This document shows, one piece after another, positions 1-47,757 of a stretch of 47,757 nucleotides of DNA. The stretch lies in IMG/VR virus record IMGVR_UViG_2529292906_000010; one strand, written 5' to 3'. The stretch comes from a virus (Duplodnaviria > Heunggongvirae > Uroviricota > Caudoviricetes). The translations under genes were made by a program, and so were the position numbers. Position 1 is the stretch's first letter. Each line of letters opens with the position of its first letter. Under the pieces are notes generated by a model. That model was not told the DNA's origin. It saw only the letters and a list, made by a program, of their open reading frames with translations, and did not search any database.

Positions 1-1
1 G

Positions 2-226
2 GTTAAACGGATTTATACGGCAGATGAACAGCAACAACAGGCCGAATCACAAAAGGCCGCGTTACTTTCCGAAGCAGAAAGCGTTATTCAGCCACTGGAA
101 CGCGCTGTCAGGCTGAATATGGCAACGGATGAGGAACGCACACGACTGGAAGCATGGGAACGCTACAGTGTTCTGGTCAGCCGTGTGGATACGGCAAATC
201 CTGAATGGTCACAAAAGCCTGAATAA
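2..226 (+). CDS. tail fibre assembly protein (Tfa), C-terminal fragment; 5' end outside window
   Basis: Open frame from window edge to TAA 224-226; shares a VKRIYT-EEQ-QQAE core with the 255-788 Tfa but has a different C-terminus. Confidence 0.6.
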
Positions 227-232
227 AAATTA

Positions 233-250
233 AGGCCCGCTATCGGGCCT
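233..250. terminator. hairpin between convergent Tfa genes
   Basis: AGGCCCG-CTAT-CGGGCCT stem-loop between stops at 226 (+) and 255 (-). Confidence 0.35.
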
Positions 251-254
251 TGTC

Positions 255-788
255 TCATTCAGGTTGTTCGGGAAATGTTACTGGCAGGCTGGAGGTGTCT
301 GTGGATTCGACTTTCTGCGCATAGAGCATCCACTCGGTTAATTTTTGTTTATTCTCGTCGGAAATGATTCCCAGCCGTAGCTGTGAATCCCATAGCTGGG
401 TTTTATCCCTGACAAGTTGCAACAGGCTTTGCTTTTCATTCTCTGCCTGCTGCCTCTGTTCCTCCTCGGTATAAATTCGCTTTATCACTACTCCATCTTT
501 GAACTTCCATTTACCCGAAATATCAGCCCGGCGATTTGCTGTAATATCTGGAACCTCAACGACGCTTGCGCCTTCTGGATTAATTGCTGAAACATCCTTT
601 TCAATACAAATAATAACGTCGTTGTGGTCATAGACCATTTTCAACGTATCAGGCTGAAAGTTCTTTTGTTCCTCATACCAGTTTTTTCCATCATCTGAAT
701 AAAGCCATTTGATGTTAAATTGTTTCGTTAGCTGGTATTGCTCTTTTGTTTTAGGGTTGCCAGCAGTAATGTTTTTTAAGTGCATCAT
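255..788 (-). CDS. tail fibre assembly protein (Tfa), inverted copy
   Basis: 177-aa ORF; first 20 nt identical to the partial gene at 47738-47757; lies immediately downstream of the inverted fibre cassette. Confidence 0.8.
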   Translation of the reverse strand: MMHLKNITAGNPKTKEQYQLTKQFNIKWLYSDDGKNWYEEQKNFQPDTLKMVYDHNDVIICIEKDVSAINPEGASVVEVPDITANRRADISGKWKFKDGVVIKRIYTEEEQRQQAENEKQSLLQLVRDKTQLWDSQLRLGIISDENKQKLTEWMLYAQKVESTDTSSLPVTFPEQPE

Positions 789-790
789 AA

Positions 791-1486
791 TTAAATACTC
801 CCCGCGTTATACCACCTTCCATTAATGCAATACTGAATTGGCCTTGCCTGCGTTGTATCAATTAATTCATCACGGTTCCCGTTAACTGAACCCGTAACGA
901 CATAACCTGACCTGTCAGACCAGCCGGGACCATTCCATGTCTGAACAGATGACAGACCGCCAAGGCGAATACCTGTAATAAACCTTGAGTTACATTCTGC
1001 CTGTGTATATGCACCAACATCTCCTGCTGAAGGTTTTCGTGTCGTGGTATAGAAATCTGACCAACCTAATTCAAACCCATAACCATCACGAGCCGACCTG
1101 TAGGAAATGCCACCATTTTTATAATTCACACGGAATTGTACGGCAGGACAGCTACCAGCATTTATATTAAAGTGAAGAATTAATGCAGTTGCACCACCAA
1201 TTATGGCGTTATATGCACCACTATCCCAATTCCATCCAACGGATGTATCACCATTAACAGTATTACCTGTTTGTCGGAGTGCAAATGCATTGACATTTTT
1301 GGCACTAATTGAAATATCGCTAGAACCATCAAAACCAACTCCAGCAATTTTTCGTGCTGTTTTCAGCTTTGTTGCAGTAGCGGCATTGCCGGACAGTTCC
1401 CCAGAAAGGCCACCACTGAATGTTTGTCGATTGGTCCAGGTATTCGCCGTACTGAGTAACGGTATTTTTTCCCCGCTTGTGCCGAG
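791..1486 (-). CDS. silent tail-fibre C-terminal cassette (no own start; in-frame up to crossover site)
   Basis: Reverse complement of 47040-47735; translation identical to C-terminus of tail fibre 45702-47735 (NYKNGGISYRSARDGYGFELGW...RWYNAGSI). Confidence 0.7.
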   Translation of the reverse strand, partial: LGTSGEKIPLLSTANTWTNRQTFSGGLSGELSGNAATATKLKTARKIAGVGFDGSSDISISAKNVNAFALRQTGNTVNGDTSVGWNWDSGAYNAIIGGATALILHFNINAGSCPAVQFRVNYKNGGISYRSARDGYGFELGWSDFYTTTRKPSAGDVGAYTQAECNSRFITGIRLGGLSSVQTWNGPGWSDRSGYVVTGSVNGNRDELIDTTQARPIQYCINGRWYNAGSI

Positions 1487-1512
1487 TTCTCGTAAACCGA
1501 GGTTTTTGAGAA
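1487..1512. other. DNA invertase crossover site (gix/hix-like), invertase-proximal
   Basis: TTCTCGTAAACCGAGGTTTTTGAGAA; resembles gix/hix 26-bp sites as recalled; sits where inverted-repeat identity ends. Confidence 0.6.
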
Positions 1513-1576
1513 TTGCCTCTGTGTCGTCTGGACGATATTTTTTTCCGCTTTTAGCAACAATCGCGGTTTAGAAAGT

Positions 1577-2131
1577 ATGCAATATGGTTATGCGAGGGTG
1601 TCAACTTTTGACCAGAATTTGGAATTACAACTGGAGGCGCTCAGGAGTTCAGGATGTGACCGGATTTTTGAAGATAAAATATCCGGTGCTAAATCAAAAC
1701 GTCCAGGACTTGATAAGCTACTGAAGGTGTTACGACCGGGCGATACGGTTATTGTCTGGAAGCTGGACCGAATGGGGCGTTCTCTGATTCATCTTGTTGA
1801 TTTACTTAACCATTTTTTATCAAACAACATTGAGTTCATTTCGATTACGGAAGGAATAAAAATTAGCACTTCAATTGGCCGCTTTGCCTACACGATGCTG
1901 AGTGCAGTCGCAGAGATGGAGCGGGAAAATATGATTGAAAGAACGCGTGCAGGATTGGCGGTGGCAAGGGCTAACGGCAGGATAGGAGGACGCCGCTCAA
2001 AGCTGTCACCAGAGCAATGGGAACAGATCGGAAGGCTTATTGCGAATGGTGTTTCACGTAAGCGGATAGCGATTATCTTCGATGTTACTTTATCCACGCT
2101 TTACCGCAGGTTTCCGGCTGGGAATCATTGA
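1577..2131 (+). CDS. site-specific DNA invertase, Hin/Gin/Pin/Cin family serine recombinase
   Basis: 184 aa; N-terminal GYARVSTFDQ catalytic-serine motif; C-terminal HTH; adjacent to crossover site and fibre cassettes. Confidence 0.9.
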   Translation: MQYGYARVSTFDQNLELQLEALRSSGCDRIFEDKISGAKSKRPGLDKLLKVLRPGDTVIVWKLDRMGRSLIHLVDLLNHFLSNNIEFISITEGIKISTSIGRFAYTMLSAVAEMERENMIERTRAGLAVARANGRIGGRRSKLSPEQWEQIGRLIANGVSRKRIAIIFDVTLSTLYRRFPAGNH

Positions 2132-2260
2132 CTGGAGTTAGGCCAGTAGTATGATGCTCGCAAAACGAGATCCAATTTAGATCCTTTTACTGGTGGATTA
2201 TCGTTCGATCAGTGAGAGACTTCGTGCATGACCGAAAGTGTTGTGGTAGAGTTCTCTCAA

Positions 2261-2277
2261 AACCACGTAACGTGGTT
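2261..2277. promoter_or_regulatory. operator-like palindrome AACCAC-N5-GTGGTT upstream of repA
   Basis: AACCACGTAACGTGGTT; same palindrome family as the sites flanking the CI-like repressor gene. Confidence 0.4.
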
Positions 2278-2312
2278 ATGATTGTGGGTGTCTGGTTGGA
2301 AAGTGACCAGAT

Positions 2313-2440
2313 ATGGAAACAAAAAGCCCGCAGATAAATCTGCGGGCTTCTTGCGACATCCACGGAAAACCAACAACTAACCATGGGCGCCTCGACAACT
2401 CCCATTATACGTTGGTTTTCCGTGGACGCAAGAGCGAACA
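2313..2440 (-). ncRNA. candidate antisense control RNA of repA (CopA-like), with minus-strand terminator at 2322-2350
   Basis: Hairpin AGCCCGCAG-N6-CTGCGGGCT followed by a T-run on the minus strand; 15-bp stem 2360-2374/2411-2425 immediately upstream of the RepA start. Confidence 0.35.
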
Positions 2441-2441
2441 T

Positions 2442-3290
2442 ATGGATAGACCAATGCCGTCTCTACGTTCAGCTTACGTTTGTAATTTGTCGCCGGAGTT
2501 CCAGCCTCCAAAGCACCATACGCACAAGCTGCCGCTGGTGTTATCTGATGCTTTACAGCGCATTAATGGGCGTGATCTTACGTGTGAGGTTGCGTTCTAC
2601 GTTAATCAACCGTCAGAGCGGAAGCGCCGGATAAACGAGCATCGTCGTCGGGCGATTAATGCTGTGATCGCTGCGATTTTGCACCATGTAAACATCATTT
2701 CTAAGCGGGTTCTGGCTAGTGCTGAGGCGTTGGCTGATTTTTGCGGCCTGTCTACCGTATCCGAAGCTGGGAACAAGTCTATAACGCGCTGTACAAGGGC
2801 GTTGTCGCAACTGAAAGCGTTAGGTTTTATTGATTATGAACGTCGCTGGGATCGGGTGAATAAACAGTATTGGCCAGCGAAAATAGAGATTCGTGATCAA
2901 CTGCTGGAAACCGTTGGTATTACTGAACAAGCATGGAGACGTGCGGTTAGCCAGAAACTTAATTACTTCAATGCGAAGAATAGCGAACGGCTTAAAAAAG
3001 CGATAACGGAGGCTGATTATAAGCGTATTGTTATTCAGGAGCAGATGGAGAATGTATGGCGCCAGAGGAAGACGGCCAGAGAGATAAAGGCAAAACAGAA
3101 AGCAGCGGAGAGAGCTGCGCGTCTTGTCCGGGAAAAGGGAGAGGCCGAACTTCGTCATCAAATCACTAGAGAGGTTAGCCAGGAATTTGCTGATGGCATG
3201 TATCCAGGTGCTGACCTTGCATATTTACGATCCCTCGTTGAGCAGCGTTATAACAGGCTAAGAAAGACCTGGAAATCACTCCAACATTAA
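2442..3290 (+). CDS. repA: plasmid replication initiator RepA (IncFII RepA1-like)
   Basis: Recalled similarity to R100/R1 RepA1 (SITRCTRALSQLKALGFIDYE vs SITRATRALTFLSELGLITYQ); in-frame ATG at 2313 is an alternative start but overlaps the antisense hairpins. Confidence 0.75.
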   Translation: MDRPMPSLRSAYVCNLSPEFQPPKHHTHKLPLVLSDALQRINGRDLTCEVAFYVNQPSERKRRINEHRRRAINAVIAAILHHVNIISKRVLASAEALADFCGLSTVSEAGNKSITRCTRALSQLKALGFIDYERRWDRVNKQYWPAKIEIRDQLLETVGITEQAWRRAVSQKLNYFNAKNSERLKKAITEADYKRIVIQEQMENVWRQRKTAREIKAKQKAAERAARLVREKGEAELRHQITREVSQEFADGMYPGADLAYLRSLVEQRYNRLRKTWKSLQH

Positions 3291-3299
3291 CCCACCTGA

Positions 3300-3550
3300 A
3301 TGATGAATCCGGTTTTACCGGAGGATTATCTACGTCGCAATAAAATATCTGTTCAAAAAATAGTCTAAATTAATTTTCTCTAAACCTGGACACAGCAAAA
3401 ATATCGCCTTTACAGGCATCGGCTAATAAAGTTATCCACAGTTTTGATATGTATATGCAAATGGTTTTTTATAATAGATGCACTAAACAAATAAATGCAA
3501 AATCACTTTCTTTTATTAAGACTTTCTTTATTTAACTTACGCAGGCTTTG
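3300..3550. other. candidate replication origin (oriR-like) with DnaA box
   Basis: Consensus DnaA box TTATCCACA at 3432-3440 followed by ~100 bp of AT-rich DNA, directly downstream of repA as in IncFII replicons. Confidence 0.4.
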
Positions 3551-3828
3551 CCTGTGAATATGTTCGCCCTTGCAGCGAGCTAAAGCTCGCGCCGGTTCGA
3601 GTCGCTACGCTCAAATATACCTCCTCCGGCACTTGCCGGAGGCATGGAGCAGCCTGATCATCCTTTTCGAAACGGCGCGTTTCGAACTATACAAAATCAA
3701 TTTATATAAGGCCGAAATAAGGCCTACGGCCGGGCTTTGCAGGAGGAAGGGACGGACCTTATCAATAAACGTCGATAAATACGCACACAGTAGCAATCAG
3801 AACGCGACAAAACGTAAGAAACATCCTT

Positions 3829-3894
3829 TTCTATTAGACATAGAAAACTTGTCTTATACGCAATGTAGTAAATTTCTATTGCCACATAGGAAAA
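3829..3894. promoter_or_regulatory. two TTCTAT-N-ATAGAA palindromes upstream of HTH gene
   Basis: TTCTATTAGACATAGAAAA (3829-3847) and TTCTATTGCCACATAGGAAAA (3873-3894). Confidence 0.3.
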
Positions 3895-3921
3895 GATTTC
3901 CTACCATCGTAGATATAATAA

Positions 3922-4221
3922 ATGGAGATGGTTATGGATAAAGATACTGTTTTAAAAATGTTGAATCCGGCTTGTTTAAAAAAAGCGGATGAATGGGAAT
4001 CTCCTACATGTGGAGAAGTTCGGGCAGTCATTGGCCTGACCGGAATGAGCGGCTCGCAGTTGGCCAAAAAACTAGGCTTAAAAGATAGTCGCAATGTTCG
4101 CAACTGGCAGATGTTAAAGGAGTCCACATCCAGATCCAGCATTCCGTATGCAGCCTGGGCGCTGCTGTGTTACTTCGCTGGGTTAGGGTTAATCTTCATT
4201 GATAACAAAACAGATGTTTGA
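3922..4221 (+). CDS. helix-turn-helix DNA-binding protein
   Basis: 99-aa ORF; HTH-like segment GMSGSQLAKKLGLKDSRNVRNWQ; start may be ATG 3934. Confidence 0.5.
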   Translation: MEMVMDKDTVLKMLNPACLKKADEWESPTCGEVRAVIGLTGMSGSQLAKKLGLKDSRNVRNWQMLKESTSRSSIPYAAWALLCYFAGLGLIFIDNKTDV

Positions 4222-4508
4222 AACATGCAAATATGAGGTTTGTTATGGAACTTGTACGCAAAACACGCAAAGAGTTCTTGGACCTGTATCGCATGGGAGC
4301 TTTCACTTGTGTTGTGGCTACCCAGGACGAAGTGACAAAAAGCTGGCGGCTTTTTGCTCTCAATAAAAAAGGGATTGCCGTTTTCATTGAAAAAGCCCGT
4401 GGTGGTATCCGCGAATGGGCGGGATTGAATTATGTGGCTGATTTTTGCGCAGCTATGGGGATTCGTCGCTGGGAAGTCCATATGCCAGGAGTAAAGTCAC
4501 AAAAATAG
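4218..4508 (+). CDS. hypothetical protein
   Basis: 96-aa ORF coupled to upstream gene; true start may be ATG 4245. Confidence 0.4.
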   Translation: MKHANMRFVMELVRKTRKEFLDLYRMGAFTCVVATQDEVTKSWRLFALNKKGIAVFIEKARGGIREWAGLNYVADFCAAMGIRRWEVHMPGVKSQK

Positions 4509-4746
4509 GGCTTTCGTGTCGAAAATGAGGCGAAACTGAAAACGAGATTTCATTAACAAATAAGCAACATAAAAAACAGTGGAAAACGCCCAGGAAAACA
4601 TGATCTTTTGAGCGGATTTTTTAGATCCGACAATGAACGGTGATCCGGTGGTGCCGATAACGTCCATTATGTTAAATGGCCCCGTTTTTCTTGAAATTAT
4701 AACTCACAGGTTATATAGTTAGTGATATAAACTACAGGTTATAGGA

Positions 4747-5100
4747 TTGAGCATGTGGACGGTACTTTTTAGCCAGCGATTTGACGGCTGGCTAAATGAG
4801 CAAGAAGACGCTCTTCAGGAAAAGGTTTTGGCTGATTTGAAAAAGCTACAGGTTTACGGACCTGAGTTACCCAGGCCATATGCCGATACCGTAAAAGGTT
4901 CTCGGTACAAAAATATGAAAGAGCTTCGCGTTCAGTTTTCTGGCCGTCCGATAAGAGCCTTTTATGCGTTCGATCCGATTCGCCGGGCTATCGTTCTTTG
5001 TGCAGGAGACAAAAGTAACGATAAGCGGTTTTATAAAAAACTGGTGCGTATAGCTGAGGATGAGTTTGCAGCACATCTGAACACACTGGAGAGCAAGTAA
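4747..5100 (+). CDS. type II toxin, RelE/ParE superfamily (HigB-like)
   Basis: 117 aa; toxin-first arrangement with stop overlapping the HTH antitoxin start; probable ATG start at 4753. Confidence 0.65.
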   Translation: MSMWTVLFSQRFDGWLNEQEDALQEKVLADLKKLQVYGPELPRPYADTVKGSRYKNMKELRVQFSGRPIRAFYAFDPIRRAIVLCAGDKSNDKRFYKKLVRIAEDEFAAHLNTLESK

Positions 5101-5399
5101 TGAGAACATTAGATGAGGTGATTGCCAGCCGTTCACCGGAAAGCCAGGCGCGAATTAAAGAAATGGCAGATGAGATGATTCTTGAGGTCGGCTTGCAGAT
5201 GATGCGTGAAGAACTCCAGTTATCACAAAAGCAGGTTGCTGAGGCGATGGGTATAAGCCAGCCAGCAGTAACAAAGCTGGAGCAGCGCGGAAATGATTTA
5301 AAGCTGGCGACATTAAAGCGTTACGTTGAAGCTATGGGAGGCAAATTAAGCCTGGATGTTGAGCTTCCCACAGGAAAACGAATAGCGTTTAACATCTGA
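5100..5399 (+). CDS. HTH (XRE-family) antitoxin, HigA-like
   Basis: 99 aa; HTH segment LSQKQVAEAMGISQPAVTKLEQ; translationally coupled to upstream toxin. Confidence 0.65.
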   Translation: MRTLDEVIASRSPESQARIKEMADEMILEVGLQMMREELQLSQKQVAEAMGISQPAVTKLEQRGNDLKLATLKRYVEAMGGKLSLDVELPTGKRIAFNI

Positions 5400-5413
5400 T
5401 CAGAACGAATGAT

Positions 5414-5441
5414 AAGCCCCTGTTGCAAAGGGGCTTTTTTG
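5414..5441 (+). terminator. rho-independent terminator
   Basis: AGCCCCT-N-AGGGGCT stem followed by TTTTTT. Confidence 0.6.
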
Positions 5442-5450
5442 TGCTCATGG

Positions 5451-5562
5451 AATTATATAATTATAGATTTATATAAAAAGTGCTTTACAGGTGGGAAAAT
5501 ATTTCCTAGTGTTATACCCGAAACCGAGCGATACCCGCCCTGGTTAAACCGGAGATAACCCG
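5451..5562 (+). promoter_or_regulatory. conserved promoter-leader element, copy A
   Basis: Near-identical to 14348-14464 and 22011-22122; contains TATAATTATA palindrome, TTTACA (-35-like), GGGAAAA(A/T)ATTTCC, conserved leader and GGAGA RBS. Confidence 0.5.
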
Positions 5563-5943
5563 ATGAGCATGATTAAAATCCGCAAAAACGCTTTCCTTAA
5601 AATTCAAACTATCCTGGCTGGTTCTGTTGGCGTGATTTGCCGTTCTTCTTCAAGCCGCATCGATGACGGCTACGATGATGAGTATCGTGTGTCCTCGTGC
5701 GATGAGGCTTTAACCTGGCTGAAGGAGAATCAGGAACGTGCCCAGGTATATCTGGAAACAGAGAACGGCAATCAGATGCTGCGTATTAGCGGTCGTTATG
5801 GATTTGAAACTACATTCATTGCCTATTTTAATCAGGTTTACTTTGACAAGGAGCTGGCCTGGTACACTGATCGCATGAGCAAAAGCGAGCCAGCTCCGAT
5901 TACACCGCCGAACAATAAACCATTTTTATTCCTCGTTAAGTAA
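5563..5943 (+). CDS. hypothetical protein
   Basis: 126-aa ORF immediately after leader copy A. Confidence 0.5.
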   Translation: MSMIKIRKNAFLKIQTILAGSVGVICRSSSSRIDDGYDDEYRVSSCDEALTWLKENQERAQVYLETENGNQMLRISGRYGFETTFIAYFNQVYFDKELAWYTDRMSKSEPAPITPPNNKPFLFLVK

Positions 5944-5954
5944 ACACAATACGT

Positions 5955-5975
5955 AAAGTGTCATTTTGACACTTT
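5955..5975. promoter_or_regulatory. perfect palindrome AAAGTGTCA-TTT-TGACACTTT upstream of HTH regulator
   Basis: 21-bp palindrome ~30 bp upstream of the 6007 start; half-site repeated at 14295-14309. Confidence 0.35.
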
Positions 5976-6006
5976 GCGAGTGTTAATATTGTGCGAGGAG
6001 GATGCT

Positions 6007-6279
6007 ATGACGGGTTATGAATTGAAATTATGGCGTCGTGGGATGAACTGGACGCAGGAGCGAGCCGCCGAAGAATTTGGGATATCGTTGGCTACATATA
6101 AGCGATATGAGAAGGGGGAGCCGCCGAGGGTCATTGAGATGGCCATTCGCGTTCTGTCATTTGACGATATGGTTAAGGATCTTTCACACCTTGATAAAGA
6201 TGCGATTCTGTTAAGGCTGCAAACCCTTGTATGGGAAAAGGTTAAAGTGTCGTCAGAATTGGAACAAGAGATCAAATGA
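6007..6279 (+). CDS. XRE-family helix-turn-helix regulator
   Basis: HTH segment MNWTQERAAEEFGISLATYKRYEKG; GAGGAGGA RBS before ATG 6007. Confidence 0.6.
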   Translation: MTGYELKLWRRGMNWTQERAAEEFGISLATYKRYEKGEPPRVIEMAIRVLSFDDMVKDLSHLDKDAILLRLQTLVWEKVKVSSELEQEIK

Positions 6280-6325
6280 TCCTTTACGGATCGTTTTATG
6301 GTGGTGTAATGTAAGCGCCAGAAAG

Positions 6326-6354
6326 ACAAAAACCGCCTTGCCGGGCGGTTTTCA
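6326..6354. terminator. bidirectional hairpin terminator
   Basis: ACCGCC-TTGCCG-GGCGGT stem followed by TTTT. Confidence 0.45.
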
Positions 6355-7086
6355 GTCTGAAATTTAAATCTTGCTTGGTAGGCTGGATTTAAAAAGACAC
6401 CTCTTGATTGGGGCGGCTTTCTTGCGTCTAAAGATAATCAAATCTTTTTGCGCCTGCAACCCCTTTTTTACTGGTGCCTGTTTCAGACTCACGCTCGCGT
6501 CGTTGTCTTTGCCACTTCGTTGGGTTCGGTGTTTTTGGACGGAGTGGCGCGCGGGTATGCGTACAAGGGGAAAGTGTGCTGACGCAAGCCAGGAACAGCG
6601 ATCTAAACTAAGTCGAGTCTGAGAAAGGCAGGAGTGCGACAACTCGCCTGTGCTCAATGAGCAGAAGAAGGTATATCAGACGACCAATGGCATGATTGTG
6701 GGCCACAGGGCGCACACGGCGGCGAAGCATTGGAAACGATGTGGAGCTATCTGGTGGCATGAGTTCCGGTACTCGATCTCGAGCTTTTTTGATGCTTTTG
6801 AGAAGGGGCCGGAACTCCGGTAAAGGGCACCCTGTATGGGGGGAGGGGGGTTGTGTCTGAAGGGTGGCTATCGGTTATGGTGGAATTATGATGCGTAGAA
6901 AAGCAAGTTTGCTGCAAGCTATTGGGTCCATTATTTCTTTGTTTCCGGCAGTTGATCATTTTCGTCATATGGCGACACGTTCGAGTATGGGCTTGGTGCG
7001 TGACGCTGACGCTATTCGAAAGGATTTTCAGAAAGTCTCTGGTGTTGATAAGAGAGAAAAGAGTAAGGGGCCGTAGCCCCTTGTAG

Positions 7087-8229
7087 TTATGGTCTGCTTT
7101 TCTGTGCCAGCTTATCAGCACATGTTTTTATCAGATCCTGTAGTGTCCTGGCTGGCAGGTTTGCATCCAGTACGCTGAGTATGCTGTTGTGATCTGCTTG
7201 GTCGACTACTTTGCCTGTCGGTGGTAGTAGCTTGAGCTGAGGATTCAGGTTTTCGTCAAAACTGATAAGTGCTCTGGCGTTTCTGAGCAGATCAAGAAGT
7301 AAGGCTGATATCACATCATCTTTAGTCATTGTTGGTAGATTTAGTGCCGCTTTAGTTTTCTCCGTCGCCTTGTCAAACTCTTTGATTAGTGTCTTGCGGT
7401 AGTTTGGTTCCGTTAATAGCCGATGATGTTCTGTTGCCGTTCGGATAATCTTTGTTTCCTGATACAGTCGGTTGTATAGCATTCGCTCGTATTCTGCCTT
7501 TAACACGCTGCTGATAGCGTTAAAGGCTTCAATGTAGGCCAGCTTGATATCCTTCACGCCTGGACCGTCGATACTTTCCATGAGCAAGGTAAATCCGTCT
7601 TTTGTCATGCGATAGATTGTTATTTCGCGGTCGCTTCCTTCCAGCGGTCGTTGTTCTTTAAAGAAGTGACGCGCCGCAGCCGTGCGAGGAATGCGTAACG
7701 CATCGATGGCCATAACGATGGAATTGTTTGTGGTGCTGAATGCTTGGGCAACATCGGCTGAGGTTGTGAGTGGCTCGTTGTTGCACACCTTAACGTAATA
7801 CATTGGTTTAGCGTTGAGCGTATCGACAACCTCACGAGCATTGTTTGGTGAGACGGTTACGGTCGCGGCCGTTTGCGCGTTCTGGTTGAAGTAGCAGTCT
7901 TCCAGCCGTTCGAATACATCCCATGCCTGATCGGTTTCGAGCATTTTAGCGTGACGTGCAGCCCCGCGTTCGGTCCAGAGGATGAGCTTTCTAACGTTAT
8001 TCGCGATGGTTTGAAAATCTCTTAAAGAGATTTTCAAACTTTGGAGATCTGTACCTTTTACAACTATGAAATGTTTTCCTTCTGTAAACCGGGACTTATT
8101 ACGGTGGTGATTTCTGTGAAGACATTCGACGCTACAGCCATATAGTTTGGCAAGCAGCTCCGTGGTGATAACGGGGAGCTGCTTATGCAGGATAGGCTGT
8201 AGGGTGTTAACGGTCGGAAGCGTTTTCAT
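7087..8229 (-). CDS. phage antirepressor (ORF6N/Rha-like N-terminus)
   Basis: 380 aa; N-terminal region resembles ORF6N/Rha antirepressor domains as recalled. Confidence 0.65.
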   Translation of the reverse strand: MKTLPTVNTLQPILHKQLPVITTELLAKLYGCSVECLHRNHHRNKSRFTEGKHFIVVKGTDLQSLKISLRDFQTIANNVRKLILWTERGAARHAKMLETDQAWDVFERLEDCYFNQNAQTAATVTVSPNNAREVVDTLNAKPMYYVKVCNNEPLTTSADVAQAFSTTNNSIVMAIDALRIPRTAAARHFFKEQRPLEGSDREITIYRMTKDGFTLLMESIDGPGVKDIKLAYIEAFNAISSVLKAEYERMLYNRLYQETKIIRTATEHHRLLTEPNYRKTLIKEFDKATEKTKAALNLPTMTKDDVISALLLDLLRNARALISFDENLNPQLKLLPPTGKVVDQADHNSILSVLDANLPARTLQDLIKTCADKLAQKSRP

Positions 8230-8417
8230 TTTGCACCTCCCATAACTACTTTGGTTACGAGGGAGATTTTTGCGACAGAAACAGCGTTATCGTTGCTGGC
8301 GATGCGCATAGCTTCGCGCTCGATGATTTCAGCCAGGCGGAATTTATCGGCGTATGAGGCTTTCTTGAGAAGGATCTTTACGAGGTTGACGTAATAGTCA
8401 TGGGGTAGGTTTGTCAT
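8226..8417 (-). CDS. small protein overlapping antirepressor start (Icd-like position)
   Basis: 63-aa ORF whose stop overlaps the antirepressor start; AAGGGA RBS. Confidence 0.4.
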   Translation of the reverse strand: MTNLPHDYYVNLVKILLKKASYADKFRLAEIIEREAMRIASNDNAVSVAKISLVTKVVMGGAK

Positions 8418-8582
8418 TGTGATGATTCCCTTAAAGGTTAAGGATACTCACCACCGTCAGGTTCCAATCATTGGGTGGTGAGACGTGCAGGGTTGGAACT
8501 ACCGGACACAATGACGAACCGGCGAGTCTTACGACTCCCCCGCACGCCCCACCATAATTTGGGTGTAGCAGTGCTTTACGCA

Positions 8583-8690
8583 TAAAAAAACCGCTAACGC
8601 GGTATGCGCCATTGTGTCTACGGGGTTCCAATCCCGACCGTAGATTTTGCTACGGCTCGGAAAGTGTCCACCAATGGCGCATTCATGTCA
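8583..8690 (-). ncRNA. candidate structured small RNA upstream of antirepressor operon
   Basis: Minus-strand hairpins (GCGCCATTG/CAATGGCGC; TCTACGG/CCGTAGA) ending in CCGCGTTAGCGG + T7 terminator at 8583-8605; no ORF. Confidence 0.25.
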
Positions 8691-9173
8691 ATACGGCGGG
8701 ATTTTAACAGAGACAACCACATAGCGTGGGTTTATTGGTAGGCAGAAACAAAAAAACCGCCCTATTGAGGACGGTTCTTTCGTGCTGATCGGATTCGCGG
8801 TCCTTTCAGCATTACGTTGTTGTATAAACAACCACGCAAGCACAAGCAGCAAGTTAATTTTACCCAAAAGGTAATAATAGTCCACTATTATGCTTCAAAA
8901 AATTGTGGTTCTTGTTGTGCCTGCAAACTCACAGATTGTGGGTAGGTTACTGATTTTGTGAAAATAAACGAGTTTTTTCGTTTAATTTCTTTCCTATTAC
9001 TAATCTTAAAATAATCGTAAAATACCTGTGGACCTTCCCGCCGATTCGCACCCGGGCACCGACTTTAGGGGAGGATTCTCCGTTGCCGTACATGCAAGCA
9101 CAAGCAGCCGTGCTTGCTCTCGCGTTGTTTTCGTCGGTGGGGATGCCGTGAAACGGCCTGTAAGGGCCATACA

Positions 9174-9296
9174 ATGAAAAAATACTGTATGTGTATTTTT
9201 ATCGTTGTTACTGGAGCTTTGTTTACGCCACATGGGGAGGGTTGGAAGATTACTGATAACGCTCTGAATGTGACGATAAACATTAGCAGCAAGTAG
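9174..9296 (+). CDS. small hydrophobic protein (40 aa)
   Basis: MKKYCMCIFIVVTGALFT... with AAGGG RBS; followed by terminator at 9302-9325. Confidence 0.3.
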   Translation: MKKYCMCIFIVVTGALFTPHGEGWKITDNALNVTINISSK

Positions 9297-9301
9297 CGAT
9301 T

Positions 9302-9325
9302 AGGCCCCTTCGGGGGCCTTTTTTA
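9302..9325. terminator. hairpin terminator
   Basis: AGGCCCC-TTCG-GGGGCCT followed by TTTTTT. Confidence 0.6.
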
Positions 9326-9334
9326 TGGTTGAAT

Positions 9335-9517
9335 TTAAACGCTGGAGCGCATTAAGCCTTTCAGAACTGCTTCACGTACCCATTCTGGTCTGGTGGATAG
9401 CAGGGCAAATAAGCGGCCAGCTTGCAGCCGTTTGAGGTCGGTTAGACGAGTTTTCAGTAACCGTGTATATTGTTGTTCGGACATAACAAATTCCCCTTGT
9501 TGTGTCGCGACGGCCAA
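9335..9517 (-). CDS. hypothetical protein
   Basis: 60-aa ORF downstream of partition genes. Confidence 0.35.
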   Translation of the reverse strand: MAVATQQGEFVMSEQQYTRLLKTRLTDLKRLQAGRLFALLSTRPEWVREAVLKGLMRSSV

Positions 9518-9546
9518 CAGTTGGCGCTGGAGGCCGTCACCTTCTC

Positions 9547-9795
9547 TTACTTCTGGTTGTATTGAGCCTTGAGTAACTCAAAAGATTTTGTCAGCACTTC
9601 TTTCAATGACATATCCATTGAGCTGGCGAACGTTTTGTACTCGCGTTTAAATTCAGGGTCGACGTTAAACGCCATTTGTGCCCCACCTGATTTGGTTCTG
9701 GCTGGCGTTTCAGTCGGGTCGAAAACCTGCGGTTGTTCGATCGATGGCGGTACGCCTTTGCTGTTCTTCTTTGGTGGTTTTGATGGTGCGGCCAT
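9547..9795 (-). CDS. ParG-like centromere-binding protein (probable ribbon-helix-helix)
   Basis: 82 aa; Pro/Lys-rich N-terminal tail then short structured C-terminus; directly downstream of parA; AGAGAGGA RBS. Confidence 0.5.
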   Translation of the reverse strand: MAAPSKPPKKNSKGVPPSIEQPQVFDPTETPARTKSGGAQMAFNVDPEFKREYKTFASSMDMSLKEVLTKSFELLKAQYNQK

Positions 9796-9807
9796 GTGTA
9801 TCCTCTC

Positions 9808-9840
9808 TTATATAAATCTATAAAACTATAATTATATATT
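9808..9840. repeat. TATAATTATA palindrome site D (between parA and parG-like gene)
   Basis: Core at 9827-9836; reverse complement carries ATAGTTTTATAGATTTATATAA flank as in leader copies. Confidence 0.5.
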
Positions 9841-10507
9841 ACGCGGCAGTAGTCAGAGCCTCAAGCTGGTTGATAATCCCCTGAATAACGTCGTCTGCTT
9901 TTTTGCGTGGCGCAACGTATGAGCACTCAATGAGGCTTAAGCCCTTATCCTGAGCTTTGCTCAGAGCTGGCTTGTGGGGAATGTACTTATCGACAACAAA
10001 GTATGGCGTATTAGCCAGGTACTCTTGGGCTTCAATATAGTCAGCTTCGTTTTCAGCCGCGCCGGAAAACACCATGCAAATTTTCTTGATTGGTACACCC
10101 TTTTTAACGATGCCGTGAGCTGTGTTAACGGTGGTTTCCAGGTCATCGGTAGAGAATCTGGTTGGCAAAATAACCATATCCAGAAATTCAGAGAGCTTCG
10201 GTACTGATTCAGATGCGTAGGCACCGCCATCAACGATAACCAGGTCGTATACTTCTGATTCGATGATTTTCTGGACTTGTGATGGCGTGCCGCACGGCTG
10301 CGCCGCGATTGCAGGTTCGATATTGTTGGCCATTCTGCGTTGTACCCAACGCGTTACCGTTCCGTTAAGCACATCCATATCGATCAGGCATACATTCCAG
10401 CCAGCCTTTGCATAAGCAACTGCTAAAGCACGAGCAATGGTTGATTTGGTTACGCCGCCTTTTCCGTTGAAAATACCTACAGATATAGTCATTTGTCGAG
10501 ACTCCAT
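9839..10507 (-). CDS. parA: partition ATPase ParA (ParA/MinD family, small type Ib)
   Basis: 222 aa; deviant Walker A GKGGVTKST near N-terminus. Confidence 0.85.
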   Translation of the reverse strand: MESRQMTISVGIFNGKGGVTKSTIARALAVAYAKAGWNVCLIDMDVLNGTVTRWVQRRMANNIEPAIAAQPCGTPSQVQKIIESEVYDLVIVDGGAYASESVPKLSEFLDMVILPTRFSTDDLETTVNTAHGIVKKGVPIKKICMVFSGAAENEADYIEAQEYLANTPYFVVDKYIPHKPALSKAQDKGLSLIECSYVAPRKKADDVIQGIINQLEALTTAA

Positions 10508-10512
10508 GCGTT

Positions 10513-10618
10513 TGATTATATAATTCTATAAATCTATATTTATAGAATGAGGTAAGCATAACCAACTTTTTGGCGGATGAAAAGTGTTTTATATAATTAT
10601 ATAAATCTATAATCATAT
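10513..10618. promoter_or_regulatory. par promoter/centromere-like region with two TATAATTATA-family sites
   Basis: TATAATTCTA at 10518-10527 and TATAATTATA at 10591-10600, directly upstream of parA. Confidence 0.4.
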
Positions 10619-10638
10619 AAGCGGGCGTTAGCCCGCTT
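10618..10638 (-). terminator. hairpin terminator
   Basis: GCGGGC-GTTA-GCCCGC stem after stop of gene 10643-11017. Confidence 0.45.
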
Positions 10639-10642
10639 TCAG

Positions 10643-11017
10643 TCAGAGGTCAGCTATCGTTGATATCAGTTGATTTGCTAGCTGTCGCTGTTTACGTGAG
10701 AGGGTTAGAGCAGCTTCTGAGCGGTCGCTAAGAGGGGTGTTTTCATCGAGAATCATGAGGCATACAGAAATAATAGCCCTGTTATATGCCATCAATGGCT
10801 GGCACAGCTTCGATATCGCTGGCACATCGTATTGTAAGGCCGTTTTGAGGCAGACTTTTTGTTCTGATGCCAGATGAAGGATAGATTCTATCCAGTCGAT
10901 ATCTTTCTCATTATCAATGAGTTGGCATAACATACACTCAATCGCTATGTTCAACGCTTGGATTTCGATTCCAGCAGTGATCAGAGTTTCGTTTTTATTG
11001 GCTGTATGTAATTCCAT
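10643..11017 (-). CDS. hypothetical protein
   Basis: 124-aa ORF downstream of the repressor gene. Confidence 0.5.
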   Translation of the reverse strand: MELHTANKNETLITAGIEIQALNIAIECMLCQLIDNEKDIDWIESILHLASEQKVCLKTALQYDVPAISKLCQPLMAYNRAIISVCLMILDENTPLSDRSEAALTLSRKQRQLANQLISTIADL

Positions 11018-11050
11018 GCGTAGCCTCTTTTATACTTTTTCATGTTGTCA

Positions 11051-11069
11051 AAACCACAAAGCGTGGTTT
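11051..11069. promoter_or_regulatory. operator-like palindrome AAACCAC-N5-GTGGTTT (may also act as terminator)
   Basis: AAACCACAAAGCGTGGTTT followed by T-run. Confidence 0.35.
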
Positions 11070-11109
11070 TTTTGAGCGTAGAAATGCACGGCTTTCGCCG
11101 TGCTGTGTA

Positions 11110-11772
11110 TCATAACCAGTTGACAACACTAACTACGCGGCCAAGAACTTTATAACGCTTAAATTCCTCGTTATTCAGATGCTTAGTGTTCATTTCAGCA
11201 TCCCTTTCGGTTGACAGCATAACAGCATTGTCACCCGGTATGACTCTACAGTGCCTCAAAACAACCAGGCCATTTCTGTCTTCAAGGGCATAGATCCCCT
11301 CATGAACCTCTGTATCGTCTGTATTAATCAGGACTTGGGAGCCAGGGGATATTGTTGGTGACATTAGCTTTAGCTCATCGTTGCTCTGGAGAACAGACAG
11401 AGACGATGGGTTGATGTTCTTGCTTCGTAGAATCTCCTGTTCTATCGCCAGCACTGGCTTTTCTCCGGCGTGCGATGCTATGTCATTTTTTATAGCTACA
11501 AGCCCAGGAATAACAGGTGCGTTAGTATTCTGGGGTGGGAACGGGTTATCTGTTAAGCACGCGATATAAGGCGCTGATGCTTTCAGGGCGTGCGCGATTT
11601 TCTTGATGGCAGGTATAGATGGTTGTCTTAATCCGGCCTCATAGTTCTGCAAGGTGCTTAAGCCTATTCCAGTGACTTGCTGGAGATCTCCGGCAGTCAT
11701 GCCGGATTGTTTCCGTAGAGTCTGAATGCGCAGACCTATTTCTTTCTTGATGTTCTCGTCGTTGCTTTTCAT
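11110..11772 (-). CDS. CI-type repressor (N-terminal HTH, C-terminal S24/LexA-like domain)
   Basis: 220 aa; XRE HTH (LQQVTGIGLSTLQNYEAG); C-terminus has MSP and KVLGRVV motifs at the positions of the LexA-type Ser/Lys dyad; divergent from Cro-like gene. Confidence 0.75.
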   Translation of the reverse strand: MKSNDENIKKEIGLRIQTLRKQSGMTAGDLQQVTGIGLSTLQNYEAGLRQPSIPAIKKIAHALKASAPYIACLTDNPFPPQNTNAPVIPGLVAIKNDIASHAGEKPVLAIEQEILRSKNINPSSLSVLQSNDELKLMSPTISPGSQVLINTDDTEVHEGIYALEDRNGLVVLRHCRVIPGDNAVMLSTERDAEMNTKHLNNEEFKRYKVLGRVVSVVNWL

Positions 11773-11807
11773 TTCTCATCAATCGTGAATGGGGGGTTAT
11801 TTATACA

Positions 11808-11929
11808 TTACCACATTTAGTGGTTTTCACACGGTAAGACGAGAGGTAGACCACAAATAGAAGGTTATTTTTGTTTCCCCATTGAAAAACTCACGATTTG
11901 TGGTTTTAATACCACATATCGTGGTTTAA
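11808..11929. promoter_or_regulatory. immunity operator/promoter region (OR-like) between repressor and Cro-like gene
   Basis: Palindromes ACCACATTTAGTGGT (11810-11824) and ACCACATATCGTGGT (11911-11925) plus half-sites at 11850 and 11891; TTGAAA -35-like at 11882. Confidence 0.5.
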
Positions 11930-11943
11930 CTGGAGTTAGTTAA

Positions 11944-12438
11944 ATGACCTTTCAGGAGTGGGTTGATGAAAATGGAGGCCAAATTGGTGTTGCCAGAAAG
12001 TTTGGCTTTACGTCATCACTGATTGGTGCCTGGTATCGCTTCGAGAGATTCCCTCGTGCGGATAACCTGACGCTGCTGGTGGCGTATTCGGAAGGCCGGA
12101 TTAATGTCCAGCAATGGGCGGCAGATTTTGCCGAACGTCAGCGCCAGCGTAGCGATGGCACATCGGTTCGGCAGAACAAGATCAAAGGGAATCTCCCTGT
12201 TAACTGCTTATCAAGGCTGAAAGCGGTTTTCTCTGAGCTGGGGATACCTGCGGAGCGTTGCAATCTACGCGGTCCGCGATTCATTGCTCGCTGGAAACAC
12301 TCACACGTAACCGTTTCAGAGGTTCGTGATGCGATTGCCGTGCTGGAGTTTAAGAATAAAGATTCCAGCGATATCGAGCTGATTCATAAGGAGATTAGCA
12401 ACGCCCGGCGTTCAGCACTTGGGAGGCTTGAGGAATGA
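11944..12438 (+). CDS. Cro/YdaS-like HTH regulator
   Basis: 164 aa; N-terminal Cro-like segment (GGQIGVARKFGFTSSLIGAWY); divergent from repressor. Confidence 0.5.
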   Translation: MTFQEWVDENGGQIGVARKFGFTSSLIGAWYRFERFPRADNLTLLVAYSEGRINVQQWAADFAERQRQRSDGTSVRQNKIKGNLPVNCLSRLKAVFSELGIPAERCNLRGPRFIARWKHSHVTVSEVRDAIAVLEFKNKDSSDIELIHKEISNARRSALGRLEE

Positions 12439-12950
12439 TGATTCTGGCCTTCTTTGGTGATAATCACCAGATTCAATCGCAGGTGGTGCACTACCTTGAT
12501 CAAACGATTAAAGGATTTGTTATCGATCATATTGATAACGATAGTAAACGTCTATCTGTAGAGCAGAAAATTGGACGTGTGCAGCGACTGGTTGCCAGCC
12601 GTAACAGACGTGACGCCGTAACAGTCGTCACGGGGATAACGGAGGTCATGGAGTACCAGATGTTGCTGCATCGTGGAGCTGTTTTCTGCGTTCTTCCTGG
12701 CATTCTGCCAGCAATTCTTGCTCGTGGTTTTGTCCCTATTGATGAGTCGTTTTTATATGTAACTCCAAGCCGTTCCCTTCTGGATTCGGAGGCGAAACGT
12801 CGCATTTATATGCTGCCGGACGAGGCATTTTCTGAATGTTACCGCCGTGAAATGAGGTTGGGTAAACGAGATGTGTCTGTTTCTCGTGATGGCAGGTTTT
12901 TAAGCAGCCGCACGGTGAAAAGCACCTGGAATGACGGGGGCCATCAATGA
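12435..12950 (+). CDS. hypothetical protein
   Basis: 171-aa ORF, overlapping start. Confidence 0.5.
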   Translation: MMILAFFGDNHQIQSQVVHYLDQTIKGFVIDHIDNDSKRLSVEQKIGRVQRLVASRNRRDAVTVVTGITEVMEYQMLLHRGAVFCVLPGILPAILARGFVPIDESFLYVTPSRSLLDSEAKRRIYMLPDEAFSECYRREMRLGKRDVSVSRDGRFLSSRTVKSTWNDGGHQ

Positions 12951-13180
12951 GTGGTTATGTTCGCGGTGCTGCGATGCATTGCCAGAATCCCCAATTCTGG
13001 CGCTTTCTGACCAGTAAAACAGGGAAGAACATTTCAAACAGTTCTGAGGCCTCTGTGATTCTGCGTGAGTTTTGCGGGATCTCATCCCGTAAAGAGCTGG
13101 CAAAGAACTACGCGGCCAGAAGCATGTATGTCCAGTTAATTAACGAGTTCAACCTCTTTATCAATGGTAAGGGGCGTTGA
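12947..13180 (+). CDS. hypothetical protein
   Basis: 77-aa ORF, overlapping start. Confidence 0.4.
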   Translation: MSGYVRGAAMHCQNPQFWRFLTSKTGKNISNSSEASVILREFCGISSRKELAKNYAARSMYVQLINEFNLFINGKGR

Positions 13181-13584
13181 TGAACGGACGTACACCAACG
13201 AAGAAAGAGAAACTTTATATACAAGCGGTGCTCACTCACGTGGGTTGCATAGCTTGCATTATTGATGGCCGTGAAATTGATAATCCAGAGCTGTGGACGG
13301 AGCTGCATCACGATCCTGATTACGGCAGCGTTGATGAGAATTGCCACTTCCATAGCTTTGGGTTGTGCGCACCACATCATCGCGGTGTTGTGCCTGGTGG
13401 TGGGCGTGTGCCTCCGCATATTGCCGTTCGTCACCCTCCCCTGAGTAATTGTGCTCGCTTTGTTGAGCGTTATGGCACCGATGAATTTTTGTGTGCGCAG
13501 ACGTGGGAGCTGTTGCCGCAGTCAGTTAAAGACGAAATTGGGTTTGATCTTAGTCTTGGTGAAGTACCAGGGGATACCAAATGA
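13177..13584 (+). CDS. His/Cys-rich protein, possible HNH-type nuclease (Ref/NinG-like); tentative
   Basis: 135 aa with H/C clusters (HVGCIAC...HHDPDYG...CHFH...CAPHH). Confidence 0.4.
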   Translation: MMNGRTPTKKEKLYIQAVLTHVGCIACIIDGREIDNPELWTELHHDPDYGSVDENCHFHSFGLCAPHHRGVVPGGGRVPPHIAVRHPPLSNCARFVERYGTDEFLCAQTWELLPQSVKDEIGFDLSLGEVPGDTK

Positions 13585-13913
13585 GATATACCGGCTTTCG
13601 CAAACCAGCGACCAGAAAAAGCAAATACGGCAATAAAAAAACGGTTGTCGATGATATCGCTTTTGATAGCAAAAAAGAGGCTGATTACTACTGCGAACTG
13701 AAGCTACTGAGAAAAGCTGGCCGCGTTGTGACGTTTCTTATGCAGGTGCCTTTTCATCTGCCAGGTGGTGTCGTTTATAAACTTGATTTCATGGTGTTTT
13801 ATGACGATGGGACGATTGATTGTGTCGACACTAAAGGTGTGCGAACAGACGTCTACATCATGAAGAAAAAGCAGGTAGAGGCGCTTTATCCCGTCACGAT
13901 ACGGGAGATCTGA
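13581..13913 (+). CDS. hypothetical phage protein
   Basis: 110-aa basic protein (KYGNKKTVVDDIAFDSKKEADYY). Confidence 0.5.
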   Translation: MRYTGFRKPATRKSKYGNKKTVVDDIAFDSKKEADYYCELKLLRKAGRVVTFLMQVPFHLPGGVVYKLDFMVFYDDGTIDCVDTKGVRTDVYIMKKKQVEALYPVTIREI

Positions 13914-13916
13914 ACA

Positions 13917-14294
13917 GTGAGACGCGATCTGGATAGCTTGTTTGAGCTATGGGCGCTGTGGGTGCGCAATGGCTGCAACGCCCGTAGCGGTTTCGCGTCG
14001 ATGTTAGAAATGATGATGGTTACGCGTTGCCAGTTTACCGGAGGGGGCGGCGCACCAAATGACTCACTGGAAACCAGTATCGAGGGAGCGGTGACGGCCC
14101 TCACGGTAGTTGATGAGACTGCGGCGCTGGTTGTCCGAATTGAATACGGGGCGTGGGAGATTCGGGGCCTCGACATAAATGCACCGCATATTGATAAAGC
14201 CCACGCCCTTTCTCTTAGTCTCAGACAGTATCGCCGGAAGCTGGCAAAAGCCAGGGCGTATGTTGTCGACTACTTGAAAAAGAGAAGAGAATGA
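13917..14294 (+). CDS. putative antitermination protein Q-like
   Basis: 125 aa; N-terminal LFELWALW motif recalled from phage Q antiterminators; GTG start with GGAGA RBS; followed by leader copy B. Confidence 0.4.
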   Translation: MRRDLDSLFELWALWVRNGCNARSGFASMLEMMMVTRCQFTGGGGAPNDSLETSIEGAVTALTVVDETAALVVRIEYGAWEIRGLDINAPHIDKAHALSLSLRQYRRKLAKARAYVVDYLKKRRE

Positions 14295-14347
14295 AAGTGT
14301 CATTTTGAGCTGTTTTGGTGATTTGTAGGCACCGGGAATATCGGAAA

Positions 14348-14464
14348 ATCTATAAATATATAATTATAGATTTATATAAAAAGTGCTTTACAGGTGGGAA
14401 AAAATTTCCTAAGGTTATACCCAAAACCGAGCGATACCCGCCCTGGTTAAACCGGAGAAATCTG
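14348..14464 (+). promoter_or_regulatory. conserved promoter-leader element, copy B
   Basis: Near-identical to copies A and C; TATAATTATA core at 14359-14368. Confidence 0.5.
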
Positions 14465-15532
14465 ATGAATAAACAAGTAATTATTTCTGACTGGATCAAC
14501 AACCCTAACAGCCTGTTGAGCACTGATACTGGCTATAGATTACGTCATGTTAATGGCCGTATGGTCAAAAGCGATGAGCACGAAACCTTTTTCGTTGTTG
14601 AAGACGATGGACGTCTTTATGAGGATGGTCACTCTTATGAATCCCAAACAGGTTGTATCCCTGCAGAGTTGGTAGACGTAACAGAAAAGCTGCGCAAAGC
14701 ATGGCTTGAACAGCAGCAGCGCGGAGATGATTACGTAAATACCTATCAGGAACGCCAGAACGCGCGTCTTGCCCGATATATTGCTCGTGCAGAAAAAGCC
14801 AGAAAAGAAGGTGCGGTGGCGCATAAGCGAGCGCATGAACTGTTGGATGTGATCCCGTTAGGCCAGCCGATTTTAGTTGACCATTATAGCGCGAAAGGCC
14901 ATCGCCGCCGTTTGTCTAAAGCTGATGCGTTATTCAGAAAATCGTTTGTTGAGTGTGAAAGCAGAGCATCGTACTACGAAAGCAAAGCCGCAGGTGTCGG
15001 CCGTAATGGAGTTTCGTCTGATGATCCTGATGCGCTATTTAAGTTGCTTCGTAAGCTGCAAGGCTGCATGAAGTCACACATCAAAATGAAGGCCGCAAAT
15101 AAGGCTATTCGCAAATACAAAAAAGACCAATTACAGCAGCTTTCCGCATTAATTGACCTTGAGTTTACTGAAAGCGAAGCCAAAGGGTTACTCGCCGGAG
15201 ATTTCTGTGGGCACATTGGCTTCCCTTCATACTCACTGAGTAACAATAATGCCGAAATCAAACGACTACAGAGCCGTATTAAGGAGCTTGAATCGGTCAA
15301 GTCTGTAACAGGAGCACAGCGCGAAGAATACGACGGCTTTTCTATGGAGATAGATCCAGAGGATAACCGTATCCTGTTTTATTTCCCTGGCAAACCAGAG
15401 GCAAACATTCGTTCGCTGCTTAAATCACGCGCCTTTAAGTGGAGTCCAACCCGTAATGCATGGGTTCGCAAGATTACTCCAAACGCCCTGGCTGATGCCC
15501 GATATCTGAAAGAATCGCTATTGAAAGCCTGA
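14465..15532 (+). CDS. hypothetical protein (356 aa)
   Basis: Starts at ATG 14465 after GGAGA RBS; the longer ORF from 14315 would read through the leader. Confidence 0.6.
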   Translation: MNKQVIISDWINNPNSLLSTDTGYRLRHVNGRMVKSDEHETFFVVEDDGRLYEDGHSYESQTGCIPAELVDVTEKLRKAWLEQQQRGDDYVNTYQERQNARLARYIARAEKARKEGAVAHKRAHELLDVIPLGQPILVDHYSAKGHRRRLSKADALFRKSFVECESRASYYESKAAGVGRNGVSSDDPDALFKLLRKLQGCMKSHIKMKAANKAIRKYKKDQLQQLSALIDLEFTESEAKGLLAGDFCGHIGFPSYSLSNNNAEIKRLQSRIKELESVKSVTGAQREEYDGFSMEIDPEDNRILFYFPGKPEANIRSLLKSRAFKWSPTRNAWVRKITPNALADARYLKESLLKA

Positions 15533-15566
15533 CAGTAAGTCTACGGCGGGATGTCTCCCGCTGTAT

Positions 15567-15598
15567 ATAGAATTATATATTTATATAAATGTATAAGG
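15567..15598. repeat. TATAATTATA-family site F (variant AATTATATA)
   Basis: ATAGAATTATATATTTATATAAATG immediately upstream of gene 15610. Confidence 0.4.
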
Positions 15599-15609
15599 AC
15601 GCCTCGACA

Positions 15610-15891
15610 ATGAAACGCAAAATTATTAACCCCCAAGATGTGATTAATTTCCTGACCGATCACCCATGTTCAAAAGTGGACGTAATCGCGGAACACATTG
15701 GTGTGTCGCAGAACTCTATGCGTTGCAGACTGAGAAGCATGGTTGCCGAAGGACAGATAACAACCAGGAAAATAAATGGTTGCCTGTACTACTCCGCTAA
15801 ACCGGAATTGCCATTTGGCATGAATCCTAACTCCATGTTGTTTAACACCTTATTAGCCAAAGTTAAGCCGTTGAGAGGGGCTGTGGCATGA
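15610..15891 (+). CDS. hypothetical DNA-binding protein
   Basis: HTH-like segment VDVIAEHIGVSQNSMRCRLRSM; alternative start 15589. Confidence 0.5.
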   Translation: MKRKIINPQDVINFLTDHPCSKVDVIAEHIGVSQNSMRCRLRSMVAEGQITTRKINGCLYYSAKPELPFGMNPNSMLFNTLLAKVKPLRGAVA

Positions 15892-16253
15892 GCATCAAAA
15901 CCCATACCGGAATAATCATTACCAATGATGGTGAGAAAAGAGTGAAGTTGCGCGAAACGCCGACAACCTGGTGTGTTGGTCCGAAAGAAACATATCGCAA
16001 GGAAGATGGCCGTCGTTGTGGGGCACCACTTTCCCGCCGTCGCCTCCTTTTGAGCACGATAAAACCTATCGGGCAGGTTGAGCAACCAACGACTCCGGTA
16101 ACGAAGATTTCAGACAAGAGTCTGTCAAACCTGATCGCCGATGCGGACAAGGTGCTGGAGCGGAACACCCCCGTTGCAGATGAGGAATGGTGGCAGGATT
16201 TCCGAGCCGCAATGCTAGAGCTTCAGGAACGTCGTCGGGAGGAGTTGAAGTGA
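15888..16253 (+). CDS. hypothetical protein
   Basis: 121-aa ORF, overlapping start. Confidence 0.5.
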   Translation: MSIKTHTGIIITNDGEKRVKLRETPTTWCVGPKETYRKEDGRRCGAPLSRRRLLLSTIKPIGQVEQPTTPVTKISDKSLSNLIADADKVLERNTPVADEEWWQDFRAAMLELQERRREELK

Positions 16254-16441
16254 GCAAGAAAAATGCCGGATGGGTCAGGCCAATGAAGGCGAATAAACAT
16301 CATTATTTTAATGAAGGTGAAGTAACCAGCATTTGCGGCCGTTGGATGTATTTTGGTGATTACCGTGAGCCAGACACTTTTGAGAGTCCTGATGATTGCG
16401 TGTCTTGTCGCCGGAAATTGAACAAGGTGGCTTCTAAATGA
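16250..16441 (+). CDS. hypothetical protein with CxxC pair (possible zinc ribbon)
   Basis: GTG start overlapping upstream stop; ICGRW...CVSCRRK. Confidence 0.4.
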   Translation: MSKKNAGWVRPMKANKHHYFNEGEVTSICGRWMYFGDYREPDTFESPDDCVSCRRKLNKVASK

Positions 16442-17121
16442 AAGAACGTGGTGTTGTTTTTAATGACGATATGGTTAGGGCCATCCTCGAAGGAAGGAAG
16501 ACGCAGACTCGCCGACCCGTAAAAAATGTCAGGGCCGATAACTGCCTGGTTATCCGTAAACCGACAAAGAAACGCAATGGTGTCTATACCCACGTTATGG
16601 ATGCACCTGAACATAGTTTATGCCCGTTCGGTAACGTTGGTGATCGCATATGGGTCCGTGAAGCGTGGGCGATATTAGGCAATGAGGATGGTTGCAGTGT
16701 GGACTGGAACGACAACCTTTGTCGTGGCGATGAGAAGAACGCAGCAAGGATTTATCGGGCCAGTTGTGAGCAAAAACCGGGGGATTATGGCTTATGGTCG
16801 ATACCCGATGATGCCGACTGGAAGCCTCACACTGTGAATGAAAAGTTTGATGGCGGGTGGTGTCCATCAATTCACATGCCGCGCTGGGCTTCGCGTATTT
16901 TGCTGGAAATTACCGACGTGCGTGTGGAACGGCTGCATGACATGAGCGAGGCAGATGCTAAAGCGGAAGGCGCATCTCCGGCGACGTACAAGATTACACA
17001 GCCGGAAGCTGTTTATCGCGTTGGTTTTGGTGATATCTGGCGCGGTATTTACGGGCAAGAGAACTGGCTATCTAACCCGTGGGTATGGGTAATTGAGTTT
17101 AAGCGTATTCAGGAAGCATAA
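16438..17121 (+). CDS. conserved phage protein of unknown function
   Basis: 227 aa; N-terminal FNDDMVRAILEGRKTQTRRP motif. Confidence 0.5.
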   Translation: MKERGVVFNDDMVRAILEGRKTQTRRPVKNVRADNCLVIRKPTKKRNGVYTHVMDAPEHSLCPFGNVGDRIWVREAWAILGNEDGCSVDWNDNLCRGDEKNAARIYRASCEQKPGDYGLWSIPDDADWKPHTVNEKFDGGWCPSIHMPRWASRILLEITDVRVERLHDMSEADAKAEGASPATYKITQPEAVYRVGFGDIWRGIYGQENWLSNPWVWVIEFKRIQEA

Positions 17122-17123
17122 CT

Positions 17124-17465
17124 ATGAGCAAATCACTTAATGCACGTTGTATTCGCCGTTGGGAAGTCAAATTTAAGCCTATTTGTGATTCGAAAGTTAG
17201 TCCTCACATGCGTAAGAGTTTTTTGTGTGGGATGCGTGAATTGGGGCTTATTACGGCTGAAAACATGGTTGAAAGCATGGCTGAGAAAAATGCCAAGTTT
17301 GACTACGACGGCAAGGACACTGGCTGGTCGCCTGAGTTTTCTAACTGGTATGAAGCGCATAGAGAAAAGTATCGTAAAGAGGCTCGTGACCATCTGGATG
17401 AAGAAGCCACAAACGATGAGATCGATAAAGAAATTGAAACAGAGCTGGAGTCTTGGAATGACTAA
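17124..17465 (+). CDS. hypothetical protein
   Basis: 113-aa ORF with acidic C-terminus. Confidence 0.5.
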   Translation: MSKSLNARCIRRWEVKFKPICDSKVSPHMRKSFLCGMRELGLITAENMVESMAEKNAKFDYDGKDTGWSPEFSNWYEAHREKYRKEARDHLDEEATNDEIDKEIETELESWND

Positions 17466-18183
17466 CAGCACAGCAATTAATTATCAGGCGCTGCGTGAGA
17501 TAGCAAAACAGGCAACACCAGACGAATGGGTCGCATTTATTTCGACGGATACTGGTACTTATGCGGTGCACACGCCCGGTGATGAACGATGTGAAGACGT
17601 TATCAAATGGACCGGCTTTGATGGACAGAAAAATGCAGAGAACAACGCTCGTTATGTTGCCGCGTTCAACCCAAAGGTTGCTTTGGCACTACTGGATGAA
17701 CGGGAAGCCAAAGACAAAGCATGGTCCGCACAGGACAACCATATCAACCAGCAGGCTGAACGAATTGAATCGCTGGAGAAGAAGAATGGAGAGCTGGGCA
17801 GAGAGCTGGAATCCGCAGAGAAGCGCATTGCAGAACTGAAAAAACAATGCGCTGAATGGGAGCGGAAAGCATTAAGCAATTTTGAAGAGTGTGCTGCGAT
17901 GGCTGAACGTATCGAAGAGTTGGAGCAGGCTACCACAGGGCAGGACGCCAATGTAAACAGCCAACAGGAACGCGTGGCTCAATCAGCTAATAGGCACGTA
18001 TATCACTACAACGCAGTGAGCAATGTTAGCGGCATTACTATGTCCGGGATTGCGCAGTCACCTTTCAGAATCAAATCGCAATCCGACCTTGAAGAGTTTA
18101 AAAGCGCACTTAGCAAGGTTTGTGGTTTCCATGCAACAGCAGTCACATCTCTTTCATATCTTGGGCGTGAGGAAGAAGAATAA
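17458..18183 (+). CDS. Ead/Ea22-like protein
   Basis: Starts MTNSTAINYQALREIAKQATPDEW (recalled Ea22-like N-terminus) then coiled-coil; the longer ORF from 17140 is not supported. Confidence 0.5.
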   Translation: MTNSTAINYQALREIAKQATPDEWVAFISTDTGTYAVHTPGDERCEDVIKWTGFDGQKNAENNARYVAAFNPKVALALLDEREAKDKAWSAQDNHINQQAERIESLEKKNGELGRELESAEKRIAELKKQCAEWERKALSNFEECAAMAERIEELEQATTGQDANVNSQQERVAQSANRHVYHYNAVSNVSGITMSGIAQSPFRIKSQSDLEEFKSALSKVCGFHATAVTSLSYLGREEEE

Positions 18184-18187
18184 AGCG

Positions 18188-18379
18188 ATGAAAAACCGTA
18201 AAGCAAAGATGCTTATCTCCCGTGTATACAAACTTTGCTATCCCAGCCAGTGGTTGAGAGTTAGCAATCGCCGTGTGGTGTTGTACTTATATTCTGGAAT
18301 TGCCAGAGAGGGAGTCAAAGAGAAGCGCAGCGCGGCGCAAAACCGCTGGAAAAAACACTTGCGCACTAAAGGAGCCTGA
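18188..18379 (+). CDS. hypothetical small protein
   Basis: 63-aa ORF from ATG 18188. Confidence 0.3.
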   Translation: MKNRKAKMLISRVYKLCYPSQWLRVSNRRVVLYLYSGIAREGVKEKRSAAQNRWKKHLRTKGA

Positions 18380-18589
18380 TATGTCTATTGCCGCAAGTTA
18401 CACCATGCATCTCTATTGTGACTGCCGCCAGTGTACGGAAGGTGTATATCCAGTGCCAGACTTCGGTGAGTATATCGGTACGTCATGGGCTGGCTGTGCA
18501 AAAGAGGCGCGCAAGGATGGCTGGCGAATAAGCAAAGACAAAACGCGTGCTTTTGCGCCAGGGCATAAAGTTTTGAGGATTAACAAATG
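18380..18589 (+). CDS. hypothetical Cys-rich small protein
   Basis: 69 aa from ATG 18380; CDCRQC motif. Confidence 0.4.
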
Positions 18590-18889
18590 ACCACTTTTAC
18601 CGACAAAGAACTGATTAAAGAAATCAAAGAGCGCATAGGCAGCTTGGATGTGCGAGACAATATTGAGCGCCGGGCTTATGAAATAGCGTTAGCCTTGCTG
18701 GAAGCAGAACCGGTGGCATATCAGTATCGCCAGTGGGATGCAGAATATGATGAATGGGGAGAATGGGAAGATTGCGGGGAATGTGCTTTCGAATGGTTTG
18801 TTGAGGAAGAGAAATGTCAGGGGGCAGGTGTTCAGACCCGTAAGCTATATGCCGCGCCGCCAGTTTCGGTAACTCCGGGTGTTGGATAA
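18587..18889 (+). CDS. hypothetical protein
   Basis: 100-aa ORF, overlapping start. Confidence 0.5.
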   Translation: MTTFTDKELIKEIKERIGSLDVRDNIERRAYEIALALLEAEPVAYQYRQWDAEYDEWGEWEDCGECAFEWFVEEEKCQGAGVQTRKLYAAPPVSVTPGVG

Positions 18890-19264
18890 GCTGTAGTGAG
18901 AATCCATGCGCTTACGAGCAGTATTCAGAGCGGGTAATGAAGCACATACAACCGAAAACATGGCAGAAACTGGACTCTATGGGAGTTAAGTTGGAGAAGA
19001 TTACTCAACTTAAGCAGTGGCATATCGGCGAATATTATGGAAGTCTTGGCCGGGATGTTCGTTTGGCAAAAAGTTGAGTATTGTTTTTTATTGATTGATT
19101 AACCACGATTTGAAGGTTTTTTATGGGAAAACCTTGTTTTAGGTGGTAACTGGGTGTAGTGTTTCATTTAACGTAGTAAAACTGCGTTAAGCGATTACCG
19201 CGTAATTTGTTGCTTTATGAAGCCCTGCCTTTTCGGTGGGGCTTTTTTTTTAACGAGGATTTCA

Positions 19265-19660
19265 ATGTCAGCAGAACCAATTTCCGGTACGGCCGTTGCT
19301 GCTGGTGGCCTGATGGGTGCCAGCGTTTTTGGTATTGCAACTGGTATTGATTACGGCGTTGTATTCGGGGCATTTGCTGGCGCTGTTTTCTATGTTGCTA
19401 CAGCGGTGAATATTAGCCGTCTCAAGCTGATTGGCTATTTCTTTACATCGTTCATTGTTGGAGTGATTGGAGCGCCGTTAGTTGGCTCATTTCTTGCCAA
19501 ATGGACCAGCTACAACGATCGTCCTCTTGATGCGCTTGGTGCGGTTATTGTGGCTGCATTGACAATTAAAATCCTCACGTTCGTAAACAGCCAGGATCTC
19601 GGTAGCATCTTTGGAATGCTTTCCCGCTTACGTGGAGGGGGTTCAAATGGTAAGCAGTGA
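19265..19660 (+). CDS. putative holin
   Basis: 132 aa with several hydrophobic helices and charged C-terminus; GAGGA RBS; first gene of lysis cassette. Confidence 0.5.
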   Translation: MSAEPISGTAVAAGGLMGASVFGIATGIDYGVVFGAFAGAVFYVATAVNISRLKLIGYFFTSFIVGVIGAPLVGSFLAKWTSYNDRPLDALGAVIVAALTIKILTFVNSQDLGSIFGMLSRLRGGGSNGKQ

Positions 19661-19943
19661 CCCGTCAGCACTGATTAATGCGGTGCTTTGCACAGTAATA
19701 GTAATGGCGCTGATGCTTTATCGACGGAAAGACTCCAGGCATCGTCCATTTGTTTCCTTTCTGGCTTATATCTACGTCATTGTATACGCCAATGTTCCCT
19801 TCCGTTATGTGTTCGGTCTTTATCAAGAATCCCACTGGCTGGTGGTTATTGGAAATCTGATTATCTGCATCGTTGTTCTGTATTTCAGGGGCAATCTGGC
19901 GCGGATAGTTGACGCATTAGGGTTTAATCATGACCAAAGATGA
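19647..19943 (+). CDS. membrane protein (holin/antiholin candidate)
   Basis: 98 aa, hydrophobic segments, between holin and endolysin. Confidence 0.45.
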   Translation: MVSSDPSALINAVLCTVIVMALMLYRRKDSRHRPFVSFLAYIYVIVYANVPFRYVFGLYQESHWLVVIGNLIICIVVLYFRGNLARIVDALGFNHDQR

Positions 19944-20472
19944 GATTTTTAACAGCGTTCTTGGAAAAGAGGGCGGCTATGTGGATCACCCTGACGACAA
20001 GGGAGGCCCAACAAAGTGGGGCATTACTCAGAACACTGCCCGTGCTCATGGATACCGTGGCGATATGCGCGATTTAACCCGCGAACAGGCACTGGAAATC
20101 CTTGAGGCTGATTACTGGTACGGACCACGCTTTGATCAGGTGGCCGCATTATCCTCTGATATTGCCGCAGAGCTGTGTGACACGGGGGTGAACATGGGGC
20201 CAACAGTGGCGTCAAAAATGCTTCAACGCTGGCTGAATGTGTTCAACCTGCGCGGGAAGCTGTATCCCGATTTGGATGCAGACGGACGAATCGGTCCACG
20301 TACCATTAATGCGCTACGTGCTTATCTTGGGAATCGGGGAAAAGACGGCGAACGGGTGATGCTGACGTCGCTGAACTGTACGCAGGGCGAACGCTATCTG
20401 GAGCTGGCGGAGAAGCGCGAGGCTAATGAGTCGTTTGTCTACGGCTGGATGAAAGAGCGAGTGGTGGTATGA
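19930..20472 (+). CDS. endolysin, GH108-type N-acetylmuramidase with peptidoglycan-binding domain
   Basis: GGYVDHPDDKGGPTKWGIT signature near N-terminus. Confidence 0.85.
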   Translation: MTKDEIFNSVLGKEGGYVDHPDDKGGPTKWGITQNTARAHGYRGDMRDLTREQALEILEADYWYGPRFDQVAALSSDIAAELCDTGVNMGPTVASKMLQRWLNVFNLRGKLYPDLDADGRIGPRTINALRAYLGNRGKDGERVMLTSLNCTQGERYLELAEKREANESFVYGWMKERVVV

Positions 20473-20747
20473 CTGGTTTGAAAGCCGTTTTGTCATTTAT
20501 CGGCACCGTTATATTGGTTGCATTCGGTGCGTTTGGTTTTGGTCGTATGAAGGGGCGAGAAAAGGCCGAAGATGAAGCTGAAAAGCAGCGCATTAATGAG
20601 AATGCAGCCGCCGTAAAAGCCACTGCGGAGCGGCGTATAGAAGTGACAAAAGAGGTGGGGAATGTACAGCAGAGTGTTAACCATATGGCTGATGACGATG
20701 TTGATCGCGAGCTGCGGGAGTCGTGGAAGCGTCCCGGTGGTGGTTGA
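20469..20747 (+). CDS. i-spanin (Rz-like)
   Basis: N-terminal TM helix then charged coiled-coil; directly after endolysin. Confidence 0.6.
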   Translation: MTGLKAVLSFIGTVILVAFGAFGFGRMKGREKAEDEAEKQRINENAAAVKATAERRIEVTKEVGNVQQSVNHMADDDVDRELRESWKRPGGG

Positions 20748-20871
20748 TACCGCCTGTGATTGGGTAAAGCCCATCTACCTGACTGATCACGACATCGATG
20801 TTATGGACCGCCAGACAAAGAAAGATATTCTGGCTCATAACAGGGCATGGGAAATCAACTGCCGAAAGTAA
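20662..20871 (+). CDS. o-spanin (Rz1-like lipoprotein), overlapping i-spanin
   Basis: Lipobox LIASC; probable start at internal Met (20692/20698). Confidence 0.55.
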   Translation: MYSRVLTIWLMTMLIASCGSRGSVPVVVDTACDWVKPIYLTDHDIDVMDRQTKKDILAHNRAWEINCRK

Positions 20872-20912
20872 TATATATTTCTATAATTATATAAATATAT
20901 AGTTACAACATT
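20871..20912. repeat. TATAATTATA palindrome site G
   Basis: Core at 20882-20891 in AT-rich DNA after lysis cassette. Confidence 0.45.
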
Positions 20913-20946
20913 CTATGCGCTTTTCTCATGGCGCACGCATCAACCA

Positions 20947-21029
20947 TGTTTGTCTGATATGCCGCCGCGCCCAAAAATCCTGAATTTATTGGCTGGGATT
21001 TTCGTGCGCGGCGCCACACCAGACAAACA
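20947..21029. repeat. long imperfect inverted repeat upstream of tRNA
   Basis: TGTTTGTCTG...GCCGCCGCGC (20947-20970) pairs with GCGCGGCGC...CAGACAAACA (21006-21029); loop has AAAATCC/GGATTTT. Confidence 0.4.
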
Positions 21030-21039
21030 AATCAAATAT

Positions 21040-21115
21040 GGCCCCTTAGCTTAGTGGTTAGAGCAGGCGACTCATAATCGCACGGTCATCGGTTCAAATC
21101 CGGTAGGGGCCACCA
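21040..21115 (+). tRNA. tRNA with CAU anticodon (Met or Ile2/lysidine type)
   Basis: 76-nt cloverleaf: acceptor GGCCCCT/AGGGGCC, anticodon loop CTCATAA, T-loop GGTTCAAATCC, 3' CCA; recalled as close to E. coli tRNA-Ile2. Confidence 0.8.
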
Positions 21116-21423
21116 ATTCACCCTCACACATAAAGATAAGCGCGGTGGAGTTACTTCTTCGTGCTCATCTTTATGCGTGCCTGGTGCACATTTCGGGAAG
21201 CCGTTGGTTAGTGAGTACAGGCAGGGCCTGTTATCCGCAAAGGGGTAAAAGCTGGAGCGGCACGGAACTGTAGCCGTGTTACCAAAACAGCGTTGTCGGG
21301 CGATATCCGGCACACAACAGGCAAGGGCATTAATCAGTCTGGTTAGTGCCCTTTTCGTTGTGTCTGCTGTAGAGCTGGCCAGCGTTATGACTGCCGGAGA
21401 TAAGCGCCGGAGGCACAACTAAC

Positions 21424-22011
21424 ATGGAGGCAATTGCATTGTTTAATCTGATTTATGCAGATCCCCCCTGGGAATACAAAGATAAGTGTAAGGATGGGAA
21501 TCGTGGAGCTGGTTTTAAGTATCCAACGATGAAAGCTGAGGATATTGCTCGTATTCCTGTCTGGCAGCTTGCTAATCCTGAATCGTGTTTGTTGGCCATG
21601 TGGTGGGTTCCGACTCAGCCAGAAGAAGCGTTGCTGGTGGTGAAAGCATGGGGATTCAGGCTTATGACCATGAAGGGCTTCACATGGAACAAATGTGGTA
21701 GCCGACAACCAGATAAGCTGGTGATGGGGATGGGGCATATGACTCGTGCAAACAGTGAAGATTGCTTGTTTGCGGTAAAAGGCAAATTGCCGACCCGCCT
21801 TGATGCGGGGATCATTCAGTCGTTTACATCGCCTCGTCTGGAGCATTCTCGGAAGCCTGATGTGGTTCGTGACAAGCTGGTAAGGCTGTTAGGTGATGTT
21901 CCTCGTATTGAGCTGTTTGCTCGCGGTGATTTACCTGATGGTTGGCATGGCTGGGGCAACCAGTGCAATGGAGGTATCCAGTTGCATGATGCTCTCTGGC
22001 AAGTGGCATAG
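21424..22011 (+). CDS. orphan N6-adenine DNA methyltransferase, MT-A70 family
   Basis: DPPW motif (IYADPPWEY) near N-terminus; no adjacent restriction endonuclease. Confidence 0.75.
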   Translation: MEAIALFNLIYADPPWEYKDKCKDGNRGAGFKYPTMKAEDIARIPVWQLANPESCLLAMWWVPTQPEEALLVVKAWGFRLMTMKGFTWNKCGSRQPDKLVMGMGHMTRANSEDCLFAVKGKLPTRLDAGIIQSFTSPRLEHSRKPDVVRDKLVRLLGDVPRIELFARGDLPDGWHGWGNQCNGGIQLHDALWQVA

Positions 22012-22122
22012 AATTATATAATTATAGATTTATATAAAAAGTGCTTTACAGGTGGGAAAAAATTTCCTAAGGTTATACCCGAAACCGAGCGATACCCGCC
22101 CTGGTTAAACCGGAGAAATCTG
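22011..22122 (+). promoter_or_regulatory. conserved promoter-leader element, copy C
   Basis: Near-identical to copies A and B; core at 22017-22026. Confidence 0.5.
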
Positions 22123-22419
22123 ATGAAAGTACAAGACCGTGAAGTAGTAAAAAACCTCCTGCAATACCTGACCTCAAAAAACCTGACGGGCAGCGTTGAG
22201 TTCCGTGAAGCGTTAAAACATTTCAACGTCACTACGGTTTATCGTTGGGAAAACAAACATTCTGAAAGACCGTATGTGGTGGATGTTTTTGCGCCTGATA
22301 TTGAGTGCGGTTTTGAGCGTCATTCGTTCAAGGAGAAACATTCTGCTGATTTTTTTGTGAGGTTGTATGTGCGGCAGGAGATGATGAGTGATGCGTATTT
22401 CCTTCAAACGTGCGACTGA
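22123..22419 (+). CDS. hypothetical protein
   Basis: 98-aa ORF after leader copy C. Confidence 0.5.
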   Translation: MKVQDREVVKNLLQYLTSKNLTGSVEFREALKHFNVTTVYRWENKHSERPYVVDVFAPDIECGFERHSFKEKHSADFFVRLYVRQEMMSDAYFLQTCD

Positions 22420-22588
22420 GCAGCAACGCAAAGAGTTCCTGGCTGATGATGTAGCGGCCGTTTATGACCTCATGAAAGAGGTTGTGGAATCAGGGAACTA
22501 CACGGCGGCAAAGATGCTTAAACTGCAATTCTTGCTGGGCGACCTGAAATACAAATCCGAAGTTGTCGCCGGACGACGCGAGCATTAA
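22391..22588 (+). CDS. hypothetical protein
   Basis: 65-aa ORF (alternative GTG start 22388). Confidence 0.4.
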   Translation: MRISFKRATEQQRKEFLADDVAAVYDLMKEVVESGNYTAAKMLKLQFLLGDLKYKSEVVAGRREH

Positions 22589-22610
22589 ACCGTAACGATA
22601 ACGAACAACG

Positions 22611-22637
22611 AGCCTCGGCAATTGCCGGGGCTTTTTT
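22611..22637 (+). terminator. rho-independent terminator
   Basis: CCTCGGCAA/TTGCCGGGG hairpin + TTTTTT. Confidence 0.55.
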
Positions 22638-22662
22638 ACATCCAGACAAAGGAGAACATGGG

Positions 22663-22962
22663 ATGCCTTCGACAAGCACCAAAAAAGAAATGGCGGTTAG
22701 TGATGTGCTTTACGCGCTTTCGACTATATGTGACGGAGCAATGATGAGGATGAAAGTCCTCCGTGAAGCATACGGAAAAAGTCACGATGAGGCAGCTAAA
22801 GAATGCCTGAATGAGATTGTGGACTTCATTGATAACCATCGTTCAGTTATATCGCGTCAACCGACAGAGTCGTCCATCACGATTAGCGCACCGGTTATCA
22901 ATATATCAGTAACTGCGGCGTGTAAATCAGCAGCGGAAGATGATCGTGCTTATGCCGAGTGA
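22663..22962 (+). CDS. hypothetical protein
   Basis: 99-aa ORF. Confidence 0.5.
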   Translation: MPSTSTKKEMAVSDVLYALSTICDGAMMRMKVLREAYGKSHDEAAKECLNEIVDFIDNHRSVISRQPTESSITISAPVINISVTAACKSAAEDDRAYAE

Positions 22963-23152
22963 TTTGTTCTGGTTTCCGCTTCCAATAAGAGATTTGTTGG
23001 TATTTCTGGCTGGCGCTTACGTCTGGAGAAAAGCGAAAGATACCTCGTTATCTTTGAGGTTTGTCTTAGCTATATCGGTAGGAACCGCGCTGGGTACGGC
23101 GTATCTCTTGATATTACTGGAGGTATTCATTGAAAAATGGATAGTTTCATGA
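22940..23152 (+). CDS. small membrane protein
   Basis: 70 aa with two hydrophobic helices. Confidence 0.45.
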   Translation: MIVLMPSDLFWFPLPIRDLLVFLAGAYVWRKAKDTSLSLRFVLAISVGTALGTAYLLILLEVFIEKWIVS

Positions 23153-23301
23153 ATGGTCTTGGCATTTTTCTGATGGTTGTGGCTGTGTGTTTTTGTATCT
23201 CGCTGGTGGTTATTGCTGGTGTCCTGTGGCGCATCTTAGTGGCGCAGAGAGCTTTTCGGCTTAAGCGGGAGCAAATGCGCCTTGATTTCTATCGAAAGTA
23301 A
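23149..23301 (+). CDS. small membrane protein (50 aa)
   Basis: ATGA start-stop overlap with upstream gene; one TM helix then basic tail; below ORF-track length cutoff. Confidence 0.4.
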   Translation: MNGLGIFLMVVAVCFCISLVVIAGVLWRILVAQRAFRLKREQMRLDFYRK

Positions 23302-23308
23302 CTCTTAC

Positions 23309-23336
23309 AGCCTCGCGTGTCGCGGGGCTTTTATTT
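23309..23336 (+). terminator. rho-independent terminator
   Basis: CCTCGCG-TGT-CGCGGGG + T-rich tail. Confidence 0.5.
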
Positions 23337-23348
23337 TCAGGTGATGTT

Positions 23349-23759
23349 ATGGAAAAGAAAGAAGATAAACCGATTGCCATTGGTGCAGAGTCTGTTCCGT
23401 TTAAGTTTGAATTATCCCAACTGGTAACAATGCGTATCAGTGAAGAGTGGGGAGAAGTTCAAGCCCGTGCTCAGTATGCAAATGGCGAAAACCAGTATTT
23501 GATTCACTATCAGGCGGCTGATGGTCGTGCTACCACAGAGTGGTTCGGTGAATCGATGTTGATTGCGATGGAAGATGATCGTTATCCAGGCTGCCCTGTT
23601 TTTGCCTGTGTTGATTTGCCAGAAGGCGCGGTACTTGAAGACGACAAAGAAGAATGCTCGTCTGATGGCGAACTTGTCATTACTGGAATCGTTGATGGTA
23701 AGCCGGAATACTCTCGTATTGAGGTAAATAACGGCCGCATCCGTTTGATCCCTGCGTAA
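23349..23759 (+). CDS. hypothetical protein
   Basis: 136-aa acidic ORF. Confidence 0.5.
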   Translation: MEKKEDKPIAIGAESVPFKFELSQLVTMRISEEWGEVQARAQYANGENQYLIHYQAADGRATTEWFGESMLIAMEDDRYPGCPVFACVDLPEGAVLEDDKEECSSDGELVITGIVDGKPEYSRIEVNNGRIRLIPA

Positions 23760-23820
23760 CGCATTACAGCAGCTCTTGTGCTTACCAGGGGCTGCGATAA
23801 TGCGCAAACCAAAGCTGCCT

Positions 23821-23866
23821 CATTAACTCCAGCTCGCTGTGGAGTTAATGCTGGTGGCTTTTTTAT
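23821..23866 (+). terminator. hairpin with downstream T-run
   Basis: CATTAACTCC-N10-GGAGTTAATG then TTTTTT at 23860. Confidence 0.4.
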
Positions 23867-23993
23867 TACTGGAAGGTGGGCGACCGCCGTCAGTTGCGAC
23901 CTGACGACAGTCATTCATACCCACAGGGTGCCGTGGATACAAACCGAGGCCCACTTGCTTGCACAAGCGAGGGGATTTTAGCGGATAAACGGC

Positions 23994-24617
23994 ATGACAA
24001 AACATCTTAATGTGGTTTCTTTACCACTTTCTGTGTTGATTGGTTATGAAAAGAACGCTCGCACACACTCCGTGGAGCAGGTAGATCAGATTATTGCCAG
24101 CATACAGGAGTACGGATGGACTAATCCGATCCTGATAGACGAGAACAACGTTGTAATTGCTGGTCATGGTCGAATTGCTGCGGCCACTCAGTTGGGGATG
24201 GATGATGTTCCCTGCATTGTTCTGGCTGGGCTAACGGAGAATCAGAAGAAGGCATATCGTCTGGCCGACAACCGTATTCCGCTGAATGCTGGTTGGGATG
24301 AAGAGTTGTTAAGCGCGGAGCTTGCAGATCTTGCGGCCGATGATTTTGCTCTGGACTCAATTGGTTTTACTCAGCGCGAACTGGATAACTTATTGAGTGC
24401 GGCGGTCTACGATGACACAGAGGGTATGGATATCCCATTTGAGAAGGATGAGGCCAAATCAGGCGTAAAAGTTCAGTACCTGTCATTTGGAGGTCATAAA
24501 ATCCCGGCAACGGATGAGGAAGCGGATCGTTTTGACTGCGCGGTGTCTCGTTATGTTGATGATAATGGCAGCTATATCGGATTTGTATCCGCATTGCTGG
24601 CTGGGGAGGTGTGCTGA
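23994..24617 (+). CDS. ParB/Srx-like nuclease-domain protein
   Basis: 207 aa; IAGHGRIAA box; paralogue of 27284-27874. Confidence 0.6.
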   Translation: MTKHLNVVSLPLSVLIGYEKNARTHSVEQVDQIIASIQEYGWTNPILIDENNVVIAGHGRIAAATQLGMDDVPCIVLAGLTENQKKAYRLADNRIPLNAGWDEELLSAELADLAADDFALDSIGFTQRELDNLLSAAVYDDTEGMDIPFEKDEAKSGVKVQYLSFGGHKIPATDEEADRFDCAVSRYVDDNGSYIGFVSALLAGEVC

Positions 24618-25990
24618 TGCTTCACCTCAATTACGACATAACGCACCTACGCGGCGCGGAATATAACCCGCGTTTTATCGGTGAGGATGATCTTGCGAGG
24701 CTGGCGGAAAGCGTCAGGGAGCTGGGGCTTGTGAAGCCATTGATAGTGCGCGGCGATTTGCTGGTGGCGGGACACCAAAGGACGAAGGCGCTACGTAAGT
24801 TGGGAATAACGCGTGCTGCGGTGTATGTGTTGCCCTGTGAAACGACGGTATACGACGAAGTACGGTTTAACCAACTGCATAACGGAACGGATTTTGATAG
24901 CGGAGATGAGCGTTGCAGGGTGTCCGGTCTGGAAGATAAGCATGGTTTTGTTCAGGTATCGGCAAGCCAGATCTCAGGCAATATGCGCGCGAAAATGGCA
25001 TATGTTCGAAAGAACATAGCGGAACTGGTTATCAAGTATGGTCCGTGGGGTGGTTGTGTTGCTACTCAGTCTGGTGAGGTTATTCACTGTGCTCAGTATG
25101 CATTAGCAGCGAAAATGACGCGCACACCGCTAACGGTGTTTGTGATCCCTGATGTTGAGAAGGAAAAATACCAAAGTTATCTGAATAAAACTTATGGTGT
25201 ATTTGAGTATTCTCATCTGGAGAAAACAACATACATCCAGACGTATGCGCAGCTTATGCGGTTGCGTAATGGTGGCAGCCTGAAATCAAATCTGTATGAG
25301 TCGTTGATCCTCCCGATCGTTGCCAAGACGCCAAGAGGAATTGATTTTGGTTCGGGGCAGGGAGACTACGCGCGAATGCTCAGGGCAAAGGGATATAACC
25401 TGCATGATCTTGAGCTTTTTCGCCGTAAGGGCGCTGGAAACACTCTGGATAGGGCTGCAACAAACCGAATGATTGATACGCTGGTGGACGACTTAAAAAC
25501 GCGAGGGCGTTACGACTACGTGATTTGCGATAGCGTTTTGAACTCGGTCGATAGTGTCGAGGCTGAATGGTCCGTTCTGACGGTTCTGAAAGGCCTGTGT
25601 AAAGCTGGTGGGTCAATATTCTTTTCTGGTCGTAGCCGTGGAGAGCTGGAAACAGTCCTGAAGCAAACACAAGCGGCGAGTTCCAAAAGCCGGCTTTATT
25701 TTATTGATCATAACGGTTTTACCGCGTTGTACCGGAAGGGGCACTGGTTTTACCAGAAGTTTCACTCTGATGATGAAGTGAAGCAGTTGTGTCGTGTACA
25801 TGGTTTCAGGATTAAGCGGTCAATATTCAACTGTAAGAGCTGGTATTTGCACGTCATTAACGATGATTCCCTTAGTTGGGCGAGTCTGGAGAAAGCTGTT
25901 CGTTTTGAGTTTGAGTTGCCGTTGCCTGGTGGTTCAACAATCGGACGATCTGATGATGTGCTGGCGGCTTTCCGGCCGTTGATTAAGTAG
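24611..25990 (+). CDS. ParB/Srx-like N-terminal domain fused to class I SAM-dependent methyltransferase domain
   Basis: 459 aa; VAGHQRTKA box; motif I GIDFGSGQGDYARML; no DPPY/NPPY motif. Confidence 0.6.
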   Translation: MLMLHLNYDITHLRGAEYNPRFIGEDDLARLAESVRELGLVKPLIVRGDLLVAGHQRTKALRKLGITRAAVYVLPCETTVYDEVRFNQLHNGTDFDSGDERCRVSGLEDKHGFVQVSASQISGNMRAKMAYVRKNIAELVIKYGPWGGCVATQSGEVIHCAQYALAAKMTRTPLTVFVIPDVEKEKYQSYLNKTYGVFEYSHLEKTTYIQTYAQLMRLRNGGSLKSNLYESLILPIVAKTPRGIDFGSGQGDYARMLRAKGYNLHDLELFRRKGAGNTLDRAATNRMIDTLVDDLKTRGRYDYVICDSVLNSVDSVEAEWSVLTVLKGLCKAGGSIFFSGRSRGELETVLKQTQAASSKSRLYFIDHNGFTALYRKGHWFYQKFHSDDEVKQLCRVHGFRIKRSIFNCKSWYLHVINDDSLSWASLEKAVRFEFELPLPGGSTIGRSDDVLAAFRPLIK

Positions 25991-26006
25991 TGTGTAGGAG
26001 GCGCTG

Positions 26007-26726
26007 GTGGCTGACAGAATTGAGATAAAGATGGATTTTTCTTCTCAGGATATTCAACGACAACTCCAGCGCCTTGAAGAACGCGAATTGCCGTTCGCAA
26101 TGGCGCTTGCGGCAACCAGAACGGCAAAGGCTTCTCAGGCTGCGATTAAGAATGAAATTAATCGGGTATTTGACAGGCCCACGCCGTGGATTCAGAACTC
26201 TACTTACGTTTTGGCCGCAAAGAAGAGTGATCCTACAGCCATTGTGTATGCTCGTGAATGGGGAGGAACGCCAGCCCCTGTAACGTTGACTCCGCAAATT
26301 GAAGGTGGCCAACGACAGTACAAACGCTCAGAAGGGGCGCTAAGGGCTGGTGGATATTTGCCTAACGGCTGGCAGCTTGCTCCTGGTCCCGGCGCAAAGC
26401 TGGACAAATACGGGAATATTTCGCGGGGGCAATTACAGAAGGTCTTATCTGGCCTAAGAGTTCAGCGAGATGCGCATCAAAATCGCCGTCAGGGCAAGCC
26501 TACGGAGTTTTTTGTTGTTCGACCTGGTACAGGTAACCCGCTTCAACCAGGCGTCTGGCAGCGCGTTGGGCGGCGTCCTACGTTGATCCTTACGTTTATC
26601 CAGCAACCTAACTATTCACAGCGTCTTGATTGGCATGGCGTGGCGCTGCGTGCTGGTGAGGATGCGTTTGCTGATGAAGTCACAAAGGCTATTGATGACA
26701 TTCTTTCTAAGACCTTCTCTCGTTAA
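26007..26726 (+). CDS. hypothetical protein
   Basis: 239-aa ORF with GTG start. Confidence 0.5.
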   Translation: MADRIEIKMDFSSQDIQRQLQRLEERELPFAMALAATRTAKASQAAIKNEINRVFDRPTPWIQNSTYVLAAKKSDPTAIVYAREWGGTPAPVTLTPQIEGGQRQYKRSEGALRAGGYLPNGWQLAPGPGAKLDKYGNISRGQLQKVLSGLRVQRDAHQNRRQGKPTEFFVVRPGTGNPLQPGVWQRVGRRPTLILTFIQQPNYSQRLDWHGVALRAGEDAFADEVTKAIDDILSKTFSR

Positions 26727-27283
26727 TCATCGTGTGGTTGATGGTGTTGTTATGCAGAGTGTATTCACTGTGTTCTGTAGCGTCGCTCGCTGGCTGTCTG
26801 TGGGGGAGCACGAGCATCGTTTCATCGTCCGGCAGAATTGGGTCCTTCTGGCCAAAAGCGTTGGATGCGGGTCATTCGAACCCCGATGTTCGGCTAGCTA
26901 AACGTGAAAAAAGTTAGGTTAAAAGTTGCGGTAAAAGAAATTTACTCATCTCATTGAAAAATATCGGGAAAACGTGATTTTTTGCTGTATTTGTGCTGGT
27001 AAAAAGAAAGTAGGAAATTTTCTTTTAGATCATCAAGATACGCGCAGATCTTTAACCAATGTGATGTTGTTCTGATAAAAATCGTTATAAATCATGTAAA
27101 TACATCCAATCTTTTAACCAAAACACCATCGCAAGATCCTTTTTACTTATAAAAACTTAATAAAATCAGATAATTATGCTGGTTTGTGTGATTTTTTATG
27201 AGTAAAAAGATCGTCATTTTTCTCTTTTAGTATCAATAAGTTAAACAGTTTTCTTTAACCTGTTGTGTTATGGCGGTTAAAAA

Positions 27284-27874
27284 ATGGCTCTAAAAATCGA
27301 ATATTTACCAGTCGGTAAGCTGCTCAGATATGCCAAAAATTCACGGACTCATTCAGATGAGCAAGTTGAACAGTTGGTGAACAGTATCCGTGAGTTCGGT
27401 TTCACTAATCCTGTGCTGATCGATGAAAAGAATGAACTGATTGCGGGGCATGGTCGGCTTGCAGCAGCCGAAATTCTGGAAATGGATAAAGTTCCGGCGA
27501 TTCGGTTGAGTAACCTTTCTGAAAAACAGAAGAAGGCTTACAGGATTGCAGATAACAAGCTGGCCTTAAATGCTGGTTGGGATATGCAGCTTCTGGCCGA
27601 AGAAGTCAAAGAGTTAATGGATGATGATTTTGATATTGATCTGCTTGGGTTTAATGATGCAGAGCTTGACGAAATGTTAAGCGATGAACAGCCGCAGGAA
27701 GAAGACGATAATTCTTCCCCTGTTGTTCAAATTAAGTACCTGGCTATTGATAAAGAACGTATTCCCGCGACGGATATGGAAATTGCATTGTTGCTGGATG
27801 TTTATCGTCAGTACCACGATGCGCATGAAACGCATGAGGGATTTGTTCAGTATCTTGCTAATGGTTGCAAGTAA
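27284..27874 (+). CDS. ParB/Srx-like nuclease-domain protein
   Basis: 196 aa; IAGHGRLAAA box; immediately upstream of terminase small subunit. Confidence 0.6.
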   Translation: MALKIEYLPVGKLLRYAKNSRTHSDEQVEQLVNSIREFGFTNPVLIDEKNELIAGHGRLAAAEILEMDKVPAIRLSNLSEKQKKAYRIADNKLALNAGWDMQLLAEEVKELMDDDFDIDLLGFNDAELDEMLSDEQPQEEDDNSSPVVQIKYLAIDKERIPATDMEIALLLDVYRQYHDAHETHEGFVQYLANGCK

Positions 27875-28425
27875 TGGCCATCGTCAGTAAGTCAGAGTTT
27901 GCCCGCCGGAAAGGTATTTCTCCGGCAATGGTTACGAAGCTCTGTCGTTCCGGTCGCATTCCAGTGCTGAAAAGCGGCAAGCTGGATTTTGATAAAGCCA
28001 GTGCGGCTTATGAAGCGAGCCGACAGGTTGGTCGTGAGGTATCTGCTGAAAATGGAAAAAGAGGGCATGGGATATCTTCGGAACAACCAGAGTTACCCGC
28101 TGATGATGTCGGATTAGCTGGTGGTACTTCCGGTGTTGCGGTGCAATTCAACAAGGCTAAGACCGCAGAAAAAATTTATCAGGCAAAGCTGAAACGCCTT
28201 GAATTTGAAGAAAAGGAAGGCTCTCTCATCGCTAAAGATACGGTCAGGGATGATGCATTTCTGGCAGCTAATGAATTGCGTAGCCGCTTATTTAGTATTG
28301 CTCCAAGAGCAGCTCCCCGTTGTGAAGGCAAAACAGCCAGGGAGATCGAACGCATTATTGAAGACGAGATTAATTTTGCGCTTCAGGCGCTCCAGGAATC
28401 CCGATTTATTAAGCAGGAAGAATAA
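27865..28425 (+). CDS. terminase small subunit
   Basis: N-terminal HTH (SKSEFARRKGISPAMVTKL); directly upstream of terminase large subunit; start may be ATG 27874. Confidence 0.6.
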   Translation: MQVMAIVSKSEFARRKGISPAMVTKLCRSGRIPVLKSGKLDFDKASAAYEASRQVGREVSAENGKRGHGISSEQPELPADDVGLAGGTSGVAVQFNKAKTAEKIYQAKLKRLEFEEKEGSLIAKDTVRDDAFLAANELRSRLFSIAPRAAPRCEGKTAREIERIIEDEINFALQALQESRFIKQEE

Positions 28426-28430
28426 ACCTC

Positions 28431-30287
28431 ATGGGCGAAACAGTATGGAGCACCGCTTTTTTCCGTGCGCTTCGCCCTAAATCACGGCTAACTGTTTCCG
28501 AATGGGCTGATAAGTATCGTCATGTAGCGCCGGGAACGTCTCCAGAGCCAGGGCCGTGGCGTACAAGCCGAGTGCCATATTTGCGTGAACCAATGGATGT
28601 TATTGGTGACGCTGATACAGAAACAGTAGTGATGCAATGTAGCTCGCAAATTGGTAAATCCGAATTACAGCTAAATGTTATGGGTTACTTTGCAGATCAG
28701 GAGCCATCTCCTCAGTTGATGATTTATCCAACGGTAGAGGCGGCTGAGGCTTTTTCAAAGGAGCGTATTGATCCGACGTTCAAATATTCCCCTGGTTTGA
28801 AACACAAGCTGCATGAAGGAAAAGAGGGGCGCGGTGCAGCCAAAAAGTCCAGCACGACTATACGTATGAAGCATTACGCTGGTGGATATATAGCACTTGT
28901 TGGTGCTAATTCCCCAGCAGGTCTTGCATCCAGGCCAATTCGAATACTGTTAGCTGATGAGATTGATCGTTACGGTGTGACGCAGGAGGGCGACCCACTA
29001 AAACTAGGTATTCAGCGTACTACCAACTTTCATAATCGTAAGAAAGTTTTTGTTTCTACTCCTGTTTTTGAGGAAACGAGCAAAATCCACAAGTGGTTTA
29101 AGCTCTCCGATCAGCGTTACTACCATGTTCCTTGCCCATGTTGTGGCACCATGCAGGTGATGAAATGGTCGCAAGTCAGATGGGATAAGAGCGATTCAGG
29201 TGAGGCGTTACCGGAAACGGCCAGATATGAGTGCTGTGAGTGCGGCGGGATTATGCGCGGATCTGGTAAACCAGACGTTGATTGGTTGGCAAAGGGGGTA
29301 TGGATAGCTGAACATACTGGAGTTAAAGGTATTGTTGGTTTTCATATTAACAGTCTTTACTCCCCGTGGGTTGCATTGTCAGAGCTGGTTGAAGAATTTA
29401 CGGAAGCAACCAGAAACCGCGATAAAAATGGATTAATGGAGTTTATTAACCTTAAGCTGGGTGAGCCATGGAAAGAGGATGCTAAAGACGATATCGATCC
29501 TGAATACTTGTTGCAACGCAGAATAAGGTTTGAAGAGTTTTTACCAGATGATGTTTTATTGTTAAGTGCTGGTGTTGACGTACAGGACACGTATTTAGTT
29601 TGTGAATTGGTCGGTTGGGGAAAAGGTAAGGAGTCATGGGGGATAGAATATAAAATATTCCCAGGTGATCCCGCACAAGATGTTGTCTGGAAACAACTTG
29701 ATGAATACTTACTCCGTAGCTGGTCATTCCGTGACGGTCGAAAATTACAGATTTCTTCTGTTTGTATTGACTCTGGTGGGCATTTTACGACAGAGGTATA
29801 TCGCTTCACTAAGCTGAGAGAATCAAGGCGAATATACTCTATCAGGGGGCGTGGTGGGGTAGGTTTACCATTTATAGGAAAGCCAAGTAATAATAACCGT
29901 GTGGGTGCTATGTTGTTTAATTTGGGGGTTGATGATGGTAAAGGGACCATCATGGCAAGAATTAAACTACATGATCCTGGTCCTGGTTATATGCATTTCC
30001 CATTAGATTCTGACAGAGGATATGATACCGAATACTTTAAAGGATTATTATCAGAGAAAAAAATATTTGAATATAAAAATGGGCAGACAAAAGAAAAGTG
30101 GGTGAAAGTCTACGAGCGTAACGAGCCTCTTGATTGCCGTAACTATGCAACTGCCGCGATGGAAATTCTGAACCCTAATTTTAACTGGCTTGCCGAACAG
30201 GAAATGCGAGGTAATGTGTATGTGCAGAACTCGTCAGGTATACGTAGAAGACGCCGTAGAGTTATAAGTAAAGGCGTAAACATATAG
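28431..30287 (+). CDS. terminase large subunit (lambda gpA family)
   Basis: 618 aa; position and length typical of gpA-type terminase. Confidence 0.85.
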   Translation: MGETVWSTAFFRALRPKSRLTVSEWADKYRHVAPGTSPEPGPWRTSRVPYLREPMDVIGDADTETVVMQCSSQIGKSELQLNVMGYFADQEPSPQLMIYPTVEAAEAFSKERIDPTFKYSPGLKHKLHEGKEGRGAAKKSSTTIRMKHYAGGYIALVGANSPAGLASRPIRILLADEIDRYGVTQEGDPLKLGIQRTTNFHNRKKVFVSTPVFEETSKIHKWFKLSDQRYYHVPCPCCGTMQVMKWSQVRWDKSDSGEALPETARYECCECGGIMRGSGKPDVDWLAKGVWIAEHTGVKGIVGFHINSLYSPWVALSELVEEFTEATRNRDKNGLMEFINLKLGEPWKEDAKDDIDPEYLLQRRIRFEEFLPDDVLLLSAGVDVQDTYLVCELVGWGKGKESWGIEYKIFPGDPAQDVVWKQLDEYLLRSWSFRDGRKLQISSVCIDSGGHFTTEVYRFTKLRESRRIYSIRGRGGVGLPFIGKPSNNNRVGAMLFNLGVDDGKGTIMARIKLHDPGPGYMHFPLDSDRGYDTEYFKGLLSEKKIFEYKNGQTKEKWVKVYERNEPLDCRNYATAAMEILNPNFNWLAEQEMRGNVYVQNSSGIRRRRRRVISKGVNI

Positions 30288-30298
30288 AGGAAATATAA

Positions 30299-30538
30299 AT
30301 GAACAATGAAGCATTTTCTCTGACTGAAGCCAGAGAGATGTTATCTGTCTGGCGGGAAGCATATCGCGCTATTGCTATTGGCGGTCAGTCATATAAATTT
30401 GGTACGCGGCAGTTAACTCGTGCGGATTTATCAGAAGTCAGAAAAGAGATGGATTACTGGCGTAATGAAGTAGAAAGATTATCAGCAGGTATACGCCGAG
30501 GCCCACGAATTAAACGAGTGGTGATAAGAGATTTATGA
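30299..30538 (+). CDS. head-tail joining protein (lambda gpW-like)
   Basis: 79 aa between terminase and portal; RRGP motif near C-terminus. Confidence 0.65.
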   Translation: MNNEAFSLTEAREMLSVWREAYRAIAIGGQSYKFGTRQLTRADLSEVRKEMDYWRNEVERLSAGIRRGPRIKRVVIRDL

Positions 30539-32108
30539 ATATTCTTGATCGAGTTATTGCACCGTTTTCACCTCAGAGGGCATTAAATCGAGCTTTGGCA
30601 AGAAAACGGTTAGAAGCACTTGAAGGTATTAATAACCTTGGATATTCACGTCATGGTGCAAGCACTCATAAAAAATCATTAAGGGGTTGGTTTAGTAAAG
30701 CTGGTTCTCCTGATGAGGATATTGTTAAAAATATAGATAAATTGCGTGAGCGTTCTCGTGATCTCTTCATGGGAAACCCGCTATCGGTTGGCGCAATAAA
30801 AACTATCAGGACAAACGTTGTTGGTTCCGGTTTAAAACTAAATGCGAACATTGATGCCGATTTCTTGGGGATGACGCAGGAAGAAGCGCGAGCATGGGAA
30901 AAACATGTTGAGCGTGAGTTTAGATTATGGGCTGATTCTCCAAATTGTGATGCATCAAGAATGTGTACTTTTGGACAATTGCAATCATTGGTTCAAATAT
31001 CTGCGTTAACATCTGGCGATATATTTGCTGCGCTACCAGTTATTAAGCGTAATGGTGTTATATATGATTTGTGCGTCTATTTAATTGAAGGTGATCGTGT
31101 TTGCAATCCAGAGGATCGTTTTATACCAAATCTTTACGGTGGCGTAGAGGTTGGTGAATTTAGCGAGCCTGTGGCGTACTGGGTTGCAAAACATCACCCA
31201 GCCGGGACTTCTGGTTTTGTAACCCGCAAGTGGGAACGTATTCCCGCATATGGGAGTAAAACAGGAAGAAGAAATATTCTGCATGTCATGCAGGATTTTG
31301 AAAGGCCTGGGCAACGCCGTGGCGTTCCTGTCCTTGCTCCTGTAATTGAAGCATTGAAGCAGTTAGGACGATACACCGATGCTGAATTGGTTGCTGCGGT
31401 TGTGTCAGGGATGTTTACTGTCTTTATTAAAACAGACGCTCCTGATGGACCAGTCGGTGAATCGGGTATCCCTCAGTACGAGCAGATCGATAACCATGAT
31501 GATAACACCCAAGAAATGGGGAATGGCTCCATAGTAAGTTTGGGTGAAGGTGAGTCGATAGATACAGCAAATCCCGGGCGACCAAATACGGCATTTGATG
31601 GTTTTGTTGTCGCCATATGCCGTCAAATTGGGGCTGCTTTAGAACTCCCTTACGAACTCTTGGTAAAGCATTTTACAGCAAGTTATAGCGCAAGCAGGGC
31701 CGCATTACTTGAAGCCTGGAAAATGTTCCGTATGCGACGTGACTGGATGGTTCAGTCATTTTGCCAACCGATCTATGAGGAATGGTTGGCCGAAGCCGTT
31801 GCTAAAGGTCGTGTTATTGCCCCTGGTTTTTTTATGGGCCTGAATATCGCTCTGCATGGAGTGGCGCTCAATGGTATGGCCCATCACAAGGCCAATTAGA
31901 TCCCCTTAAAGAAGTCAAAGCTGCAAAACTGCGTGTTGAGGAAACATTCTCTACCCGTGAAAAGGAAGCGGCTGAAATGTCAGGTCTTAACTGGGAAGAA
32001 ACCGCACAAATCTGTGGCAGAGAAGAGAATGCTCGCCGTGAGTTGGGGCTTATTACACCTCCTGTTTCTGAGGTAAATGAACAAAATATGGAGACTGATG
32101 ATGCCTAA
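30535..32108 (+). CDS. portal protein (lambda gpB family); frame interrupted near 31888-31897
   Basis: 454-aa ORF ends at TAG 31897-31899; the -1 frame stays open from 31806 to TAA 32106-32108 and reaches the protease start. Confidence 0.7.
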
Positions 32109-33165
32109 TTGGTGGGAAATAAAAAATAGCACGGGTGAAGATGACTCTCCGGCTGAACTTTTAATTTACGGGTATATTGGTGAATTTGATGAGGTTTCTT
32201 CTTCTGACATAGTTAATAAATTAAAGGATATTTCATCAAATACTATCAGCGTAAAAATTAATAGTTATGGTGGTTCTGTTTTTACTGCTCAAGCTATTCT
32301 TTCATCATTAAAGCGTCATAAGGCGAATATTACGGTTTATATCGACGGGATTGCTGCATCGGCTGCAACCATTATTGCAATGGCGGGTGATAAAATTATT
32401 ATCCCATCTAATGCTATGATGATGATCCATAATCCATGGACATTTGCTGCTGGCGATGCGGATGAATTGCGTGATATTGCTGAGATGATGGATAAGATAC
32501 GAAATAGTATTTTATCTGCATATAAGGAGAAAACAGGGCTTTCTGAGGATAAATTAATTGAACTAATGGATCAGGAAACATGGCTAAATGCAGAAGAGGC
32601 TGTAGAGCTTGGATTTGCTGACGAAGTTGAAAAACCTATGCGCTTATCCGCTTCTATAAAGGAAGGGATGCTTTCGCTTAATGGAATAACTTTTGAAGCA
32701 TCAAGGTTTTCAAAATTACCTGATTCACTCGCAAAGTTGCCGCAAAATAAAAATGAGTTATCTACTGAATCAAATGAACAAAATGAGGACGATATTGTGA
32801 CTCTTGATGAATTAAAAAACAAATATCCAGAATTATACAATCAGGTTTTTAATGCTGGTAAAGACGAGGGCGTTAAATCAGAACGCGAGCGCATTGAAAC
32901 AATCGAGAATAGCGTGATTCCTGGTCATGACGACCTGGTTAAGAATGCAAAATTCAAAACAGGAGTTTCTGCGGCTGACCTTGCTTTGGAAATTATGAAT
33001 GCAGAGCGAGCGCGTAACAAAAACTTTCTTAATCAACGGCAAGAAGACGCAAGTGAGGTGAATGATTCAGTTGATGTTAATCAACCAGAAAACAACGGCA
33101 ACAAACAGGCTGAAGCAGTAAAAAATGTTATTGGGTCAGTATTTAAAAACCGCGATAAAAATTAA
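32098..33165 (+). CDS. prohead protease, ClpP-like, with C-terminal scaffold-like extension
   Basis: ClpP-like motifs (NSYGGSV, GIAASAA, MMIHNPW); acidic/coiled C-terminal half. Confidence 0.8.
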   Translation: MMPNWWEIKNSTGEDDSPAELLIYGYIGEFDEVSSSDIVNKLKDISSNTISVKINSYGGSVFTAQAILSSLKRHKANITVYIDGIAASAATIIAMAGDKIIIPSNAMMMIHNPWTFAAGDADELRDIAEMMDKIRNSILSAYKEKTGLSEDKLIELMDQETWLNAEEAVELGFADEVEKPMRLSASIKEGMLSLNGITFEASRFSKLPDSLAKLPQNKNELSTESNEQNEDDIVTLDELKNKYPELYNQVFNAGKDEGVKSERERIETIENSVIPGHDDLVKNAKFKTGVSAADLALEIMNAERARNKNFLNQRQEDASEVNDSVDVNQPENNGNKQAEAVKNVIGSVFKNRDKN

Positions 33166-33174
33166 GGTGAGTTT

Positions 33175-33558
33175 ATGCGAGAGTCTTTTTCATTTGAACC
33201 AGATAATCTGATTATTTCTGGTGGTATGCCAGCAATTCCAACAAGTATTAAACTTGCCAGCGGTAAAGTAAAACGAGGTGAGTTACTTGCTTTTGTCAGT
33301 ATTGATCAGACAACAAATGTTGTCACTGTGGCTCCGATAAATCTCTCTGGAGAGGGAGTGGCAAAAGAACCGTATTGTATTGCTCAACACAGTATTGATG
33401 CGACTGATTCAGCGCAAGTAGGAACAGCATGGTTGACCGGAATGTTCAATGCACGTGCGGTTATCCTTCCTGAATCAGCAAAGGTTGCCGATGTATATCT
33501 GGCTTGCCGGAAGGTTGGAATATTCCTTAATACCGCACAACAAAATCCATCTGCATAA
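33175..33558 (+). CDS. head decoration protein (lambda gpD-like), tentative
   Basis: 127 aa between protease and major capsid gene. Confidence 0.45.
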   Translation: MRESFSFEPDNLIISGGMPAIPTSIKLASGKVKRGELLAFVSIDQTTNVVTVAPINLSGEGVAKEPYCIAQHSIDATDSAQVGTAWLTGMFNARAVILPESAKVADVYLACRKVGIFLNTAQQNPSA

Positions 33559-33578
33559 TATAAAGAGGTCGTATTTTT

Positions 33579-34622
33579 ATGCCGAATATTGATATTTTTG
33601 AACGACGTACAATGCTTGAGCCTGTTATTCAGAATTTCAAGGCTCGTCGTTTTCTTCTTCGTACTTTTTTTCCTGGTGTTCAGACCTTTAATACAAAGAA
33701 AGTTGATCTGGATTTTGTTCGCGGTGGCCGTACTATGGCTCCGTTTGTTGGTAAAGGTTTTGGCTCAAAAACCGTTGAGCGACGCGGCTTTGTAACGAGA
33801 ACTCTGGAGCCACCACTTGTTGCACCTGATTTGGTAACAACAGCAGAGCTGCTTTTAAACAGGCTTCCGGGTGAGAATATTTACAACGCAAAATCGCCAG
33901 CAGAACGAGCCGCCGAGCAATTAGGTAAAGATTTGCTTGAGCTTGATGAAATGGTTAACCGCCGTGAAGAATGGATGTGTGCACAAGTCTTGTTTACGGG
34001 GCAGGTTGATATTGTTGGTGAAGGAGTGGATGACACAGTTTATTTTTGGCCTGAAGAGGAAGGAGATAAACCATATCTTGAACTGACAGGTGATGATTTA
34101 TGGAGTGCAGCAAACTCAGATCCGTTAGTCAATGTTCGCAACTGGAAACGTCGGGTATCACTAACTTCAGGTTTTACACCTCGTGTTGCCGTAATGGGCG
34201 CAAAAGTTGTTGATGCCTTCGTTAAAAATGAAGCAGTAACTAAATATCTTGATAATCGCCGAAAAGAGCTTGGGTATATTGAGCCTAAGGAGTTAGAAGA
34301 AGGCGTAACTCATTATGGCAATCTTGAAGGTGTCGATTTTTATGGTTACGACGAACTTATTCGCAATGATAAAACAGGAAAACCAGAACCATTAGTACCG
34401 GAAGATAAGATCCTCTTTGGCTCTCCTGGTCGAGGAACGATGCTGTATGGTGCTGTAGAGCTTGTAGATGACGCCGAAAAGACTCTAACGATTGTTGAGT
34501 CACCACGAGTTCCAGACACCTGGGTAACTCGTAAGCCGGCTGGCCGTTATGTTGCCATGAAGTCATCTCCACTGCCTAATCCTGGTGTGGCTGATGCCTA
34601 TCTGGTGGCTAAGGTGGTTTAA
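33579..34622 (+). CDS. major capsid protein (lambda gpE family)
   Basis: 347 aa; N-terminal FLLRTFFPGVQTF resembles gpE FLRLFFRESYPF as recalled. Confidence 0.85.
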   Translation: MPNIDIFERRTMLEPVIQNFKARRFLLRTFFPGVQTFNTKKVDLDFVRGGRTMAPFVGKGFGSKTVERRGFVTRTLEPPLVAPDLVTTAELLLNRLPGENIYNAKSPAERAAEQLGKDLLELDEMVNRREEWMCAQVLFTGQVDIVGEGVDDTVYFWPEEEGDKPYLELTGDDLWSAANSDPLVNVRNWKRRVSLTSGFTPRVAVMGAKVVDAFVKNEAVTKYLDNRRKELGYIEPKELEEGVTHYGNLEGVDFYGYDELIRNDKTGKPEPLVPEDKILFGSPGRGTMLYGAVELVDDAEKTLTIVESPRVPDTWVTRKPAGRYVAMKSSPLPNPGVADAYLVAKVV

Positions 34623-35015
34623 ATGGCCAGACTGATTAAAAACATTGATACGATAAGCCACGGCTCGCTAAAAGCGGGCCGTTTGCTTAATGGGCTAATG
34701 GATAACTCCAGAATTGCCGAACTGATTGCGTCAGGACATGCTATTGCCACCGAAGAGGATGGTGATTTGGCATCGGCTGGGGGCTATGATGCTGCTAAGT
34801 TAGCTTTTGAGCATGGATACGCATCTGCTGTTAATGATGCTGTGGACGCGGGGTTGATTACGCGAACGGAGGCGGGTAGCTGTGTATTCGAGGTTGAGTT
34901 TGAGGATGATGGCGGCAATGAGGAAACGGTTGCTGATGATTCATCTGAATCTGTAGCTACTTCTGATACCAGTAATGCGAAAAAATCAACGCAAAAAAAA
35001 GGTAATAAGAAGTAA
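34623..35015 (+). CDS. hypothetical head-associated protein
   Basis: 130 aa, acidic C-terminal tail. Confidence 0.45.
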   Translation: MARLIKNIDTISHGSLKAGRLLNGLMDNSRIAELIASGHAIATEEDGDLASAGGYDAAKLAFEHGYASAVNDAVDAGLITRTEAGSCVFEVEFEDDGGNEETVADDSSESVATSDTSNAKKSTQKKGNKK

Positions 35016-35359
35016 TGAACTCATTCAAAGAGGTTATAGCGCAAGATATTTCTGCAATATTCCTCAATGAAAAAGAGTTTGCCGATACATATAACATAGA
35101 CGGCAAGGATATCCTTGCCGTTATTGATACAGACCTTATTCATGAGCGGAATAAACGCTCATATGCTGAGTTTGCAGAGGGAATAAATCAGGGGCAAATA
35201 ATATTATTTGTTTCAAGAAAAGATTTTCCTGTTCTCCCTGTCAAAGACCAGTCAATGAAAATCAACGGTAAAAATTATATTGTTGATGAAGTATCAGATA
35301 ATGTTGGTGTATTGGAAATAACTCTCACTGTTAATACTAACAGAGGAATGCCGATTTGA
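35015..35359 (+). CDS. putative head-tail connector/completion protein
   Basis: 114 aa; assigned by position. Confidence 0.4.
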   Translation: MNSFKEVIAQDISAIFLNEKEFADTYNIDGKDILAVIDTDLIHERNKRSYAEFAEGINQGQIILFVSRKDFPVLPVKDQSMKINGKNYIVDEVSDNVGVLEITLTVNTNRGMPI

Positions 35360-35841
35360 TTAATCTTTTGATAGATGCAATAAAAAATCGGTTGGAACAT
35401 GAGGTTTTCCATGATTTATTAGTGCAGGGACCTCCTTATGATGAAACAGACAGCGATATTAAATTGTTTGTTCCAACAATATTTAAAGGGTACTTGCCTC
35501 CTAAATCACAACCATCTCCAGATAAACCGCCAGAATTTCCTCATGTGATTATCAGGCCCACGGAAGGAGGAATGCAGCCTGAAACGGATGAAGTTAAGGT
35601 TAAGTTTCTTCTAGGTGGTTTTTGTGAGGACCATACTGGATATGAATGGGTAATGGCTCTTCTTGAAAGGATGATGTTTCATTTTCAGGAGAAGCCTTTA
35701 CTTGAAGAGAAATTTCTCTTTCAGGGCGATATCAGATGGCGAATGTTTGATGATCAACCGTATCCATATTGGATAACGGAAGCAACTGGAACGTGGATAG
35801 TATTAAAGCCTCAGAATATTCAGTCTCAGGAGTTTATCTAA
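35356..35841 (+). CDS. putative head-tail/tail completion protein
   Basis: 161 aa; TTG start overlapping upstream stop. Confidence 0.4.
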   Translation: MINLLIDAIKNRLEHEVFHDLLVQGPPYDETDSDIKLFVPTIFKGYLPPKSQPSPDKPPEFPHVIIRPTEGGMQPETDEVKVKFLLGGFCEDHTGYEWVMALLERMMFHFQEKPLLEEKFLFQGDIRWRMFDDQPYPYWITEATGTWIVLKPQNIQSQEFI

Positions 35842-36132
35842 ATGGCTAATAAGAAAAGTAGTAAAGAAGATATAGAAAAGAAGGAAGATGTTGCTCAAAC
35901 ATTTGTATATATAGGACCAACAATCCCTCAACTCTCAATTTTGAAGCATAAACTATTTAAGAATGGCTTATCTCCAGAGTGTAAAAAATTAATATCACAT
36001 ATTCCTGGTGCAAAGTGTTTGTTTGTGGCAACCAGTGATTTTGCAGATGCAGAGAAAAGACTTTCTGATAAAACCAGTGTCGAGTATGTAATGTACTCTA
36101 GAGTTTCTTCTTCTATCATGGAGATTAAATAA
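35842..36132 (+). CDS. hypothetical structural-module protein
   Basis: 96-aa ORF before sheath gene. Confidence 0.4.
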   Translation: MANKKSSKEDIEKKEDVAQTFVYIGPTIPQLSILKHKLFKNGLSPECKKLISHIPGAKCLFVATSDFADAEKRLSDKTSVEYVMYSRVSSSIMEIK

Positions 36133-37595
36133 TGGGATATCGCCACGGTATTTATATATCTGAACTGGCTACATCTATAACTCCTCCAGTGCAAGTTAGT
36201 GCTGGGTTGATTGTCGCATTTGGTACGGCTCCTGTTAATCAGTTAGAAGATCCAGCCTCAGCGGTAAATAAACCTATCATTGCTTATACATACGCAGAGG
36301 CCGTATCTAAAATAGGATATAGCACAAACTTCGAGAAATATACTTTAAGCGAAGTAATTAAAGTCGCATTTGGAATATATGGTGTTGCGCCAGTTGTATT
36401 TATCAATGTGCTTGATCCAGCAAAACATAAGAAAGACGTTACTGATGAGTTAGTAAAACTTTCTGGCGGGAAAGGTACGCTCTCTAACGATGGTGTCTTA
36501 TATAAATCTGTTGTTGTGAAAAAAGCAGATGGTGATTCGCCTGGGTTAACGCTTGATACCGATTATGTGCTGGCGCTGGATGATAATGGCTATACGGTCA
36601 TTACAGCTATTAGCGGAGGAAAAATTACCGAAAAAGACGCTACTCTTAAGGTTAGTTATACGCATCTTGATCCCGGTGCCGTAACTAAAAATGACATTAT
36701 CGGTGGTGTGGATTCCAACACTAAAGCCAATACAGGGCTTGAGTTACTGTCAGATGTGTATCCCCGCTTCAAGTTAGTTCCTGGACAAGTGATTGCACCT
36801 GGATTTAGTTCTGATAGTGAAGTTGGTCAGCTAATGGCGGCTAAAGCCGCGCTGATTAGTGAATTGTTCAAAGCTGAAGCTATAACGGATGCGCCGACCG
36901 ATAAATCTACTATCAGTGATTACTCGGCTGTTCCTGAATGGAAACAGAACAATAATCACATGGCCGCTAACCAGACAGTGTGCTGGCCGATGGTGAAACT
37001 TGGTGACAATATTTACCATCACTCAACCCATTTAGCGGCCGCAACATGCTTGCTGGATAGTCAGTATGGTGATATTCCATCACGTTCTCCGTCAAATATA
37101 AAACTACAGATGGACGGTGCTGTACGTAAAGATGGCAGTGAAGTATGGCTTAACATTAGTCAGGCAAACTACTTAAATGGACAGGGGATTGTAACAAGCC
37201 TTAATTTTGATGGTTGGAAATCATGGGGAAACCGTAATGCTATTTATCCAACATCTACAGACCCCAAAGACGCATTTCGTGTTTGCCGACGTATGTTTAA
37301 CTGGGTGGGTAATACGTTAATTCTTTCGCATTGGTCAAAAATAGACAATCCTGCAAACCGTCGATTAATTGAATCGATTGTTACAAGTGCGAATATTTGG
37401 CTTAACGGCCTCACAGGTAATCAGGATATTGCAGGTGGTGTTGTTACCTTTGATCAGTCTGAAAACACGATTACGTCATTAATGGACGGGATTGTTAAAT
37501 TCCATGTAAAAATGACACCATTCTCACCTGCCAGAGATATTGAGTTCGTCATGGAATATAATCCTGATTATCTGCTGAACTTGTTTTCTGAATAA
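36132..37595 (+). CDS. tail sheath protein
   Basis: 487 aa, followed by tube gene; typical contractile-tail order. Confidence 0.85.
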   Translation: MGYRHGIYISELATSITPPVQVSAGLIVAFGTAPVNQLEDPASAVNKPIIAYTYAEAVSKIGYSTNFEKYTLSEVIKVAFGIYGVAPVVFINVLDPAKHKKDVTDELVKLSGGKGTLSNDGVLYKSVVVKKADGDSPGLTLDTDYVLALDDNGYTVITAISGGKITEKDATLKVSYTHLDPGAVTKNDIIGGVDSNTKANTGLELLSDVYPRFKLVPGQVIAPGFSSDSEVGQLMAAKAALISELFKAEAITDAPTDKSTISDYSAVPEWKQNNNHMAANQTVCWPMVKLGDNIYHHSTHLAAATCLLDSQYGDIPSRSPSNIKLQMDGAVRKDGSEVWLNISQANYLNGQGIVTSLNFDGWKSWGNRNAIYPTSTDPKDAFRVCRRMFNWVGNTLILSHWSKIDNPANRRLIESIVTSANIWLNGLTGNQDIAGGVVTFDQSENTITSLMDGIVKFHVKMTPFSPARDIEFVMEYNPDYLLNLFSE

Positions 37596-37611
37596 ATAAT
37601 AGGAGGTTGCT

Positions 37612-38133
37612 TTGAGCAATCAAATTCCTGAGAGACTTATTAACTTTACAGTATACGGTGAGGGAAACCGTATTATCGGTGTTGCTGACGCAAAGCTGCC
37701 ATCAATTGAGATGATGACAGAAACTGTTAGTGGTGCAGGTATCGCTGGAGAGCTTGAGAGCGGAACGCTGGGGCATTTCAAACCAATGACTGTCTCTCTT
37801 AAATGGCGAACTCTGACCTCTGCTGGTACAAAATTATTTCTATCCTCATCGCATCAGGTAGATTTTCGCGGTAGCCAGCAGGTTTATGATGCAGGAACAG
37901 GAAAATATAAAACGGTTCCTATTCGGGCTTCAATGAAGCTAAATCCTAAAAAACTGGATTTAGGTTCGCTACAGGTGGCAAAGGCTACTGATTCAGAGAA
38001 TGAATTTGAAGTTCTCTATATCAAATTATTTATTGATGGGAAAGAAGTCCTGGAAATTGATAAGTTGAACTTTATTTGTATCTTTGATGGTGAAGATATA
38101 TTAAAAAGCGTTCGTGATGATTTAGGTTTATAA
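37612..38133 (+). CDS. tail tube protein
   Basis: 173 aa; TTG start with AGGAGG RBS. Confidence 0.7.
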   Translation: MSNQIPERLINFTVYGEGNRIIGVADAKLPSIEMMTETVSGAGIAGELESGTLGHFKPMTVSLKWRTLTSAGTKLFLSSSHQVDFRGSQQVYDAGTGKYKTVPIRASMKLNPKKLDLGSLQVAKATDSENEFEVLYIKLFIDGKEVLEIDKLNFICIFDGEDILKSVRDDLGL

Positions 38134-38142
38134 GGTGACAAA

Positions 38143-38424
38143 ATGGAAACCGTTAAATTAAGTAAAGAATATCGTTTTGAAGACTTTGAGCCGGTGACTG
38201 AACTCAACCTTGATTTAGACAACCTAAAAGGCAGTGATATTTTAGAGGTATCGGACTTACTGCAATCTCAAGGGCATGTTTCAGTTCAAACATCACTTGA
38301 TAATAAAGTCCATGCAGCCTTGGCTGCTCGCTGTATTGGTCGTCCAATAGAGTATCTGAATGGATTACCAGCGAAAGACTTTGTTAAAGTTTGTCAAAAG
38401 GTACAGAATTTTTTGCTCTCGTAG
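38143..38424 (+). CDS. tail assembly chaperone (P2 gpE-like)
   Basis: 93 aa upstream of tape measure; ends just after slippery TTTTTTG. Confidence 0.65.
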   Translation: METVKLSKEYRFEDFEPVTELNLDLDNLKGSDILEVSDLLQSQGHVSVQTSLDNKVHAALAARCIGRPIEYLNGLPAKDFVKVCQKVQNFLLS

Positions 38425-38573
38425 GTTTTGATGAGCAAAAACCTATTGATAAGCAAATAATGAGGGCCGCGAGTTCTCTATCTCAATCATCTCAATCAAC
38501 ACCTATATCCTACTGGCTTTCGCTTCGGTTGAGGCGAATCGTCGCATGGATTGACGTGTTTAATGAGGATTAA
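38143..38573 (+). CDS. tail assembly chaperone frameshift product (E+E'-like), via -1 shift at 38409-38415
   Basis: Heptamer T TTT TTG in frame; -1 frame continues FFALVGFDEQ... to 38573. Confidence 0.5.
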
Positions 38574-38578
38574 TACTA

Positions 38579-41370
38579 ATGGCCAGCAATAAGAACTTTA
38601 AGCTGGCTTTTGAAATTGGCGGCAAAGTTGCCGCCTCTCTCCCCAAAAGTTTTACTACAGCTAATCAGGCTGTTGCTAAATTAAATGCCGAGCTTGCTGG
38701 ATTAACGAAAGAACATGGGGAAATTCAAAAGCTACAATCTGTAAAAGTAAAGGTTGGACAGACTGCCCTCGAATATCATAAAGCTGCCGCTCGCGTTGAA
38801 GAGTTACAGAAGCAAATAAAAAACACGGCCAATCCAACCAGAGCGATGCTTCGTGACTTTGAGAAGGCAAAAACACATTCATCGAATTTACGAGCATCAC
38901 TACGTTCTCAGCGTGAAGAACTGGCCGCTTTAAAGTCTGCCTATCAGGGAGCTGATACATCTGCCAGAGCTTTGGCCTCAAGAGAGAAAGAGCTTAAAGC
39001 CAGCATTGATCGTAATCGTGAGGCTCAGGCCCGTAGCGTTGAGCAGGTTAACCGCTACAGAACGGCTTTGGCTTTAGCCAGAGCAAATGTTCAGCAAGTG
39101 AAAAACAGCAGGAGGAACTTAACCGGGCATTAGAAAAACAACGTATTGATAAAATTAACAGCTATAAAAATGCGTTGGCTGAAGCACGGAAAAATGTTCT
39201 TGCAGTAAAACGTGCTCAGGAGGAGTTAAACCGCGCGTTGGAAAGGCAGCGTGAATTGAAGCGAGAGCATCTTGGTGAGGCAAAGAGTCAACTTGTAAGG
39301 ACAGGATTACAAACTGGTGCTGTAGCGGCTGGTGCATTTGCTGCTGCTAATAATGCAGCAAATTTTAATCGTGAAAACAAAATGATTGGTCTTACGGCAG
39401 ATATGAAGCCGGAGGAAGTTCAGGCGATGGGGCAAGCGATGCTTGTTACCGGGGCGGCTACCAACCAGTTTGCATCTGATATTCAGGCCGCTCAGGGTTT
39501 TCTTGTCGCTGCTGGGCAGGATTATAAAGAGGCTCAGGCGAATCTACTAACTATTGGGCGAACAGCTACAGCTACTGGCTCTGATATCCTCGATGTCTCG
39601 AAAGCATCATTTACATTAAGTGACTCATTGAAGATTGATCCATCTCAAATGAAGTCTGCAATGGGGATTCTGGTTCAGGCAGGGAAAGAGGGAAACTTTG
39701 AATTTAAAGATATGGCCAAAAATCTTCCTGTGCTTGGTGCTCAGTTCCAGGCATTAAAAATGGGAGGTAAAGAAGCCGCCGCGACGATGGGGGCAGCTTT
39801 GCAGATAGCTCGCAAAGGTGCTGCAACTTCGGATGAGGCTGCTAATAATATGAACAACTTTTTGGCGAAAATACTTTCCCCTGAAACACTAAAAAAAGCA
39901 AAGAAAAATTTCGGTGTAGATTTATATAAAATTGTCACAGCAGCGCAGAAAAAAGGGAAGAATCCATTCGAAGCTGCAATGCATTCTGTCATGAAAATGA
40001 CTAAGAACGGAGATCAGAAGTTACTTGGTGAGCTATTTGGCGATATGCAGGTTCAGAACTTTGTTCGTCCGATGATTCAAAACTGGAAGGAATACCAGAG
40101 AATCAAAGCAACATCTCTTGGAGCTGGAAGTGCTGTTATTGACCGCGATTTTGCCAACATAACGAAAGATAATGCGGAGCGATTGAAACAATTACGTATT
40201 CAGGCTAGCAATGCATCATTAAGTTTTGGTCAGGCCTTGCAACCTGCTTTAAATGCCGCGCTTAGTGTTTTGGTTCCGCTGATTACAAAAATCAGTGAAT
40301 TTGTAGCTAACAACCCCAATTTTGTTTCTCAGATTGTGATGGCGGCAGGTGCGTTTCTAACCATGAAAAGTGTGGTTATAGCGTGTAGGGTAGCTATGCT
40401 GGCTTTATCTGTAGCGACAAAGCTAACCCCTTTCGGGTGGATTCAGATGGCCATATCAGCCATTGTGGCGTTAGGTATATTGTTGTATCAGAATTGGGAT
40501 AAAATAAAAGAATGTGCATCAAAAGTTTGGCCTGCTATTAAGGATTACACTGTTAAGTCTTTTGAGACTATAAAAAACTTTATCTTAAACTTTGATCTCA
40601 ATGGATGGATTATATCTATGTTTGGTAAAGCATGGTATTATCTTTCCAACATAAACTGGAGTTCGGCAGGAGTAAGAATTTACAGTGCATTAATTAGTGC
40701 TTTTAAATGGATGTCTCCGCTTCCGTTCTTAATTAAAGCATTTAAACTTACAACAAATTACCTTTCTGGCATTAACTGGAGCGAAACAGGAAAGAAAATC
40801 ATAGATACACTGGTGTCTGTTTTTATGCGTTTTTCGCCAGTTGGACTATTTATAAGAGCATTCCAATCTGTAACGGCTTATTTATCTGGAATAAACTGGA
40901 GTGAGTCAGGTGCAAAAATAATTGAGACGTTAATCACTGGGATAAAATCAAAAGCAAATGCTTTAATTAATGAAGTGAAAGGCGTTTTTTCTTCTGTACG
41001 TGAGTATTTACCGTTCTCTGACGCGAAAAAAGGTCCATTCTCACAGCTAACAAAGTCAGGTGGTGCAATAATGACTACTCTGGCATCAGGTGTTAGCAGG
41101 AATAACAGCTTACAGAATGCAATAGCAACCAAGTTCGGGCAATCAAATTTATCACCTCACGGGATATCTGCCGCCGGGACTTCTGGACCTCGCCAGAACG
41201 TTAACGCTGTGACTGGTGGAATAACCTATTCACCTGTAATCAATCTTCCGGCTGGTTCACCAAAGGAAACTGAGGCGGCAGCTAAAAGAGCATTAGATGC
41301 GGGATATTCTGATTTTGAGAAGAAATTGAGTGCTCATATGTTCCAACAACGGAGATTAAGTTTTGGATGA
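38579..41370 (+). CDS. tail tape measure protein; frame interrupted in A5 run at 39101-39105
   Basis: Coiled-coil N-terminus continues across the apparent stop at 39131 in the -1 frame; C-terminal TM and GINWSE repeats. Confidence 0.8.
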
Positions 41371-41581
41371 TTATAGAACGGTTCAAGGGGACTCATGGGA
41401 TAGTATCGCGTTAAAGTTGTATGGTAATGAGTACCTGTCTTATCTTCTTATTGATGCTAATACTGAGCACCGCTTTACGGTGCTTTTTTCTGCGGGAATT
41501 ATTCTTAAAGTTCCTGATGCTCCGGTTATGCCAATATCAGTAAACAATTTGCCTCCGTGGAGACGCAATAGTGTTACGTAA
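41363..41581 (+). CDS. tail protein X-like (LysM-like)
   Basis: 72 aa; TTG start; DYRTVQGDSWDSIALKLYG motif. Confidence 0.45.
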   Translation: MDDYRTVQGDSWDSIALKLYGNEYLSYLLIDANTEHRFTVLFSAGIILKVPDAPVMPISVNNLPPWRRNSVT

Positions 41582-42572
41582 AACGCTTTTTGATGTTGTA
41601 TATCAGAGTGTAAATATTACCGCTCATATGTCACCTGATGTTTTGTCAATGTCTTATACAGATAATGAAGATGGTCAGGTCGATGATATTTCTATTATAT
41701 TAAAAAATGATGATGGGAAATGGTCTGGAGACTGGACACCTAAAAAGGGTGATTTTATTGATTTGAGCTTTAAGCCTATAAATCAAATCGTCCTTGAGTG
41801 TGGGAAATTCCAGGTGGATGGCATAACTTGCTCTGGACCACCTTCTGTTGTTGAGGTGACTGCTGTTTCTGTTCCTGTTTCATCAGGCATTAGACGTGAT
41901 TTAAAAAGTAATGCATGGGAAAAAACAACTCTTAAAGATATAGCGACTTCTATAGCTAAATTAGCTAACCTTGAACTGTTGTTTCTTATTGATGGTGATA
42001 GTAATCCATATTATGCGCGTGAAGATCAAATGGAGGAAAGCGATTTAAAATTTCTCCATCGACTTTGCCAGGATGAAGGGGTGTCGTTAAAGGTCACTGA
42101 TAGCCAATTAATAATATTTGCTCAAGAGATGTTTGAGCAAAAAGATCCTATCGCTACGCTTACGTTAGGTATTGATGAGATAATCAGATATAGCTTTAGC
42201 ACACAATCTACAGATTTGTATAAAAGTTGCACGTGCAAATATCGCGTACCTAAAAAAAGAAAGTCGCTTTCGTATACTTGGGTAGATCCATCCGTAGAAG
42301 AAGGGGCGAATCTTAAGATAAGAAAACTGGTAGCTAATTTAGATGAAGCAAAACGTAAGGCAAAGGCTGCTTTGCGGCTTAAAAATAGATATCAAAATAC
42401 CGGATCTTTAGTTTTGGTTGGAGACACCAGATTGGTAGCTGGTGTAACTATAAATCTGGACGGATTCGGTTCATTTTCTGGAAAATATCTTATATCGAAA
42501 GCTGTGCATTCAATTGGGGCTAGTGGTTATACCACCTCGATTGATGTCCGAAGAGTAATTAATGGGTATTAA
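41571..42572 (+). CDS. tail protein (P2 gpD-like late control D family)
   Basis: 333 aa after tape measure; GTG start. Confidence 0.65.
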   Translation: MLRKTLFDVVYQSVNITAHMSPDVLSMSYTDNEDGQVDDISIILKNDDGKWSGDWTPKKGDFIDLSFKPINQIVLECGKFQVDGITCSGPPSVVEVTAVSVPVSSGIRRDLKSNAWEKTTLKDIATSIAKLANLELLFLIDGDSNPYYAREDQMEESDLKFLHRLCQDEGVSLKVTDSQLIIFAQEMFEQKDPIATLTLGIDEIIRYSFSTQSTDLYKSCTCKYRVPKKRKSLSYTWVDPSVEEGANLKIRKLVANLDEAKRKAKAALRLKNRYQNTGSLVLVGDTRLVAGVTINLDGFGSFSGKYLISKAVHSIGASGYTTSIDVRRVINGY

Positions 42573-42574
42573 TT

Positions 42575-43195
42575 ATGAATGATTTAGAAACATTATTACG
42601 TCAGACTATAAGAGTTGGCGTTGTTTCTGATATTGATGATGGTGATGTTACAGCAAGAGTTACTTTCGATGATCAGGATAACGTCACTTCGGCAAAGTTA
42701 TCAGTTATTGTGAAAAATACAGATAAGAATGCTGATTACTGGATGCCAGATATTGGTGAGCAAGTTTTGTGTATCTTTCATCCCGCAGGGCCGCAACAAG
42801 GTTTTATTCTTGGTAGTTTTTATGATGAAACACAGAAGCCGCCATCTAATACTGTTAATAAACGCGTAATTAGATTTAATAACGGAACTCGTATTGAGAT
42901 AGACAGAGAATCTAATTTACTCCTTGTTGATGCTGTCGGAGATGTAACCGTTAAGGCTACAGGAACCGTAACTATTGATGCTCCAGAAACCATCATTACC
43001 GGAAATGCTACAGTTGAAGGATTACTAACCTTCAAAGGTGGAATGAAAGGATCTTCTGCTGGAGGTGTTGCAGCTACAATTTCTGGGAATGTTAAGGTTG
43101 TTGGTGGTGATATAGATGTTGATGGGATTAAATCTAAAGGCCACCATCACACAGCTCAGGGGGAATACGCTCCGACAACGGAGGCTCAGGCATGA
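42575..43195 (+). CDS. baseplate spike/assembly protein V-like
   Basis: 206 aa; repetitive Gly/Val-rich C-terminal region. Confidence 0.65.
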   Translation: MNDLETLLRQTIRVGVVSDIDDGDVTARVTFDDQDNVTSAKLSVIVKNTDKNADYWMPDIGEQVLCIFHPAGPQQGFILGSFYDETQKPPSNTVNKRVIRFNNGTRIEIDRESNLLLVDAVGDVTVKATGTVTIDAPETIITGNATVEGLLTFKGGMKGSSAGGVAATISGNVKVVGGDIDVDGIKSKGHHHTAQGEYAPTTEAQA

Positions 43196-43659
43196 TTGTG
43201 GGTATGCTTGGTACAATGCCTTTTGTTGCCTCATCAATAGTAGTGAATACGTTCAACAATTTTAAAAGGACGTCAAAGCGTCGTGTAGCGCGCCATGATG
43301 TTATTGGGCTTAAACCTGTTCTGGAGGATATAGGTCCAGATCTGGATGAAGTTAGTTTTAATATGCGGTTGGATACAACACTTGGCATTGTTCCATTGGC
43401 TGCGCTTTCATTACTTAGGACGATGCAATCAATTCAGGAAGTAAATCCTGTTGTAATTGGTATTCAGTATTTTGGTAATTTTATAATTACAGATATAGAG
43501 GAATCATGGACTTATTTCGGTCCAACTGGGAATCCGCGAGTGATTATCGTCGGCATTAAATTACAGGAAGTCGGACAGACCTCTCTGAAAGAAGCATTAG
43601 TTGATATTGCTGGCAATATAGAGTCAAAAACTAGAAGTGCGTTAGGTAAATTATTATGA
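43192..43659 (+). CDS. putative baseplate/tail protein
   Basis: 155 aa between V-like and W-like genes. Confidence 0.45.
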   Translation: MIVGMLGTMPFVASSIVVNTFNNFKRTSKRRVARHDVIGLKPVLEDIGPDLDEVSFNMRLDTTLGIVPLAALSLLRTMQSIQEVNPVVIGIQYFGNFIITDIEESWTYFGPTGNPRVIIVGIKLQEVGQTSLKEALVDIAGNIESKTRSALGKLL

Positions 43660-43976
43660 ATAATACGTTTACCATATTATCACCTTCTTACTCGATTGAT
43701 TGGTCGCCCAAAACAGTTGTAGAAGAAGTTTTGCAAAATGTCTCTACTATTATTAACACTCAGATTGGCACTGTACCATATGCCAGAAAATTAGGAGTTA
43801 ATTCAAGTCTTGTTGATAGCCCCAGTCCAATTTTTATTGCTACAGCAACACGAGAAATAATTCAAAAAATTAGTGAGTTTGAGCCTAGAGCGATTATCCA
43901 TTCTGTTACTTTTGAAAGAACGGACGTTTCTGATGGTTTTATTAGGCCAAAACTTGTGATAGGAGTTAGAGAATGA
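43656..43976 (+). CDS. baseplate wedge protein W (gp25-like)
   Basis: 106 aa immediately upstream of baseplate J. Confidence 0.65.
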   Translation: MNNTFTILSPSYSIDWSPKTVVEEVLQNVSTIINTQIGTVPYARKLGVNSSLVDSPSPIFIATATREIIQKISEFEPRAIIHSVTFERTDVSDGFIRPKLVIGVRE

Positions 43977-45097
43977 CGTTGCCGCGTGGTGGTTTGCCAG
44001 ATATTACTTTCGCAGATTCTAACCCGACTGATATAACAACTCGTTCAATCAGGGCTTTTGAGAGTATAACAGGTGAAACATTAGCACCTGCTGATCCACG
44101 TAGATTATTCATCTTATCATTGTGTGAGATTATTATACAGCAAAGAAAAGCTATCGATTTTTCTGCAAAACAAAACCTTCTTACATATGGTGAAGGTGAA
44201 TATCTCGACCATATAGGCTATCTGACGGATACGCCTAGGCTGGAAGCTCAATCTGCTTTGACTACATTTGAGTTTAATCTGTCAACAAAATTATCGGGGA
44301 TATATACAATACCTGCTAGCACTCAAGTTTCAACTGGAAATGGTGTTATTTTCCAAACAGATATTTTGTTGGAAATACCTGCTGGGAAAACAGTTGGTAC
44401 AGTCTCAGGATATGCTGTTATACCTGGTTTATCTGGGAATGGCTTTTTACCAGGGCAAATAAATGAGTTGGTGACTCCGTTGCCGTATGTTTCCAGCGTA
44501 AGGAATGTAACAACATCTAATTCTGGTGCTGATACGGAGTCAGATGATAATTATGCTGAAAGAATAAAACTGTCGCCGGAAAAACTGTCTACAGCAGGGC
44601 CGGAGGATTCTTATAAATATTGGACAAGAACAGCCAATCAGAATATAAAAGATGTGAATGTATATACACCATCGCCCGGAATTGTAGAAATCCGTTCTTT
44701 GTTAGAGAACGGAGATATACCTTCTGATGAACTATTAGAGCAGATAAATAGCGTTCTCTCTGCAACTAATATTCGACCATTCACAGATAAAGTTCTTGTT
44801 AAGAAACCAGAGAGCATTGAATACGATATAATAATTAAATACTGGATTAACTCATCGGACAAAAACAGAACAACTTTAATTCAAAGTGAGGTTGAGAAAG
44901 CTATTGATGAGTATAAACAATGGCAACGTTCGGTTATGGGAAGAGATATAAATCCAGATGAAATTATTCAACGTTTAAAAAATGCTGGGGCTAAAAGATT
45001 AGAAATATCAAGTCCTGTTTTTACTGTGGTTGGAGAGACACAGGTCGCCAGAGAGAGAAATATAAATTGCCAGTATGCGGGGTTAGAGGATGGCTGA
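43973..45097 (+). CDS. baseplate protein J-like
   Basis: 374 aa between W-like and I-like genes. Confidence 0.8.
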   Translation: MTLPRGGLPDITFADSNPTDITTRSIRAFESITGETLAPADPRRLFILSLCEIIIQQRKAIDFSAKQNLLTYGEGEYLDHIGYLTDTPRLEAQSALTTFEFNLSTKLSGIYTIPASTQVSTGNGVIFQTDILLEIPAGKTVGTVSGYAVIPGLSGNGFLPGQINELVTPLPYVSSVRNVTTSNSGADTESDDNYAERIKLSPEKLSTAGPEDSYKYWTRTANQNIKDVNVYTPSPGIVEIRSLLENGDIPSDELLEQINSVLSATNIRPFTDKVLVKKPESIEYDIIIKYWINSSDKNRTTLIQSEVEKAIDEYKQWQRSVMGRDINPDEIIQRLKNAGAKRLEISSPVFTVVGETQVARERNINCQYAGLEDG

Positions 45098-45671
45098 TAT
45101 CTTTAATGTTAGCTTGTTGGATGTTTTACCTCCTAACTTAGCTAGCGATCCCAACGTGATAGCTATGTCGAAAGCTATCGATGATGAACTACAAGCAATT
45201 AACAATTTAATATATAAGACAGAAATATATAGCGTTGTTGATAACCTGGATTCAGTTGTCCTCGATCATTTAGCTTGGCAATGGAATGCTGATACATGGA
45301 GGGATAGTTGGCCTGTATCGTTAAAGCGTTCTGTTTTCAATTCAATAATACGAACAAAGCGAATAAAGGGTACAAGGGCAGCGGTTGAAGATGTAGTAAA
45401 TAGCTTGGGTGGAGAGGTAAACATAATAGAATGGTTTGAAACATCACCACCTGGCGAACCATATACAGCCTCAATTGTTGCTTCGATTAACTCTTTTGAT
45501 GGTGCCGTTCCTTCGAAAGAGATGTTGGAAGATACGTTAAGAAGTATCAAGAGCGCAAAGTCGGCAAGAACATTATTTACATTTTCGCAAGCAGCCAATG
45601 TTTCTGGTGGTGTCGGTATTGTTGGTGCTTGTCAGCCTGTGTCTTATATACGATTAATTGGCGAGTGTTAA
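45090..45671 (+). CDS. tail protein I-like
   Basis: 193 aa between J and tail fibre. Confidence 0.65.
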   Translation: MADIFNVSLLDVLPPNLASDPNVIAMSKAIDDELQAINNLIYKTEIYSVVDNLDSVVLDHLAWQWNADTWRDSWPVSLKRSVFNSIIRTKRIKGTRAAVEDVVNSLGGEVNIIEWFETSPPGEPYTASIVASINSFDGAVPSKEMLEDTLRSIKSAKSARTLFTFSQAANVSGGVGIVGACQPVSYIRLIGEC

Positions 45672-45701
45672 TTCGCAATTTGTTTATTCAAGGAATTAAG
45701 C

Positions 45702-47735
45702 GTGAGTAAATTATTATTTACGATGACTGACGCCGGGCGTCAGGAGTTGGTTAATGCCAACAAAACAGGAACAAATAAAGTTGAGATTGTTTCTGTTGGT
45801 TTAGGTGGTAGATATTATGTCACGTCAACCTCACAAACAAATATAACAAACGAAATAAAACGACTTACCACAATAGGTGGCAAAGTTGTTTCCCCTGATA
45901 CAATTCATGTAACGGCGAAGGATGATAGTAAAGATGAGTATGTTGTCCATACAATAGGATTGTATACAAATAAGGGAACGTTGTTTGCTGTATACTCGCA
46001 AGAACAAGCAATAATAAATAAAGCATCATCTACTATTGCTTTAATATCAAGTGACATAGCAATCAAGACTCTTGATACTAAAAATATTATATTTGGTGAT
46101 GTTGAGTTTATTAATCCTCCCGCGACCGAAACTGTTGTTGGGGTTGCAAGATTTGCTAATGAACAAGAAATTGATGCAGGTACAGATGATTCCCTTGCTG
46201 TTTCAGCAAAGCGGCTTAAGCAAGCCATTGTGAAACATGAGCAATCACGTAATCATCCTGATGCAACTTTAACCTCAAAAGGCTTTGTTCAACTTAGCAG
46301 CGCCACCAATAGCACGTCTGAAACGCTTGCTGCGACGCCTAAGGCTGTTAAGGCAGCATATGACCTGGCTAACGCTAAATACACCGCACAGGACGCTACC
46401 ACTGCGCGGAAAGGGATAGTTCAGCTCAGTAGCGCCACCAACAGCACGTCTGAAACGCTTGCGGCAACGCCAAAGGCTGTTAAGGCGGCATATGACCTGG
46501 CTAATGGCAAATACACCGCACAGGACGCTACCACTGCGCGGAAAGGGATAGTTCAGCTCAGTAGCGCCACCAACAGCACATCTGAAACGCTGGCTGCGAC
46601 GCCAAAAGCTGTTAAGGCGGTAATGGATGAAACGAACAAGAAAGCGCCCTTAAACAGTCCTGCGCTGACCGGAACGCCAACAACGCCAACTGCGCCAAAA
46701 GGGACTAATAATACTCAGATCGCAAGCACGGCTTATGTGATGGCCGCGATTGCCGCACTTGTAGACTCGTCGCCTGACGCACTGAATACGTTGAACGAGT
46801 TAGCGGCGGCGCTGGGAAACGACCCGAATTTTGCGACCACCATGACTAAAGCGCTTGCGGGTAAGCAACCGAAAGATGCCACTCTGACGGCGCTGGCCGG
46901 GCTTGCTACTGCGGCAGACAAGTTTCCGTATTTTACGGGGAATGATGTCGCCAGCCTGGCAACCCTGACAAAAGTCGGGCGGGATATTCTTGCGAAATCG
47001 ACCGTTGCCGCTGTTATCGAATACCTCGGTTTACGAGAACTCGGCACAAGCGGGGAAAAAATACCGTTACTCAGTACGGCGAATACCTGGACCAATCGAC
47101 AAACATTCAGTGGTGGCCTTTCTGGGGAACTGTCCGGCAATGCCGCTACTGCAACAAAGCTGAAAACAGCACGAAAAATTGCTGGAGTTGGTTTTGATGG
47201 TTCTAGCGATATTTCAATTAGTGCCAAAAATGTCAATGCATTTGCACTCCGACAAACAGGTAATACTGTTAATGGTGATACATCCGTTGGATGGAATTGG
47301 GATAGTGGTGCATATAACGCCATAATTGGTGGTGCAACTGCATTAATTCTTCACTTTAATATAAATGCTGGTAGCTGTCCTGCCGTACAATTCCGTGTGA
47401 ATTATAAAAATGGTGGCATTTCCTACAGGTCGGCTCGTGATGGTTATGGGTTTGAATTAGGTTGGTCAGATTTCTATACCACGACACGAAAACCTTCAGC
47501 AGGAGATGTTGGTGCATATACACAGGCAGAATGTAACTCAAGGTTTATTACAGGTATTCGCCTTGGCGGTCTGTCATCTGTTCAGACATGGAATGGTCCC
47601 GGCTGGTCTGACAGGTCAGGTTATGTCGTTACGGGTTCAGTTAACGGGAACCGTGATGAATTAATTGATACAACGCAGGCAAGGCCAATTCAGTATTGCA
47701 TTAATGGAAGGTGGTATAACGCGGGGAGTATTTAA
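45702..47735 (+). CDS. tail fibre protein (constant N-terminal part plus invertible C-terminal cassette from ~47040)
   Basis: 677 aa; three tandem ~44-aa fibre repeats; C-terminal 232 aa identical to the inverted cassette 791-1486. Confidence 0.9.
   Translation: MSKLLFTMTDAGRQELVNANKTGTNKVEIVSVGLGGRYYVTSTSQTNITNEIKRLTTIGGKVVSPDTIHVTAKDDSKDEYVVHTIGLYTNKGTLFAVYSQEQAIINKASSTIALISSDIAIKTLDTKNIIFGDVEFINPPATETVVGVARFANEQEIDAGTDDSLAVSAKRLKQAIVKHEQSRNHPDATLTSKGFVQLSSATNSTSETLAATPKAVKAAYDLANAKYTAQDATTARKGIVQLSSATNSTSETLAATPKAVKAAYDLANGKYTAQDATTARKGIVQLSSATNSTSETLAATPKAVKAVMDETNKKAPLNSPALTGTPTTPTAPKGTNNTQIASTAYVMAAIAALVDSSPDALNTLNELAAALGNDPNFATTMTKALAGKQPKDATLTALAGLATAADKFPYFTGNDVASLATLTKVGRDILAKSTVAAVIEYLGLRELGTSGEKIPLLSTANTWTNRQTFSGGLSGELSGNAATATKLKTARKIAGVGFDGSSDISISAKNVNAFALRQTGNTVNGDTSVGWNWDSGAYNAIIGGATALILHFNINAGSCPAVQFRVNYKNGGISYRSARDGYGFELGWSDFYTTTRKPSAGDVGAYTQAECNSRFITGIRLGGLSSVQTWNGPGWSDRSGYVVTGSVNGNRDELIDTTQARPIQYCINGRWYNAGSI
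46281..46620 (+). repeat. tandem 132-bp repeats within tail fibre gene (~2.6 copies)
   Basis: GGGATAGTTCAGCTCAGTAGCGCCACCAACAGCAC... recurs at 46413 and 46545. Confidence 0.7.
47014..47039. other. DNA invertase crossover site (gix/hix-like) inside tail fibre gene
   Basis: Reverse complement TTCTCGTAAACCGAGGTATTCGATAA; inverted-repeat identity with 769-1500 begins at 47026. Confidence 0.6.
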
Positions 47736-47737
47736 TT

Positions 47738-47757
47738 ATGATGCACTTAAAAAACAT
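47738..47757 (+). CDS. tail fibre assembly protein, first 6 codons (3' end outside window)
   Basis: ATGATGCACTTAAAAAAC identical to the start of the inverted Tfa at 788. Confidence 0.5.

Follow-up and report, generated by a model that had tools for sequence, protein, structure and literature searches.

Organization of the locus

The window, the whole stretch of 47,757 nucleotides analysed here, is an entire draft WGS contig (AIFV01000057.1, assembly GCA_000249595.2), and both of its ends are therefore assembly breaks. Systematic homopolymer under-calls identify it as being of draft quality. Its replicon genes encode ParA, ParB and an IncFII-type RepA, and its baseplate and tail genes are P2-like. 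The features of interest lie at its two ends:

2..226, plus strand: 3' fragment of the chaperone gene UB, of Mu U type, 74 codons and the stop; about 302 nt of its 5' part are lost at the contig start
232..251, no strand: G+C-rich hairpin between the convergent chaperone genes, terminator-like AAGGCCCGATAGCGGGCCTT followed by a T run
255..788, minus strand: chaperone UA, 177 aa, of Mu U' type; complete, in silent orientation at this contig end
791..1498, minus strand: silent fibre C-terminus SvA', the exact reverse complement of 47028-47735, without a promoter or start codon of its own
1487..1512, no strand: gixR, TTCTCGTAAACC-GA-GGTTTTTGAGAA, core dinucleotide 1499-1500, no mismatch to the gix pattern
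1577..2131, plus strand: serine DNA invertase of 184 aa, encoded immediately beyond gixR, outside the invertible segment
45702..47735, plus strand: tail-fibre gene, 677 aa; constant part Sc to 47025, continuing in frame across gixL into the SvA tip (47026-47735)
47014..47039, no strand: gixL, TTATCGAATACC-TC-GGTTTACGAGAA, core 47026-47027, one mismatch to the gix pattern
47023..47757, plus strand: terminal duplicate, the DNA of 769-1503 flipped, comprising SvA with its stop codon and 20 nt from the start of UA, and reaching the contig end

The tail-fibre gene, with start codons at 45702 (GTG) and 45723 (ATG), encodes Phage_fiber_2 repeats (Pfam) and a tip that matches the C-terminus of Mu S' (PDB 8JU3, E = 3.8e-96); on its way into this tip it reads through gixL, which encodes the fibre residues ...IEYLGLRE.... 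This copy is presumably the expressed one. The silent copy, followed in the fibre frame, has a stop codon upstream of the site, 24 codons away, and its first start codon is a GTG at 1129. The alternative tip, SvB, is not part of the contig; relatives do have complete second cassettes.

A first-pass annotation of this DNA had recognized Tfa genes with different C-termini at 2-226 and 255-788 and a serine invertase of the Hin/Gin family at 1577-2131, and domain and structure matches bear out both assignments. The two chaperones are members of Caudo_TAP (E = 1.2e-22 for the UB fragment, 6.1e-36 for UA), and their C-termini do differ. The UB fragment corresponds to residues 102-175 of Mu U (PDB 5YVQ_B, E = 6.7e-40), with position 1 of the window falling on nucleotide 303 of the homologous chaperone gene in CP099184, while UA matches the same structure with E = 1.8e-63 and lies within a stretch of about 91% identity to the features U' and S' of the Mu record. 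The hairpin between them is probably a bidirectional terminator that closes whichever cassette is expressed; in the D108 record, two terminators are annotated in the matched region, the other features there being U, U' and S'.

The invertase, at 184 aa close to the ~185-195 aa usual for small serine recombinases of the Gin/Cin/Hin/Pin group, contains the Pfam domains Resolvase (N-terminal and catalytic, E = 2.7e-44) and HTH_7 (C-terminal, E = 4.7e-14) and aligns end to end with the structures of Gin (3UJ3, E = 6.5e-62; 4M6F, E = 1.6e-60) over residues 2-181. Its N-terminus, MQYGYARVST, aligns to VLIGYVRVST of Gin with conservation of the Y-x-R-V-S-T motif and, within it, of Ser9, the catalytic serine of Gin (PMC3575834). 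Overall it is 54% identical to Mu Gin, 55% to P7 Cin and 99% to the invertases of the circular relatives described below. In gin, cin and hin, a Fis-bound recombinational enhancer is located in cis in the 5' part of the invertase gene. Fis-like 15-mers occur at +78 and +101 of the window's invertase gene, the same positions as in Mu gin, but scanning of the gene's 5' part revealed no Fis-like pair at the expected 48-bp spacing. The region aligned to the annotated enhancer of P7 (cin +19 to +86) is conserved to an extent not above coding constraint.

Crossover sites and the terminal duplicate

Compared with the gix sites of Mu, the imperfectly palindromic 26-bp sites of the window, which are inverted relative to each other, are identical at 22 of 26 positions in gixL and at 23 of 26 in gixR, with length and GA/TC core in common, which agrees with the earlier proposal that they are crossover sites of a known invertase type. 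The gix pattern matches the window at these two sites only, with no match expected from shuffles, although this count is partly circular, as the pattern was built from the Mu gix sites together with the window's own two. The outer half-site of gixL is identical in all relatives examined. The gix inner half-site is GGTTTACAGGAA; between the two cassettes, there are probably two nucleotide differences in the inner half-site, ACGAGAA versus ACAGGAA. A third crossover site was considered at 454-479, inside UA, where the sequence is loosely gix-like, and was rejected, as it has no similarity to a gix half-site. The 454-479 string itself recurs in all relatives and in Mu.

Positions 769-1503 and 47023-47757 are perfect reverse complements over 735 nt, without a single mismatch, and thereby slightly exceed the 732 bp (769-1500 versus 47026-47757) reported in the first pass; a match of this length cannot have arisen by chance. 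When 769-1512 is aligned to the reverse complement of 47014-47757, the arms extend to 744 nt, as also returned by a repeat search, with three mismatches (1504, 1507 and 1510) in the last 9 nt and random matching further out. Identity between the arms thus decays where it had been said to, within the two sites at 1487-1512 and 47014-47039: perfect identity stops at 1503, and differences occur only in the outer half-sites. At the opposite end, the repeat is cut off by the end of the window, not by divergence, 20 nt into the UA chaperone gene (ATG at 47738). The contig accordingly ends 302 nt into UB on one side and 20 nt into UA on the other. A repeat shared by the chaperone genes was rejected as the cause of these breaks, with UA and UB being only about 70% identical over their first 300 nt.

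Replicon and relatives

On a circular relative of 49,027 bp, window 1492-26869 aligns to 23235-49027 and window 26870-47034 to 1-20203, whereas 1,288 nt of the relative (20209-21496) are without counterpart in the window. From this collinearity it follows that the window is cut inside the invertible segment of that relative. Similarity to the backbone relatives ends at 47034, within gixL. Judged by these alignments, the window is a circular permutation of circular phage-plasmids of about 48-49 kb, and the roughly 1.2-1.3 kb absent from the contig is, on the same comparison, the second fibre tip SvB together with the 5' part of UB. Adding this piece to the window yields about 48.3 kb, which matches the size of the relatives' family. 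Literature searches for how this 48-kb phage-plasmid family is named or described yielded only P1-like and SSU5-like elements, or nothing.

Each of 15 relative loci has one segment of about 3.0 kb with different cassettes on the left and on the right; in CP099184 the segment measures 4.0 kb and includes an IS3 insertion. None of the 15 contains the 0.7-kb cassette twice, and by blastn at most 56 nt are common to the two segment ends. CP099184 has SvA (98% identical) at the invertase side only and another cassette at gixL. In the plasmid of E. coli ATCC 25922, the site-proximal repeat measured 83 nt, against 41 nt in Mu; that of Xuanwuvirus 520873 has 33 nt. Two assemblies of the ATCC 25922 plasmid, each of 48,488 bp, are 99.97-100% identical apart from 3,071 bp that are inverted between them; the inner half-sites have traded places and the outer ones are unchanged. 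Close relatives have therefore undergone inversion with the exchange confined to the core of the site. Among the other loci, six are oriented one way and five the other.

Comparison with known switches

The arrangement is that of the G segment of Mu: Sc, gixL, Sv and U come first, then U' and Sv', which are encoded on the opposite strand, then gixR and, outside the segment, the invertase. Over window 2-1250, DNA identity to the 3' end of Mu U, to U' and to S' amounts to 91%, and translation of the gixL sequences yields ...LGL... in the fibre frame for the window and for Mu alike. The window differs from Mu in its invertase, only about 54% identical to Gin, in the site-proximal 240 nt or so of SvA (1250-1486), which are not Mu-like, and in its backbone: Mu is a transposable phage, the window a plasmid prophage of 48 kb with RepA and with baseplate and tail genes resembling those of P2.

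With the C segment of P1 and P7, the window shares the plasmid prophage, the invertible segment of fibre tip and chaperone, and the adjoining serine invertase; window 2-1250 is 92% identical to the C segment of P7. However, the cix core is AA/TT, versus GA/TC in the window, and the backbones differ in size (about 101 kb versus 48 kb) and have unrelated replicons. The P7 segment is about 4 kb long with imperfect repeats of 198 and 129 nt, whereas segments in the window's family have about 3.0 kb and repeats of at most 83 nt. The repeat of the window does not show the architecture of the P1 C type, in which site-adjacent repeats of several hundred bp encode a proximal portion common to both Sv and then give way to divergent tips. 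Nor was the layout of multiple-inversion systems such as p15B Min and the R64 shufflon, with at least three sites, found: there are two sites per relative locus and two in the window, the latter count covering the 47,757 nt of the contig.

The closest matches to the segment itself are in the P2-like Xuanwuvirus phages 520873 and P884B11 of Escherichia, with 95.6-95.8% identity over window 1-1512, ending at gix. The outer half-site on the Sc side of 520873 is TTATCGAATACC, identical to that of the window. These phages possess a complete SvB-UB-UA'-SvA' segment and an invertase, and by analogy their segment probably shows the form of the window's absent 1.2 kb. They differ from the window in belonging to another phage family (Peduoviridae, 37.6 kb, linear record) and in their invertase, which is Gin-like, about 54% identical to the window's and on the opposite strand. 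The similarity to them stops at the site, and the invertase lineage of the window (54% to Gin) might conceivably have captured a cassette of Xuanwuvirus type by exchange at the gix core.

The replicon family of the window is that of the ATCC 25922 plasmid (48,488 bp) and the Yersinia phages vB_YpM_39, vB_YpM_41 and vB_YpM_44, with 97-99% identity in the backbone, 99% in the invertase, and outer half-sites with no more than 1 nt of difference. In these, however, another Sv' lies beside the invertase, and window 1250-1491 is unmatched. On sequence grounds, the system of the window is a further instance of the textbook switch of Gin/Cin type, with SvA and UA of Mu S'/U' type and UB of Mu U type.

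Discussion

What can be concluded from a cassette that appears at both ends of a contig in opposite orientation? The window contains the architecture of an invertible segment and, in a single contig, both of its junctions, Sc-gixL-SvA and SvA'-gixR-invertase. As a doubled cassette occurs in none of the 15 relatives, and as the segment is found inverted between the two ATCC 25922 assemblies, we read the duplication as one DNA present in both orientations, that is, as heterogeneity among the reads and not as two physical copies. The window is thus, in our view very probably, the draft contig of a circular phage-plasmid of about 48.3 kb and E. coli type, with a switch of the Mu G-segment type that was captured in both orientations.

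In such a system, transcription of the late operon would read Sc, cross gixL, enter the adjoining tip and chaperone cassette and stop at the central hairpin. The invertase, made from the gene just beyond gixR, would bind the two inverted 26-bp sites, cut the central GA/TC dinucleotide via Ser9, rotate the ends by 180 degrees and religate them, presumably in dependence on Fis and the enhancer. The resulting flip of about 3 kb would replace SvA/UA (S'/U' type) by SvB/UB (Mu S/U type), and its likely effect would be a change in the range of hosts to which the phage adsorbs. The duplication suggests that the sequenced culture held both orientations, in which case the assembler may have run into the one SvA cassette twice, once on leaving the fibre gene and once on leaving the invertase gene, before it stopped, leaving out the 1.2-1.3 kb of SvB and the 5' part of UB.

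The main alternative is that each plasmid molecule carries SvA-UA twice, the copies forming a perfect inverted repeat within the segment, 0.74 kb or longer, in a layout resembling the P1 C segment or nearly palindromic, perhaps with extra cassettes between the copies. As the contig ends inside the repeat, its sequence alone would fit a second physical copy, and P7 sets a precedent with its inverted repeats of 198 and 129 nt beside the cix sites. These, however, show 87-88% identity and do not extend beyond the site-proximal part of Sv, whereas the repeat of the window is perfect and spans the receptor-binding tip, the stop codon and the start of the chaperone, so that the same fibre would result from both orientations. 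The cassette is doubled at none of the 15 relative loci, measured repeats have 83, 41 and 33 nt, and CP099184, the sole relative with SvA, carries a different cassette at gixL. Moreover, the window together with the absent piece is already of family size. If true, this would be a near-palindromic or multi-cassette switch of the G type, unlike any of the 15 relative loci; we consider it very unlikely.

The terminal duplicate could also be a foldback or chimera that arose during library preparation or assembly. Site-specific recombination would then have had no part in it, and it would tell nothing about heterogeneity in orientation. Assemblies are known to produce inverted duplications at the ends of contigs as artefacts, and this contig, with its systematic homopolymer errors, is a draft. 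Yet a random foldback would not pick the position of the gix core, at which the junction lies and yields an in-frame fusion of Sc and SvA; the same fusion constitutes the expressed fibre in Xuanwuvirus 520873, where the outer half-site is identical. Such an origin is hardly credible. Finally, a linear replicon with genuine terminal inverted repeats, for which one arm at the very 3' end of the window could speak, was rejected as next to impossible, given that the other arm begins 768 nt from the 5' end and leaves the ends asymmetric, that the deposited records of close relatives, of which the window is a permutation, are circular, and that the RepA, ParA and ParB genes indicate a circular plasmid prophage.

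The reading of one segment in two orientations bears on the choice that the first-pass annotation had left. Its tail-fibre switch of Gin/Hin type is supported by the match of the invertase to Gin, by the gix sites and by the identity to the Mu G segment, and its circular replicon, with an assembly that broke in the inverting segment, by the nature of the window as a whole contig, the collinear circular relatives and the inversion in ATCC 25922. The other option that it offered, flanking inverted repeats of about 0.7 kb as in the P1 C segment, finds no support in relatives whose repeats are short. The contig is then to be taken as a nearly complete circle that lacks about 1.2-1.3 kb; to treat it as linear, or as carrying long inverted repeats, would be a misreading. 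Where contig ends carry the same DNA in opposite orientation and the match breaks off at a gix core, this may accordingly be read as the mark of an active invertible segment and a culture of mixed orientation. To the biology of these switches the window adds little: it would be a further case of the host-range switch of Mu G and P1 C, residing on a common 48-kb phage-plasmid of E. coli.

An inverted duplicate bounded by two crossover sites

What does the inverted duplicate at the two ends of the window represent? The reverse complement of positions 769-1503 is identical to 47023-47757 at all 735 nt, confirming the first-pass annotation, which had placed the same cassette inverted at both ends. 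A repeat search extends the arms to 744 nt (769-1512 and 47014-47757); three of the 9 added positions are mismatched (1504, 1507, 1510) and the sequences are unrelated farther out, so that identity is indeed lost at the two 26-bp gix-like sites, as had been proposed. At the other side, the repeat is truncated by the window end and not through divergence. It contains the final 236 fibre codons, the stop codon (47733-47735) and the 20 nt opening the next gene. Perfect identity covers the inner half-site (that within the invertible segment) and the core dinucleotide, then runs on for three symmetric bases into the outer half-site, limits as predicted from exchange at the central 2 bp.

Features of the switch region, with the Mu sites for comparison
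2-226: 3'-terminal 74 codons of a different chaperone, matching Mu U residues 102-175 (PDB 5YVQ_B, E = 6.7e-40)
232-251: G+C-rich hairpin between the convergent chaperone genes
255-788 (-): complete tail-fibre assembly chaperone, 177 aa
791-1498 (-): tip copy; reading frame closed by a stop 24 codons upstream of the site and lacking a start codon until 1129
1487-1512: gixR (invertase side), TTCTCGTAAACC-GA-GGTTTTTGAGAA
1577-2131: serine recombinase, 184 aa, Resolvase and HTH_7 domains
2313-3290: IncFII-type RepA
47014-47039: gixL (fibre side), TTATCGAATACC-TC-GGTTTACGAGAA
Mu gixL: TTATCCAAAACC-TC-GGTTTACAGGAA
Mu gixR: TTCCTGTAAACC-GA-GGTTTTGGATAA

The switch is of a well-known kind. Residues 2-181 of the recombinase align with 3UJ3 and 4M6F, both crystal structures of Gin (E = 6.5e-62), and catalytic Ser9 is retained (YARVST, YVRVST in Gin), which together with the domains bears out its assignment to the Hin/Gin family; its identity is 54% to Gin of Mu and 55% to Cin of P7. 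The sites themselves align with known invertase crossover sites: gixL and gixR share 22 and 23 of 26 positions with those of Mu, including the GA/TC core, whereas the cix core of P7 is AA/TT. A gix pattern search of the window returned these two sites only, where shuffles lead to an expectation of none, a count that is partly circular as the pattern was built from the Mu sites and the window's own two. The DNA of 2-1250 is ~91-92% identical to Mu, D108 and P7, where U, U' and S' are annotated; the fibre tip 3' of gixL matches the Mu S' C-terminus (PDB 8JU3, E = 3.8e-96), and the two chaperones are distinct, as first suggested. With its upstream stop and lack of an early start codon, the tip copy at 791-1498 is expressible only after inversion.

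The window as a permuted circle

An exact-protein look-up finds the fibre gene at the same coordinates on contig AIFV01000057.1 (assembly GCA_000249595.2, 47,757 bp). The window is thus the whole draft contig, and both its ends are contig ends. Circular, complete records collinear with it are those of Yersinia phages vB_YpM_39 and vB_YpM_41 and of many ~48-49 kb E. coli plasmids. In a 49,027-bp circular relative, window 1492-26869 corresponds to 23235-49027 and 26870-47034 to 1-20203; the window is therefore a circular permutation, cut at a point inside that circle's invertible segment. Without counterpart in the window is a 1,288-nt stretch of the circle, 20209-21496 (1,202 nt for its equivalent in Xuanwuvirus 520873), which comprises the second fibre tip along with the 5' portion of that tip's chaperone gene. 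Added to window 1-47039, it gives ~48.3 kb, the size of the relatives' family. An internal repeat as the cause of the contig end points is ruled out, the two chaperone genes being only ~70% identical.

With RepA in the window and ParA, ParB, terminase, portal, capsid, sheath and a P2-like baseplate annotated in relatives, the element is a phage-plasmid. The interval 4747-5399, downstream of repA, encodes a toxin of RelE/HigB type (Gp49 family in relatives) paired with an HTH antitoxin, consistent with plasmid maintenance. Rfam matches to C4 antisense RNA, isrK and ryfA adjoin an ORF6N/Rha antirepressor gene (group coordinates 8471-8559 (-), 8584-8656 (-), 9028-9324 (+), 7087-8229 (-)), resembling the immI-type immunity module of P1/P7. 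A conserved cassette of promoter and leader, ~120 nt long and each time ending at ATG, occurs at 5448-5574, 14351-14477 and 22009-22135, preceded by TATA-rich repeats TTATATAATTATAGATTTATATAA with ~10 occurrences in the window; further positions listed with these elements are 9808, 10516, 10589, 15557, 20863 and 39898. They are probably an operator/promoter set common to early or middle operons. The fibre gene's constant part contains three tandem 132-nt repeats (Phage_fiber_2; 46278-46673), and the tape-measure gene three repeats spaced 120 nt (40638-40919).

The contig is of draft quality. Compared with two different relatives, homopolymers of 5-8 nt are under-called by one base at 31827, 39101, 6785, 6845, 11791, 19084, 19117 and 22350; the first two interrupt the portal gene and, at 38579-41370, the tape-measure gene, which is left as 184 and 731 aa. 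These under-calls look like pyrosequencing-type error, not gene decay.

Origin of the duplicate and inversion in the family

That the segment flips in the window's plasmid family is seen directly. Between two independent assemblies of the E. coli ATCC 25922 plasmid (CP158444, CP009073), each 48,488 bp and 99.97-100% identical to the other, the sole difference is an inversion of 3,071 bp, with fibre and chaperone genes swapped in the annotation. Their inner half-sites differ by one base (GGTTTA vs GGTTTG). This marker changes place on inversion and the outer half-sites remain stationary, which places the exchange within ~9 nt around the core; in other loci, six are in one marker state and five in the other. 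Two invertase-region copies per molecule occur in NZ_CP032086.1 (94,204 bp, ATCC 25922) and CAJDEG010000021.1 (80,705 bp; L009, L010), which are possibly multimeric plasmids or misassemblies, with both orientations perhaps present side by side.

Of the two readings first offered, an assembly break within an actively inverting segment is supported, by the circular permutation and by the inversion in the ATCC 25922 plasmid. The other, P1-like long repeats of ~0.7 kb, is not. The cassette is present twice in 0 of 15 relative loci. Each of these is a single segment with one gixL and one gixR as its borders, ~3.0 kb long except in CP099184, where an IS3 insertion brings it to 4.0 kb; left and right cassettes are unlike, and the segment ends share at most 56 nt in this test. 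The ATCC 25922 plasmid has a site-spanning inverted repeat of 83 nt; in Mu this measures 41 nt, and in Xuanwuvirus 520873 it is 33 nt. The P7 C segment has repeats of 198 and 129 nt, 87-88% identical and limited to site-proximal Sv (the variable tip), whereas the window's repeat is perfect and takes in the receptor-binding tip, stop codon and chaperone gene start. Both window sites bear the same inner half-site, an arrangement absent from all the complete relatives; among backbone relatives, the window's cassette occurs in CP099184 alone (98% identity), on the invertase side, and another cassette and inner half-site lie at gixL there. Two physical copies, from which either orientation would yield the same fibre, are thus improbable, even though the contig terminates inside the repeat. 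A technical foldback or chimera is less probable still, as the junction lies at the gix core and restores an in-frame fusion found as an expressed fibre in Xuanwuvirus 520873. A linear replicon with terminal repeats is hardly credible, given that 768 nt separate one arm from its window end and that the relatives form circles.

The element is mosaic in composition. Its invertible DNA (1-1512), 91% identical to Mu and 96% to Xuanwuvirus 520873, loses that similarity at the gix site; the segment is thus 91-96% identical in DNA to Mu/P2-like phages, though the invertase acting on it shares only ~54-55% identity with Gin, Cin and the Xuanwuvirus enzyme. This difference suggests exchange of cassettes, at or close to the crossover sites, among unrelated phages.

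Gin dimers bind two sites and then synapse, are activated by Fis on an enhancer, and cleave both strands with a phosphoserine-DNA link before 180-degree rotation and religation (PMC3575834). The window's invertase would follow the same course of site binding, synapsis, cleavage, rotation and religation, presumably including a Fis and enhancer step. In its gene, Fis-like 15-mers at +78 and +101 coincide in position with those of Mu gin, and no pair shows the 48-bp spacing expected; the stretch that aligns with the enhancer annotated in P7 cin (+19 to +86) has no conservation beyond what coding constraint accounts for. By homology to Mu S/U and S'/U', the switch would be expected to affect host range.

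Follow-up and report, generated by a model that had tools for sequence, protein, structure and literature searches.

Given that genes for plasmid replication and partition are found among phage genes in IMGVR_UViG_2529292906_000010, we asked whether this stretch of DNA (47,757 nucleotides, hereafter the window) represents a phage maintained outside the chromosome. A reading of the letters alone (the sequence-only reading) had proposed such extrachromosomal lysogeny from a backbone at 2132–11017, and comparison with public records (circular plasmids, module placement and Yersinia phages) supports it: judging from sequence, the window is very probably a near-complete temperate myovirus genome living as a low-copy circular plasmid, i.e. 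a phage-plasmid. The 48-kb window was colinear with approximately 60–70 circular E. coli plasmids of 47–51 kb (97%–99% identity). The same reading had suggested a plasmid-database comparison, and here the backbone matched dozens of circular 47–50 kb plasmids at 97%–98% identity, with at least 80% of it covered in 47 PLSDB plasmids and present in 60 complete E. coli genomes. When the capsid-to-sheath and terminase-to-sheath virion modules were used as queries against 5,426 complete E. coli genomes, they were detected in 72, at 83 places, 82 on plasmids and one on a chromosome; the 60 records listed were 31–57 kb in size, save one of 94 kb with two copies. The window was also colinear, at 97% identity, with Yersinia phages vB_YpM_39/41/44, which carry the whole backbone (the same RepA, HigBA and ParA/ParG); their deposition in databases as isolates on Yersinia pestis is the evidence for virion formation. 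The plasmid state is documented for relatives, and this particular copy would be expected to behave likewise. Near-identical copies are already public, including in E. coli ATCC 25922, making the window a real but largely ordinary case. Phage-plasmids as a kind are already known, and the family of this 48-kb element is outside the ten typed groups (PMC12977533).

Each element listed earlier was located at or near the place where it had been put (Table 1), including the toxin-antitoxin pair, the DnaA box with its AT-rich stretch, the ParA/ParG-like type Ib cassette and the single internal tRNA, but not all of the region is plasmid backbone: lysis-lysogeny control of the phage, together with small genes of unknown function, takes up about a third of 2132–11017.

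Table 1. Features of the backbone and related sites (window positions).
Feature	Position	Strand	Evidence or remark
gix-like site TTCTCGTAAACCGAGGTTTTTGAGAA	1487–1512		beside invertase gene
Gin/Hin/Cin-type serine invertase	1577–2131	+	Pfam Resolvase 2.7e-44 and HTH_7; adjoins gix-like site
Candidate repA promoter TTGACT-16-TATGAT	2128–2155	+	10/12 consensus positions; consensus match only
Operator-like palindrome ACCAC-N5-GTGGT in repA leader	2262–2276		exact copies at 11053, 11810, 11911
Candidate antisense control RNA gene (long hairpin, terminator hairpin)	2315–2435	-	fold z, covariation
repA, replication initiator	2442–3290	+	Pfam PF02387, NCBIfam NF040977; ATG common to relatives at 2454
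DnaA box TTATCCACA	3432–3440	+	only exact copy in window; 142 nt after repA stop
AT-rich candidate unwinding region, three ATGCA(A/C) repeats	3441–3541		GC 21%–30%; strongly conserved in L008, L009
GC-rich hairpin cluster downstream of origin	3542–3735		inverted repeats; stems kept via compensatory changes in L008, L009
Two overlapping small ORFs (99 aa, weak helix-turn-helix; 96 aa)	3922–4508	+	weak TIGR02612 match; PHROG families of unknown function
HigB-like toxin (RelE/ParE superfamily)	4747–5100	+	Pfam Gp49 6.5e-23
HigA-like helix-turn-helix antitoxin	5100–5399	+	Pfam HTH_3 3.9e-10; one-base overlap with toxin stop codon
One of three 127-nt promoter-leader repeats	5445–5574	+	headed by ParG-type 8-bp unit array
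Antirepressor-like gene (ORF6N and Rha domains)	7087–8229	-	Pfam ORF6N 2.7e-17, Phage_pRha 3.9e-12
icd-position small ORF, 63 aa	8226–8417	-	start codon covered by C4 target
P1-type immI RNAs	8471–8656	-	C4 antisense RNA 8471–8559; isrK-like leader 8584–8656
ryfA/timP-like type I toxin locus	9028–9324	+	40-aa ORF at 9174–9296; Rfam RF00126 142 bits, gathering score 80
ParG-like centromere-binding protein (predicted), 82 aa	9547–9795	-	disordered basic tail and ribbon-helix-helix domain
8-bp unit array in parA-parG spacer	9808–9839		array at equivalent position in relatives
Small ParA ATPase, probable start 10492	9839–10507	-	Pfam CbiA/ParA/MipZ; motif KGGVTKST
parA promoter region between two 8-bp unit arrays (ATAKAWTT), candidate centromere and operator	10516–10620		repeats
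124-aa ORF between repressor gene and parA	10643–11017	-	matches phrog_7632 (unknown function)
CI-like repressor, helix-turn-helix and degenerate S24-like C-terminus	11110–11772	-	HTH_3 4.6e-11; Peptidase_S24 only E = 0.12
tRNA-Met	21040–21115		single tRNA

Segregation would depend on the type Ib cassette, a small ParA ATPase followed by an 82-aa ribbon-helix-helix protein. The ParA is without an N-terminal DNA-binding domain; it scored below the cut-off of NCBIfam ParA_partition and weakly matched ParF (4dzz). In the AlphaFold2 model of the 82-aa protein, helices span residues 47–59 and 64–80 (pLDDT >90), and nearly all top matches in a fold search, ParG (1p94) among them, were to ribbon-helix-helix proteins, every E-value being at least 1. 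In four distant relatives (on a Halomonas plasmid, in Pseudomonas helleri and on metagenome contigs), such a gene always came after a ParA; the same three-array par layout is found there, and the sequence of the 8-bp unit differs from system to system. As in TP228 (ParF-ParG-parH) and pSM19035 (delta-omega), a small Walker ParA is paired with a partner of about 80 aa, predicted here to combine a ribbon-helix-helix domain with a basic, flexible tail at the N-terminus, and short-repeat arrays around the promoter could be both operator and centromere. Unlike in those systems, the 82-aa protein had no sequence match to ParG in Pfam or PDB, and the 8-bp units are found in the parA-parG spacer and beyond the cassette.

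Which protein binds which repeat is inferred: the 82-aa protein would bind the arrays flanking the parA promoter and the one in the spacer. Outside par, the units recur at at least five other promoters of the phage genome (array sites 5445, 14348, 15557, 20863 and 22006). N15 offers a parallel, as sites for its partition protein (sop centromere) are dispersed through the phage-plasmid genome near phage promoters; the candidate sites here, at which binding is presumed, are similarly scattered, whereas the cassette is type Ib and N15 is a linear plasmid with type Ia SopAB. The dispersed AT-rich arrays could instead be generic promoter UP elements or another regulator's sites, with ParG-like sites only at par, a reading to which we give somewhat less than an even chance. 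They are located just upstream of the -35 element, a position typical of UP elements and activator sites, and in the 6-kb loci of the distant relatives arrays were seen only at the par cassette. What speaks against it is sequence specificity, in that the 15-mer TATAGATTTATATAA had 18 matches in place of the 0.13 expected and its par and dispersed copies are identical; L008, a diverged relative, has also kept these sites.

The claim of an IncFII-type RepA held at the level of Pfam (ORF 2313–3290, IncFII_repA 1.3e-43; NCBIfam NF040977, 231 bits, cut-off 70) but not at that of the canonical incFII equivalog TIGR03474, which the protein fails (78.6 bits against 446.9). With 40% identity to R100 RepA over 97 residues (68–164), RepA is, by sequence, only distantly IncFII-like. 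Its true start is 2442 or 2454. The ATG at 2313 was rejected: L008 and L009, both diverged relatives, lack it, and in L006 the upstream frame is broken by a 5-nt insertion while RepA is still 100% identical. The -10 element of the candidate promoter is kept in L008 and L009. RepA would open an origin just downstream of its gene, made up of the DnaA box (kept in L009, one mismatch in L008), the AT-rich stretch (21% GC at 3440–3519, directly after the box) and the GC-rich hairpins, possibly a priming site. This resembles R100, in which one consensus DnaA box follows the repA stop (at 176 nt), succeeded by AT-rich DNA and, at the same relative position as here, GC-rich hairpins.

Further likeness to the copB-copA-tap-repA-oriR order of R1/R100 is seen upstream of repA, where the opposite strand carries a candidate gene for a structured RNA. 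The minus strand of 2312–2440 had a folding energy of -69.5 kcal/mol (z = -9.65; as stable in 0 of 200 shuffles), forming two hairpins, the second a terminator with a U-tract on that strand, and compensatory double changes were seen at three base pairs across five sequence variants. A hairpin-rich, antisense-RNA-like leader, as originally described, is borne out by the strong fold, but the element is not a CopA family member in Rfam (the positive control, R100, was found as CopA), and, in a further departure from R1/R100, neither copB nor a recognisable Tap-like leader peptide is present. The element most likely encodes a countertranscript of approximately 110–120 nt, presumably read from the minus strand and ending at the terminator, which would restrain the synthesis of RepA by pairing with the repA leader, much as CopA does in R1/R100. 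Alternatively, the hairpins may work as part of the sense leader, either by attenuation or by masking the ribosome site, with antisense RNA absent. We regard this as rather unlikely, even though a sigma-70 promoter for the antisense RNA was not found on the minus strand, CopA was unmatched and one stem position in L008 pairs as a U-G wobble on the sense strand, where the antisense strand would have an A-C mismatch: the uninterrupted terminator U-tract (TTTTTGTTT) is on the minus strand, the plus strand having only TTCTTG, and the position of the element relative to repA mirrors that of R100 CopA.

Element-free cells would be penalised by the HigBA-like module, whose toxin homologue in the Yersinia phages is annotated higB2, and probably also by the timP/TimR-like type I toxin. 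The latter locus resembles timP/TimR (ryfA) of Salmonella and E. coli chromosomes, a type I toxin-antitoxin system, in its Rfam ryfA match and in a 40-aa ORF with a hydrophobic N-terminus (PMC7667032). Upstream, an 18-nt match (8833–8850 with 9091–9108) makes a divergent, complementary TimR-like antisense RNA a possible candidate. In contrast to the chromosomal loci, this one is on a phage-plasmid beside the par cassette, and the toxin is putative.

Three features within 2132–11017 were absent from the sequence-only reading: this ryfA/timP-like locus, a P1-type immunity module and operator-like palindromes. The immI RNAs were recognised in Rfam (RF01695, 77.8 bits, gathering score 45; RF01394, 67.7 bits, gathering score 50), and CACAAUGAC at the start codon of the 63-aa ORF is complementary to the C4 loop GUCAUUGUG. 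The palindrome had eight matches (0.75 expected), including a one-mismatch copy at 8716; the copies at 11810 and 11911 sit in the divergent intergenic region by the CI-like repressor gene, which is just beyond the interval. For the repA-leader copy, the half-sites are kept in L008 and L009 and the spacer varies; R1/R100 differ in this respect, as the leader here holds a palindrome common to the phage repressor region. The CI-like repressor would maintain lysogeny through these presumed operators, and the antirepressor operon would counter it, held in check by the P1-type C4 RNA.

Compared with the ATCC 25922 plasmid, two genes are split by one-base deletions, that for the portal at 31826 and that for the tape measure at 39100, and this copy may therefore be defective. 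It is nonetheless improbable that the window is a plasmid-only remnant in which replication and partition were kept and virion production lost, as both frame-breaking deletions and most other single-base differences are homopolymers minus one (T7 vs T8, A5 vs A6), the usual signature of sequencing error, similar deletions are found in non-coding DNA too, and both genes are intact in all listed relatives.

Consistent with the earlier claim that a tyrosine integrase is lacking, no integrase was found in the PGAP annotation of a 98%-identical colinear plasmid or among ORFs specific to this window. The sole recombinase is the Gin/Hin-type invertase, which flips the tail-fibre segment; it serves tail-fibre switching and is no integrase. 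Both ends of the window lie inside this invertible segment, leaving no host flank, and about 1.4 kb of that segment is missing. An ordinary integrated prophage, with integrase and attachment sites beyond the contig, is very hard to credit: it could accommodate the lack of direct overlap between the ends and the one chromosomal place of the virion module, but the window fills the whole circle of the 48.5-kb plasmids save for a portion of the invertible segment, an integrase is absent from every relative, and the other 82 virion-module places are on plasmids.

As a phage-plasmid, the element resembles P1/P7 in having a contractile tail and being maintained as a circular plasmid, in its immI-type module (C4 RNA, small ORF and antirepressor), in an invertible segment for the tail fibres, with crossover site and Cin/Gin-type invertase, and in carrying an addiction module. 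At 48 kb, however, it is half the size of P1; its initiator belongs to the IncFII Pfam family, and no iteron array was found near the origin. Partition is type Ib, whereas that of P1 is type Ia (ParA-ParB-parS), and the repressor is a CI-like helix-turn-helix protein, that of P1 being C1. A Cre-lox or Xer site was not found in the window. The 124-aa ORF next to parA had no Pfam match; a small ORF occupies the equivalent position in L015 and L019.

The distribution of relatives supports extrachromosomal rather than integrated lysogeny, as the sequence-only reading had proposed from a plasmid-maintenance backbone at positions 2132-11017. Among complete E. coli genomes, the terminase-to-sheath module was present in 72 of 5,426, at 82 plasmid places and one chromosomal place, and at least 80% of the backbone was present in 60. 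Dozens of circular plasmids of 47-50 kb, mostly from E. coli, were 97-98% identical to positions 2132-11017, and 47 PLSDB records, which are circular, covered at least 80% of this interval. These included the 48,488 bp plasmid of E. coli ATCC 25922, with which the whole window is colinear. Its PGAP annotation describes a complete contractile-tailed virion with packaging and lysis genes (terminase, portal, protease, capsid, sheath, tape measure, baseplate, tail fibre, holins and endolysin), as well as repA, a ParA-family gene, a RelE/ParE toxin and a 'recombinase family protein'. No integrase is annotated on this plasmid, in agreement with none having been visible in the window. The element therefore has the makeup of a phage-plasmid: by colinearity it carries the virion, packaging and lysis gene set, RepA and ParA are encoded on the same molecule as the phage genes, and its relatives in complete E. 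coli genomes are autonomous replicons located on plasmids in 82 of 83 places. The 60 records listed for a capsid-sheath query were all 31-57 kb in size, except one 94-kb record with two copies. The ATCC 25922 assembly record NZ_CP032086.1 (94,204 bp) holds two copies of the element, either as a plasmid dimer or as an assembly artefact; no Xer/cer dimer-resolution site was found in the window.

The 48-kb family occurs in approximately 1.3% of complete E. coli genomes, including that of the quality-control strain ATCC 25922, and was also found in Salmonella, Citrobacter and Klebsiella records. RepA was 99-100% identical on plasmids of E. albertii, E. fergusonii and Klebsiella aerogenes, and 85% identical in Salmonella. 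The Yersinia phages vB_YpM_44 and vB_YpM_41 matched positions 2132-11017 over the full length at 96.9% identity, and vB_YpM_39 across 98% of the length at 96.8%. The three GenBank phages (97% identical) are listed as isolated on Y. pestis EV76, which provides indirect support that the family may produce infectious virions; a literature search found no paper describing them.

Given that near-identical sequences are already public and phage-plasmids are a known kind of element, we consider the family an under-described member of a well-known kind. It is not among the ten phage-plasmid types used for typing, in which E. coli myovirus phage-plasmids comprise only P1_1 and P1_2, at 72-125 kb (PMC12977533). 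A literature search found no paper describing the family as a phage-plasmid, no listing of these accessions was found in the accessible portions of the supplements of two phage-plasmid surveys, and a Salmonella relative was described in 2026 as a 'mosaic prophage' (PMC13552960). All backbone proteins are present in PHROGs, each as 'unknown function'. The element resembles P1 in its working, but is built from a different set of modules: a distant IncFII-like replicon, type Ib par, HigBA, a P1-type immunity (immI) module and a CI-like repressor. Phage-plasmids spread genes by the phage route and by the plasmid route, and automated annotation often misfiles such genomes; a parts list (IncFII-like replicon, type Ib par with 8-bp arrays, HigBA, timP-like locus and P1-type immI) makes such elements recognisable.

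Coordinates of features in the window, by position
Feature	Position	Strand	Remarks
Inverted repeat, 744 nt	769-1512; 47014-47757		Second arm is the last 744 bases and the exact reverse complement of the first
gix/cix-like site, 26 bp	1487-1512		TTCTCGTAAACC-GA-GGTTTTTGAGAA
Partner gix/cix-like site, 26 bp	47015-47040		
Gin/Hin-type serine invertase	1577-2131		Adjoins gix/cix-like sites
GATCC-N6-GATCC	2169-2184		
Folded element in repA leader	2312-2440	-	-69.5 kcal/mol, z = -9.65
HigB-like toxin gene	4747-5100		Gp49/HigB-like, 6.5e-23
Antitoxin gene	5100-5399		Helix-turn-helix, HTH_3 3.9e-10
127-nt promoter-leader repeats	5448-5574; 14351-14477; 22009-22135		83-95% identical
Antirepressor-like gene	7087-8229	-	ORF6N-Rha
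Small ORF, 63 aa	8226-8417	-	
C4 antisense RNA	8471-8559	-	Rfam RF01695, 77.8 bits
isrK-like leader	8584-8656	-	Rfam
Candidate TimR-like small RNA	8748-8850	-	Predicted
ryfA-like locus	9028-9324		Rfam ryfA, 142 bits
ParG-like protein gene	9547-9795	-	82 aa
parA	9839-10507; probable start 10492	-	Walker ATPase, 217-222 aa, motif KGGVTKST, no N-terminal DNA-binding domain
CI-like repressor gene	11110-11772		Just outside 2132-11017; C-terminus faintly S24 peptidase-like, E = 0.12
ACCAC-N5-GTGGT, exact	2262-2276; 11053-11067; 11810-11824; 11911-11925		Candidate operators
ACCAC-N5-GTGGT, one mismatch	8716-8730		Upstream of immI operon

The ends of the window derive from an invertible tail-fibre segment. 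A true long repeat was ruled out for the 744-nt inverted repeat, the boundary of which coincides exactly with the central GA of two gix/cix-like sites, and the same DNA was therefore assembled in both orientations. As these sites lie beside an invertase, the contig breaks inside the invertible segment, and it is not closed because that segment is carried in both orientations. Approximately 1.4 kb of the segment is missing, and host flanks have no room in the contig. Within the tail-fibre gene, positions 46278-46673 consist of three 132-nt tandem repeats (65-89% identical). Relative to the ATCC 25922 plasmid, single-base homopolymer deletions split the portal (31826) and tape-measure (39100) genes, and further one-base deletions in homopolymers occur at 6784, 6844, 19083, 19116, 19229 and 22349. 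Comparable deletions were also found in non-coding homopolymer runs, and sequencing error is the most likely cause of the frameshifts in the portal and tape-measure genes.

The IncFII-type assignment of RepA held at the level of the protein family (Pfam IncFII_repA PF02387, 1.3e-43; NCBIfam NF040977, 231.5 bits against a cut-off of 70), but the score for the canonical incFII equivalog (TIGR03474) was 78.6 bits, below the cut-off of 446.9, and RepA of the IncFII plasmid R100 aligned only over residues 68-164 (97 residues, 40% identity). Outside the family, the nearest RepA relatives in the plasmid database were approximately 37% identical and carried by 43.6-kb plasmids of Enterobacter, Klebsiella and Citrobacter, while a search of one genome per species returned none. 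Comparison with relatives shows that the annotated 325-aa repA ORF is too long. A terminator hairpin lies within its first 43 codons, the loci of two diverged relatives (L008 and L009) lack the upstream ATG, and a third relative (L006) has a 5-nt insertion in the upstream frame with RepA still 100% identical, which places the start at 2442 (preceded by an AAGAG motif 7 nt upstream) or at 2454 (an ATG conserved in all lineages).

The hairpin-rich, antisense-RNA-like leader suggested for repA was substantiated as a strongly folded, covarying element, but neither a CopA match nor a promoter accompanied it. The minus strand forms a long hairpin and a GC-rich hairpin followed by UUUUUGUUU; both hairpins are kept in five sequence variants, with compensatory double changes at three pairs. 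Rfam CopA (RF00042) gave no match in the leader even at E up to 10, whereas in R100, the positive control, CopA was found at 106 bits, 85 nt upstream of repA. No promoter for the candidate antisense RNA was detected by consensus scan or by eye, so we infer such an RNA from the U-tract strand and the position. A copB gene is absent, the 310 nt between the invertase stop and repA holding no such ORF. We rejected a candidate Tap-like leader peptide, the conserved frame of which runs 83 codons with no stop near the repA start. Two GATC sites, in the arrangement GATCC-N6-GATCC, lie just downstream of the candidate repA promoter; both L008 and L009 retain them, although the spacer varies, which may indicate Dam/SeqA control.

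Downstream of repA, the DnaA box and AT-rich stretch pointed out earlier were both present, in the layout of R100. The box (TTATCCACA, the sole copy in the window) is situated 142 nt after the repA stop (176 nt in R100). Next comes a stretch of 21-30% GC that contains three ATGCA(A/C) repeats, and beyond it are four or five GC-rich hairpins, the stems of which L008 and L009 preserve through compensatory changes; the R100 origin likewise has a box, an AT-rich region and GC hairpins in the same order. No replicon other than RepA/oriR is recognisable in the genome. The PGAP annotation of the ATCC 25922 plasmid, the window ORFs and their PHROG matches include no helicase, primase or further initiator, and RepA/oriR may therefore also serve lytic replication.

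The partition cassette retained its proposed type Ib character in its small ParA (deviant Walker A motif, N-terminal DNA-binding domain absent), its repeat arrays near the promoter and its conserved gene order, although the ParG-like partner had no Pfam or PDB sequence match and is not a ParG (PF09274) member by sequence. An exhaustive search with this 82-aa protein recovered approximately 45 cluster representatives of similar size (32-48% identity), a profile search recovered 505 proteins, and 14 of 43 family members weakly matched Pfam RHH_10. In its AlphaFold2 model, which has the topology expected of a ribbon-helix-helix protein, a disordered basic tail precedes an extended segment and two helices with pLDDT above 90. 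The top 45 fold matches were nearly all ribbon-helix-helix proteins, with ParG (1p94) at rank 6, and all had E-values of at least 1, none being significant. In all four distant relatives examined (a Halomonas plasmid, Pseudomonas helleri and two metagenome contig sets), a homologue is encoded 13-45 nt downstream of a ParA of 213-215 aa. The cis layout is also kept in relatives. Three to four 8-bp units in tandem immediately precede the parA -35, units in inverted orientation lie from the -10 to the parA ribosome site, and three of the four relatives have three units ahead of the parG ribosome site. These three fixed positions mark a candidate centromere/operator. The unit itself varies by system (CGTTATTN, TTTCGTTA and TTAAAKAA, compared with ATAKAWTT in the window), and the strongest evidence for the arrays as putative binding sites of the ParG-like protein comes from this co-variation.

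Arrays of the same 8-bp units are dispersed across the phage genome, at other promoters. A 15-mer covering two ParG-type units, TATAGATTTATATAA, matched 18 times with up to two mismatches, compared with 0.13 expected. Its clusters outside par lie at 5445, 14348, 15557, 20863 and 22006, and also at 39915, and both L008 and the ATCC 25922 plasmid show the same pattern. Three of the clusters head 127-nt repeats. Each repeat combines an array of 8-bp units and a -35/-10-like pair with a conserved leader and a ribosome site, and extends into the start codon of a different gene. A search for the 127-nt repeat outside this phage-plasmid family found only the three Yersinia phages. The dispersed arrays may be dispersed centromeres or regulatory sites.

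The toxin-antitoxin pair read from the sequence was confirmed as HigBA-like, with a RelE/ParE-fold toxin gene that comes first and overlaps the gene for a helix-turn-helix antitoxin. Defence-system models applied to the small unknown ORFs recovered nothing besides this pair, and no RNA families were found in 5400-7100. A second locus, of the ryfA/timP-like type I toxin kind, contains an ORF of 40 aa whose N-terminus is hydrophobic. The 18 nt at 8833-8850 recur at 9091-9108 with 17 of the 18 positions identical, so a predicted divergent minus-strand RNA over the former would pair with the toxin leader, which suggests a TimR-like small RNA. A ryfA-like locus with a divergent complementary RNA is the arrangement described for timP/TimR (PMC7667032).

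An immunity module of P1 type (ORFs at 7087-8417) sits inside the supposed plasmid backbone. A C4 RNA and an isrK-like leader lie upstream of the 63-aa ORF and the antirepressor-like gene. The C4 loop GUCAUUGUG is complementary to CACAAUGAC at the ATG of the small ORF, and the loop GUUCCAA to UUGGAAC just upstream of its start codon. The logic is that of P1/P7 immI, in which C4 RNA pairs with the translation start of the ORF preceding the antirepressor. At 8733-8744, which separates the immI promoter region from the ryfA-like locus, the ATCC 25922 plasmid and the Yersinia phages have approximately 0.8 kb of extra sequence; in the plasmid it encodes a 190-aa helix-turn-helix regulator that the window lacks.

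We found eight matches to ACCAC-N5-GTGGT, compared with 0.75 expected, and read these palindromes as candidate operators of the CI-like repressor. One exact copy lies in the repA leader, and those at 11810 and 11911 fall in the divergent region that separates the repressor gene from the early genes; the one at 11053 could alternatively be a terminator hairpin. Their positions are conserved in the family, including L008, where the repressor is 64% identical, with half-sites kept and spacers varying. No LexA box was found near the antirepressor or repressor genes or in another regulatory region, the only match being in a structural gene.

We tentatively propose, as a reading we think unlikely to be correct, that plasmid maintenance and phage regulation are coupled, through ParG-like binding at par and at no fewer than five other phage promoters (arrays just upstream of the -35, including the three 127-nt repeats) and a CI-like operator in the repA leader. 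The ParG-bound arrays would then act as dispersed centromeres, or the ParG-like protein as a global regulator, and CI-like repressor bound in the repA leader would throttle RepA/oriR in lysogeny and free it for lytic replication. The parts list also offers a compact model for the possible coupling of a phage repressor with plasmid control circuits. In two loci of distant ParG-like relatives, a P. helleri contig (L015) and a metagenome contig (L019), the window's order of CI-like gene, small ORF, parA and ribbon-helix-helix gene recurs, and the CI-like gene of L019 has a Peptidase_S24 domain; a repressor-par operon may be a recurrent module in other phage-plasmids.

Follow-up and report, generated by a model that had tools for sequence, protein, structure and literature searches.

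Does the immunity repressor of a phage-plasmid also control the gene that replicates it as a plasmid? The question is raised by a palindrome (hereafter O_rep) that lies upstream of repA and looks like the operators next to the repressor gene. The window, that is the whole stretch of 47,757 nucleotides analysed here, represents a circular, myovirus-type phage-plasmid of the p-p47 family, recently described in E. coli, and its replicon consists of an IncFII-type RepA and a predicted antisense-RNA leader, without copB. Three lineages were compared: E. coli, Salmonella (L003) and L036, the last represented by one metagenome contig.

An operator-type palindrome upstream of repA

Scanning the whole window for ACCAC-N5-GTGGT returned exactly four matches, at 2262-2276 (ACCACGTAACGTGGT), 11053-11067, 11810-11824 and 11911-11925, which are the four palindromes listed in the initial annotation. 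The motif was absent from all of 100 dinucleotide-preserving shuffles of the window, and first-order Markov simulation gave a mean of 0.04 expected matches (maximum 1). The shorter core CCAC-N5-GTGG was found six times in the window against 0.4 expected, and this excess was confined to the 5-bp spacer, spacers of 0-11 bp otherwise giving 0-2 matches each. In sequence, the palindrome upstream of repA is of one class with the OR operators, as had been claimed, and the likeness is far above chance. The half-sites noted earlier were also recovered, namely ACCAC at 11850-11854 and a full site with two mismatches, CTCACGATTTGTGGT, at 11890-11904. A copy with one mismatch (ACCACATAGCGTGGG, 8716-8730) lies 5' of the isrK/C4/antirepressor operon. 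The sixth core match, at 45868, is within a tail-fibre ORF and probably reflects chance.

O_rep (2262-2276) is a perfect palindrome, ACCAC-GTAAC-GTGGT, with AAAA and TT extensions beyond its perfect arms (extended form AAAACCAC...GTGGTT, 2259-2277). It is located 180 bp 5' of the repA start codon, and the distance given in the initial annotation is right if repA starts at ATG 2442. This start is supported by the Pfam alignment and by the Salmonella annotation; the RefSeq start for the E. coli relatives is ATG 2313. From ATG 2442, repA (2442-3290, + strand) encodes a replication initiator of 282 aa of the IncFII family (IncFII_repA, Pfam PF02387, E = 1.3e-43), 86% identical to the Salmonella RepA; among ordinary plasmids, its closest relatives are only ~37% identical to it. 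In a sister plasmid, RefSeq annotates no replication gene besides repA.

On the other side of O_rep lies a Hin/Gin-type DNA invertase gene (1577-2131, + strand; Pfam Resolvase and HTH_7). The suggestion that the palindrome might act on the invertase promoter did not hold, since O_rep is downstream of the invertase gene. We also considered and rejected a hix/gix crossover site: these are 26-bp imperfect palindromes on either side of the invertible segment, O_rep is downstream of hin and outside that segment, a search for a partner inverted repeat found none, and the same motif is present at OR.

The motif marks the immunity region

The cI-like repressor gene (11110-11772, - strand) encodes a protein of 220 aa whose N-terminal domain is Pfam HTH_3 and whose C-terminal domain is CI-like according to PHROG 4 and 6201. 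It is divergent from orf164 (11944-12438, + strand), which opens the rightward early operon and stands where a Cro gene would be expected, and the intergenic region holds the sites at 11810, 11890 (two mismatches) and 11911 together with the half-site at 11850. OR site a (11810-11824, ACCACATTTAGTGGT) adjoins the start of cI and covers the putative PRM. The best candidate for PR (11882-11910, + strand; TTGAAA-17-TTTAAT, PWM score 10.8) has CTCACGATTTGTGGT within the spacer, and ACCACATATCGTGGT (11911-11925) covers its predicted start; the two sites are 21 bp apart from centre to centre. Divergent genes separated by a repeated operator that overlaps promoters are the lambda-type arrangement, and the presence of three to four sites between cI and the early operon, overlapping PR, points to the motif being the immunity operator. 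A further, O_L-like site at 11053-11067 (AAAACCAC-AAAGC-GTGGTTTT) occupies the gap that separates orf124-parA from the end of cI; its arms are conserved across lineages while flanks and spacer vary, and on the + strand it has the form of a rho-independent terminator with a run of seven T.

Pfam gave no S24 peptidase hit for the repressor, and the position of the catalytic Ser is occupied by Leu (..KLMSPT.., read by eye). Apparently the repressor is not SOS-cleavable, in keeping with the reported lack of induction of the p-p47 family by mitomycin C or ciprofloxacin. The HTH of CI is almost identical between the E. coli and Salmonella lineages even though the proteins are 65% identical overall, which fits an unchanged operator specificity; all known relatives share one specificity, and none with a different specificity was found.

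Inactivation of CI could depend on a phage P1-like secondary immunity module (7087-8656, - strand; Rfam and Pfam). It comprises an isrK-like RNA (8584-8656; 67.7 bits), a C4 antisense RNA (8471-8559; 77.8 bits), a 63-aa ORF (8226-8417) and an ORF6N/Rha antirepressor gene (7087-8229; Pfam ORF6N and Phage_pRha), all on the - strand and in this order from the isrK/C4/ant promoter (8691-8663, - strand; TTGACA-17-GACACT). The one-mismatch site at 8716-8730, O_ant, precedes the -35 of this promoter by ~25 bp, at about position -66. It is kept with a variable spacer in ~20 E. coli-lineage loci and is missing from Salmonella L003.

Promoters and antisense-RNA leader around O_rep

The only promoter called by the consensus scan, promoter P1 (2128-2155, + strand; TTGACT-16-TATGAT), is strong and sigma-70-like, with 10/12 consensus matches and a PWM score of 13.5 in all three lineages. 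It stands ~100 nt upstream of O_rep; its predicted start is near 2162, putting O_rep at about +100. Promoter P1 stands at the left end of the repA module; homology between the lineages starts just 5' of its -35, and together with the conservation of the promoter this suggests that the whole stretch is one repA module.

A second candidate, P2' (2244-2252, + strand), was found by manual reading and by the PWM scan. It is a weak extended -10 (TGgTAGAGT) without a good -35, not called by the consensus scan and scoring 7.7 with a rough PWM, at the identical position in all lineages. The conserved TGnTAGAGT element directly abuts O_rep, to which it is linked by an invariant block, GTAGAGTTCT.T.AAAACCAC, and it lies within the longest invariant block between promoter P1 and the antisense terminator. 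The start predicted for P2', near 2258-2260, would place O_rep at about +3 to +17. On the other side, a TATGAT hexamer (2277-2282, + strand) abuts the right arm of O_rep, arranged like GTGGT-TTTAAT at PR; it occurs in the E. coli lineage only, Salmonella having TATGAA and L036 TAAGTA. At or near the 5' end of the predicted P2' transcript, folding predicts a hairpin (2288-2314, + strand) whose pairing is apparently retained with a different sequence in Salmonella, as judged from the alignment by eye.

Further downstream, elements of antisense-RNA control are predicted in the leader. A strong intrinsic terminator of a CopA-like RNA (2320-2353, - strand; GCCCGCAG...CTGCGGGC then TTTTTGTTT; inverted repeat I2, -27.4 kcal/mol) is invariant in all lineages. 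A CopT-like long stem-loop (2349-2433, + strand) is the predicted target of the antisense RNA, the folds of the repA leader have z-scores of -10.5 and -8.5, and a minus-strand promoter is predicted at 2431-2404 (TTGCGT-16-TATAAT, PWM score 11.4). The Rfam CopA model had no match in the element, even at a permissive threshold. Between hin and repA there is no copB-like ORF of comparable size, only a 41-aa GTG ORF. The mutants described in the p-p47 preprint agree with an antisense RNA at this place, as high-copy mutations of the family fall 58-86 nt before repA. Of 15 copy-up mutants, 14 map to the antisense-RNA region; the preprint describes none in the O_rep palindrome. The remaining one of the 15 had an unchanged repA region and a SNP in “a potential transcriptional regulator” of the phage-plasmid (gene not named), a hint that a repressor may influence copy number.

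The half-sites of O_rep are selectively conserved

Identity of the repA region across the three lineages is ~76% (76-77% for Salmonella), and 48% of the flanking non-coding positions around O_rep are invariant. Against this background all 10 arm bases of O_rep are invariant (P about 6e-4) and only one of the five spacer bases is, four varying (arms vs spacer, Fisher p = 0.004). On this alignment, purifying selection is acting on the half-sites of O_rep only. In every other operator class of the element, too, the arms were fixed and the spacer was free to vary. O_rep is thus present, non-random and selectively conserved in its half-sites, inside a conserved repA control module and beside conserved promoter elements.

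CI as a putative repressor of repA

We propose that 2262-2276 is a CI operator which lowers repA transcription in the lysogen and is released upon antirepressor-mediated induction, and we put the probability of this reading slightly above even, at about 55%. CI binding at O_rep, the assignment of promoters, and how strongly and in which direction repA would respond are inferred from sequence. In the plasmid-prophage state, a CI dimer on O_rep would reduce transcription into the repA leader, perhaps by occluding the weak extended -10 promoter whose start sits just 5' of the site, and possibly also as a roadblock to transcripts from promoter P1. The CopA/CopT-like antisense RNA would remain responsible for the fine control of copy number. 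Once CI has been inactivated by the antirepressor, transcription of repA and of the PR early operon would increase together, and induction would boost the only recognizable replication initiator, RepA, for lytic growth. CI would thereby occupy the regulatory position of CopB in IncFII plasmids and of CB at OL-repA in N15.

The proposal is based on the four exact sites against ~0.04 expected, with an excess specific to the 5-bp spacing, and on invariant arms with a free spacer amid flanks that are 48% invariant. That CI may stand in for CopB is suggested by the lack of a copB-like ORF between hin and repA. There is also a precedent: in N15 and phiKO2 the OL operators overlap the repA promoter, and CB bound to them represses repA transcription and reduces prophage copy number (PMC4997575). 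In addition, a natural 32-kb derivative lacks cI and retains repA and O_rep, which fits CI being a dispensable negative regulator.

Several observations count against control of repA by CI. Promoter P1 would start ~100 nt upstream, so that repression from +100 needs a roadblock, and roadblock repression is usually leaky. P2', scoring only 7.7, has no good -35, and the TATGAT hexamer is limited to the E. coli lineage. The site is single, versus two OL sites in N15 and a cooperative pair at PR, and 14/15 copy-up mutants fall in the antisense-RNA region. Finally, conserved arms around a free centre are also the signature of a hairpin.

Alternative explanations

The alternative to which we give most weight, though we consider it unlikely, is that CI binds O_rep in an architectural or auxiliary role, either as a looping or cooperativity anchor with OR or 11053, as known for lambda OL-OR and the flanking sites of phage 186, or as a vestigial operator without measurable effect on copy number. 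O_rep is isolated and single, 9.5 kb from OR; the sites at 11053 (flanking cI) and 8716 (~ -66 of the ant promoter) are likewise single and not at classic repression positions; and the copy-up mutants of the family are almost all in the antisense RNA. However, 9.5 kb is long for productive looping, O_rep is precisely inside the conserved repA module and fused to the conserved -10-like block, and a vestigial operator would not retain 10/10 arm bases where 48% of the background is invariant.

Rather less probable is that the palindrome acts as an RNA or DNA hairpin, serving as a backstop terminator for leftward antisense read-through that protects hin or as a structure in the repA leader made from promoter P1. 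At 2262 a hairpin of -10.6 kcal/mol (+ strand) or -9.8 kcal/mol (- strand) is predicted, with UUUUGAG following it on the - strand, the 11053 copy resembles a real + strand terminator with seven U, and a conserved stem with a variable loop is compatible with this idea. Yet the terminator scan called the 2262 site on neither strand, the tails (UAUGAUUG on the + strand, UUUUGAGA on the - strand) are not those of a rho-independent terminator, and the + strand lacks a U-run. A hairpin also does not need to share 5-bp arms and 5-bp spacing with the OR operators, which cannot be terminators; the arms of O_rep are strictly identical across lineages, with no compensatory change; and a strong terminator for the antisense RNA is already present at 2320-2353. 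A terminator-only function is a weak alternative. We give a similarly low probability to the motif being read by a protein other than CI, such as the Cro-like orf164 product or another HTH protein, e.g., the 101-aa HTH_3 protein encoded at 5974-6279. The element has several HTH genes, and Cro and CB share some operators in N15-type phages, but phiKO2 Cro leaves the repA operators unbound (PMC4997575). Sites clustered between cI and PR are moreover the canonical signature of an immunity repressor, and no Cro homologue was identified, orf164 having neither a Pfam or PDB match nor a detectable HTH. Chance likeness of O_rep to the operators is very improbable: the motif is short and its 8-bp core recurs in the tail-fibre gene, but four exact sites per window are far from 0.04 and the half-sites are conserved in diverged lineages.

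Comparison with known replicons and immunity systems

If O_rep is a CI operator, the closest parallel is N15/phiKO2/PY54, where a lambda-type prophage repressor likewise has operators of one class both between cI and cro and ahead of the plasmid replication gene; here an operator of the OR class precedes the replication initiator gene in all three lineages. As in N15, RepA is apparently the sole replication initiator for both lifestyles. However, N15 has two OL sites right beside cB, repA is in effect the leftward early gene, its RepA is of the large primase-helicase type, and the plasmid is linear. In the present element a single site, 9.5 kb from cI, stands before the gene of an IncFII-family RepA whose leader is predicted to encode an antisense RNA, the molecule is circular, and CI binding is putative.

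The replicon itself resembles IncFII plasmids R1 and R100 in its IncFII_repA domain, in the long stem-loop, minus-strand promoter and strong antisense terminator predicted for the leader, and in the copy-up mutations there. A strong upstream promoter followed by a second, candidate promoter position overlapped by a putative repressor site also recalls the PcopB/PrepA arrangement of R1. Unlike in IncFII plasmids, there is no copB and no Rfam CopA match, and the repressor site is of the phage immunity operator type, not a CopB site. With phage P1 the element shares operator-type sites scattered beyond the primary immunity region and a C4 antisense RNA that precedes the antirepressor gene, as in immI c4-ant. 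The C1 repressor of phage P1 is unrelated to HTH_3 CI proteins, recognizes an asymmetric 17-bp operator and acts on repL, the lytic replicon, rather than on the plasmid repA, whereas the operators here are symmetric 15-mers and only about six in number.

Implications for the p-p47 family

A prophage repressor acting on a plasmid rep gene is already known for phage N15. More tentatively, we suggest that an IncFII-type replicon may have lost its CopB and come under the control of the immunity repressor of the phage, so that one RepA and origin could serve both low-copy maintenance, with CI bound and the antisense RNA in control, and lytic amplification, after the C4-controlled antirepressor has inactivated CI. 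If CI activity were lost in part or for a short time, non-mutational bursts in copy number could follow. Copy-number-driven antibiotic heteroresistance was recently reported in the p-p47 family, and if this model is true, such bursts would provide a second, regulatory route to it.

Operator-Type Palindromes in the Window

The ~48-kb window is a circular phage-plasmid of the myovirus type. The palindrome ACCAC-N5-GTGGT occurs in its 47,757 bp at four exact sites, 2262, 11053, 11810, and 11911. These re-found sites confirm the coordinates and description of the palindromes in the initial annotation, and the scan of the whole window added no further exact copy. The motif was absent from 100 dinucleotide-preserving shuffles, and windows simulated with a first-order Markov model held 0.04 matches on average (maximum 1). 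Its 8-bp core, CCAC-N5-GTGG, was found six times against 0.4 expected, with the surplus limited to the 5-bp spacing. Allowing mismatches uncovered a two-mismatch site at 11890-11904, a half-site at 11850-11854, and a one-mismatch site at 8716-8730. The core match at 45868, inside a tail-fibre ORF, was set aside as chance. The Salmonella plasmids carry an extra core match, TCCAC-CACGC-GTGGT (L002 31042, L003 18291, and L004 24460), within the gene of a 90-aa HTH regulator homologous to window 5974-6279. It has no counterpart in the E. coli lineage and is probably a chance occurrence.

The p-p47 Family

Thirty-six PLSDB plasmids match the first 12.5 kb of the window at 96-98% identity and at least 80% query coverage, as do the three Yersinia phages vB_YpM_39/41/44. 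Of 5,426 complete E. coli genomes, 71 (~1.3%) carry the repA control region, always on plasmids. A 2026 bioRxiv preprint (10.64898/2026.08.19.745698) assigns one of the best matches, CP032086.1, to the p-p47 family. According to that work, these elements move between cells as phages, fall outside the ten typed phage-plasmid groups, and cause piperacillin-tazobactam heteroresistance when their copy number rises. Copy-up mutations map 58-86 nt upstream of repA, to a region predicted to be CopA/CopT, and the control of repA is described there as an antisense-RNA layer only; the words “repressor” and “operator” are absent from the text of the preprint.

A HigB/HigA-like toxin-antitoxin pair (4747-5399) is known from the sister-plasmid annotation, which also identifies as tRNA-Ile a tRNA gene between the lysis and late genes (21040-21112, plus strand, 65.8 bits). 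A full-length match to the ryfA RNA lies on the phage-plasmid at 9028-9324 (plus strand, 142 bits vs a gathering score of 80). This locus is variable, and the sister plasmid of ATCC 25922, NZ_CP009073, has an HTH gene there instead.

The Immunity Region and the Antirepressor Module

The CI-like repressor (CI, 220 aa; HTH_3, PHROG 4/6201) is encoded at 11110-11772 on the minus strand, facing a rightward early operon that starts at 11944 with orf164. No homology was found for orf164, which gave no match in Pfam or PDB, and no Cro homologue was identified. Three to four operator copies lie between the two genes (OR). In the best rightward promoter, PR (TTGAAA-17-TTTAAT, 11882-11910, PWM score 10.8), the 11890 site falls exactly within the spacer, and the predicted start is covered by the 11911 site, 21 bp or two helical turns further on; the 11810 site adjoins the start of cI. 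The centres of the half-sites are separated by 10 bp, the distance expected for an HTH dimer. Judged from the sequence, ACCAC-N5-GTGGT is the probable immunity operator of this element.

The junction of cI and orf124 (11053-11104) holds the 11053 palindrome, with seven T after it on the plus strand, and a conserved hairpin rich in G+C (GCACGGC-N4-GCCGTGC, 11087-11104) whose energy on the minus strand is -15 kcal/mol. The pair resembles a combined bidirectional terminator and operator preceding the partition operon orf124-parA-orf82 (11017-9547, minus strand; Pfam and PHROGs), and the expression of orf124-parA might accordingly be influenced by CI as well.

PHROG 4/6201 mark the repressor's C-terminal domain as CI-like, but Pfam detected no S24 peptidase signature, and by eye the position of the catalytic Ser appears to be Leu (..ELKLMSPT..). 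Both features fit the reported absence of SOS induction in the p-p47 family, in which neither mitomycin C nor ciprofloxacin induces the elements (10.64898/2026.08.19.745698). An apparently non-cleavable type of C-terminus, taken with this lack of induction, implies that induction is driven by an antirepressor. A candidate is encoded in a secondary immunity module of the phage P1-like immI type (7087-8730), in which an isrK-like RNA (8584-8656), a C4 antisense RNA (8471-8559, Rfam score 77.8 bits), and the antirepressor gene (7087-8229, Pfam ORF6N and Rha), all on the minus strand, are accompanied by a 63-aa ORF. The 8716-8730 site lies ~25 bp upstream of the -35 of a TTGACA-17-GACACT promoter in this module. 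It is retained in the E. coli lineage; the Salmonella plasmid L003 lacks it, other sequence having replaced the stretch upstream of the ant promoter there.

The repA Control Region

The remaining exact palindrome (O_rep, 2262-2276) lies between the gene of a Hin-type invertase (1577-2131, plus strand; Pfam Resolvase and HTH_7) and that of an IncFII-family RepA (PF02387), which ends at 3290 and whose best start is ATG 2442. The RefSeq start in the E. coli relatives, equivalent to an ATG at 2313 (325 aa), would run across the antisense terminator as well as the CopT stem-loop; ATG 2442 (282 aa) is backed by the Pfam alignment, the Salmonella annotation, and conservation. A conserved ATGGGCGCC at 2383 is in frame with repA in Salmonella and shifted by 2 nt in E. 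coli. No copB-like ORF was found in the control region, RefSeq annotates no second replication gene on the sister plasmid, and the repA leader matched neither CopA nor any other curated Rfam family at gathering or permissive thresholds.

The scan tool called a single promoter in this region, P1 (TTGACT-16-TATGAT, 2128-2155), with 10 of 12 consensus positions. It is kept in all lineages and forms part of the repA module, because the lineages, and also the E. coli recombinant L037, become homologous from just upstream of its -35 onward. Just downstream of its predicted start are two GATCC motifs (Dam sites, 2169-2184) 11 bp apart, whose cores are common to the E. coli and Salmonella lineages and whose spacer differs; the pair may make repA transcription sensitive to methylation or SeqA. 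A conserved extended -10, TGgTAGAGT, follows at 2244-2252. O_rep thus sits at about +100 from P1 and about +3 to +17 from the promoter predicted at this extended -10. Further downstream are a hairpin (2288-2314), whose pairing appears by eye to be kept with different sequence in the Salmonella alignment, a very strong minus-strand terminator (2320-2353), and a long CopT-like stem-loop (2349-2433) containing a minus-strand promoter, TTGCGT-16-TATAAT.

A TATGAT hexamer at 2277-2282 has the same geometry to the palindrome as PR in E. coli; being found in the E. coli lineage only, it was demoted as an operator-controlled -10. The suggestion that O_rep controls the invertase promoter was rejected, as the site is downstream of hin. 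A hix/gix crossover site was likewise rejected for O_rep, which has no partner repeat and is not part of the invertible segment. The tail-fibre-assembly gene, inside the invertible region, is connected to the 3' end of the invertase gene by a perfect inverted repeat of 15 nt (AATGATTCCCAGCCG at 363-377 and CGGCTGGGAATCATT at 2115-2129).

Conservation across Lineages

Our searches yielded three lineages. The Salmonella lineage consists of three plasmids (L002-L004), and the IMG/VR contig L014 likewise shares the whole backbone; against the window, identity stands at 76-77% around repA, 69% around cI, and 65% for the CI protein, with an almost identical CI HTH. Besides the E. coli and Salmonella lineages, a third is represented for repA by the metagenome contig L036 (RepA 81%) and for CI by contig L015 (CI 61%), which stops before repA. 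All of them use CCAC-N5-GTGG, which recurs at the corresponding places in OR, downstream of cI, and upstream of repA.

In the three-lineage alignment upstream of repA, 48% of the non-coding positions outside the palindrome are invariant. Within O_rep all 10 arm positions are invariant (P ~6e-4), as are the AAA/T flanks, and 4 of the 5 spacer positions vary (arms vs spacer, p = 0.004, Fisher's test). Fixed arms with a free spacer are seen in every operator class (~30 loci). PLSDB, GTDB representative genomes, IMG/VR, and JGI metagenomes yielded no relative whose operator specificity differs or whose RepA is intermediate; GTDB genomes gave no further relatives, and the next RepA in PLSDB (DNA search and tblastn) is only 37% identical.

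Interpretation of the Site Upstream of repA

The most economical reading of O_rep, drawn from its sequence and position, is a CI operator that lowers repA transcription. Several points count against such control: the promoter that would be occluded is weak and rests on a rough PWM, a strong promoter lies 100 nt away, O_rep is a single site, and the copy-up mutations of the preprint fall nearly all in the antisense region and leave the repA transcript level unchanged (10.64898/2026.08.19.745698). A site bound by CI with an architectural role, or with none, is considered less likely.

A hairpin or backstop terminator is rather improbable. The palindrome could fold with energies of -10.6 and -9.8 kcal/mol and is followed by four U on the minus strand, and fixed arms around a variable centre are also expected of a hairpin, but the terminator scan did not call O_rep. 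It is similarly improbable that the motif is read by another DNA-binding protein. That the palindrome arose by chance is hardly credible given its counts in the shuffled and simulated sequences, even if one core match of the window was itself dismissed in this way.

If O_rep is a CI operator lowering repA transcription, CI bound at 2262-2276 would allow less transcription into the repA leader, whether it occludes the extended -10 promoter, blocks transcripts from P1, or does both. Copy number would still be set by the antisense RNA. Inactivation of CI by the antirepressor would then raise repA transcription together with that from PR. CI at O_rep would hold a regulatory position like that of CopB at PrepA in IncFII plasmids such as R1. 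In N15 and phiKO2, CB acts likewise at OL-repA; binding and an effect on copy number have been demonstrated there (PMC4997575).

Two observations are consistent with repression of repA by CI without being decisive. One of the 15 high-copy mutants, DA81419, carries as its sole change a SNP in a “potential transcriptional regulator” of the phage-plasmid (10.64898/2026.08.19.745698). The other is pCREC-544_3 (NZ_CP024829.1, 32,182 bp), a circular member of the family that arose naturally by deletion. It has lost the lysis genes and the early operon as well as cI and orf124-parA, but repA and the ant operon are both kept together with their operators (positions 7201 and 325, respectively). Barring an assembly artefact, it therefore seems that the replicon needs neither CI nor ParA to persist. 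The coupling of lysogeny control to plasmid replication proposed in the initial annotation is plausible and partly supported.

Control of a plasmid replicon by a prophage repressor is a principle already known from N15-type phage-plasmids. The proposed p-p47 case differs in its replicon context, which is of the IncFII type, in the lack of CopB, and in its remote single operator, and it concerns a newly described, clinically relevant family. Were CI to gate repA transcription as well, the decision between lysis and lysogeny and the antirepressor circuit would both be linked to copy number. Such coupling could explain the one unexplained high-copy mutant, and the N15 solution would have arisen independently on a quite different type of replicon. 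A regulatory layer would thereby be added to the copy-number heteroresistance of the p-p47 family.

Follow-up and report, generated by a model that had tools for sequence, protein, structure and literature searches.

The DNA immediately downstream of the repA gene of this phage-plasmid appears to combine two neighbouring elements, an IncFII-type origin of replication (oriR) and, to its right, a region of priming signals acting on the minus strand. The first of these is well supported: positions 3291–3560 of the window, by which we mean the whole stretch of 47,757 nucleotides that was analysed, can with considerable confidence be assigned as the vegetative oriR of an IncFII-RepA-family replicon carried on a phage-plasmid of about 47 kb. 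The combination of the two is, on balance, the best explanation for the region as a whole. The origin is of a known kind in a variant arrangement, and its description provides an annotated origin for a widespread family of Escherichia coli phage-plasmids. Next to it lies a structured single-stranded DNA element of approximately 90 nt whose conservation across the IncFII RepA superfamily exceeds that of the initiator protein, although part of it is missing in R100.

The origin and its phage-plasmid setting

The first 7 kb of the window code for tail-fibre and tail-fibre-assembly proteins; a Hin/Cin-type invertase gene (1577–2131) is followed by a gene of the IncFII_repA family and then by small genes for HTH and toxin-like proteins. 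The region 2130–3950 is 98–99% identical to 60 PLSDB plasmids, which are non-mobilisable, 46–52 kb in size and mostly from E. coli, and it is conserved to the same degree in three Yersinia phage isolates, vB_YpM_39, 41 and 44. The window therefore represents a phage-plasmid replicating with an IncFII-type initiator. The paper on the ‘plasmid-like’ phage vB_YpM_HQ103 was set aside, as it concerns another phage, of 32 kb. Judging by titles, the p0111 replicon type belongs to P1-like elements.

The RepA of the window is 25% identical to RepA1 of R100 and 38% identical to RepA of pKPC_UVA01. Its gene is named repA in 99%-identical plasmids, and RefSeq relatives place its start at 2454. Upstream of repA, as in R100, there is an antisense element with strong folding. 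Between repA and the next gene, the records of the 60 plasmids and three phages carry only ‘hypothetical’ or no annotation, and the RefSeq relatives have none. The origin features of the window are as follows.

2445..3290, plus strand: repA, IncFII-family replication initiator (Pfam PF02387 IncFII_repA, E = 1.3e-43)
3291..3431, plus strand: spacer between repA and the origin, putative counterpart of the R1 ‘CIS’ region
3308–3322, plus strand: conserved hairpin TCCGG-TTTTA-CCGGA within the spacer
3432–3440, plus strand: DnaA box TTATCCACA, the repA-proximal edge of the origin, 142 bp after the repA stop
3453..3503, plus strand: three iteron-like repeats ATGCA(A/C), at 3455, 3478 and 3495, candidate RepA-binding sites
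3505..3539, plus strand: AT-rich direct repeats ACTTTCTTTTATTAA and ACTTTCTTTATTTAA (17% GC), probable unwinding element
3540..3561: small covarying hairpin CAGGC/GCCTG with an overlapping inverted DnaA-like box TGTGAATAT

The first-pass annotation of this DNA had proposed an oriR with a DnaA box at 3432–3440, downstream of repA, and an adjoining AT-rich stretch. The box is a perfect match at exactly that position, and the AT-rich stretch spans 3441–3539; its GC content is 21% (44.5% in the window overall), which places it among the three lowest-GC 100-nt stretches. The assignment as oriR is supported by the IncFII_repA gene upstream, by an offset of the DnaA box like that of relatives and by an architecture common to the family. 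TTATCCACA occurs as a perfect copy only once in the 47.7-kb window. Allowing up to one mismatch gives 12 matches where 13.3 would be expected by chance, so that the DnaA box is informative only because of where it lies and because relatives conserve it. Its offset from the repA stop is 141–177 bp in pKPC_UVA01, pAR-0407-1, pGDT4 and R100, the last having 177 bp.

The same order of elements, namely the TCCGG...CCGGAGG hairpin, the DnaA box (140–180 bp from the stop), three repeats, AT-rich repeats and the small hairpin with its inverted box, recurs in R100, pGDT4, pKPC_UVA01, a Salmonella relative and about a dozen lineages, approximately 17 divergent replicons in all, the RepA proteins of which are 15–38% identical to that of the window. 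It is also found in a motif-blind sample of 12 loci picked by RepA similarity alone. A TCCGG-N5-6-CCGGAGG hairpin directly follows the repA stop in R100, pAR-0407-1 and a further locus (L130) as well. The spacer in which this hairpin lies is presumably equivalent to the CIS region of R1, and its CIS function would follow from what is known of R1.

The three repeats keep their positions in other replicons while their sequence is lineage-specific (CTGCAAA, CCGCAAA or ACCCGCAA), which is the pattern expected of initiator sites. Where the window has its AT-rich repeats, relatives have analogous TCTTTTA-rich stretches. The stem of the small hairpin exists in relatives in the compensating versions CAGAC/GTCTG, CACAC/GTGTG, CCCAC/GTGGG and CAGCT/AGCTG; the overlapping box TGTGAATAT matches TGTGGATAA at 7 of 9 positions, and several other lineages carry TGTGGATAA in perfect form.

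By analogy with R1 and R100, cis-acting RepA would bind the three ATGCA repeats and host DnaA the box at 3432–3440. The two proteins together would open the AT-rich repeats at 3505–3539, after which DnaB would be loaded and would unwind the DNA rightward, away from repA. The GC skew is positive on the plus strand almost throughout the window, which fits rightward unidirectional replication, although the orientation of the genes could also cause it.

Conserved hairpins on the minus strand

To the right of the origin lie three hairpins and two short motifs that resemble start sites of primase.

3565..3599, minus strand: module X, that is CGCCCTTGCAG, then hp1, then GCGCCGGTTCG; putative priming site
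3575–3590, minus strand: hp1, GCGAGCT/AGCTCGC, 7 bp, perfect
3623–3642, minus strand: hp2, CCTCCGGCA/TGCCGGAGG, 9 bp, perfect, in the conserved context GTAsCwCCC...GGGC
3666–3686, minus strand (by analogy with hp2): hp3, TTCGAAACG/CGTTTCGAA, 9 bp, perfect
3732..3755, minus strand: module Y, GGGCTTTGCAGGAGGAAGGGACGG, an unstructured primase-start-like motif beginning 12 nt past the interval of the first-pass annotation

The three hairpins described in the first-pass annotation are all present, with arms slightly longer than noted there. The window contains about 36 distinct perfect hairpins of at least 7 bp, or roughly 0.75 per kb, and these three within 112 bp form its densest such cluster. 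The segment 3562–3692 is more strongly folded than its shuffled versions, whichever strand is considered (z = −3.3 and −3.2). The hairpins are not due to chance, and the strongest evidence for this is comparative, since compensatory changes in other replicons preserve each of hp1, hp2 and hp3.

When 3291–3800 was compared with PLSDB by blastn, only about 3565–3612 proved to be common to more than 100 plasmids of other backbones. These include pKPC_UVA01-type and IncFII(K)-type plasmids and plasmids of Yersinia, Serratia and Pantoea, and the block always lies about 270–320 bp after repA. Pattern scans of metagenome and viral contigs provided about 130 more loci, with 107 distinct central sequences. 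An IncFII-family repA is located upstream, in the same orientation and 262–464 nt from its stop, in 102 of the 112 block loci whose upstream DNA extends far enough. Most sequences of the comparison set were collected with a pattern fixing CCCTTGCAGC and GCGCCGGTTCG, and the conservation of those letters is circular there; evidence independent of the pattern comes from the PLSDB blastn, from viral loci retrieved by RepA and from the 12 RepA-selected loci. A looser pattern (CAGCGN{8,12}CGCGCCGGTTCG) applied to contigs gave mostly chance matches in high-GC genomes, the useful loci being only L034 (Mixta) and L061 (Erwinia), and searches with RepA sub-alignments yielded few new loci.

A covariance model of module X and hp2, built from 45 sequences, gave exactly one match per locus, that in the window being at 3561–3648 on the minus strand with 68 bits. 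It matched 9 of the 12 loci selected only by RepA similarity, and the block was present in all six viral loci retrieved by RepA. The same model found no match on R100 or on phage G4. On the model alignment, pairing is kept in 97.6% of cells, against 83.3% for shuffled sequences and 33–59% when the partners are slid, and both-sided (compensatory) changes are seen in 10 of the 14 base pairs. hp1 is represented by 37 distinct stems, 34 of them fully Watson–Crick over the 6-bp stem, and hp2 by 44 distinct versions. hp3 is confined to a sub-clade, in which the version of the window, TTCGAAACG/CGTTTCGAA, is accompanied by the compensating versions ACAAAACG/CGTTTTGT and GCGAAAAG/CTTTTCGC, all of them 65–82 nt after GGTTCG. 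An open reading frame of 123 aa overlying the hairpins (3570–3941) was rejected as a gene: it has a TTG start, is unannotated in all RefSeq relatives, and the sequence evolves by stem covariation and not by codon.

Non-Watson–Crick positions in the hp2 stem identify the strand that folds. On the plus strand they comprise 19 A·C and a single G·T, in a scoring that treated the two equally. An excess of A·C on the plus strand is an excess of G·T on the other strand, and the folded, selected structure is therefore that of the minus strand. At one pair of the minus-strand alignment, 40 rows have G·U and 34 have G-C, and with DNA energy parameters the minus strand is the more stable one in 83 of 91 sequences. 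The minus strand is the leading-strand template for replication away from repA, i.e. in the rightward direction presumed here.

hp1 is gone from R100 and from one other locus (L288), and both hp1 and hp2 are gone from a third (L290). Its absence from R100 makes hp1 dispensable in at least that lineage, and the losses in the three together indicate that the block is dispensable, at least where other elements exist. Elsewhere, the block is conserved over RepA lineages that are just 15–38% identical, which argues for recognition by a host factor and not by the plasmid's own initiator. In particular, the conservation of unpaired sequence over such highly diverged replicons points to a host factor that reads sequence, for which primase is the obvious candidate.

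Candidate primase starts and competing explanations

Two candidate primase starts with conserved CTG motifs can be recognized on the same template strand: the structured module X and the unstructured, more conserved module Y. Both were compared with the complementary-strand origins of phages G4 and alpha3. In the GenBank record of G4 the primer is annotated from 3997 to 3970; in primer sense the sequence is GCTTTGCAG-TAG-hairpin I, and the A of CAG is where the primer starts. In alpha3, GCTTAGCAG-GAG precedes a hairpin I showing covariation with its G4 counterpart. A blastn of the G4 origin against phages returned only relatives at least 90% identical, and alpha3 was compared through its own record.

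On the plus strand hp1 is preceded by CCCTTGCAG; on the minus strand the arrangement reads hairpin-CTGCAAGG, and hp2 and hp3 lie beyond hp1 in the 5′ direction of the template. Module X as a whole is, on the minus strand, a hairpin followed by CTGCAAGGGCG, and A3574 is the candidate primer start, from which synthesis would proceed rightward. The minus-strand CTG of module X (3575–3573) abuts hp1. The corresponding CAG is kept in 8 of the 9 motif-blind matches, the exception (L284) having CAA, and in a Salmonella variant as well (CCTAGCAG). The sequence that module X shares with the phage G sites is TTGCAG. These features make a G4-type primase start at module X plausible.

Module Y contains GGGCTTTGCAGGAGG at 3732, and its CAG at 3740–3742 is CTG on the minus strand (3742–3740). 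It matches the alpha3 region GGGCTTAGCAGGAGG at 14 of 15 positions and G4, at the annotated primer start, at 13 of 15. The CAG of the Y-type motif GCTTwgCAGG...GGGG is invariant in all 70 distinct versions, and a Y-like motif with CAG was read by eye in about 10 of the 12 motif-blind RepA-selected loci. The distance from Y to the hp1 block is 118–150 nt in compact replicons (approximately 140 nt in the window) and about 300–390 nt, mostly 360–385 nt, in classical IncFII plasmids. The 9-mer alone occurs in the window at chance frequency, so that the weight of the resemblance to the phage sites comes from the conserved position.

The first-pass annotation had suggested a comparison with the G-site sequences of R1 and R100; a possible counterpart of the R100 site lies in the window at 3732–3755, outside the interval initially considered. 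In R100 the counterpart of module Y (GGTCTGGCAGGGCTGGGGATGGG, at 45390–45412 of locus L005) aligns with window 3732–3755, has the strand orientation that rightward priming of the leading strand would require and lies approximately 365 bp to the right of the end of the minimal oriR as we place it. This agrees with the position, approximately 380–400 bp downstream of oriR, which we take to be that of the R1/R100 G site. That site is reportedly the subject of work by Masai and Arai in 1989, Bernander et al. in 1992 and Tanaka et al. in 1994. Module Y may thus be the canonical G-site start. The R100 G-site region gave at least 5000 near-identical IncFII records by blastn against PLSDB, with no outgroups among the matches listed.

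The reading that we favour is that the 200 bp next to the origin form a priming-signal region. Once unwound, their minus strand would fold into hp1, hp2 and hp3, and host primase (DnaG) would initiate leading-strand synthesis at a CTG adjoining the hairpins. The start could be the CTG abutting hp1, with a primer from A3574 and a G4-like layout in which the hairpins are on the 5′ side of the template. Alternatively, it could be the G4/alpha3-like motif at 3732–3755, in which case the hairpin block would be an auxiliary structured domain. Hairpins with compensatory changes on the 5′ side of the template are found beside X, where all three of hp1, hp2 and hp3 qualify, and none is conserved to the right of Y in the window; with Y as the start, the hairpins would be on the wrong side (template 3′) for G4-style hairpins I–III. 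Some priming role of the hairpins, whichever the start, seems to us slightly better than an even bet. The more specific proposal, that the hp1–hp2 block is an undescribed G4-phage-like leading-strand start for host primase, abutting the unwinding element in most IncFII-RepA-family replicons, can be put forward only tentatively.

The first-pass annotation had compared the hairpins to single-strand initiation (primosome assembly) sites. The single-strand initiation part of that suggestion is plausible and is strengthened by the covariation of the stems, the wobble pairs of the minus strand and the G4-like CTG beside hp1. Primosome assembly is a less fortunate term: nothing in the block is specific to a PriA-type site, R100 is without the hp1 block and keeps only hp2, and the best match to a primase start falls outside the interval.

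Among the competing explanations, the one that we take most seriously, while considering it rather unlikely, is that only module Y (3732–3755) is the G site and that the hairpin block has another role in the minus strand while this is single-stranded between the origin and the primer start. The block might prevent re-annealing of the origin, protect the gap as single-stranded DNA until the fork returns or mark the region in which the returning fork stops. A G site consisting of Y only is presumably the arrangement of R1 and R100, and R100 does carry Y without hp1. Y is also the more widespread of the two modules (about 10 of the 12 motif-blind loci, against 9 of 12 for X) and the better match to the G4 and alpha3 starts (13/15 and 14/15), and in classical IncFII plasmids a Ter-like TAGTTACAAC comes directly after hp2. 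A passive structure fails, however, to explain why the unpaired letters CCCTTGCAG and GCGCCGGTTCG have been preserved among RepA lineages of only 15–38% identity, and the CTG beside hp1 in 8 of 9 motif-blind matches is left unexplained. That the hairpins constitute a PriA-dependent (phiX174-type) primosome assembly site of the minus strand is improbable. A hairpin-rich, single-strand-specific element beside an origin would suit such a site, and PriA-type sites are recognized by structure rather than by sequence. Where structure is what is recognized, however, unpaired sequence would not be expected to be strongly conserved. Moreover, the hexamer AAGCGG, present in several PriA-type assembly sites, was absent from both strands of 3560–3700 when these were read by eye. 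R1-type plasmids are not known to need PriA.

An action of the hairpins in minus-strand RNA, as a terminator or insulator against leftward transcription into the origin or as a small RNA, has still less to recommend it and is quite improbable. The G·U-compatible changes suit RNA as well as DNA, and a simple scan flags the minus strand of hp2 as terminator-like, in this window only. Yet no promoter-like site was found on the minus strand rightward up to 4300, the neighbouring genes are on the plus strand, and a search of 3300–3720 against the covariance models of Rfam 15, with E values up to 1, matched no family. The T-rich tail of hp2 is set off from its stem by a conserved AGGTAC; what follows the stem in relatives is AGGTAC or AGCTCTC and not the T-run of a Rho-independent terminator, and hp1 and hp3 are without a T-run on either strand. 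There is, finally, hardly any room for an interpretation of the inverted repeats as duplex binding sites of a dimeric protein, or as a chance cluster. Each repeat is indeed perfect and palindrome-like in the window, but the letters of the stems are free to change provided that the partners still pair (hp1 has 37 and hp2 has 44 distinct versions), and the asymmetry between A·C and G·T would be meaningless for duplex DNA. Conservation at more than 100 loci rules out a chance cluster.

If the hp1–hp2 block is a leading-strand start as tentatively proposed, this would hold for clinically important plasmids of the IncFII(K) and pKPC_UVA01 types, and the textbook start of R1 and R100, approximately 400 bp downstream, would reflect a lineage that lost the block. 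As a primase entry site, it would sharpen the view of how the leading strand is begun in resistance and virulence plasmids, which here form a very large group, and would offer a small, experimentally tractable instance of a cellular G4-type priming signal. Should it have another function, it would still be a conserved origin-adjacent element.

Comparison with known origins

The phiX174-type (PriA-dependent) assembly sites resemble the element of the window in being hairpin-rich, strand-specific signals of single-stranded DNA near plasmid origins; no sequence feature links the two.

The origins of R1, R100 and NR1 (IncFII, RepFIIA) are closest in architecture. Their initiators belong to the same Pfam family, and the origin is located downstream of repA on the same strand. 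In R100, too, the DnaA box is on the repA-proximal edge (177 bp from the stop, 142 bp in the window) and the AT-rich region comes next, with an hp2-like hairpin just past it (L005 45041–45058) and a TGGCAGG...GGGG motif, equivalent to module Y, further to the right. The TCCGG...CCGGAGG hairpin at the repA stop and the folded antisense element upstream complete the likeness. The comparison with the R1/R100 oriR advised in the first-pass annotation consequently has a divided outcome: the architecture is shared, whereas the sequence is not, and the AT-rich cores differ by eye and fail to align. A blastn of 3291–3800 in ‘distant’ mode against PLSDB listed no classical IncFII match outside about 3552–3612. 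The hp1 block present in the window is absent from R100. Classical IncFII plasmids have the Ter-like TAGTTACAAC sites directly after hp2, and no Ter sites were found near the origin of the window.

To the right of module Y the two replicons differ again. In R100, CAG-TA-CCGGC-TTAC-GCCGG-GCTTCGGCGG, which is loosely like hp1 plus CCGGTTCGG, comes within 35 nt after the Y motif; the window is without the CCGGC/GCCGG hairpin at this place and has the hp1 block instead, approximately 165 nt to the left. The idea that the hp1 block and a CAG ahead of an R100-type downstream hairpin are alternatives that never occur in one plasmid was rejected, because the trinucleotide there varies freely and many plasmids have both.

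With the complementary-strand origins of G4 and alpha3, the window has in common a template CTG in the context CTGC(A/T)A(A/G)G. In the phages a hairpin lies on the 5′ side of this CTG on the template, with more hairpins beyond, and module X shares that geometry. The C of the CTG in module X is part of the closing base pair of the hp1 stem, whereas the CTG of G4 is 3 nt outside the hairpin. The two features that occur together in the phage origins are thus divided between the two modules of the window: X has the hairpins and a weaker sequence match, whereas Y has the sequence but is not accompanied by a conserved hairpin 5′ of it on the template.

The origin and the primase-start-like motif

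A primase-start-like motif, GGGCTTTGCAGGAGGAAGGGACGG, occupies positions 3732-3755 and lies outside the interval 3300-3720 flagged as a candidate origin in the first-pass annotation. It is identical at 14 of 15 positions to the region of phage alpha3 equivalent to the annotated primer start of phage G4, and at 13 of 15 to G4 itself. The motif is conserved across the IncFII RepA family, including R100, with an invariant CAG, and is probably the canonical G-site start.

Two features were located within the origin region:
3453-3503: three ATGCA(A/C) repeats, spaced by 23 and 17 bp
3540-3561: small hairpin CAGGC/GCCTG, overlapping an inverted DnaA-like box

Other replicons carry repeats at positions matching those of the first set, and their sequence is lineage-specific, which suggests that the repeats are putative initiator-binding iterons. 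The IncFII RepA family is usually described as iteron-less. The hairpin covaries among relatives, and the box that it overlaps reads TGTGAATAT in the window and is a perfect TGTGGATAA in several lineages. With the DnaA box at 3432-3440 there are two DnaA-type boxes in opposite orientation, and the origin is therefore bracketed by them.

Elements flanking repA

Directly 5' of the repA start lies a 121-nt element (2312-2432, minus strand) whose RNA fold (MFE -69.5 kcal/mol, z -10.8) comprises a single long stem-loop and a strong intrinsic terminator. Comparison with Rfam returned nothing beyond sub-threshold terminator-like matches. Since it is antisense to the repA leader and lies just before the repA start, the element looks like a candidate CopA-type copy-number control RNA.

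On the other side of the gene there is a further hairpin:
3308-3322: TCCGG-TTTTA-CCGGA, directly 3' of the repA stop

The pattern TCCGG-N5-6-CCGGAGG also follows the repA stop in R100, in pAR-0407-1 and in one IncFII(K)-type plasmid. This hairpin may belong to a cis-acting spacer or terminator like the one described in R1.

Neighbouring genes and GC skew

Genes on either side of the replicon include:
255-788: Caudo_TAP tail-fibre-assembly gene
1577-2131: Hin/Cin-type invertase, adjoining opposed tail-fibre and tail-fibre-assembly genes
4747-5399: overlapping pair, one partner a Gp49-like (HigB/RelE-type) protein, the other an HTH_3 protein

The last pair is likely to be an addiction module beside the replicon, because its counterpart in the Salmonella relative is annotated as a RelE/ParE toxin and partner. 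The arrangement of 1-2131 is that of an invertible host-range segment, like those of Mu and P1; the related pTD225C4_47 has two tail-fibre-assembly genes in opposed orientation.

Beyond about 1 kb, every 2-kb bin of the window has a positive GC skew on the plus strand. This is consistent with one-directional replication from near 3.5 kb, but the near-exclusive plus-strand orientation of the genes could also be the source of the pattern.

hp1 and Ter-like sites in other replicons

The block of about 55 nt carrying hp1, the first hairpin right of the origin, has been cleanly lost from R100 (45030-45060) and from one divergent lineage (L288, about 2810-2850). In both, the next hairpin, hp2, is retained and immediately follows the inverted DnaA-like box. 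R100, the model plasmid examined, is therefore atypical for the hp1-hp2 element.

Pairs of opposed Ter-like sites, TAGTTACAAC ... GTTGTAACTA, were found in many metagenome loci and at:
1590-1740: L130, a classical IncFII locus
45075-45230: R100

The sequence GTTGTAAC has its sole window copy at 20902. The window and the other compact replicons lack a Ter-like pair after hp2, whereas in classical IncFII plasmids the pair directly follows hp2 and is itself followed by the G-site region.

Follow-up and report, generated by a model that had tools for sequence, protein, structure and literature searches.

Phased TATA-type repeat arrays at the par locus and at five further loci of an enterobacterial phage-plasmid, candidate iterons of a ParG-like protein

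KorB, the partition protein of the IncP plasmid RK2, acts at a dozen dispersed operators and controls transfer, replication and maintenance operons; it is a CTP-dependent helix-turn-helix (HTH) ParB that recognizes 13-bp palindromes. The C1 operators of phage P1 are asymmetric 17-bp sites (consensus ATTGCTCTAATAAATTT) found at many promoters. In the ParF-ParG system of TP228, tetramer boxes in direct and inverted orientation, regularly spaced by 4-bp AT-rich spacers and each bound by one ParG dimer, form the centromere and operator upstream of parFG (Wu et al., 2011, PMC3130281). The ribbon-helix-helix (RHH) centromere-binding protein omega of pSM19035 and other Inc18 plasmids is both a partition adaptor and a regulator of several operons, with short tandem repeats that overlie the copS, delta and omega promoters and a need for about four contiguous repeats in ParA activation (PMC9499535). 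The type Ib par2 locus of pB171 (parC1-parA-parB-parC2) has repeat clusters upstream and downstream of its par genes (PMC4270457), and the phage-plasmid N15 combines SopAB with four dispersed centromere sites, IR1-4 (Ravin and Lane, 1999, as cited in PMC7205306).

The stretch of DNA analyzed here (the window, 47,757 nt) is a ~48-kb enterobacterial phage-plasmid. Members of its family occur in E. coli, Salmonella, Yersinia phages and Serratia; the E. coli carriers include reference strain ATCC 25922, in which plasmid NZ_CP009073.1 matches the window exactly over the segment compared. The window contains arrays of short phased repeats, which are conserved both in at least 60 plasmids and in an infectious phage isolate, Yersinia vB_YpM_41. 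The arrays are probably iterons of a ParG-like centromere-binding protein and would provide the element with multiple centromeres and operators. As in TP228, the gene of a small ATPase of the ParA type stands before one for a protein of ~80 aa; the flexible N-terminal tail and C-terminal RHH domain of the TP228 protein are predicted here. Also as in TP228, 4-bp boxes with an 8-bp period lie in direct and inverted orientation upstream of the operon, where those of TP228 have a centromere and operator role. The box is TATA here, whereas it is ACTC in TP228, and short arrays of 3–4 units on both sides of the promoter and at five further loci take the place of the 12 + 8 units found there. A literature search for the motif, or for a phage-plasmid with an RHH centromere, returned nothing relevant. 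The element also carries a P1-like immI module (C4 antisense RNA, isrK and an ORF6N antirepressor) and a CI-like repressor with its own dispersed operators, ACCAC-N5-GTGGT.

Eight arrays of phased 8-bp units

The window holds exactly eight arrays, all between 5.4 and 22 kb (Table 1). Each consists of phased 8-bp units of the form TATAKAWT, a TATA box followed by a 4-bp AT spacer, with three to four units per array and four in most. Allowing up to two mismatches, the phased pattern TATANNNTTATANNNTTATA matches 41 times against 0.40 expected, and every match falls within the eight loci. Autocorrelation peaks at lag 8 in all eight arrays (0.61–0.77), which was not the case for four other AT-rich tracts. 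Three arrays flank or follow parA (B, C and D), three lie just upstream of the −35 element of a promoter-leader cassette (A, E and G), one adjoins a MarR-like gene at its start (H), and one stands alone (F).

Table 1. Arrays, promoter-leader cassettes and par genes in the window; promoters and protein folds are predictions.
Feature	Position	Strand	Description
Array A	5446..5477	+	CATGGAAT TATATAAT TATAGATT TATATAAA; contains the palindrome at 5456-5465
Cassette copy 1	5478..5565	+	A-tract, predicted −35 TTTACA (5484-5489), 17-bp spacer with inverted repeat, −10 TAGTGT (5507-5512)
ParG-like gene, 82 aa	9547..9795	-	Disordered basic N-terminal tail, then predicted strand-helix-helix (ribbon-helix-helix); proposed array binder
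Array B	9807..9838	-	TATATAAT TATAGTTT TATAGATT TATATAAG; fills the parA/ParG-like spacer
parA, 217 aa	9839..10492	-	Walker-type partition ATPase without N-terminal DNA-binding extension (type Ib)
Array C	10515..10546	-	TCTATAAA TATAGATT TATAGAAT TATATAAT; downstream of the parA promoter −10, ~+5 to +40
Predicted parA promoter	10555..10583	-	−35 TTTTCA (10578-10583), 17-bp spacer, −10 TATGCT (10555-10560)
Array D	10588..10619	-	TATATGAT TATAGATT TATATAAT TATATAAA
Array E	14349..14380	+	TCTATAAA TATATAAT TATAGATT TATATAAA
Cassette copy 2	14381..14467	+	Predicted −35 14387-14392, −10 TAAGGT 14410-14415; SD 14454-14458
Array H	15566..15597	+	TATAGAAT TATATATT TATATAAA TGTATAAG
Array F	20872..20903	.	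TATATATT TCTATAAT TATATAAA TATATAGT; alone after the lysis cassette
Array G	22007..22038	+	CATAGAAT TATATAAT TATAGATT TATATAAA
Cassette copy 3	22039..22125	+	Predicted −35 22045-22050, −10 22068-22073; SD 22112-22116

A sequence-only reading of this DNA had drawn attention to a 10-bp palindrome, TATAATTATA, at six sites. All six exact copies are present, at 5456, 9827, 10592 (given earlier as 10591), 14359, 20882 and 22017, where 0.05 would be expected and shuffled sequences held at most one; with one mismatch allowed, 15 copies were observed against 2.3 expected. The excess over AT-rich intergenic background was borne out under Markov models trained only on the intergenic DNA of the window, with the arrays left in (expected 0.015 under Markov-1 and 0.084 under Markov-3; maximum 2). 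Shuffles, Markov models and the phased-pattern count together reject chance or low complexity as the source of the repeats. The palindrome itself was rejected as the recognition unit: every exact copy is the seam, ...TATAAT/TATA..., of two phased units, a by-product of one 8-bp unit (TATATAAT) adjoining the TATA of the next. The reported variant TATAATTCTA exists, with coordinates 10519-10528 rather than a start at 10518, and the variant placed at 15571-15579 is really two overlapping one-mismatch copies, at 15568-15577 (TAGAATTATA) and 15576-15585 (TATATTTATA). The extended flank ATAGATTTATATAA was found again in arrays A, E and G on the plus strand and in B and D on the minus strand, and all eight loci are intergenic, as had been described.

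The cassette and parA promoters are predictions read from cross-lineage conservation. In a sigma-70 consensus scan of the window they fell below threshold and were not reported; we kept them because the −35 element, the spacing and the −10 element are conserved across clades while the spacers differ. Transcription is predicted to begin about 7 nt past 5512, 14415 and 22073 on the plus strand and past 10555 on the minus strand. Cassette copy 1 has a leader of ~50 nt and a Shine-Dalgarno sequence (SD) GGAGA (5551-5555) before the ATG at 5563 of a 126-aa gene, and copies 2 and 3 lead to the ATG at 14465 of a DUF3560 gene and to the ATG at 22123 of a 98-aa gene, respectively. Array H abuts GACGCCTCGACA and the ATG at 15610 of the MarR-like winged-helix gene, and an equivalent array with the same ...CTCGACAATG junction is present in both Serratia elements and in Salmonella. 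We rejected the possibility that the arrays are RepA iterons or mark an origin of replication: the period is 8 bp, repA is distant, and the arrays travel with par and not with rep. No known RNA family was found at the arrays; the Rfam matches lie elsewhere in the window.

The par locus and the ParG-like protein

The parA and ParG-like pair is most likely a small type Ib ParA with a downstream adaptor gene. ParA proteins of this group are 217–222 aa long, with a deviant Walker A motif and a CbiA/ParA/MipZ domain at residues 12-191, and their nearest solved partition relative is ParF (4dzz). Array B abuts the SD AGAGGA (9801-9806) of the ParG-like gene, and its position is also occupied by an array in L009/L010, pESA2, Pseudomonas and S. 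marcescens. The predicted parA promoter is sandwiched between arrays D and C. Array D lies directly behind the upstream gene's terminator, and 4 bp separate its end from the parA −35; array C is followed by GGAGTCTCGACAAATG, which comprises the SD and start of parA. The same array-promoter-array layout was seen at par in Serratia sp., pESA2, Pseudomonas and Vibrio. Repeats next to the par promoter, a type Ib centromere layout, are present here and in five other replicon lineages.

The 82-aa protein is predicted to be a ribbon-helix-helix protein from weak profile matches and a low-confidence model. In the AF2 monomer model (pLDDT 65) residues 1-40 are disordered and helices span residues 47-59 and 62-80, and the N-terminal tail has the pattern K..KG.PP; a Foldseek search with this model found nothing. 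The family has 103 members, and among 76 of them Pfam matches were to RHH_10 (18/76), Antitox_RHH (8/76) and ParG (PF09274; 2/76). Against the PDB, the family profile gave weak matches to the RHH protein 56B and to TP228 ParG (E 0.2–0.34), and an hhalign alignment to ParG extended over the whole RHH domain (probability 64%, E 6e-5). The window protein itself had no Pfam match at E<=0.01, direct searches with its sequence in the PDB and a word-indexed protein database returned only noise or close relatives, and no HTH was found in it. Unlike the TP228 protein it falls short of Pfam ParG and is a distant relative only; we therefore call it ParG-like by architecture and distant homology, and not a member of PF09274. 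If confirmed, the assignment would give a function to an uncharacterized family (PHROG 6024; ~100 representative clusters, the window protein being without a Pfam domain), that of binding a type Ib centromere at an unusual iteron that resembles a TATA box.

Arrays in related elements and the identity of the array reader

Two Serratia phage-plasmids have arrays at like positions, at six loci in Serratia sp. and about nine in S. marcescens, and these use a TAAA-type unit at par and dispersed sites alike. Dispersed arrays co-vary with the par-locus arrays of their own lineage: they have 66–94% of their 6-mers in common with own-clade par arrays and 16–41% across clades, and TATA counts are 29 versus 1–2 between clades. 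By itself this co-variation, between E. coli and Serratia elements, is compatible with any co-inherited protein as the partner of the arrays. In the Salmonella relative the adaptor is 90% identical, and TATAGATT is replaced by TATAGAAT at the cassettes and not at array B; these differences represent only drift and are therefore uninformative, so fine-scale co-variation between E. coli and Salmonella was dropped as evidence.

ParA/ParG-like cassettes also occur on unrelated replicons, namely a MOBC/MPF_T cfr plasmid, pESA2, a Pseudomonas plasmid and a Vibrio plasmid, where lineage-specific 8-bp iterons flank the parA promoter and/or fill the parA/ParG-like spacer. The iteron unit is TAGCTAAT in the Pseudomonas plasmid and nnACGAAW in the Vibrio plasmid. 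In pESA2 and the cfr plasmid, TATA-type arrays are further dispersed in T4SS, mobC and R-M spacers, and the virB9-virB10 spacer is array-occupied in both. The earlier suggestion of a type Ib centromere motif is supported by these homologous cassettes with their own iterons in the same places, by the arrays that flank the parA promoter and fill the parA/ParG-like spacer, and by the co-variation of dispersed with par-locus arrays between lineages. Two candidate relatives were rejected: vB_YpM_HQ103, described as a 'pseudolysogenic' phage, is an unrelated 32-kb P2-like phage, and pSLy3 belongs to the SSU5 supergroup.

Instead of having an element-encoded partner, the arrays might be generic AT-rich promoter furniture (UP elements, stacked TATAAT-type −10-like boxes, or sites at which H-NS, Fis or IHF nucleate) read by host proteins alone. 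They are almost pure A/T with perfect TATAAT hexamers, they occur only in intergenic DNA, and in four of them a terminal A-tract occupies the place proximal to the −35 in the UP element of a predicted promoter. We nevertheless consider this unlikely. Other AT-rich tracts lack the strict 8-bp phasing, the unit is clade-specific (TATA, TAAA, TAGCTAAT, ACGAAW) even though RNA polymerase and nucleoid proteins are common to the hosts, the arrays accompany ParA/ParG-like cassettes onto unrelated backbones, and several fill operon-internal spacers too small for a promoter. AT-only tracts rich in TATAAT-like hexamers could still attract RNA polymerase, H-NS and other nucleoid proteins.

Another phage regulator could bind the arrays in a network for lysis-lysogeny in the style of P1 C1, with par as just one target; the candidates are the MarR-like protein (15610), the HTH protein (6007) and the 124-aa protein encoded beside parA. 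The immI module of the element is P1-like, several rightward operons are preceded by arrays, and the 124-aa and MarR-like genes are conserved in the Serratia relatives. We judge such a network very unlikely, as arrays built in the same way occur beside ParA/ParG-like pairs in plasmids without these phage genes, and tandem 8-bp iterons typify RHH proteins rather than HTH or winged-helix dimers (PMC3130281). The CI-like repressor is already served by an operator set of its own, a distinction that the sequence-only reading had also drawn. A scan of the window for P1 C1-type operators found no match with up to three mismatches to the 17-bp consensus. The suggestion of a multi-site operator network is plausible from positions, with arrays that abut the −35 of four conserved promoters, and does not hold in its P1 C1-like form; overall, the earlier interpretation is partly supported.

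It is highly improbable that the SD-abutting arrays (B, C, H and those of T4SS spacers) act in mRNA as AU-rich translation enhancers or S1/RNase E sites with the DNA repeat incidental: arrays do end right at an SD in B, C, H, pESA2 and the cfr plasmid, but A, E, G and D are located ahead of predicted promoters and would stay untranscribed, clade-specific units and 8-bp phasing are not expected of S1 enhancers, and SD adjacency is also explained by an array that fills a short intergenic spacer.

Proposed partition and regulatory roles

With the ParG-like protein as the preferred partner, we infer protein binding and centromere activity at the arrays, as well as the sign of regulation there. RHH dimers would bind one per iteron and coat each array cooperatively. 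Arrays B, C and D together would form the centromere, where the basic N-terminal tail of the adaptor would engage the type Ib ParA ATPase, and arrays D and C on either side of the parA promoter may confer autoregulation. The same protein would also load at the five further arrays. Arrays A, E and G overlie the A-tract/UP-element position upstream of the cassette −35, and protein bound there would most likely damp transcription, although arrays upstream of a −35 could instead activate. Because the arrays occupy the par genes plus five other promoters or gene starts, the element may use a single protein for plasmid segregation and for adjusting several of its operons.

Omega offers an analogy for such a dual role, with one protein for partition and several operons; the four units in most arrays match the at least four contiguous repeats that omega needs for ParA activation (PMC9499535). 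Omega belongs to a Firmicute plasmid, is unrelated in protein sequence and reads 7-bp WATCACW heptads, whereas the arrays here have 8-bp units, a phage-plasmid host and operon-internal spacer sites. With a period of 8 bp and the unit TATAKAWT, they fall outside the Inc18 omega regulon and by analogy would work like it. N15 is likewise a phage-plasmid with centromere sites scattered over its genome and not clustered beside the par operon. Its type Ia system uses an HTH ParB (SopB) on single 16-bp palindromes, and not RHH proteins on tandem 8-bp iterons; the 82-aa adaptor without an HTH and the tandem sites place this element outside the N15 type. KorB offers a parallel in its dispersed operators, comparable to the T4SS-spacer arrays of pESA2 and the cfr plasmid, with no sequence or fold relation to the ParG-like protein. 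The par2 locus of pB171 is type Ib with repeat clusters on both sides of the par genes, but there the repeats are 6 bp long and number ~17–18 per cluster. They are not known to be dispersed beyond the locus. If confirmed, our reading would mean that the partition adaptor of a phage-plasmid family is also connected to several other operons, in the manner of omega, KorB and N15 SopB. The eight arrays, being short and defined in sequence, lend themselves to stability, incompatibility and reporter work, and the clade-specific units form a natural specificity series for RHH-DNA recognition.

More tentatively, and possible rather than probable in our view, the ParG-like protein would be the global silencer of a 'TATA-iteron regulon' common to phage-plasmids and MOBC/MPF_T conjugative plasmids, in which arrays on the UP position of a portable cassette driving variable cargo form a copy-number-sensing switch. 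Cargo genes would then burst on entry into a naive cell without the adaptor and be damped in the stable plasmid state, and a second firing could follow when lytic replication, by multiplying the eight arrays present on each genome, titrates the adaptor away. Such a switch would join partition to the phage programme.

Arrays H, before a gene start, and F, alone after the lysis cassette, may each be an extra centromere or a roadblock. No convincing promoter was found adjoining array F, which lies 137 bp before a tRNA-Met gene and is kept in the Salmonella relative.

Phased 8-bp units behind the palindrome

The 10-bp palindrome TATAATTATA, which the sequence-only reading had placed at eight intergenic sites, is a real and non-random feature. 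Six exact copies are present (5456, 9827, 10592, 14359, 20882 and 22017) against 0.05 expected, and 15 copies are found with one mismatch against 2.3 expected. A chance origin in AT-rich intergenic DNA was likewise not supported by Markov-1 and Markov-3 models built from the 6.1 kb of intergenic DNA in the window, including the arrays, which predict 0.015 and 0.084 copies. The copies first reported are therefore real, with two of their coordinates shifted by one, and the variant placed at 15571 is actually two overlapping copies with one mismatch each.

The palindrome itself is not the repeat unit. It is the seam (...TATAAT/TATA...) of two phased 8-bp units, as the flanks of every exact copy show. 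In the units (TATATAAT, TATAGATT, TATATAAA and TATAGAAT) a TATA box precedes a 4-bp AT spacer, and three to four units, mostly four, make up an array. Exactly eight loci with at least three phased TATAnnnT units were found by scanning the window, with none elsewhere in it; the phased pattern has 41 matches (0.40 expected), all 41 inside these loci. Autocorrelation peaks at lag 8 in all eight arrays (0.61–0.77), a preference not seen in four other AT-rich tracts.

Array positions and neighboring predicted promoters in a phage-plasmid

At 47.8 kb, the window covers all or nearly all of a phage-plasmid. Non-mobilizable plasmids of about 48 kb from E. coli, E. fergusonii, Klebsiella and Salmonella match it at 96–99% identity over the 18 kb tested. 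The plasmid of E. coli ATCC 25922 is 100% identical to it over a 136-bp test segment, and three isolated Yersinia phages (vB_YpM_39, 41 and 44) are close relatives. Gene order in annotated relatives runs from repA through a RelE/ParE toxin-antitoxin pair, the ORF6N antirepressor, parA, a CI-like repressor, the early operon (Ref, DUF1064), DUF3560, the lysis cassette and an MT-A70 methylase to myovirus structural genes. Rfam matches in the window comprise a P1-type C4 antisense RNA and isrK, both located upstream of the antirepressor, together with a tRNA and a ryfA-like RNA.

Arrays, promoters and regulatory loci (window positions unless another sequence is named; SD, Shine-Dalgarno sequence)
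Feature	Position	Strand	Context
Array A	5446-5477		
Array B	9807-9838	-	occupies spacer between parA and adaptor gene; adjoins adaptor-gene SD
parA start	10492	-	ParA of 217 aa, in agreement with annotation in relatives
Array C	10515-10546	-	starts 8 bp past parA -10; reaches parA SD and start
Predicted parA promoter, TTTTCA-N17-TATGCT		-	between arrays D and C
Array D	10588-10619	-	after terminator; ends 4 bp before predicted parA -35
Array E	14349-14380		
Array H	15566-15597		adjoins start of MarR-like gene
Array F	20872-20903		isolated, after lysis cassette
Array G	22007-22038		
Promoter-leader cassette, three copies	5478-5562, 14381-14464, 22039-22122	+	repeat parts downstream of arrays A, E, G
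CI-type operator ACCAC-N5-GTGGT, perfect	2262-2276, 11053-11067, 11810-11824, 11911-11925		
CI-type operator near-copy, 1 mismatch	8716-8730		upstream of isrK/c4
ORF6N antirepressor (immI)	7087-8229	-	module also holds icd-like small ORFs
C4 antisense RNA (immI)	8471-8559	-	
isrK-like RNA (immI)	8584-8656	-	
Dispersed arrays, cfr plasmid (L010, NZ_CP037908.1)	11985-12012, 13762-13787		virB9-virB10 spacer and another T4SS spacer; each adjoins an SD
Dispersed arrays, pESA2 (L015)	3253-3272, 3755-3782, 7917-7936, 25743-25762, 27506-27539		

Arrays A, E and G each form the 5' end of one 127-nt direct repeat. Past the array we read an A-tract, a -35 element (TTTACA), a 17-bp spacer with an inverted repeat and a -10 element (TAAGGT or TAGTGT), followed by a ~50-nt leader, the SD GGAGA and an ATG. 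The three copies of this cassette are joined to unrelated genes (a 126-aa gene, DUF3560 and a 98-aa gene). Neither the parA promoter nor the cassette promoters were called by a consensus scan of the window, and we accept these predictions because of their conservation across clades: in the cassette alignment the A-tract is invariant, the -35/-10 position, spacer inverted repeat and SD are conserved, and the array is clade-specific.

The cassette occurs four times in Salmonella, and its cargo genes are unrelated between lineages (equivalents in the relatives' segments L005, L007 and L011). The inverted repeat of its promoter spacer is conserved (TGGGAAAAAATTTCCTA vs TAGGAAAAAAAGTCCTA), and the leader hairpin carries two compensatory pairs between clades (AACC:GGTT vs GGCC:GGCC), which could point to a second regulator, to a structured 5' UTR beside the SD, or to both. 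Directly after their arrays, parA (10493-10514) and the MarR-like gene (15598-15612) share an unusual initiation stretch, (A)GGAnnyCTCGACAA(A)TG, found in E. coli, Salmonella and both Serratia elements (L007 8097-8110, 13716-13730). Between the lysis cassette and the gene for the MT-A70 methylase, 137 bp past array F, is a tRNA-Met (CAT) gene (21040-21115, plus strand).

The predicted partition proteins and 8-bp iterons on other backbones

The parA product is a small ParA without an N-terminal extension, and its nearest solved partition relative is ParF. The candidate array-binding protein, the adaptor encoded just downstream, has 82 residues, with a proline- and lysine-rich tail and then ...AQMAFNVDPEFKREYKTFASSMDMSLKEVLTKSFELLKAQ. 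It has no Pfam match and no direct PDB match. In its AF2 model residues 1-40 are disordered and helices span 47-59 and 62-80, the pattern expected of a ribbon-helix-helix (RHH) monomer. An exhaustive profile search returned 103 homologues of about 75–85 aa; among 76 aligned family members, Pfam matches were to RHH_10 (18), Antitox_RHH (8), 56B_RHH (3) and ParG (2). The family profile matched RHH protein 56B and TP228 ParG weakly in the PDB, and hhalign aligned the whole RHH domain with ParG (probability 64%, E 6e-5; residues 29-66 of the ParG sequence used are confirmed by the family-profile match in the PDB). The adaptor therefore appears ParG-like in architecture, probably as a distant RHH relative. 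Membership in Pfam ParG was rejected, given the adaptor's lack of a Pfam match and the two matches among 76 members.

In the Salmonella relative (adaptor 90% identical) all eight arrays are kept with minor drift only. Two Serratia phage-plasmids, with adaptors 40–46% identical, carry the same regulatory and maintenance module, and their virion modules differ (one myovirus, one siphovirus). Both have AT arrays in the same kinds of position, at three promoter-leader cassettes and on both flanks of the parA promoter, with an array in the parA-adaptor spacer in one of the two; the H-type site has the same ...CTCGACAATG junction as the window. Array loci number six in Serratia sp. and about nine in S. 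marcescens. Both elements use TAAAKAAW or TATTTAAA as the unit, against TATAKAWT in the window. Dispersed arrays share 66–94% of their 6-mers with par-locus arrays of their own clade and 16–41% with those of the other, and TATA tetramers in them number 29 in E. coli against 1–2 in Serratia. Such co-variation inside one co-inherited module cannot identify the array-binding partner.

Decisive on which protein would bind is that homologous ParA and adaptor pairs on unrelated backbones come with 8-bp iterons of their own, at matching par positions. In an IS26/cfr conjugative plasmid (MOBC-MPF_T), TATA-type arrays cover the parA promoter and also occupy the spacer between parA and the adaptor gene. 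Cronobacter pESA2 shows the array-promoter-array layout in full, together with a spacer array. A Pseudomonas avellanae plasmid carries TAGCTAAT units either side of TTGCAC-N16-TATACT and in the spacer, and a Vibrio plasmid has nnACGAAW units around the promoter in inverted and direct clusters. The phage regulators are absent from all four.

Array dispersal is not unique to the phage-plasmid. The cfr plasmid holds 14 matches to the phased pattern against 0.64 expected. In pESA2, arrays occupy the mobC-nuclease and nuclease-hypothetical gene spacers, a site upstream of an R-M operon, one between two T4SS genes and the virB9-virB10 spacer. This suggests a KorB-like regulon in conjugative MOBC/MPF_T plasmids with a homologous ParA/adaptor pair. 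An IS26-truncated cassette A (array and promoter, 48 nt, 100% identical) lies in NZ_CP037908.1 (L009 4001-4048), and also in CP100008.1 and NZ_CP140467.1; with the neighboring RelE/ParE module it sits in cfr-carrying conjugative plasmids beside their own par locus, which points to exchange of DNA between conjugative plasmids and phage-plasmids.

Proposed role and alternatives

The arrays are best explained as iterons of a type Ib partition adaptor that would have spread to other promoters and spacers. A type-Ib centromere had been one early suggestion, and it gains support from the arrays that sandwich the predicted parA promoter and from the 8-bp iterons of homologous par cassettes. In TP228, ACTC boxes lie at regular 4-bp AT-rich spacing and bind one ParG dimer per box in flexible orientation; parH (12 boxes) and OF (8 boxes) are both centromeres, and OF also represses parFG (PMC3130281). 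The window arrays match this design. They also match that of the RHH adaptor omega of pSM19035. The 7-bp repeats of omega cover three promoter regions, and it activates its ParA only on four or more repeats in a row (PMC9499535); the window arrays mostly have four units. The phage-plasmid N15, with its dispersed centromeres IR1-4 (Ravin & Lane 1999, cited in PMC7205306), is a precedent for dispersal. The system is of a known kind; its adaptor family is uncharacterised and its TATA-type iteron unusual.

Binding by the adaptor, a centromere role and the direction of regulation are all inferred here. Adaptor dimers would coat every array, with D, C and B acting as an autoregulated centromere. At A, E and G the adaptor would sit on the UP-element position of three paralogous promoters, where the simplest effect would be damping. 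H and F may serve as extra places for loading, or as roadblocks on the long run of rightward genes.

Binding by a separate phage regulator is unnecessary, since the same array design occurs without those regulator genes. The likeness to P1 C1 operators raised early on was not borne out, as no P1 C1-type operators were found in the window, and the CI-like repressor already has its own dispersed ACCAC-N5-GTGGT set, from which the palindrome had been distinguished. Phasing, clade-specific units and joint transfer with par cassettes are left unexplained if the arrays are generic AT-rich or nucleoid-protein sites. A role at the RNA level cannot apply to arrays A, E, G and D, which are untranscribed according to the predicted promoters.

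One CI-type operator lies ~40 bp upstream of repA, one upstream of a 124-aa gene and two in the cI/early divergent region, with the near-copy in front of isrK/c4, which suggests that the CI-like repressor also controls replication and immI. That P1-type immI module (7087-8656, minus strand) sits here in an element with a lambda-CI-like main repressor. A strong full-length match to ryfA (9028-9324, plus strand; 142 bits) separates the ParG-like gene from the c4 region and may mark an sRNA locus or a type I toxin-antitoxin system on the phage-plasmid. Three tandem 132-bp repeats (100, 89 and 65% identity) lie near the 3' end (46278-46673), and a 120-bp-periodic repeat (40638-40919) lies within a structural gene of the tail-fibre region.

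Follow-up and report, generated by a model that had tools for sequence, protein, structure and literature searches.

The window analysed here, a 47,757-nt stretch of tailed-phage DNA, contains three near-identical promoter-leader elements that are very probably sigma-70 promoter cassettes of the KorC-regulon type, with a KorC homologue as their proposed repressor and with relatives in the klcA, kleA and kleC regions of IncP-1 plasmids. The kind of element is known and the setting is new: plasmid-type global control heads phage operons. No paper linking KorC regulons to phage-plasmids turned up in the literature collection searched. Each copy is built from three modules, namely an array of the 8-bp motif TATAKAWW, a sigma-70 promoter with a palindrome in its spacer, and a leader of ~42 nt.

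The window (47.7 kb) is a myovirus-type phage-plasmid, complete or almost so. It is ~99% identical to the ~48-kb plasmid of Escherichia coli ATCC 25922 and 98% identical to the Yersinia phages vB_YpM_39/41/44. Its gene content covers RepA, ParA and its small partner, a HigB/HigA-like toxin-antitoxin pair, a CI-like repressor, genes for lysis, a virion module of myovirus type and a tail-fibre segment that can invert.

The copies lie at 5451-5562, 14348-14464 and 22011-22122, are ~112 bp long and share 97-99% identity. Their positions and near-identity had been reported in the initial annotation and are borne out by alignment and BLAST. Copies 2 and 3 are 99.1% identical over 111 bp and copies 1 and 3 are 97.2% identical over 106 bp; almost all columns of the three-way alignment are identical from the TATA-rich part to the ATG, and a repeat search of the window groups the three into one family. 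A repeat this long and this identical cannot have arisen by chance. The genes behind the copies, all on the plus strand, are as unrelated as had been claimed: they start at ATG 5563 (126 aa, without a Pfam family), ATG 14465 (DUF3560) and ATG 22123 (98 aa).

The promoter anatomy described below also supports the earlier view of the copies as promoter-leader units heading separate operons. Copy 1 precedes the gene for the 126-aa protein and a small XRE-family regulator. Copy 2 precedes DUF3560 and then a gene matching a PHROG annotated as a MarR-family regulator, in the direction of the lysis genes. Copy 3 is followed by two small ORFs up to a strong intrinsic terminator ~490 nt 3' of it (22610-22633, plus strand; 10-bp stem with 7 GC pairs, T-run), beyond which come the ParB/Srx-methylase and virion genes. 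Copy 3 could drive the virion genes only if transcription reads through this terminator. Its location ahead of the ParB/Srx and virion genes makes one ask whether antitermination or another late promoter is at work. On the upstream side, the initial annotation had placed two copies after terminators, and this holds for copy 1 only: the intrinsic terminator of the HigB/HigA-like toxin-antitoxin operon lies directly 5' of it (5414-5436, plus strand; 8-bp stem, then TTTTGT). A search upstream of copy 2 for a terminator-like hairpin with a T-run found none, and copy 3 begins at the stop codon of the MT-A70 methylase gene.

The sigma-70 promoter of the copies consists of a -35 element TTTACA, a 17-bp spacer and a -10 element TAnnGT. 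Within the spacer is a 17-bp palindrome, T(A/G)GGAAA-N3-TTTCCTA, which overlaps the -10 by two bases, its terminal TA doubling as the initial TA of that element. All three cores are on the plus strand. The core of copy 1 (5484-5512) has its -35 at 5484-5489, the KorC-type operator TGGGAAAATATTTCCTA at 5492-5508 and the -10 TAGTGT at 5507-5512. Copies 2 and 3 share the operator TGGGAAAAAATTTCCTA and the -10 TAAGGT; in copy 2 (14387-14415) the -35, operator and -10 are at 14387-14392, 14395-14411 and 14410-14415, and in copy 3 (22045-22073) at 22045-22050, 22053-22069 and 22068-22073. Transcription from copy 3 is predicted to start at about 22080-22082. Among 22 distinct relatives, variation in the -10 is confined to the middle three bases and never touches the T, A and last T, the pattern expected of a working -10. 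The E. coli copies have TGGG in one arm of the operator; the Salmonella copies are perfect palindromes. The initial annotation had also suggested a regulator binding site, on the strength of the conserved leader. Such a site exists, but the clearest one is this palindrome in the promoter spacer, outside the transcribed leader.

The operator motif has 10 matches on both strands of the window against 0.94 expected, and operator sites are found at exactly four places in the 47.7 kb: the three copies and a fourth promoter heading a korC-like gene. The main phage repressor CI was considered as the binder and rejected, since the CI/early-promoter region (11800-11930) uses a different palindrome, ACCAC-N5-GTGGT. 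At least two such palindromes, with half-sites, lie in that region and are probable CI operators, unrelated to the KorC and TATA sites.

The fourth promoter (3879-3907, plus strand) has a -35 TTGCCA at 3879-3884, a perfect operator TAGGAAAAGATTTCCTA at 3887-3903 and a -10 TACCAT at 3902-3907. Its layout is that of the copies, but it has neither a TATA array nor the shared leader. The gene it transcribes (3922-4221, plus strand) encodes 99 aa from ATG 3922, with ATG 3934 (95 aa) as the likelier start. By tblastn its product is 52% identical to the annotated KorC repressor of the IncP-1 plasmid pA1 and has relatives on about 3,900 plasmids. A 52%-identical relative occupies the korC position of a klcA-klcB-korC locus on an IncP-1-like contig, and the helix-turn-helix of the protein resembles the DNA-binding domains of AcrIF24 and Aca3. 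A KorC-type repressor is therefore encoded on the same replicon as the cassettes. The operator is found in the promoter transcribing the korC homologue in five of the five genomes compared. The same arrangement, at sequence level that of an autoregulated gene, recurs in Salmonella, Enterobacter, Klebsiella, Vibrio and IncP-1 relatives.

The whole cassette aligns with the kleA and klcA promoter regions of pA1 and with the klcA promoter of the IncP-1-like contig, base for base over promoter, palindrome and leader. Window and IncP-1 cassettes have in common AAAGTGCTT(G/T)ACAGG on the 5' side of the operator, a TAGG-N9-CCTA palindrome of 17 bp that finishes with the TA of the -10, and, on the 3' side, a hairpin in the leader, then ACCGGAGAA and the ATG. 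At the same place, the klcA and kleA promoters of pA1 and the IncP-1-like contig carry TAGG(G/A)CATT(T/A)TGCCCTA, which likewise finishes with the TA of the -10, and the geometry of the four sites in the window matches that in pA1 and L049. Judged by sequence, then, the three elements are homologues of a known class, the KorC-operator promoter cassettes, and are related by descent to the klcA/kleA/kleC regions.

The likeness to IncP-1 plasmids (RK2/RP4, pA1) extends to organisation. In both, several near-identical promoter regions per replicon each head a separate operon (the klcA and kleA promoter regions of pA1 are near-identical repeats of each other), the leader ends in ACCGGAGAA-N-ATG, common by descent, and the replicon encodes a small helix-turn-helix repressor, KorC, whose own promoter bears its operator. 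In RP4, KorC regulates the klcA, kleA and kleC promoter regions (PMC12365149). Steady-state expression of RP4 klcA is strongly repressed by KorA and KorC, and it rises ~120-fold (RT-qPCR) when the plasmid enters a new cell (PMC7314908). In pOXA-48 a KorC site is predicted between the -35 and -10, and autoregulation is predicted from it (PMC12365149). The KorC of IncU plasmid RA3 and its homologue on IncL plasmid pOXA-48 similarly show one small repressor coordinating backbone modules through palindromic promoter operators (PMC7414963, PMC12365149); those replicons are conjugative plasmids, however, and their promoters are not near-identical cassettes with a common leader.

There are also differences from IncP-1. 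The operator half-site is TAGG(G/A)CA with an 18-bp spacer there and TAGGAAA with a 17-bp spacer in the window. The KorA (GTTTAGCTAAAC) and KorB (TTTAGCSGCTAAA) operators of IncP-1 are replaced in the window by the 8-bp TATA arrays; in pA1 they are visible 5' of the -35, where the window carries its arrays. The korC gene lies within the klcA operon in IncP-1 and has its own promoter in the window. Finally, the window replicon is a tailed phage-plasmid, and in place of kle and klc genes its operons hold phage genes, from DUF3560 to lysis and at the start of the virion region. KorA (OA) and KorB (OB) motifs occur in the window at chance level and none is near the copies, so that co-regulation of the IncP-1 type is not apparent. 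One site, TTTAGCGGATAAA at 23977-23989, is a single mismatch from the IncP-1 KorB operator consensus, a single match that is within chance (1.5 expected); it lies 5 nt 5' of the ParB/Srx-domain gene at 23994-24617.

A more distant comparison came from a Vibrio campbellii phage-plasmid (NZ_CP050481), reached through a 39%-identical homologue of the 126-aa protein. It carries four tandem KorC-type cassettes at 24500-26400, each with one small gene; among these genes are the korC homologue (33% identity) and the counterpart of the gene for the 126-aa protein. Identity to the window is just 22-39% for cassette-linked and backbone proteins. The Vibrio cassettes have 8-bp units TAAAGAAW in the array positions, a 17-bp palindrome TAGGAC-N5-GTCCTA overlapping the -10, and a leader with a GGCC...GGCC hairpin and AAACCGAGG; the -35 is TTGTCA, compared with TTGACA in IncP-1 and TTTACA here. 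The Vibrio relative thus confirms the cassette architecture, even though its operator, repeat unit and hairpin all differ in sequence. Its parA promoter (20860-20990) has the same operator as its cassettes, whereas the E. coli parA promoter is without a KorC operator. Distant relatives were also sought through the DUF3560 protein; the matches listed among genome contigs were all unrelated Clostridia loci, and viral contigs gave just near-identical relatives.

Across these genomes the operator half-site is uniform inside each genome and different between genomes: TAGGAAA in E. coli and Salmonella, TAGGAC-N5 in Vibrio and TAGG(G/A)CA in IncP-1. This co-variation of operator and korC is the strongest computational evidence for the KorC homologue as the putative binder.

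Alternatively, the copies could be late promoters of the phage as in P1, with the palindrome as a site for an Lpa-like late activator. P1 is likewise a phage-plasmid in which one regulator acts through a short conserved site at many dispersed promoters (C1 operators, Lpa late promoters), its late promoters also have an inverted repeat between the -35 and -10 positions, and the window has a P1-like immI region (C4 RNA, a1/b1 targets, antirepressor); moreover, copies 2 and 3 precede lysis and virion genes. The sites themselves do not correspond, however. P1 has the 9-bp inverted repeat AAGTGACTT, 4 bp and TAnnnT, without a -35, whereas the copies have a good -35 and a different 17-bp palindrome overlapping the -10, and comparison with six annotated P1 late promoters found no similarity. 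Site sequences, site positions and regulator families are unrelated between the two systems. None of the ~28 window ORFs compared with the families of Pfam, PHROGs or NCBIfam fell into one annotated as a late-promoter activator, and the palindrome is directly homologous to KorC operators. We consider a P1-type late function extremely improbable.

Under the KorC reading, RNA polymerase would use the TTTACA, 17-bp spacer and TAnnGT of the cassettes, and a dimer of the 3922-4221 protein would bind the palindrome. Because the palindrome fills the spacer and overlaps the first two -10 bases, a bound dimer would be expected to block the promoter. The KorC homologue, whose gene is transcribed from a promoter with that operator, would set its own level and keep all four promoters in a low basal state. 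We infer that in the carried plasmid state the cassettes and the korC promoter would be held low in this way, and that where KorC is absent or titrated, for example on DNA just injected or transferred into a naive cell, all cassettes would fire together.

The leader is as conserved as the promoter, and the initial annotation had read this as a sign of a functional RNA element. Leaders span 5522-5562 in copy 1, 14425-14464 in copy 2 and 22083-22122 in copy 3, all on the plus strand. In each, a two-tier hairpin begins 2-3 nt from the predicted start of the transcript, and AAACCGGAG and then the ATG come after it. The hairpins lie at 5522-5545, 14425-14448 and 22083-22106 (in copy 3, outer AACC/GGUU and inner GCG/CGC), and the Shine-Dalgarno GGAG at 5551-5554, 14454-14457 and 22112-22115. 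On 22 distinct aligned leaders, 83.8% of cells pair, against 41-47% with the partner slid by one column; at three of the nine pairs both partners have changed, and covariation scores higher than in any of 500 shuffles. This covariation amounts to a few clade-level events, and RNAalifold retains the outer stem alone. The E. coli, pA1 (IncP-1) and Vibrio leaders take the same architecture when folding starts at their predicted 5' ends, with z-scores of -2.0 to -2.8. The hairpin is maintained through sequence change in four lineages, and distant metagenome KorC-type promoters tend to have a hairpin of unrelated sequence just 3' of the -10.

These observations could be taken to mean that the leader itself is a cis-acting RNA (a riboswitch, a nut/put-like antitermination signal or a translational operator) co-regulating the three operons, a reading to which a weak second hairpin occluding the Shine-Dalgarno site, some compensatory change in the first and the terminator downstream of copy 3 would lend themselves. 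Other observations speak against it. Rfam 15 covariance models gave no match to the three copies at the gathering score or at E<=1, although they matched ryfA, C4, isrK and a tRNA elsewhere in the window. Folding energies are modestly better than those of shuffles, and structure prediction, while it does find the hairpin near the 5' end, gives z-scores of just -0.8 to -2.8. Complementarity to the leader across the whole window is limited to chance-level 9-11-mers, with none in the C4/isrK/ryfA region. The fourth KorC-operator promoter is without the leader, and the IncP-1 kle and klc regions share the leader yet are regulated at the operator. A short 5' hairpin with a ribosome-binding site suffices for the conserved features. 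Co-regulation through the leader RNA is accordingly quite improbable; there is no sign of a riboswitch or of an RNA acting in antitermination, and the element does not constitute a new RNA class. An RNA-level role of the hairpin in mRNA stability or translation is plausible. Stem-loops at the 5' terminus shield E. coli transcripts from 5'-end-dependent degradation, and for this reason our tentative choice for its likeliest role is to stabilise the mRNA and provide a fixed, efficient ribosome-binding site, thereby setting translation efficiency.

The KorC reading accounts for the conservation of the leader: the entire cassette, leader included, descends from the IncP-1 kle/klc regions and is homogenised within the genome. 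About 62-74 related plasmids of Escherichia, Salmonella and Klebsiella carry the triplet at matching positions, as do three Yersinia phages. In the Salmonella relative the copies are ~90% identical to those of E. coli, and all three carry common lineage-specific substitutions, which indicates that the three evolve in concert. Some of these substitutions are at sites without evident function, for example in the discriminator region, and these point to gene conversion. The neighbouring 126-aa protein is just 65% identical between E. coli and Salmonella, so the non-coding element is more constrained than its neighbour. The near-identity of the copies is probably due to shared regulators together with gene conversion: the copies would stay alike through answering to the same proteins and through conversion among themselves. 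A 32-kb short relative was considered as a product of recombination between copies and rejected, as its deletion end-points are elsewhere.

A truncated cassette was found on an IncX-like cfr plasmid, NZ_CP037908, where positions 1444-1498 are 100% identical to the upstream half (TATA array, -35 and start of the operator). It is cut within the operator by IS26 and adjoins the same toxin-antitoxin and ParA/ribbon-helix-helix modules. Its presence there indicates that the cassette moves between conjugative plasmids and phage-plasmids.

This truncated copy beside IS26, and the substitutions shared even at sites that look non-functional, are also what one would expect if the copies were neutral repeats, that is, recent duplications or footprints of a mobile cassette kept identical by recombination alone and without a common regulatory role. 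Such an origin is highly improbable in view of the synteny of the copies in Salmonella and in more than 60 plasmids, their conservation above that of the flanking coding sequence, the persistence of the architecture in Vibrio at 22-39% protein identity, and the cognate regulator encoded on the same replicon.

The TATA arrays of the cassettes belong to a wider set. The motif TATAKAWW has 31 matches in the window against 0.02 expected, and arrays are found at exactly eight sites: the three copies and five others, three of these in the parA operon. In copy 1 the array has 3-4 units 5' of the -35 (5446-5477); in copy 2 it has 4-5 units and is partly palindromic (14339-14380); in copy 3 it starts in the last codons of the MT-A70 methylase gene (22007-22038). 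In the par operon, one array lies between parA and the gene for a ribbon-helix-helix protein (9807-9840) and two flank the parA promoter (10515-10548 and 10588-10621, within 10515-10621). The remaining two are without a KorC-type promoter, one after the DUF3560 gene and 5' of the gene matching the MarR-family PHROG (15564-15597), the other between the lysis genes and the tRNA (20870-20903). The arrays are syntenic in Salmonella and are also found at the par operon of the unrelated IncX-like conjugative plasmid with the same ParA/small-protein pair; Vibrio has this par layout too, built from its own repeat unit.

The ParA-family partition ATPase is encoded at 9839-10507 on the minus strand (by annotation, with Pfam CbiA/ParA on orthologues), and 3' of parA, at 9547-9795 on the same strand, is the gene for an 82-aa ParG/omega-like protein proposed to bind the arrays. 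The family of this protein (~80 aa) includes the Vibrio and IncX partners. Its AF2 model has residues 1-40 disordered and then a strand-helix-helix with pLDDT ~90. Top Foldseek matches of the model are nearly all ribbon-helix-helix proteins, with target-normalised TM of 0.65-0.87 but E>0.6, and the best PDB matches of its profile, SvtR (E 0.14) and ParG (E 0.27), are both weak. Two features are those of a type Ib system: after a small ParA comes a small ribbon-helix-helix protein whose N-terminal tail is flexible and basic, and short-repeat arrays are at the par promoter, on both sides of it and between the par genes.

Partition proteins of type Ib, such as ParG (TP228) and omega (pSM19035), double as transcriptional regulators. 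KorB of IncP-1 is functionally also both a partition protein and a regulator, with a ParB-family helix-turn-helix rather than a ribbon-helix-helix. The window resembles ParG and omega systems in having a small ribbon-helix-helix protein after ParA and 7-8-bp repeat arrays at par and other promoters, with the difference that the sequence similarity of the 82-aa protein to ParG is sub-threshold and array binding is so far a proposal. The proposed parallel with KorB is that this partition protein of IncP-1 also represses the kle/klc promoters, at which it has operators (TTTAGCGGCTAAA 5' of pA1 klcA and kleA). On balance we favour the 82-aa protein as the binder of the TATA arrays, acting on operators and perhaps also as a centromere-binding protein. 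Binding of the arrays by ParA's partner would probably add a second layer of control, tying the promoters to the partition system.

It is conceivable, if rather doubtful, that the KorC repressor and the ParA partner jointly gate the phage operons (the one towards lysis and the one at the head of the virion genes), with the eight arrays serving both as operators and as centromere sites. If this were true, partition and copy state would directly control a burst of phage-gene expression on cell entry and silence when the element is carried.

Phage-plasmids have to reconcile two lifestyles, and how their maintenance circuits are coupled to the phage programme is little known. The proposed circuit is concrete and testable, with a single small repressor acting at four operators and a partition protein at eight arrays. 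Its carrier, the plasmid of the reference strain E. coli ATCC 25922, is common and easily handled. The long direct repeats in these genomes, otherwise puzzling, are explained as cassettes, and a kle/klc-type cassette, known from conjugative plasmids of broad host range, is shown to move between such plasmids and phages, with changed specificity in the distant Vibrio phage-plasmid.

Other features of the genome were noted. The P1-like immI module occupies 7087-8669 on the minus strand and comprises isrK and c4-a1b1 target matches (8584-8669), the C4 antisense RNA (8471-8559), an icd-like ORF of 63 aa (8226-8417) and an ORF6N/Rha-type antirepressor (7087-8229). The element thereby has a KorC regulon alongside a CI switch of lambda type and an antirepressor circuit like that of P1. 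A strong ryfA RNA match (9028-9324, plus strand; 142 bits, E 1e-36) lies between the immI module and the par operon, and this locus may be type I toxin-antitoxin-like. The last gene of the early operon, immediately 5' of copy 2 (13917-14294), encodes 125 aa; the product weakly matches the NCBIfam family PA0613 (E 2.5e-4) and is 32% identical to its Vibrio counterpart.

The genome is circular and the window wraps round it. A 744-bp perfect inverted repeat (769-1512 and 47014-47757) holds alternative tail-fibre C-termini and adjoins a Cin/Gin-type invertase at 1577-2131, so that host range is set by a segment that can be inverted, as it is in P1 and Mu. The tail-fibre gene contains 132-bp tandem repeats (46278-46673), and the tape-measure gene contains repeats with a 120-bp period (40638-40919).
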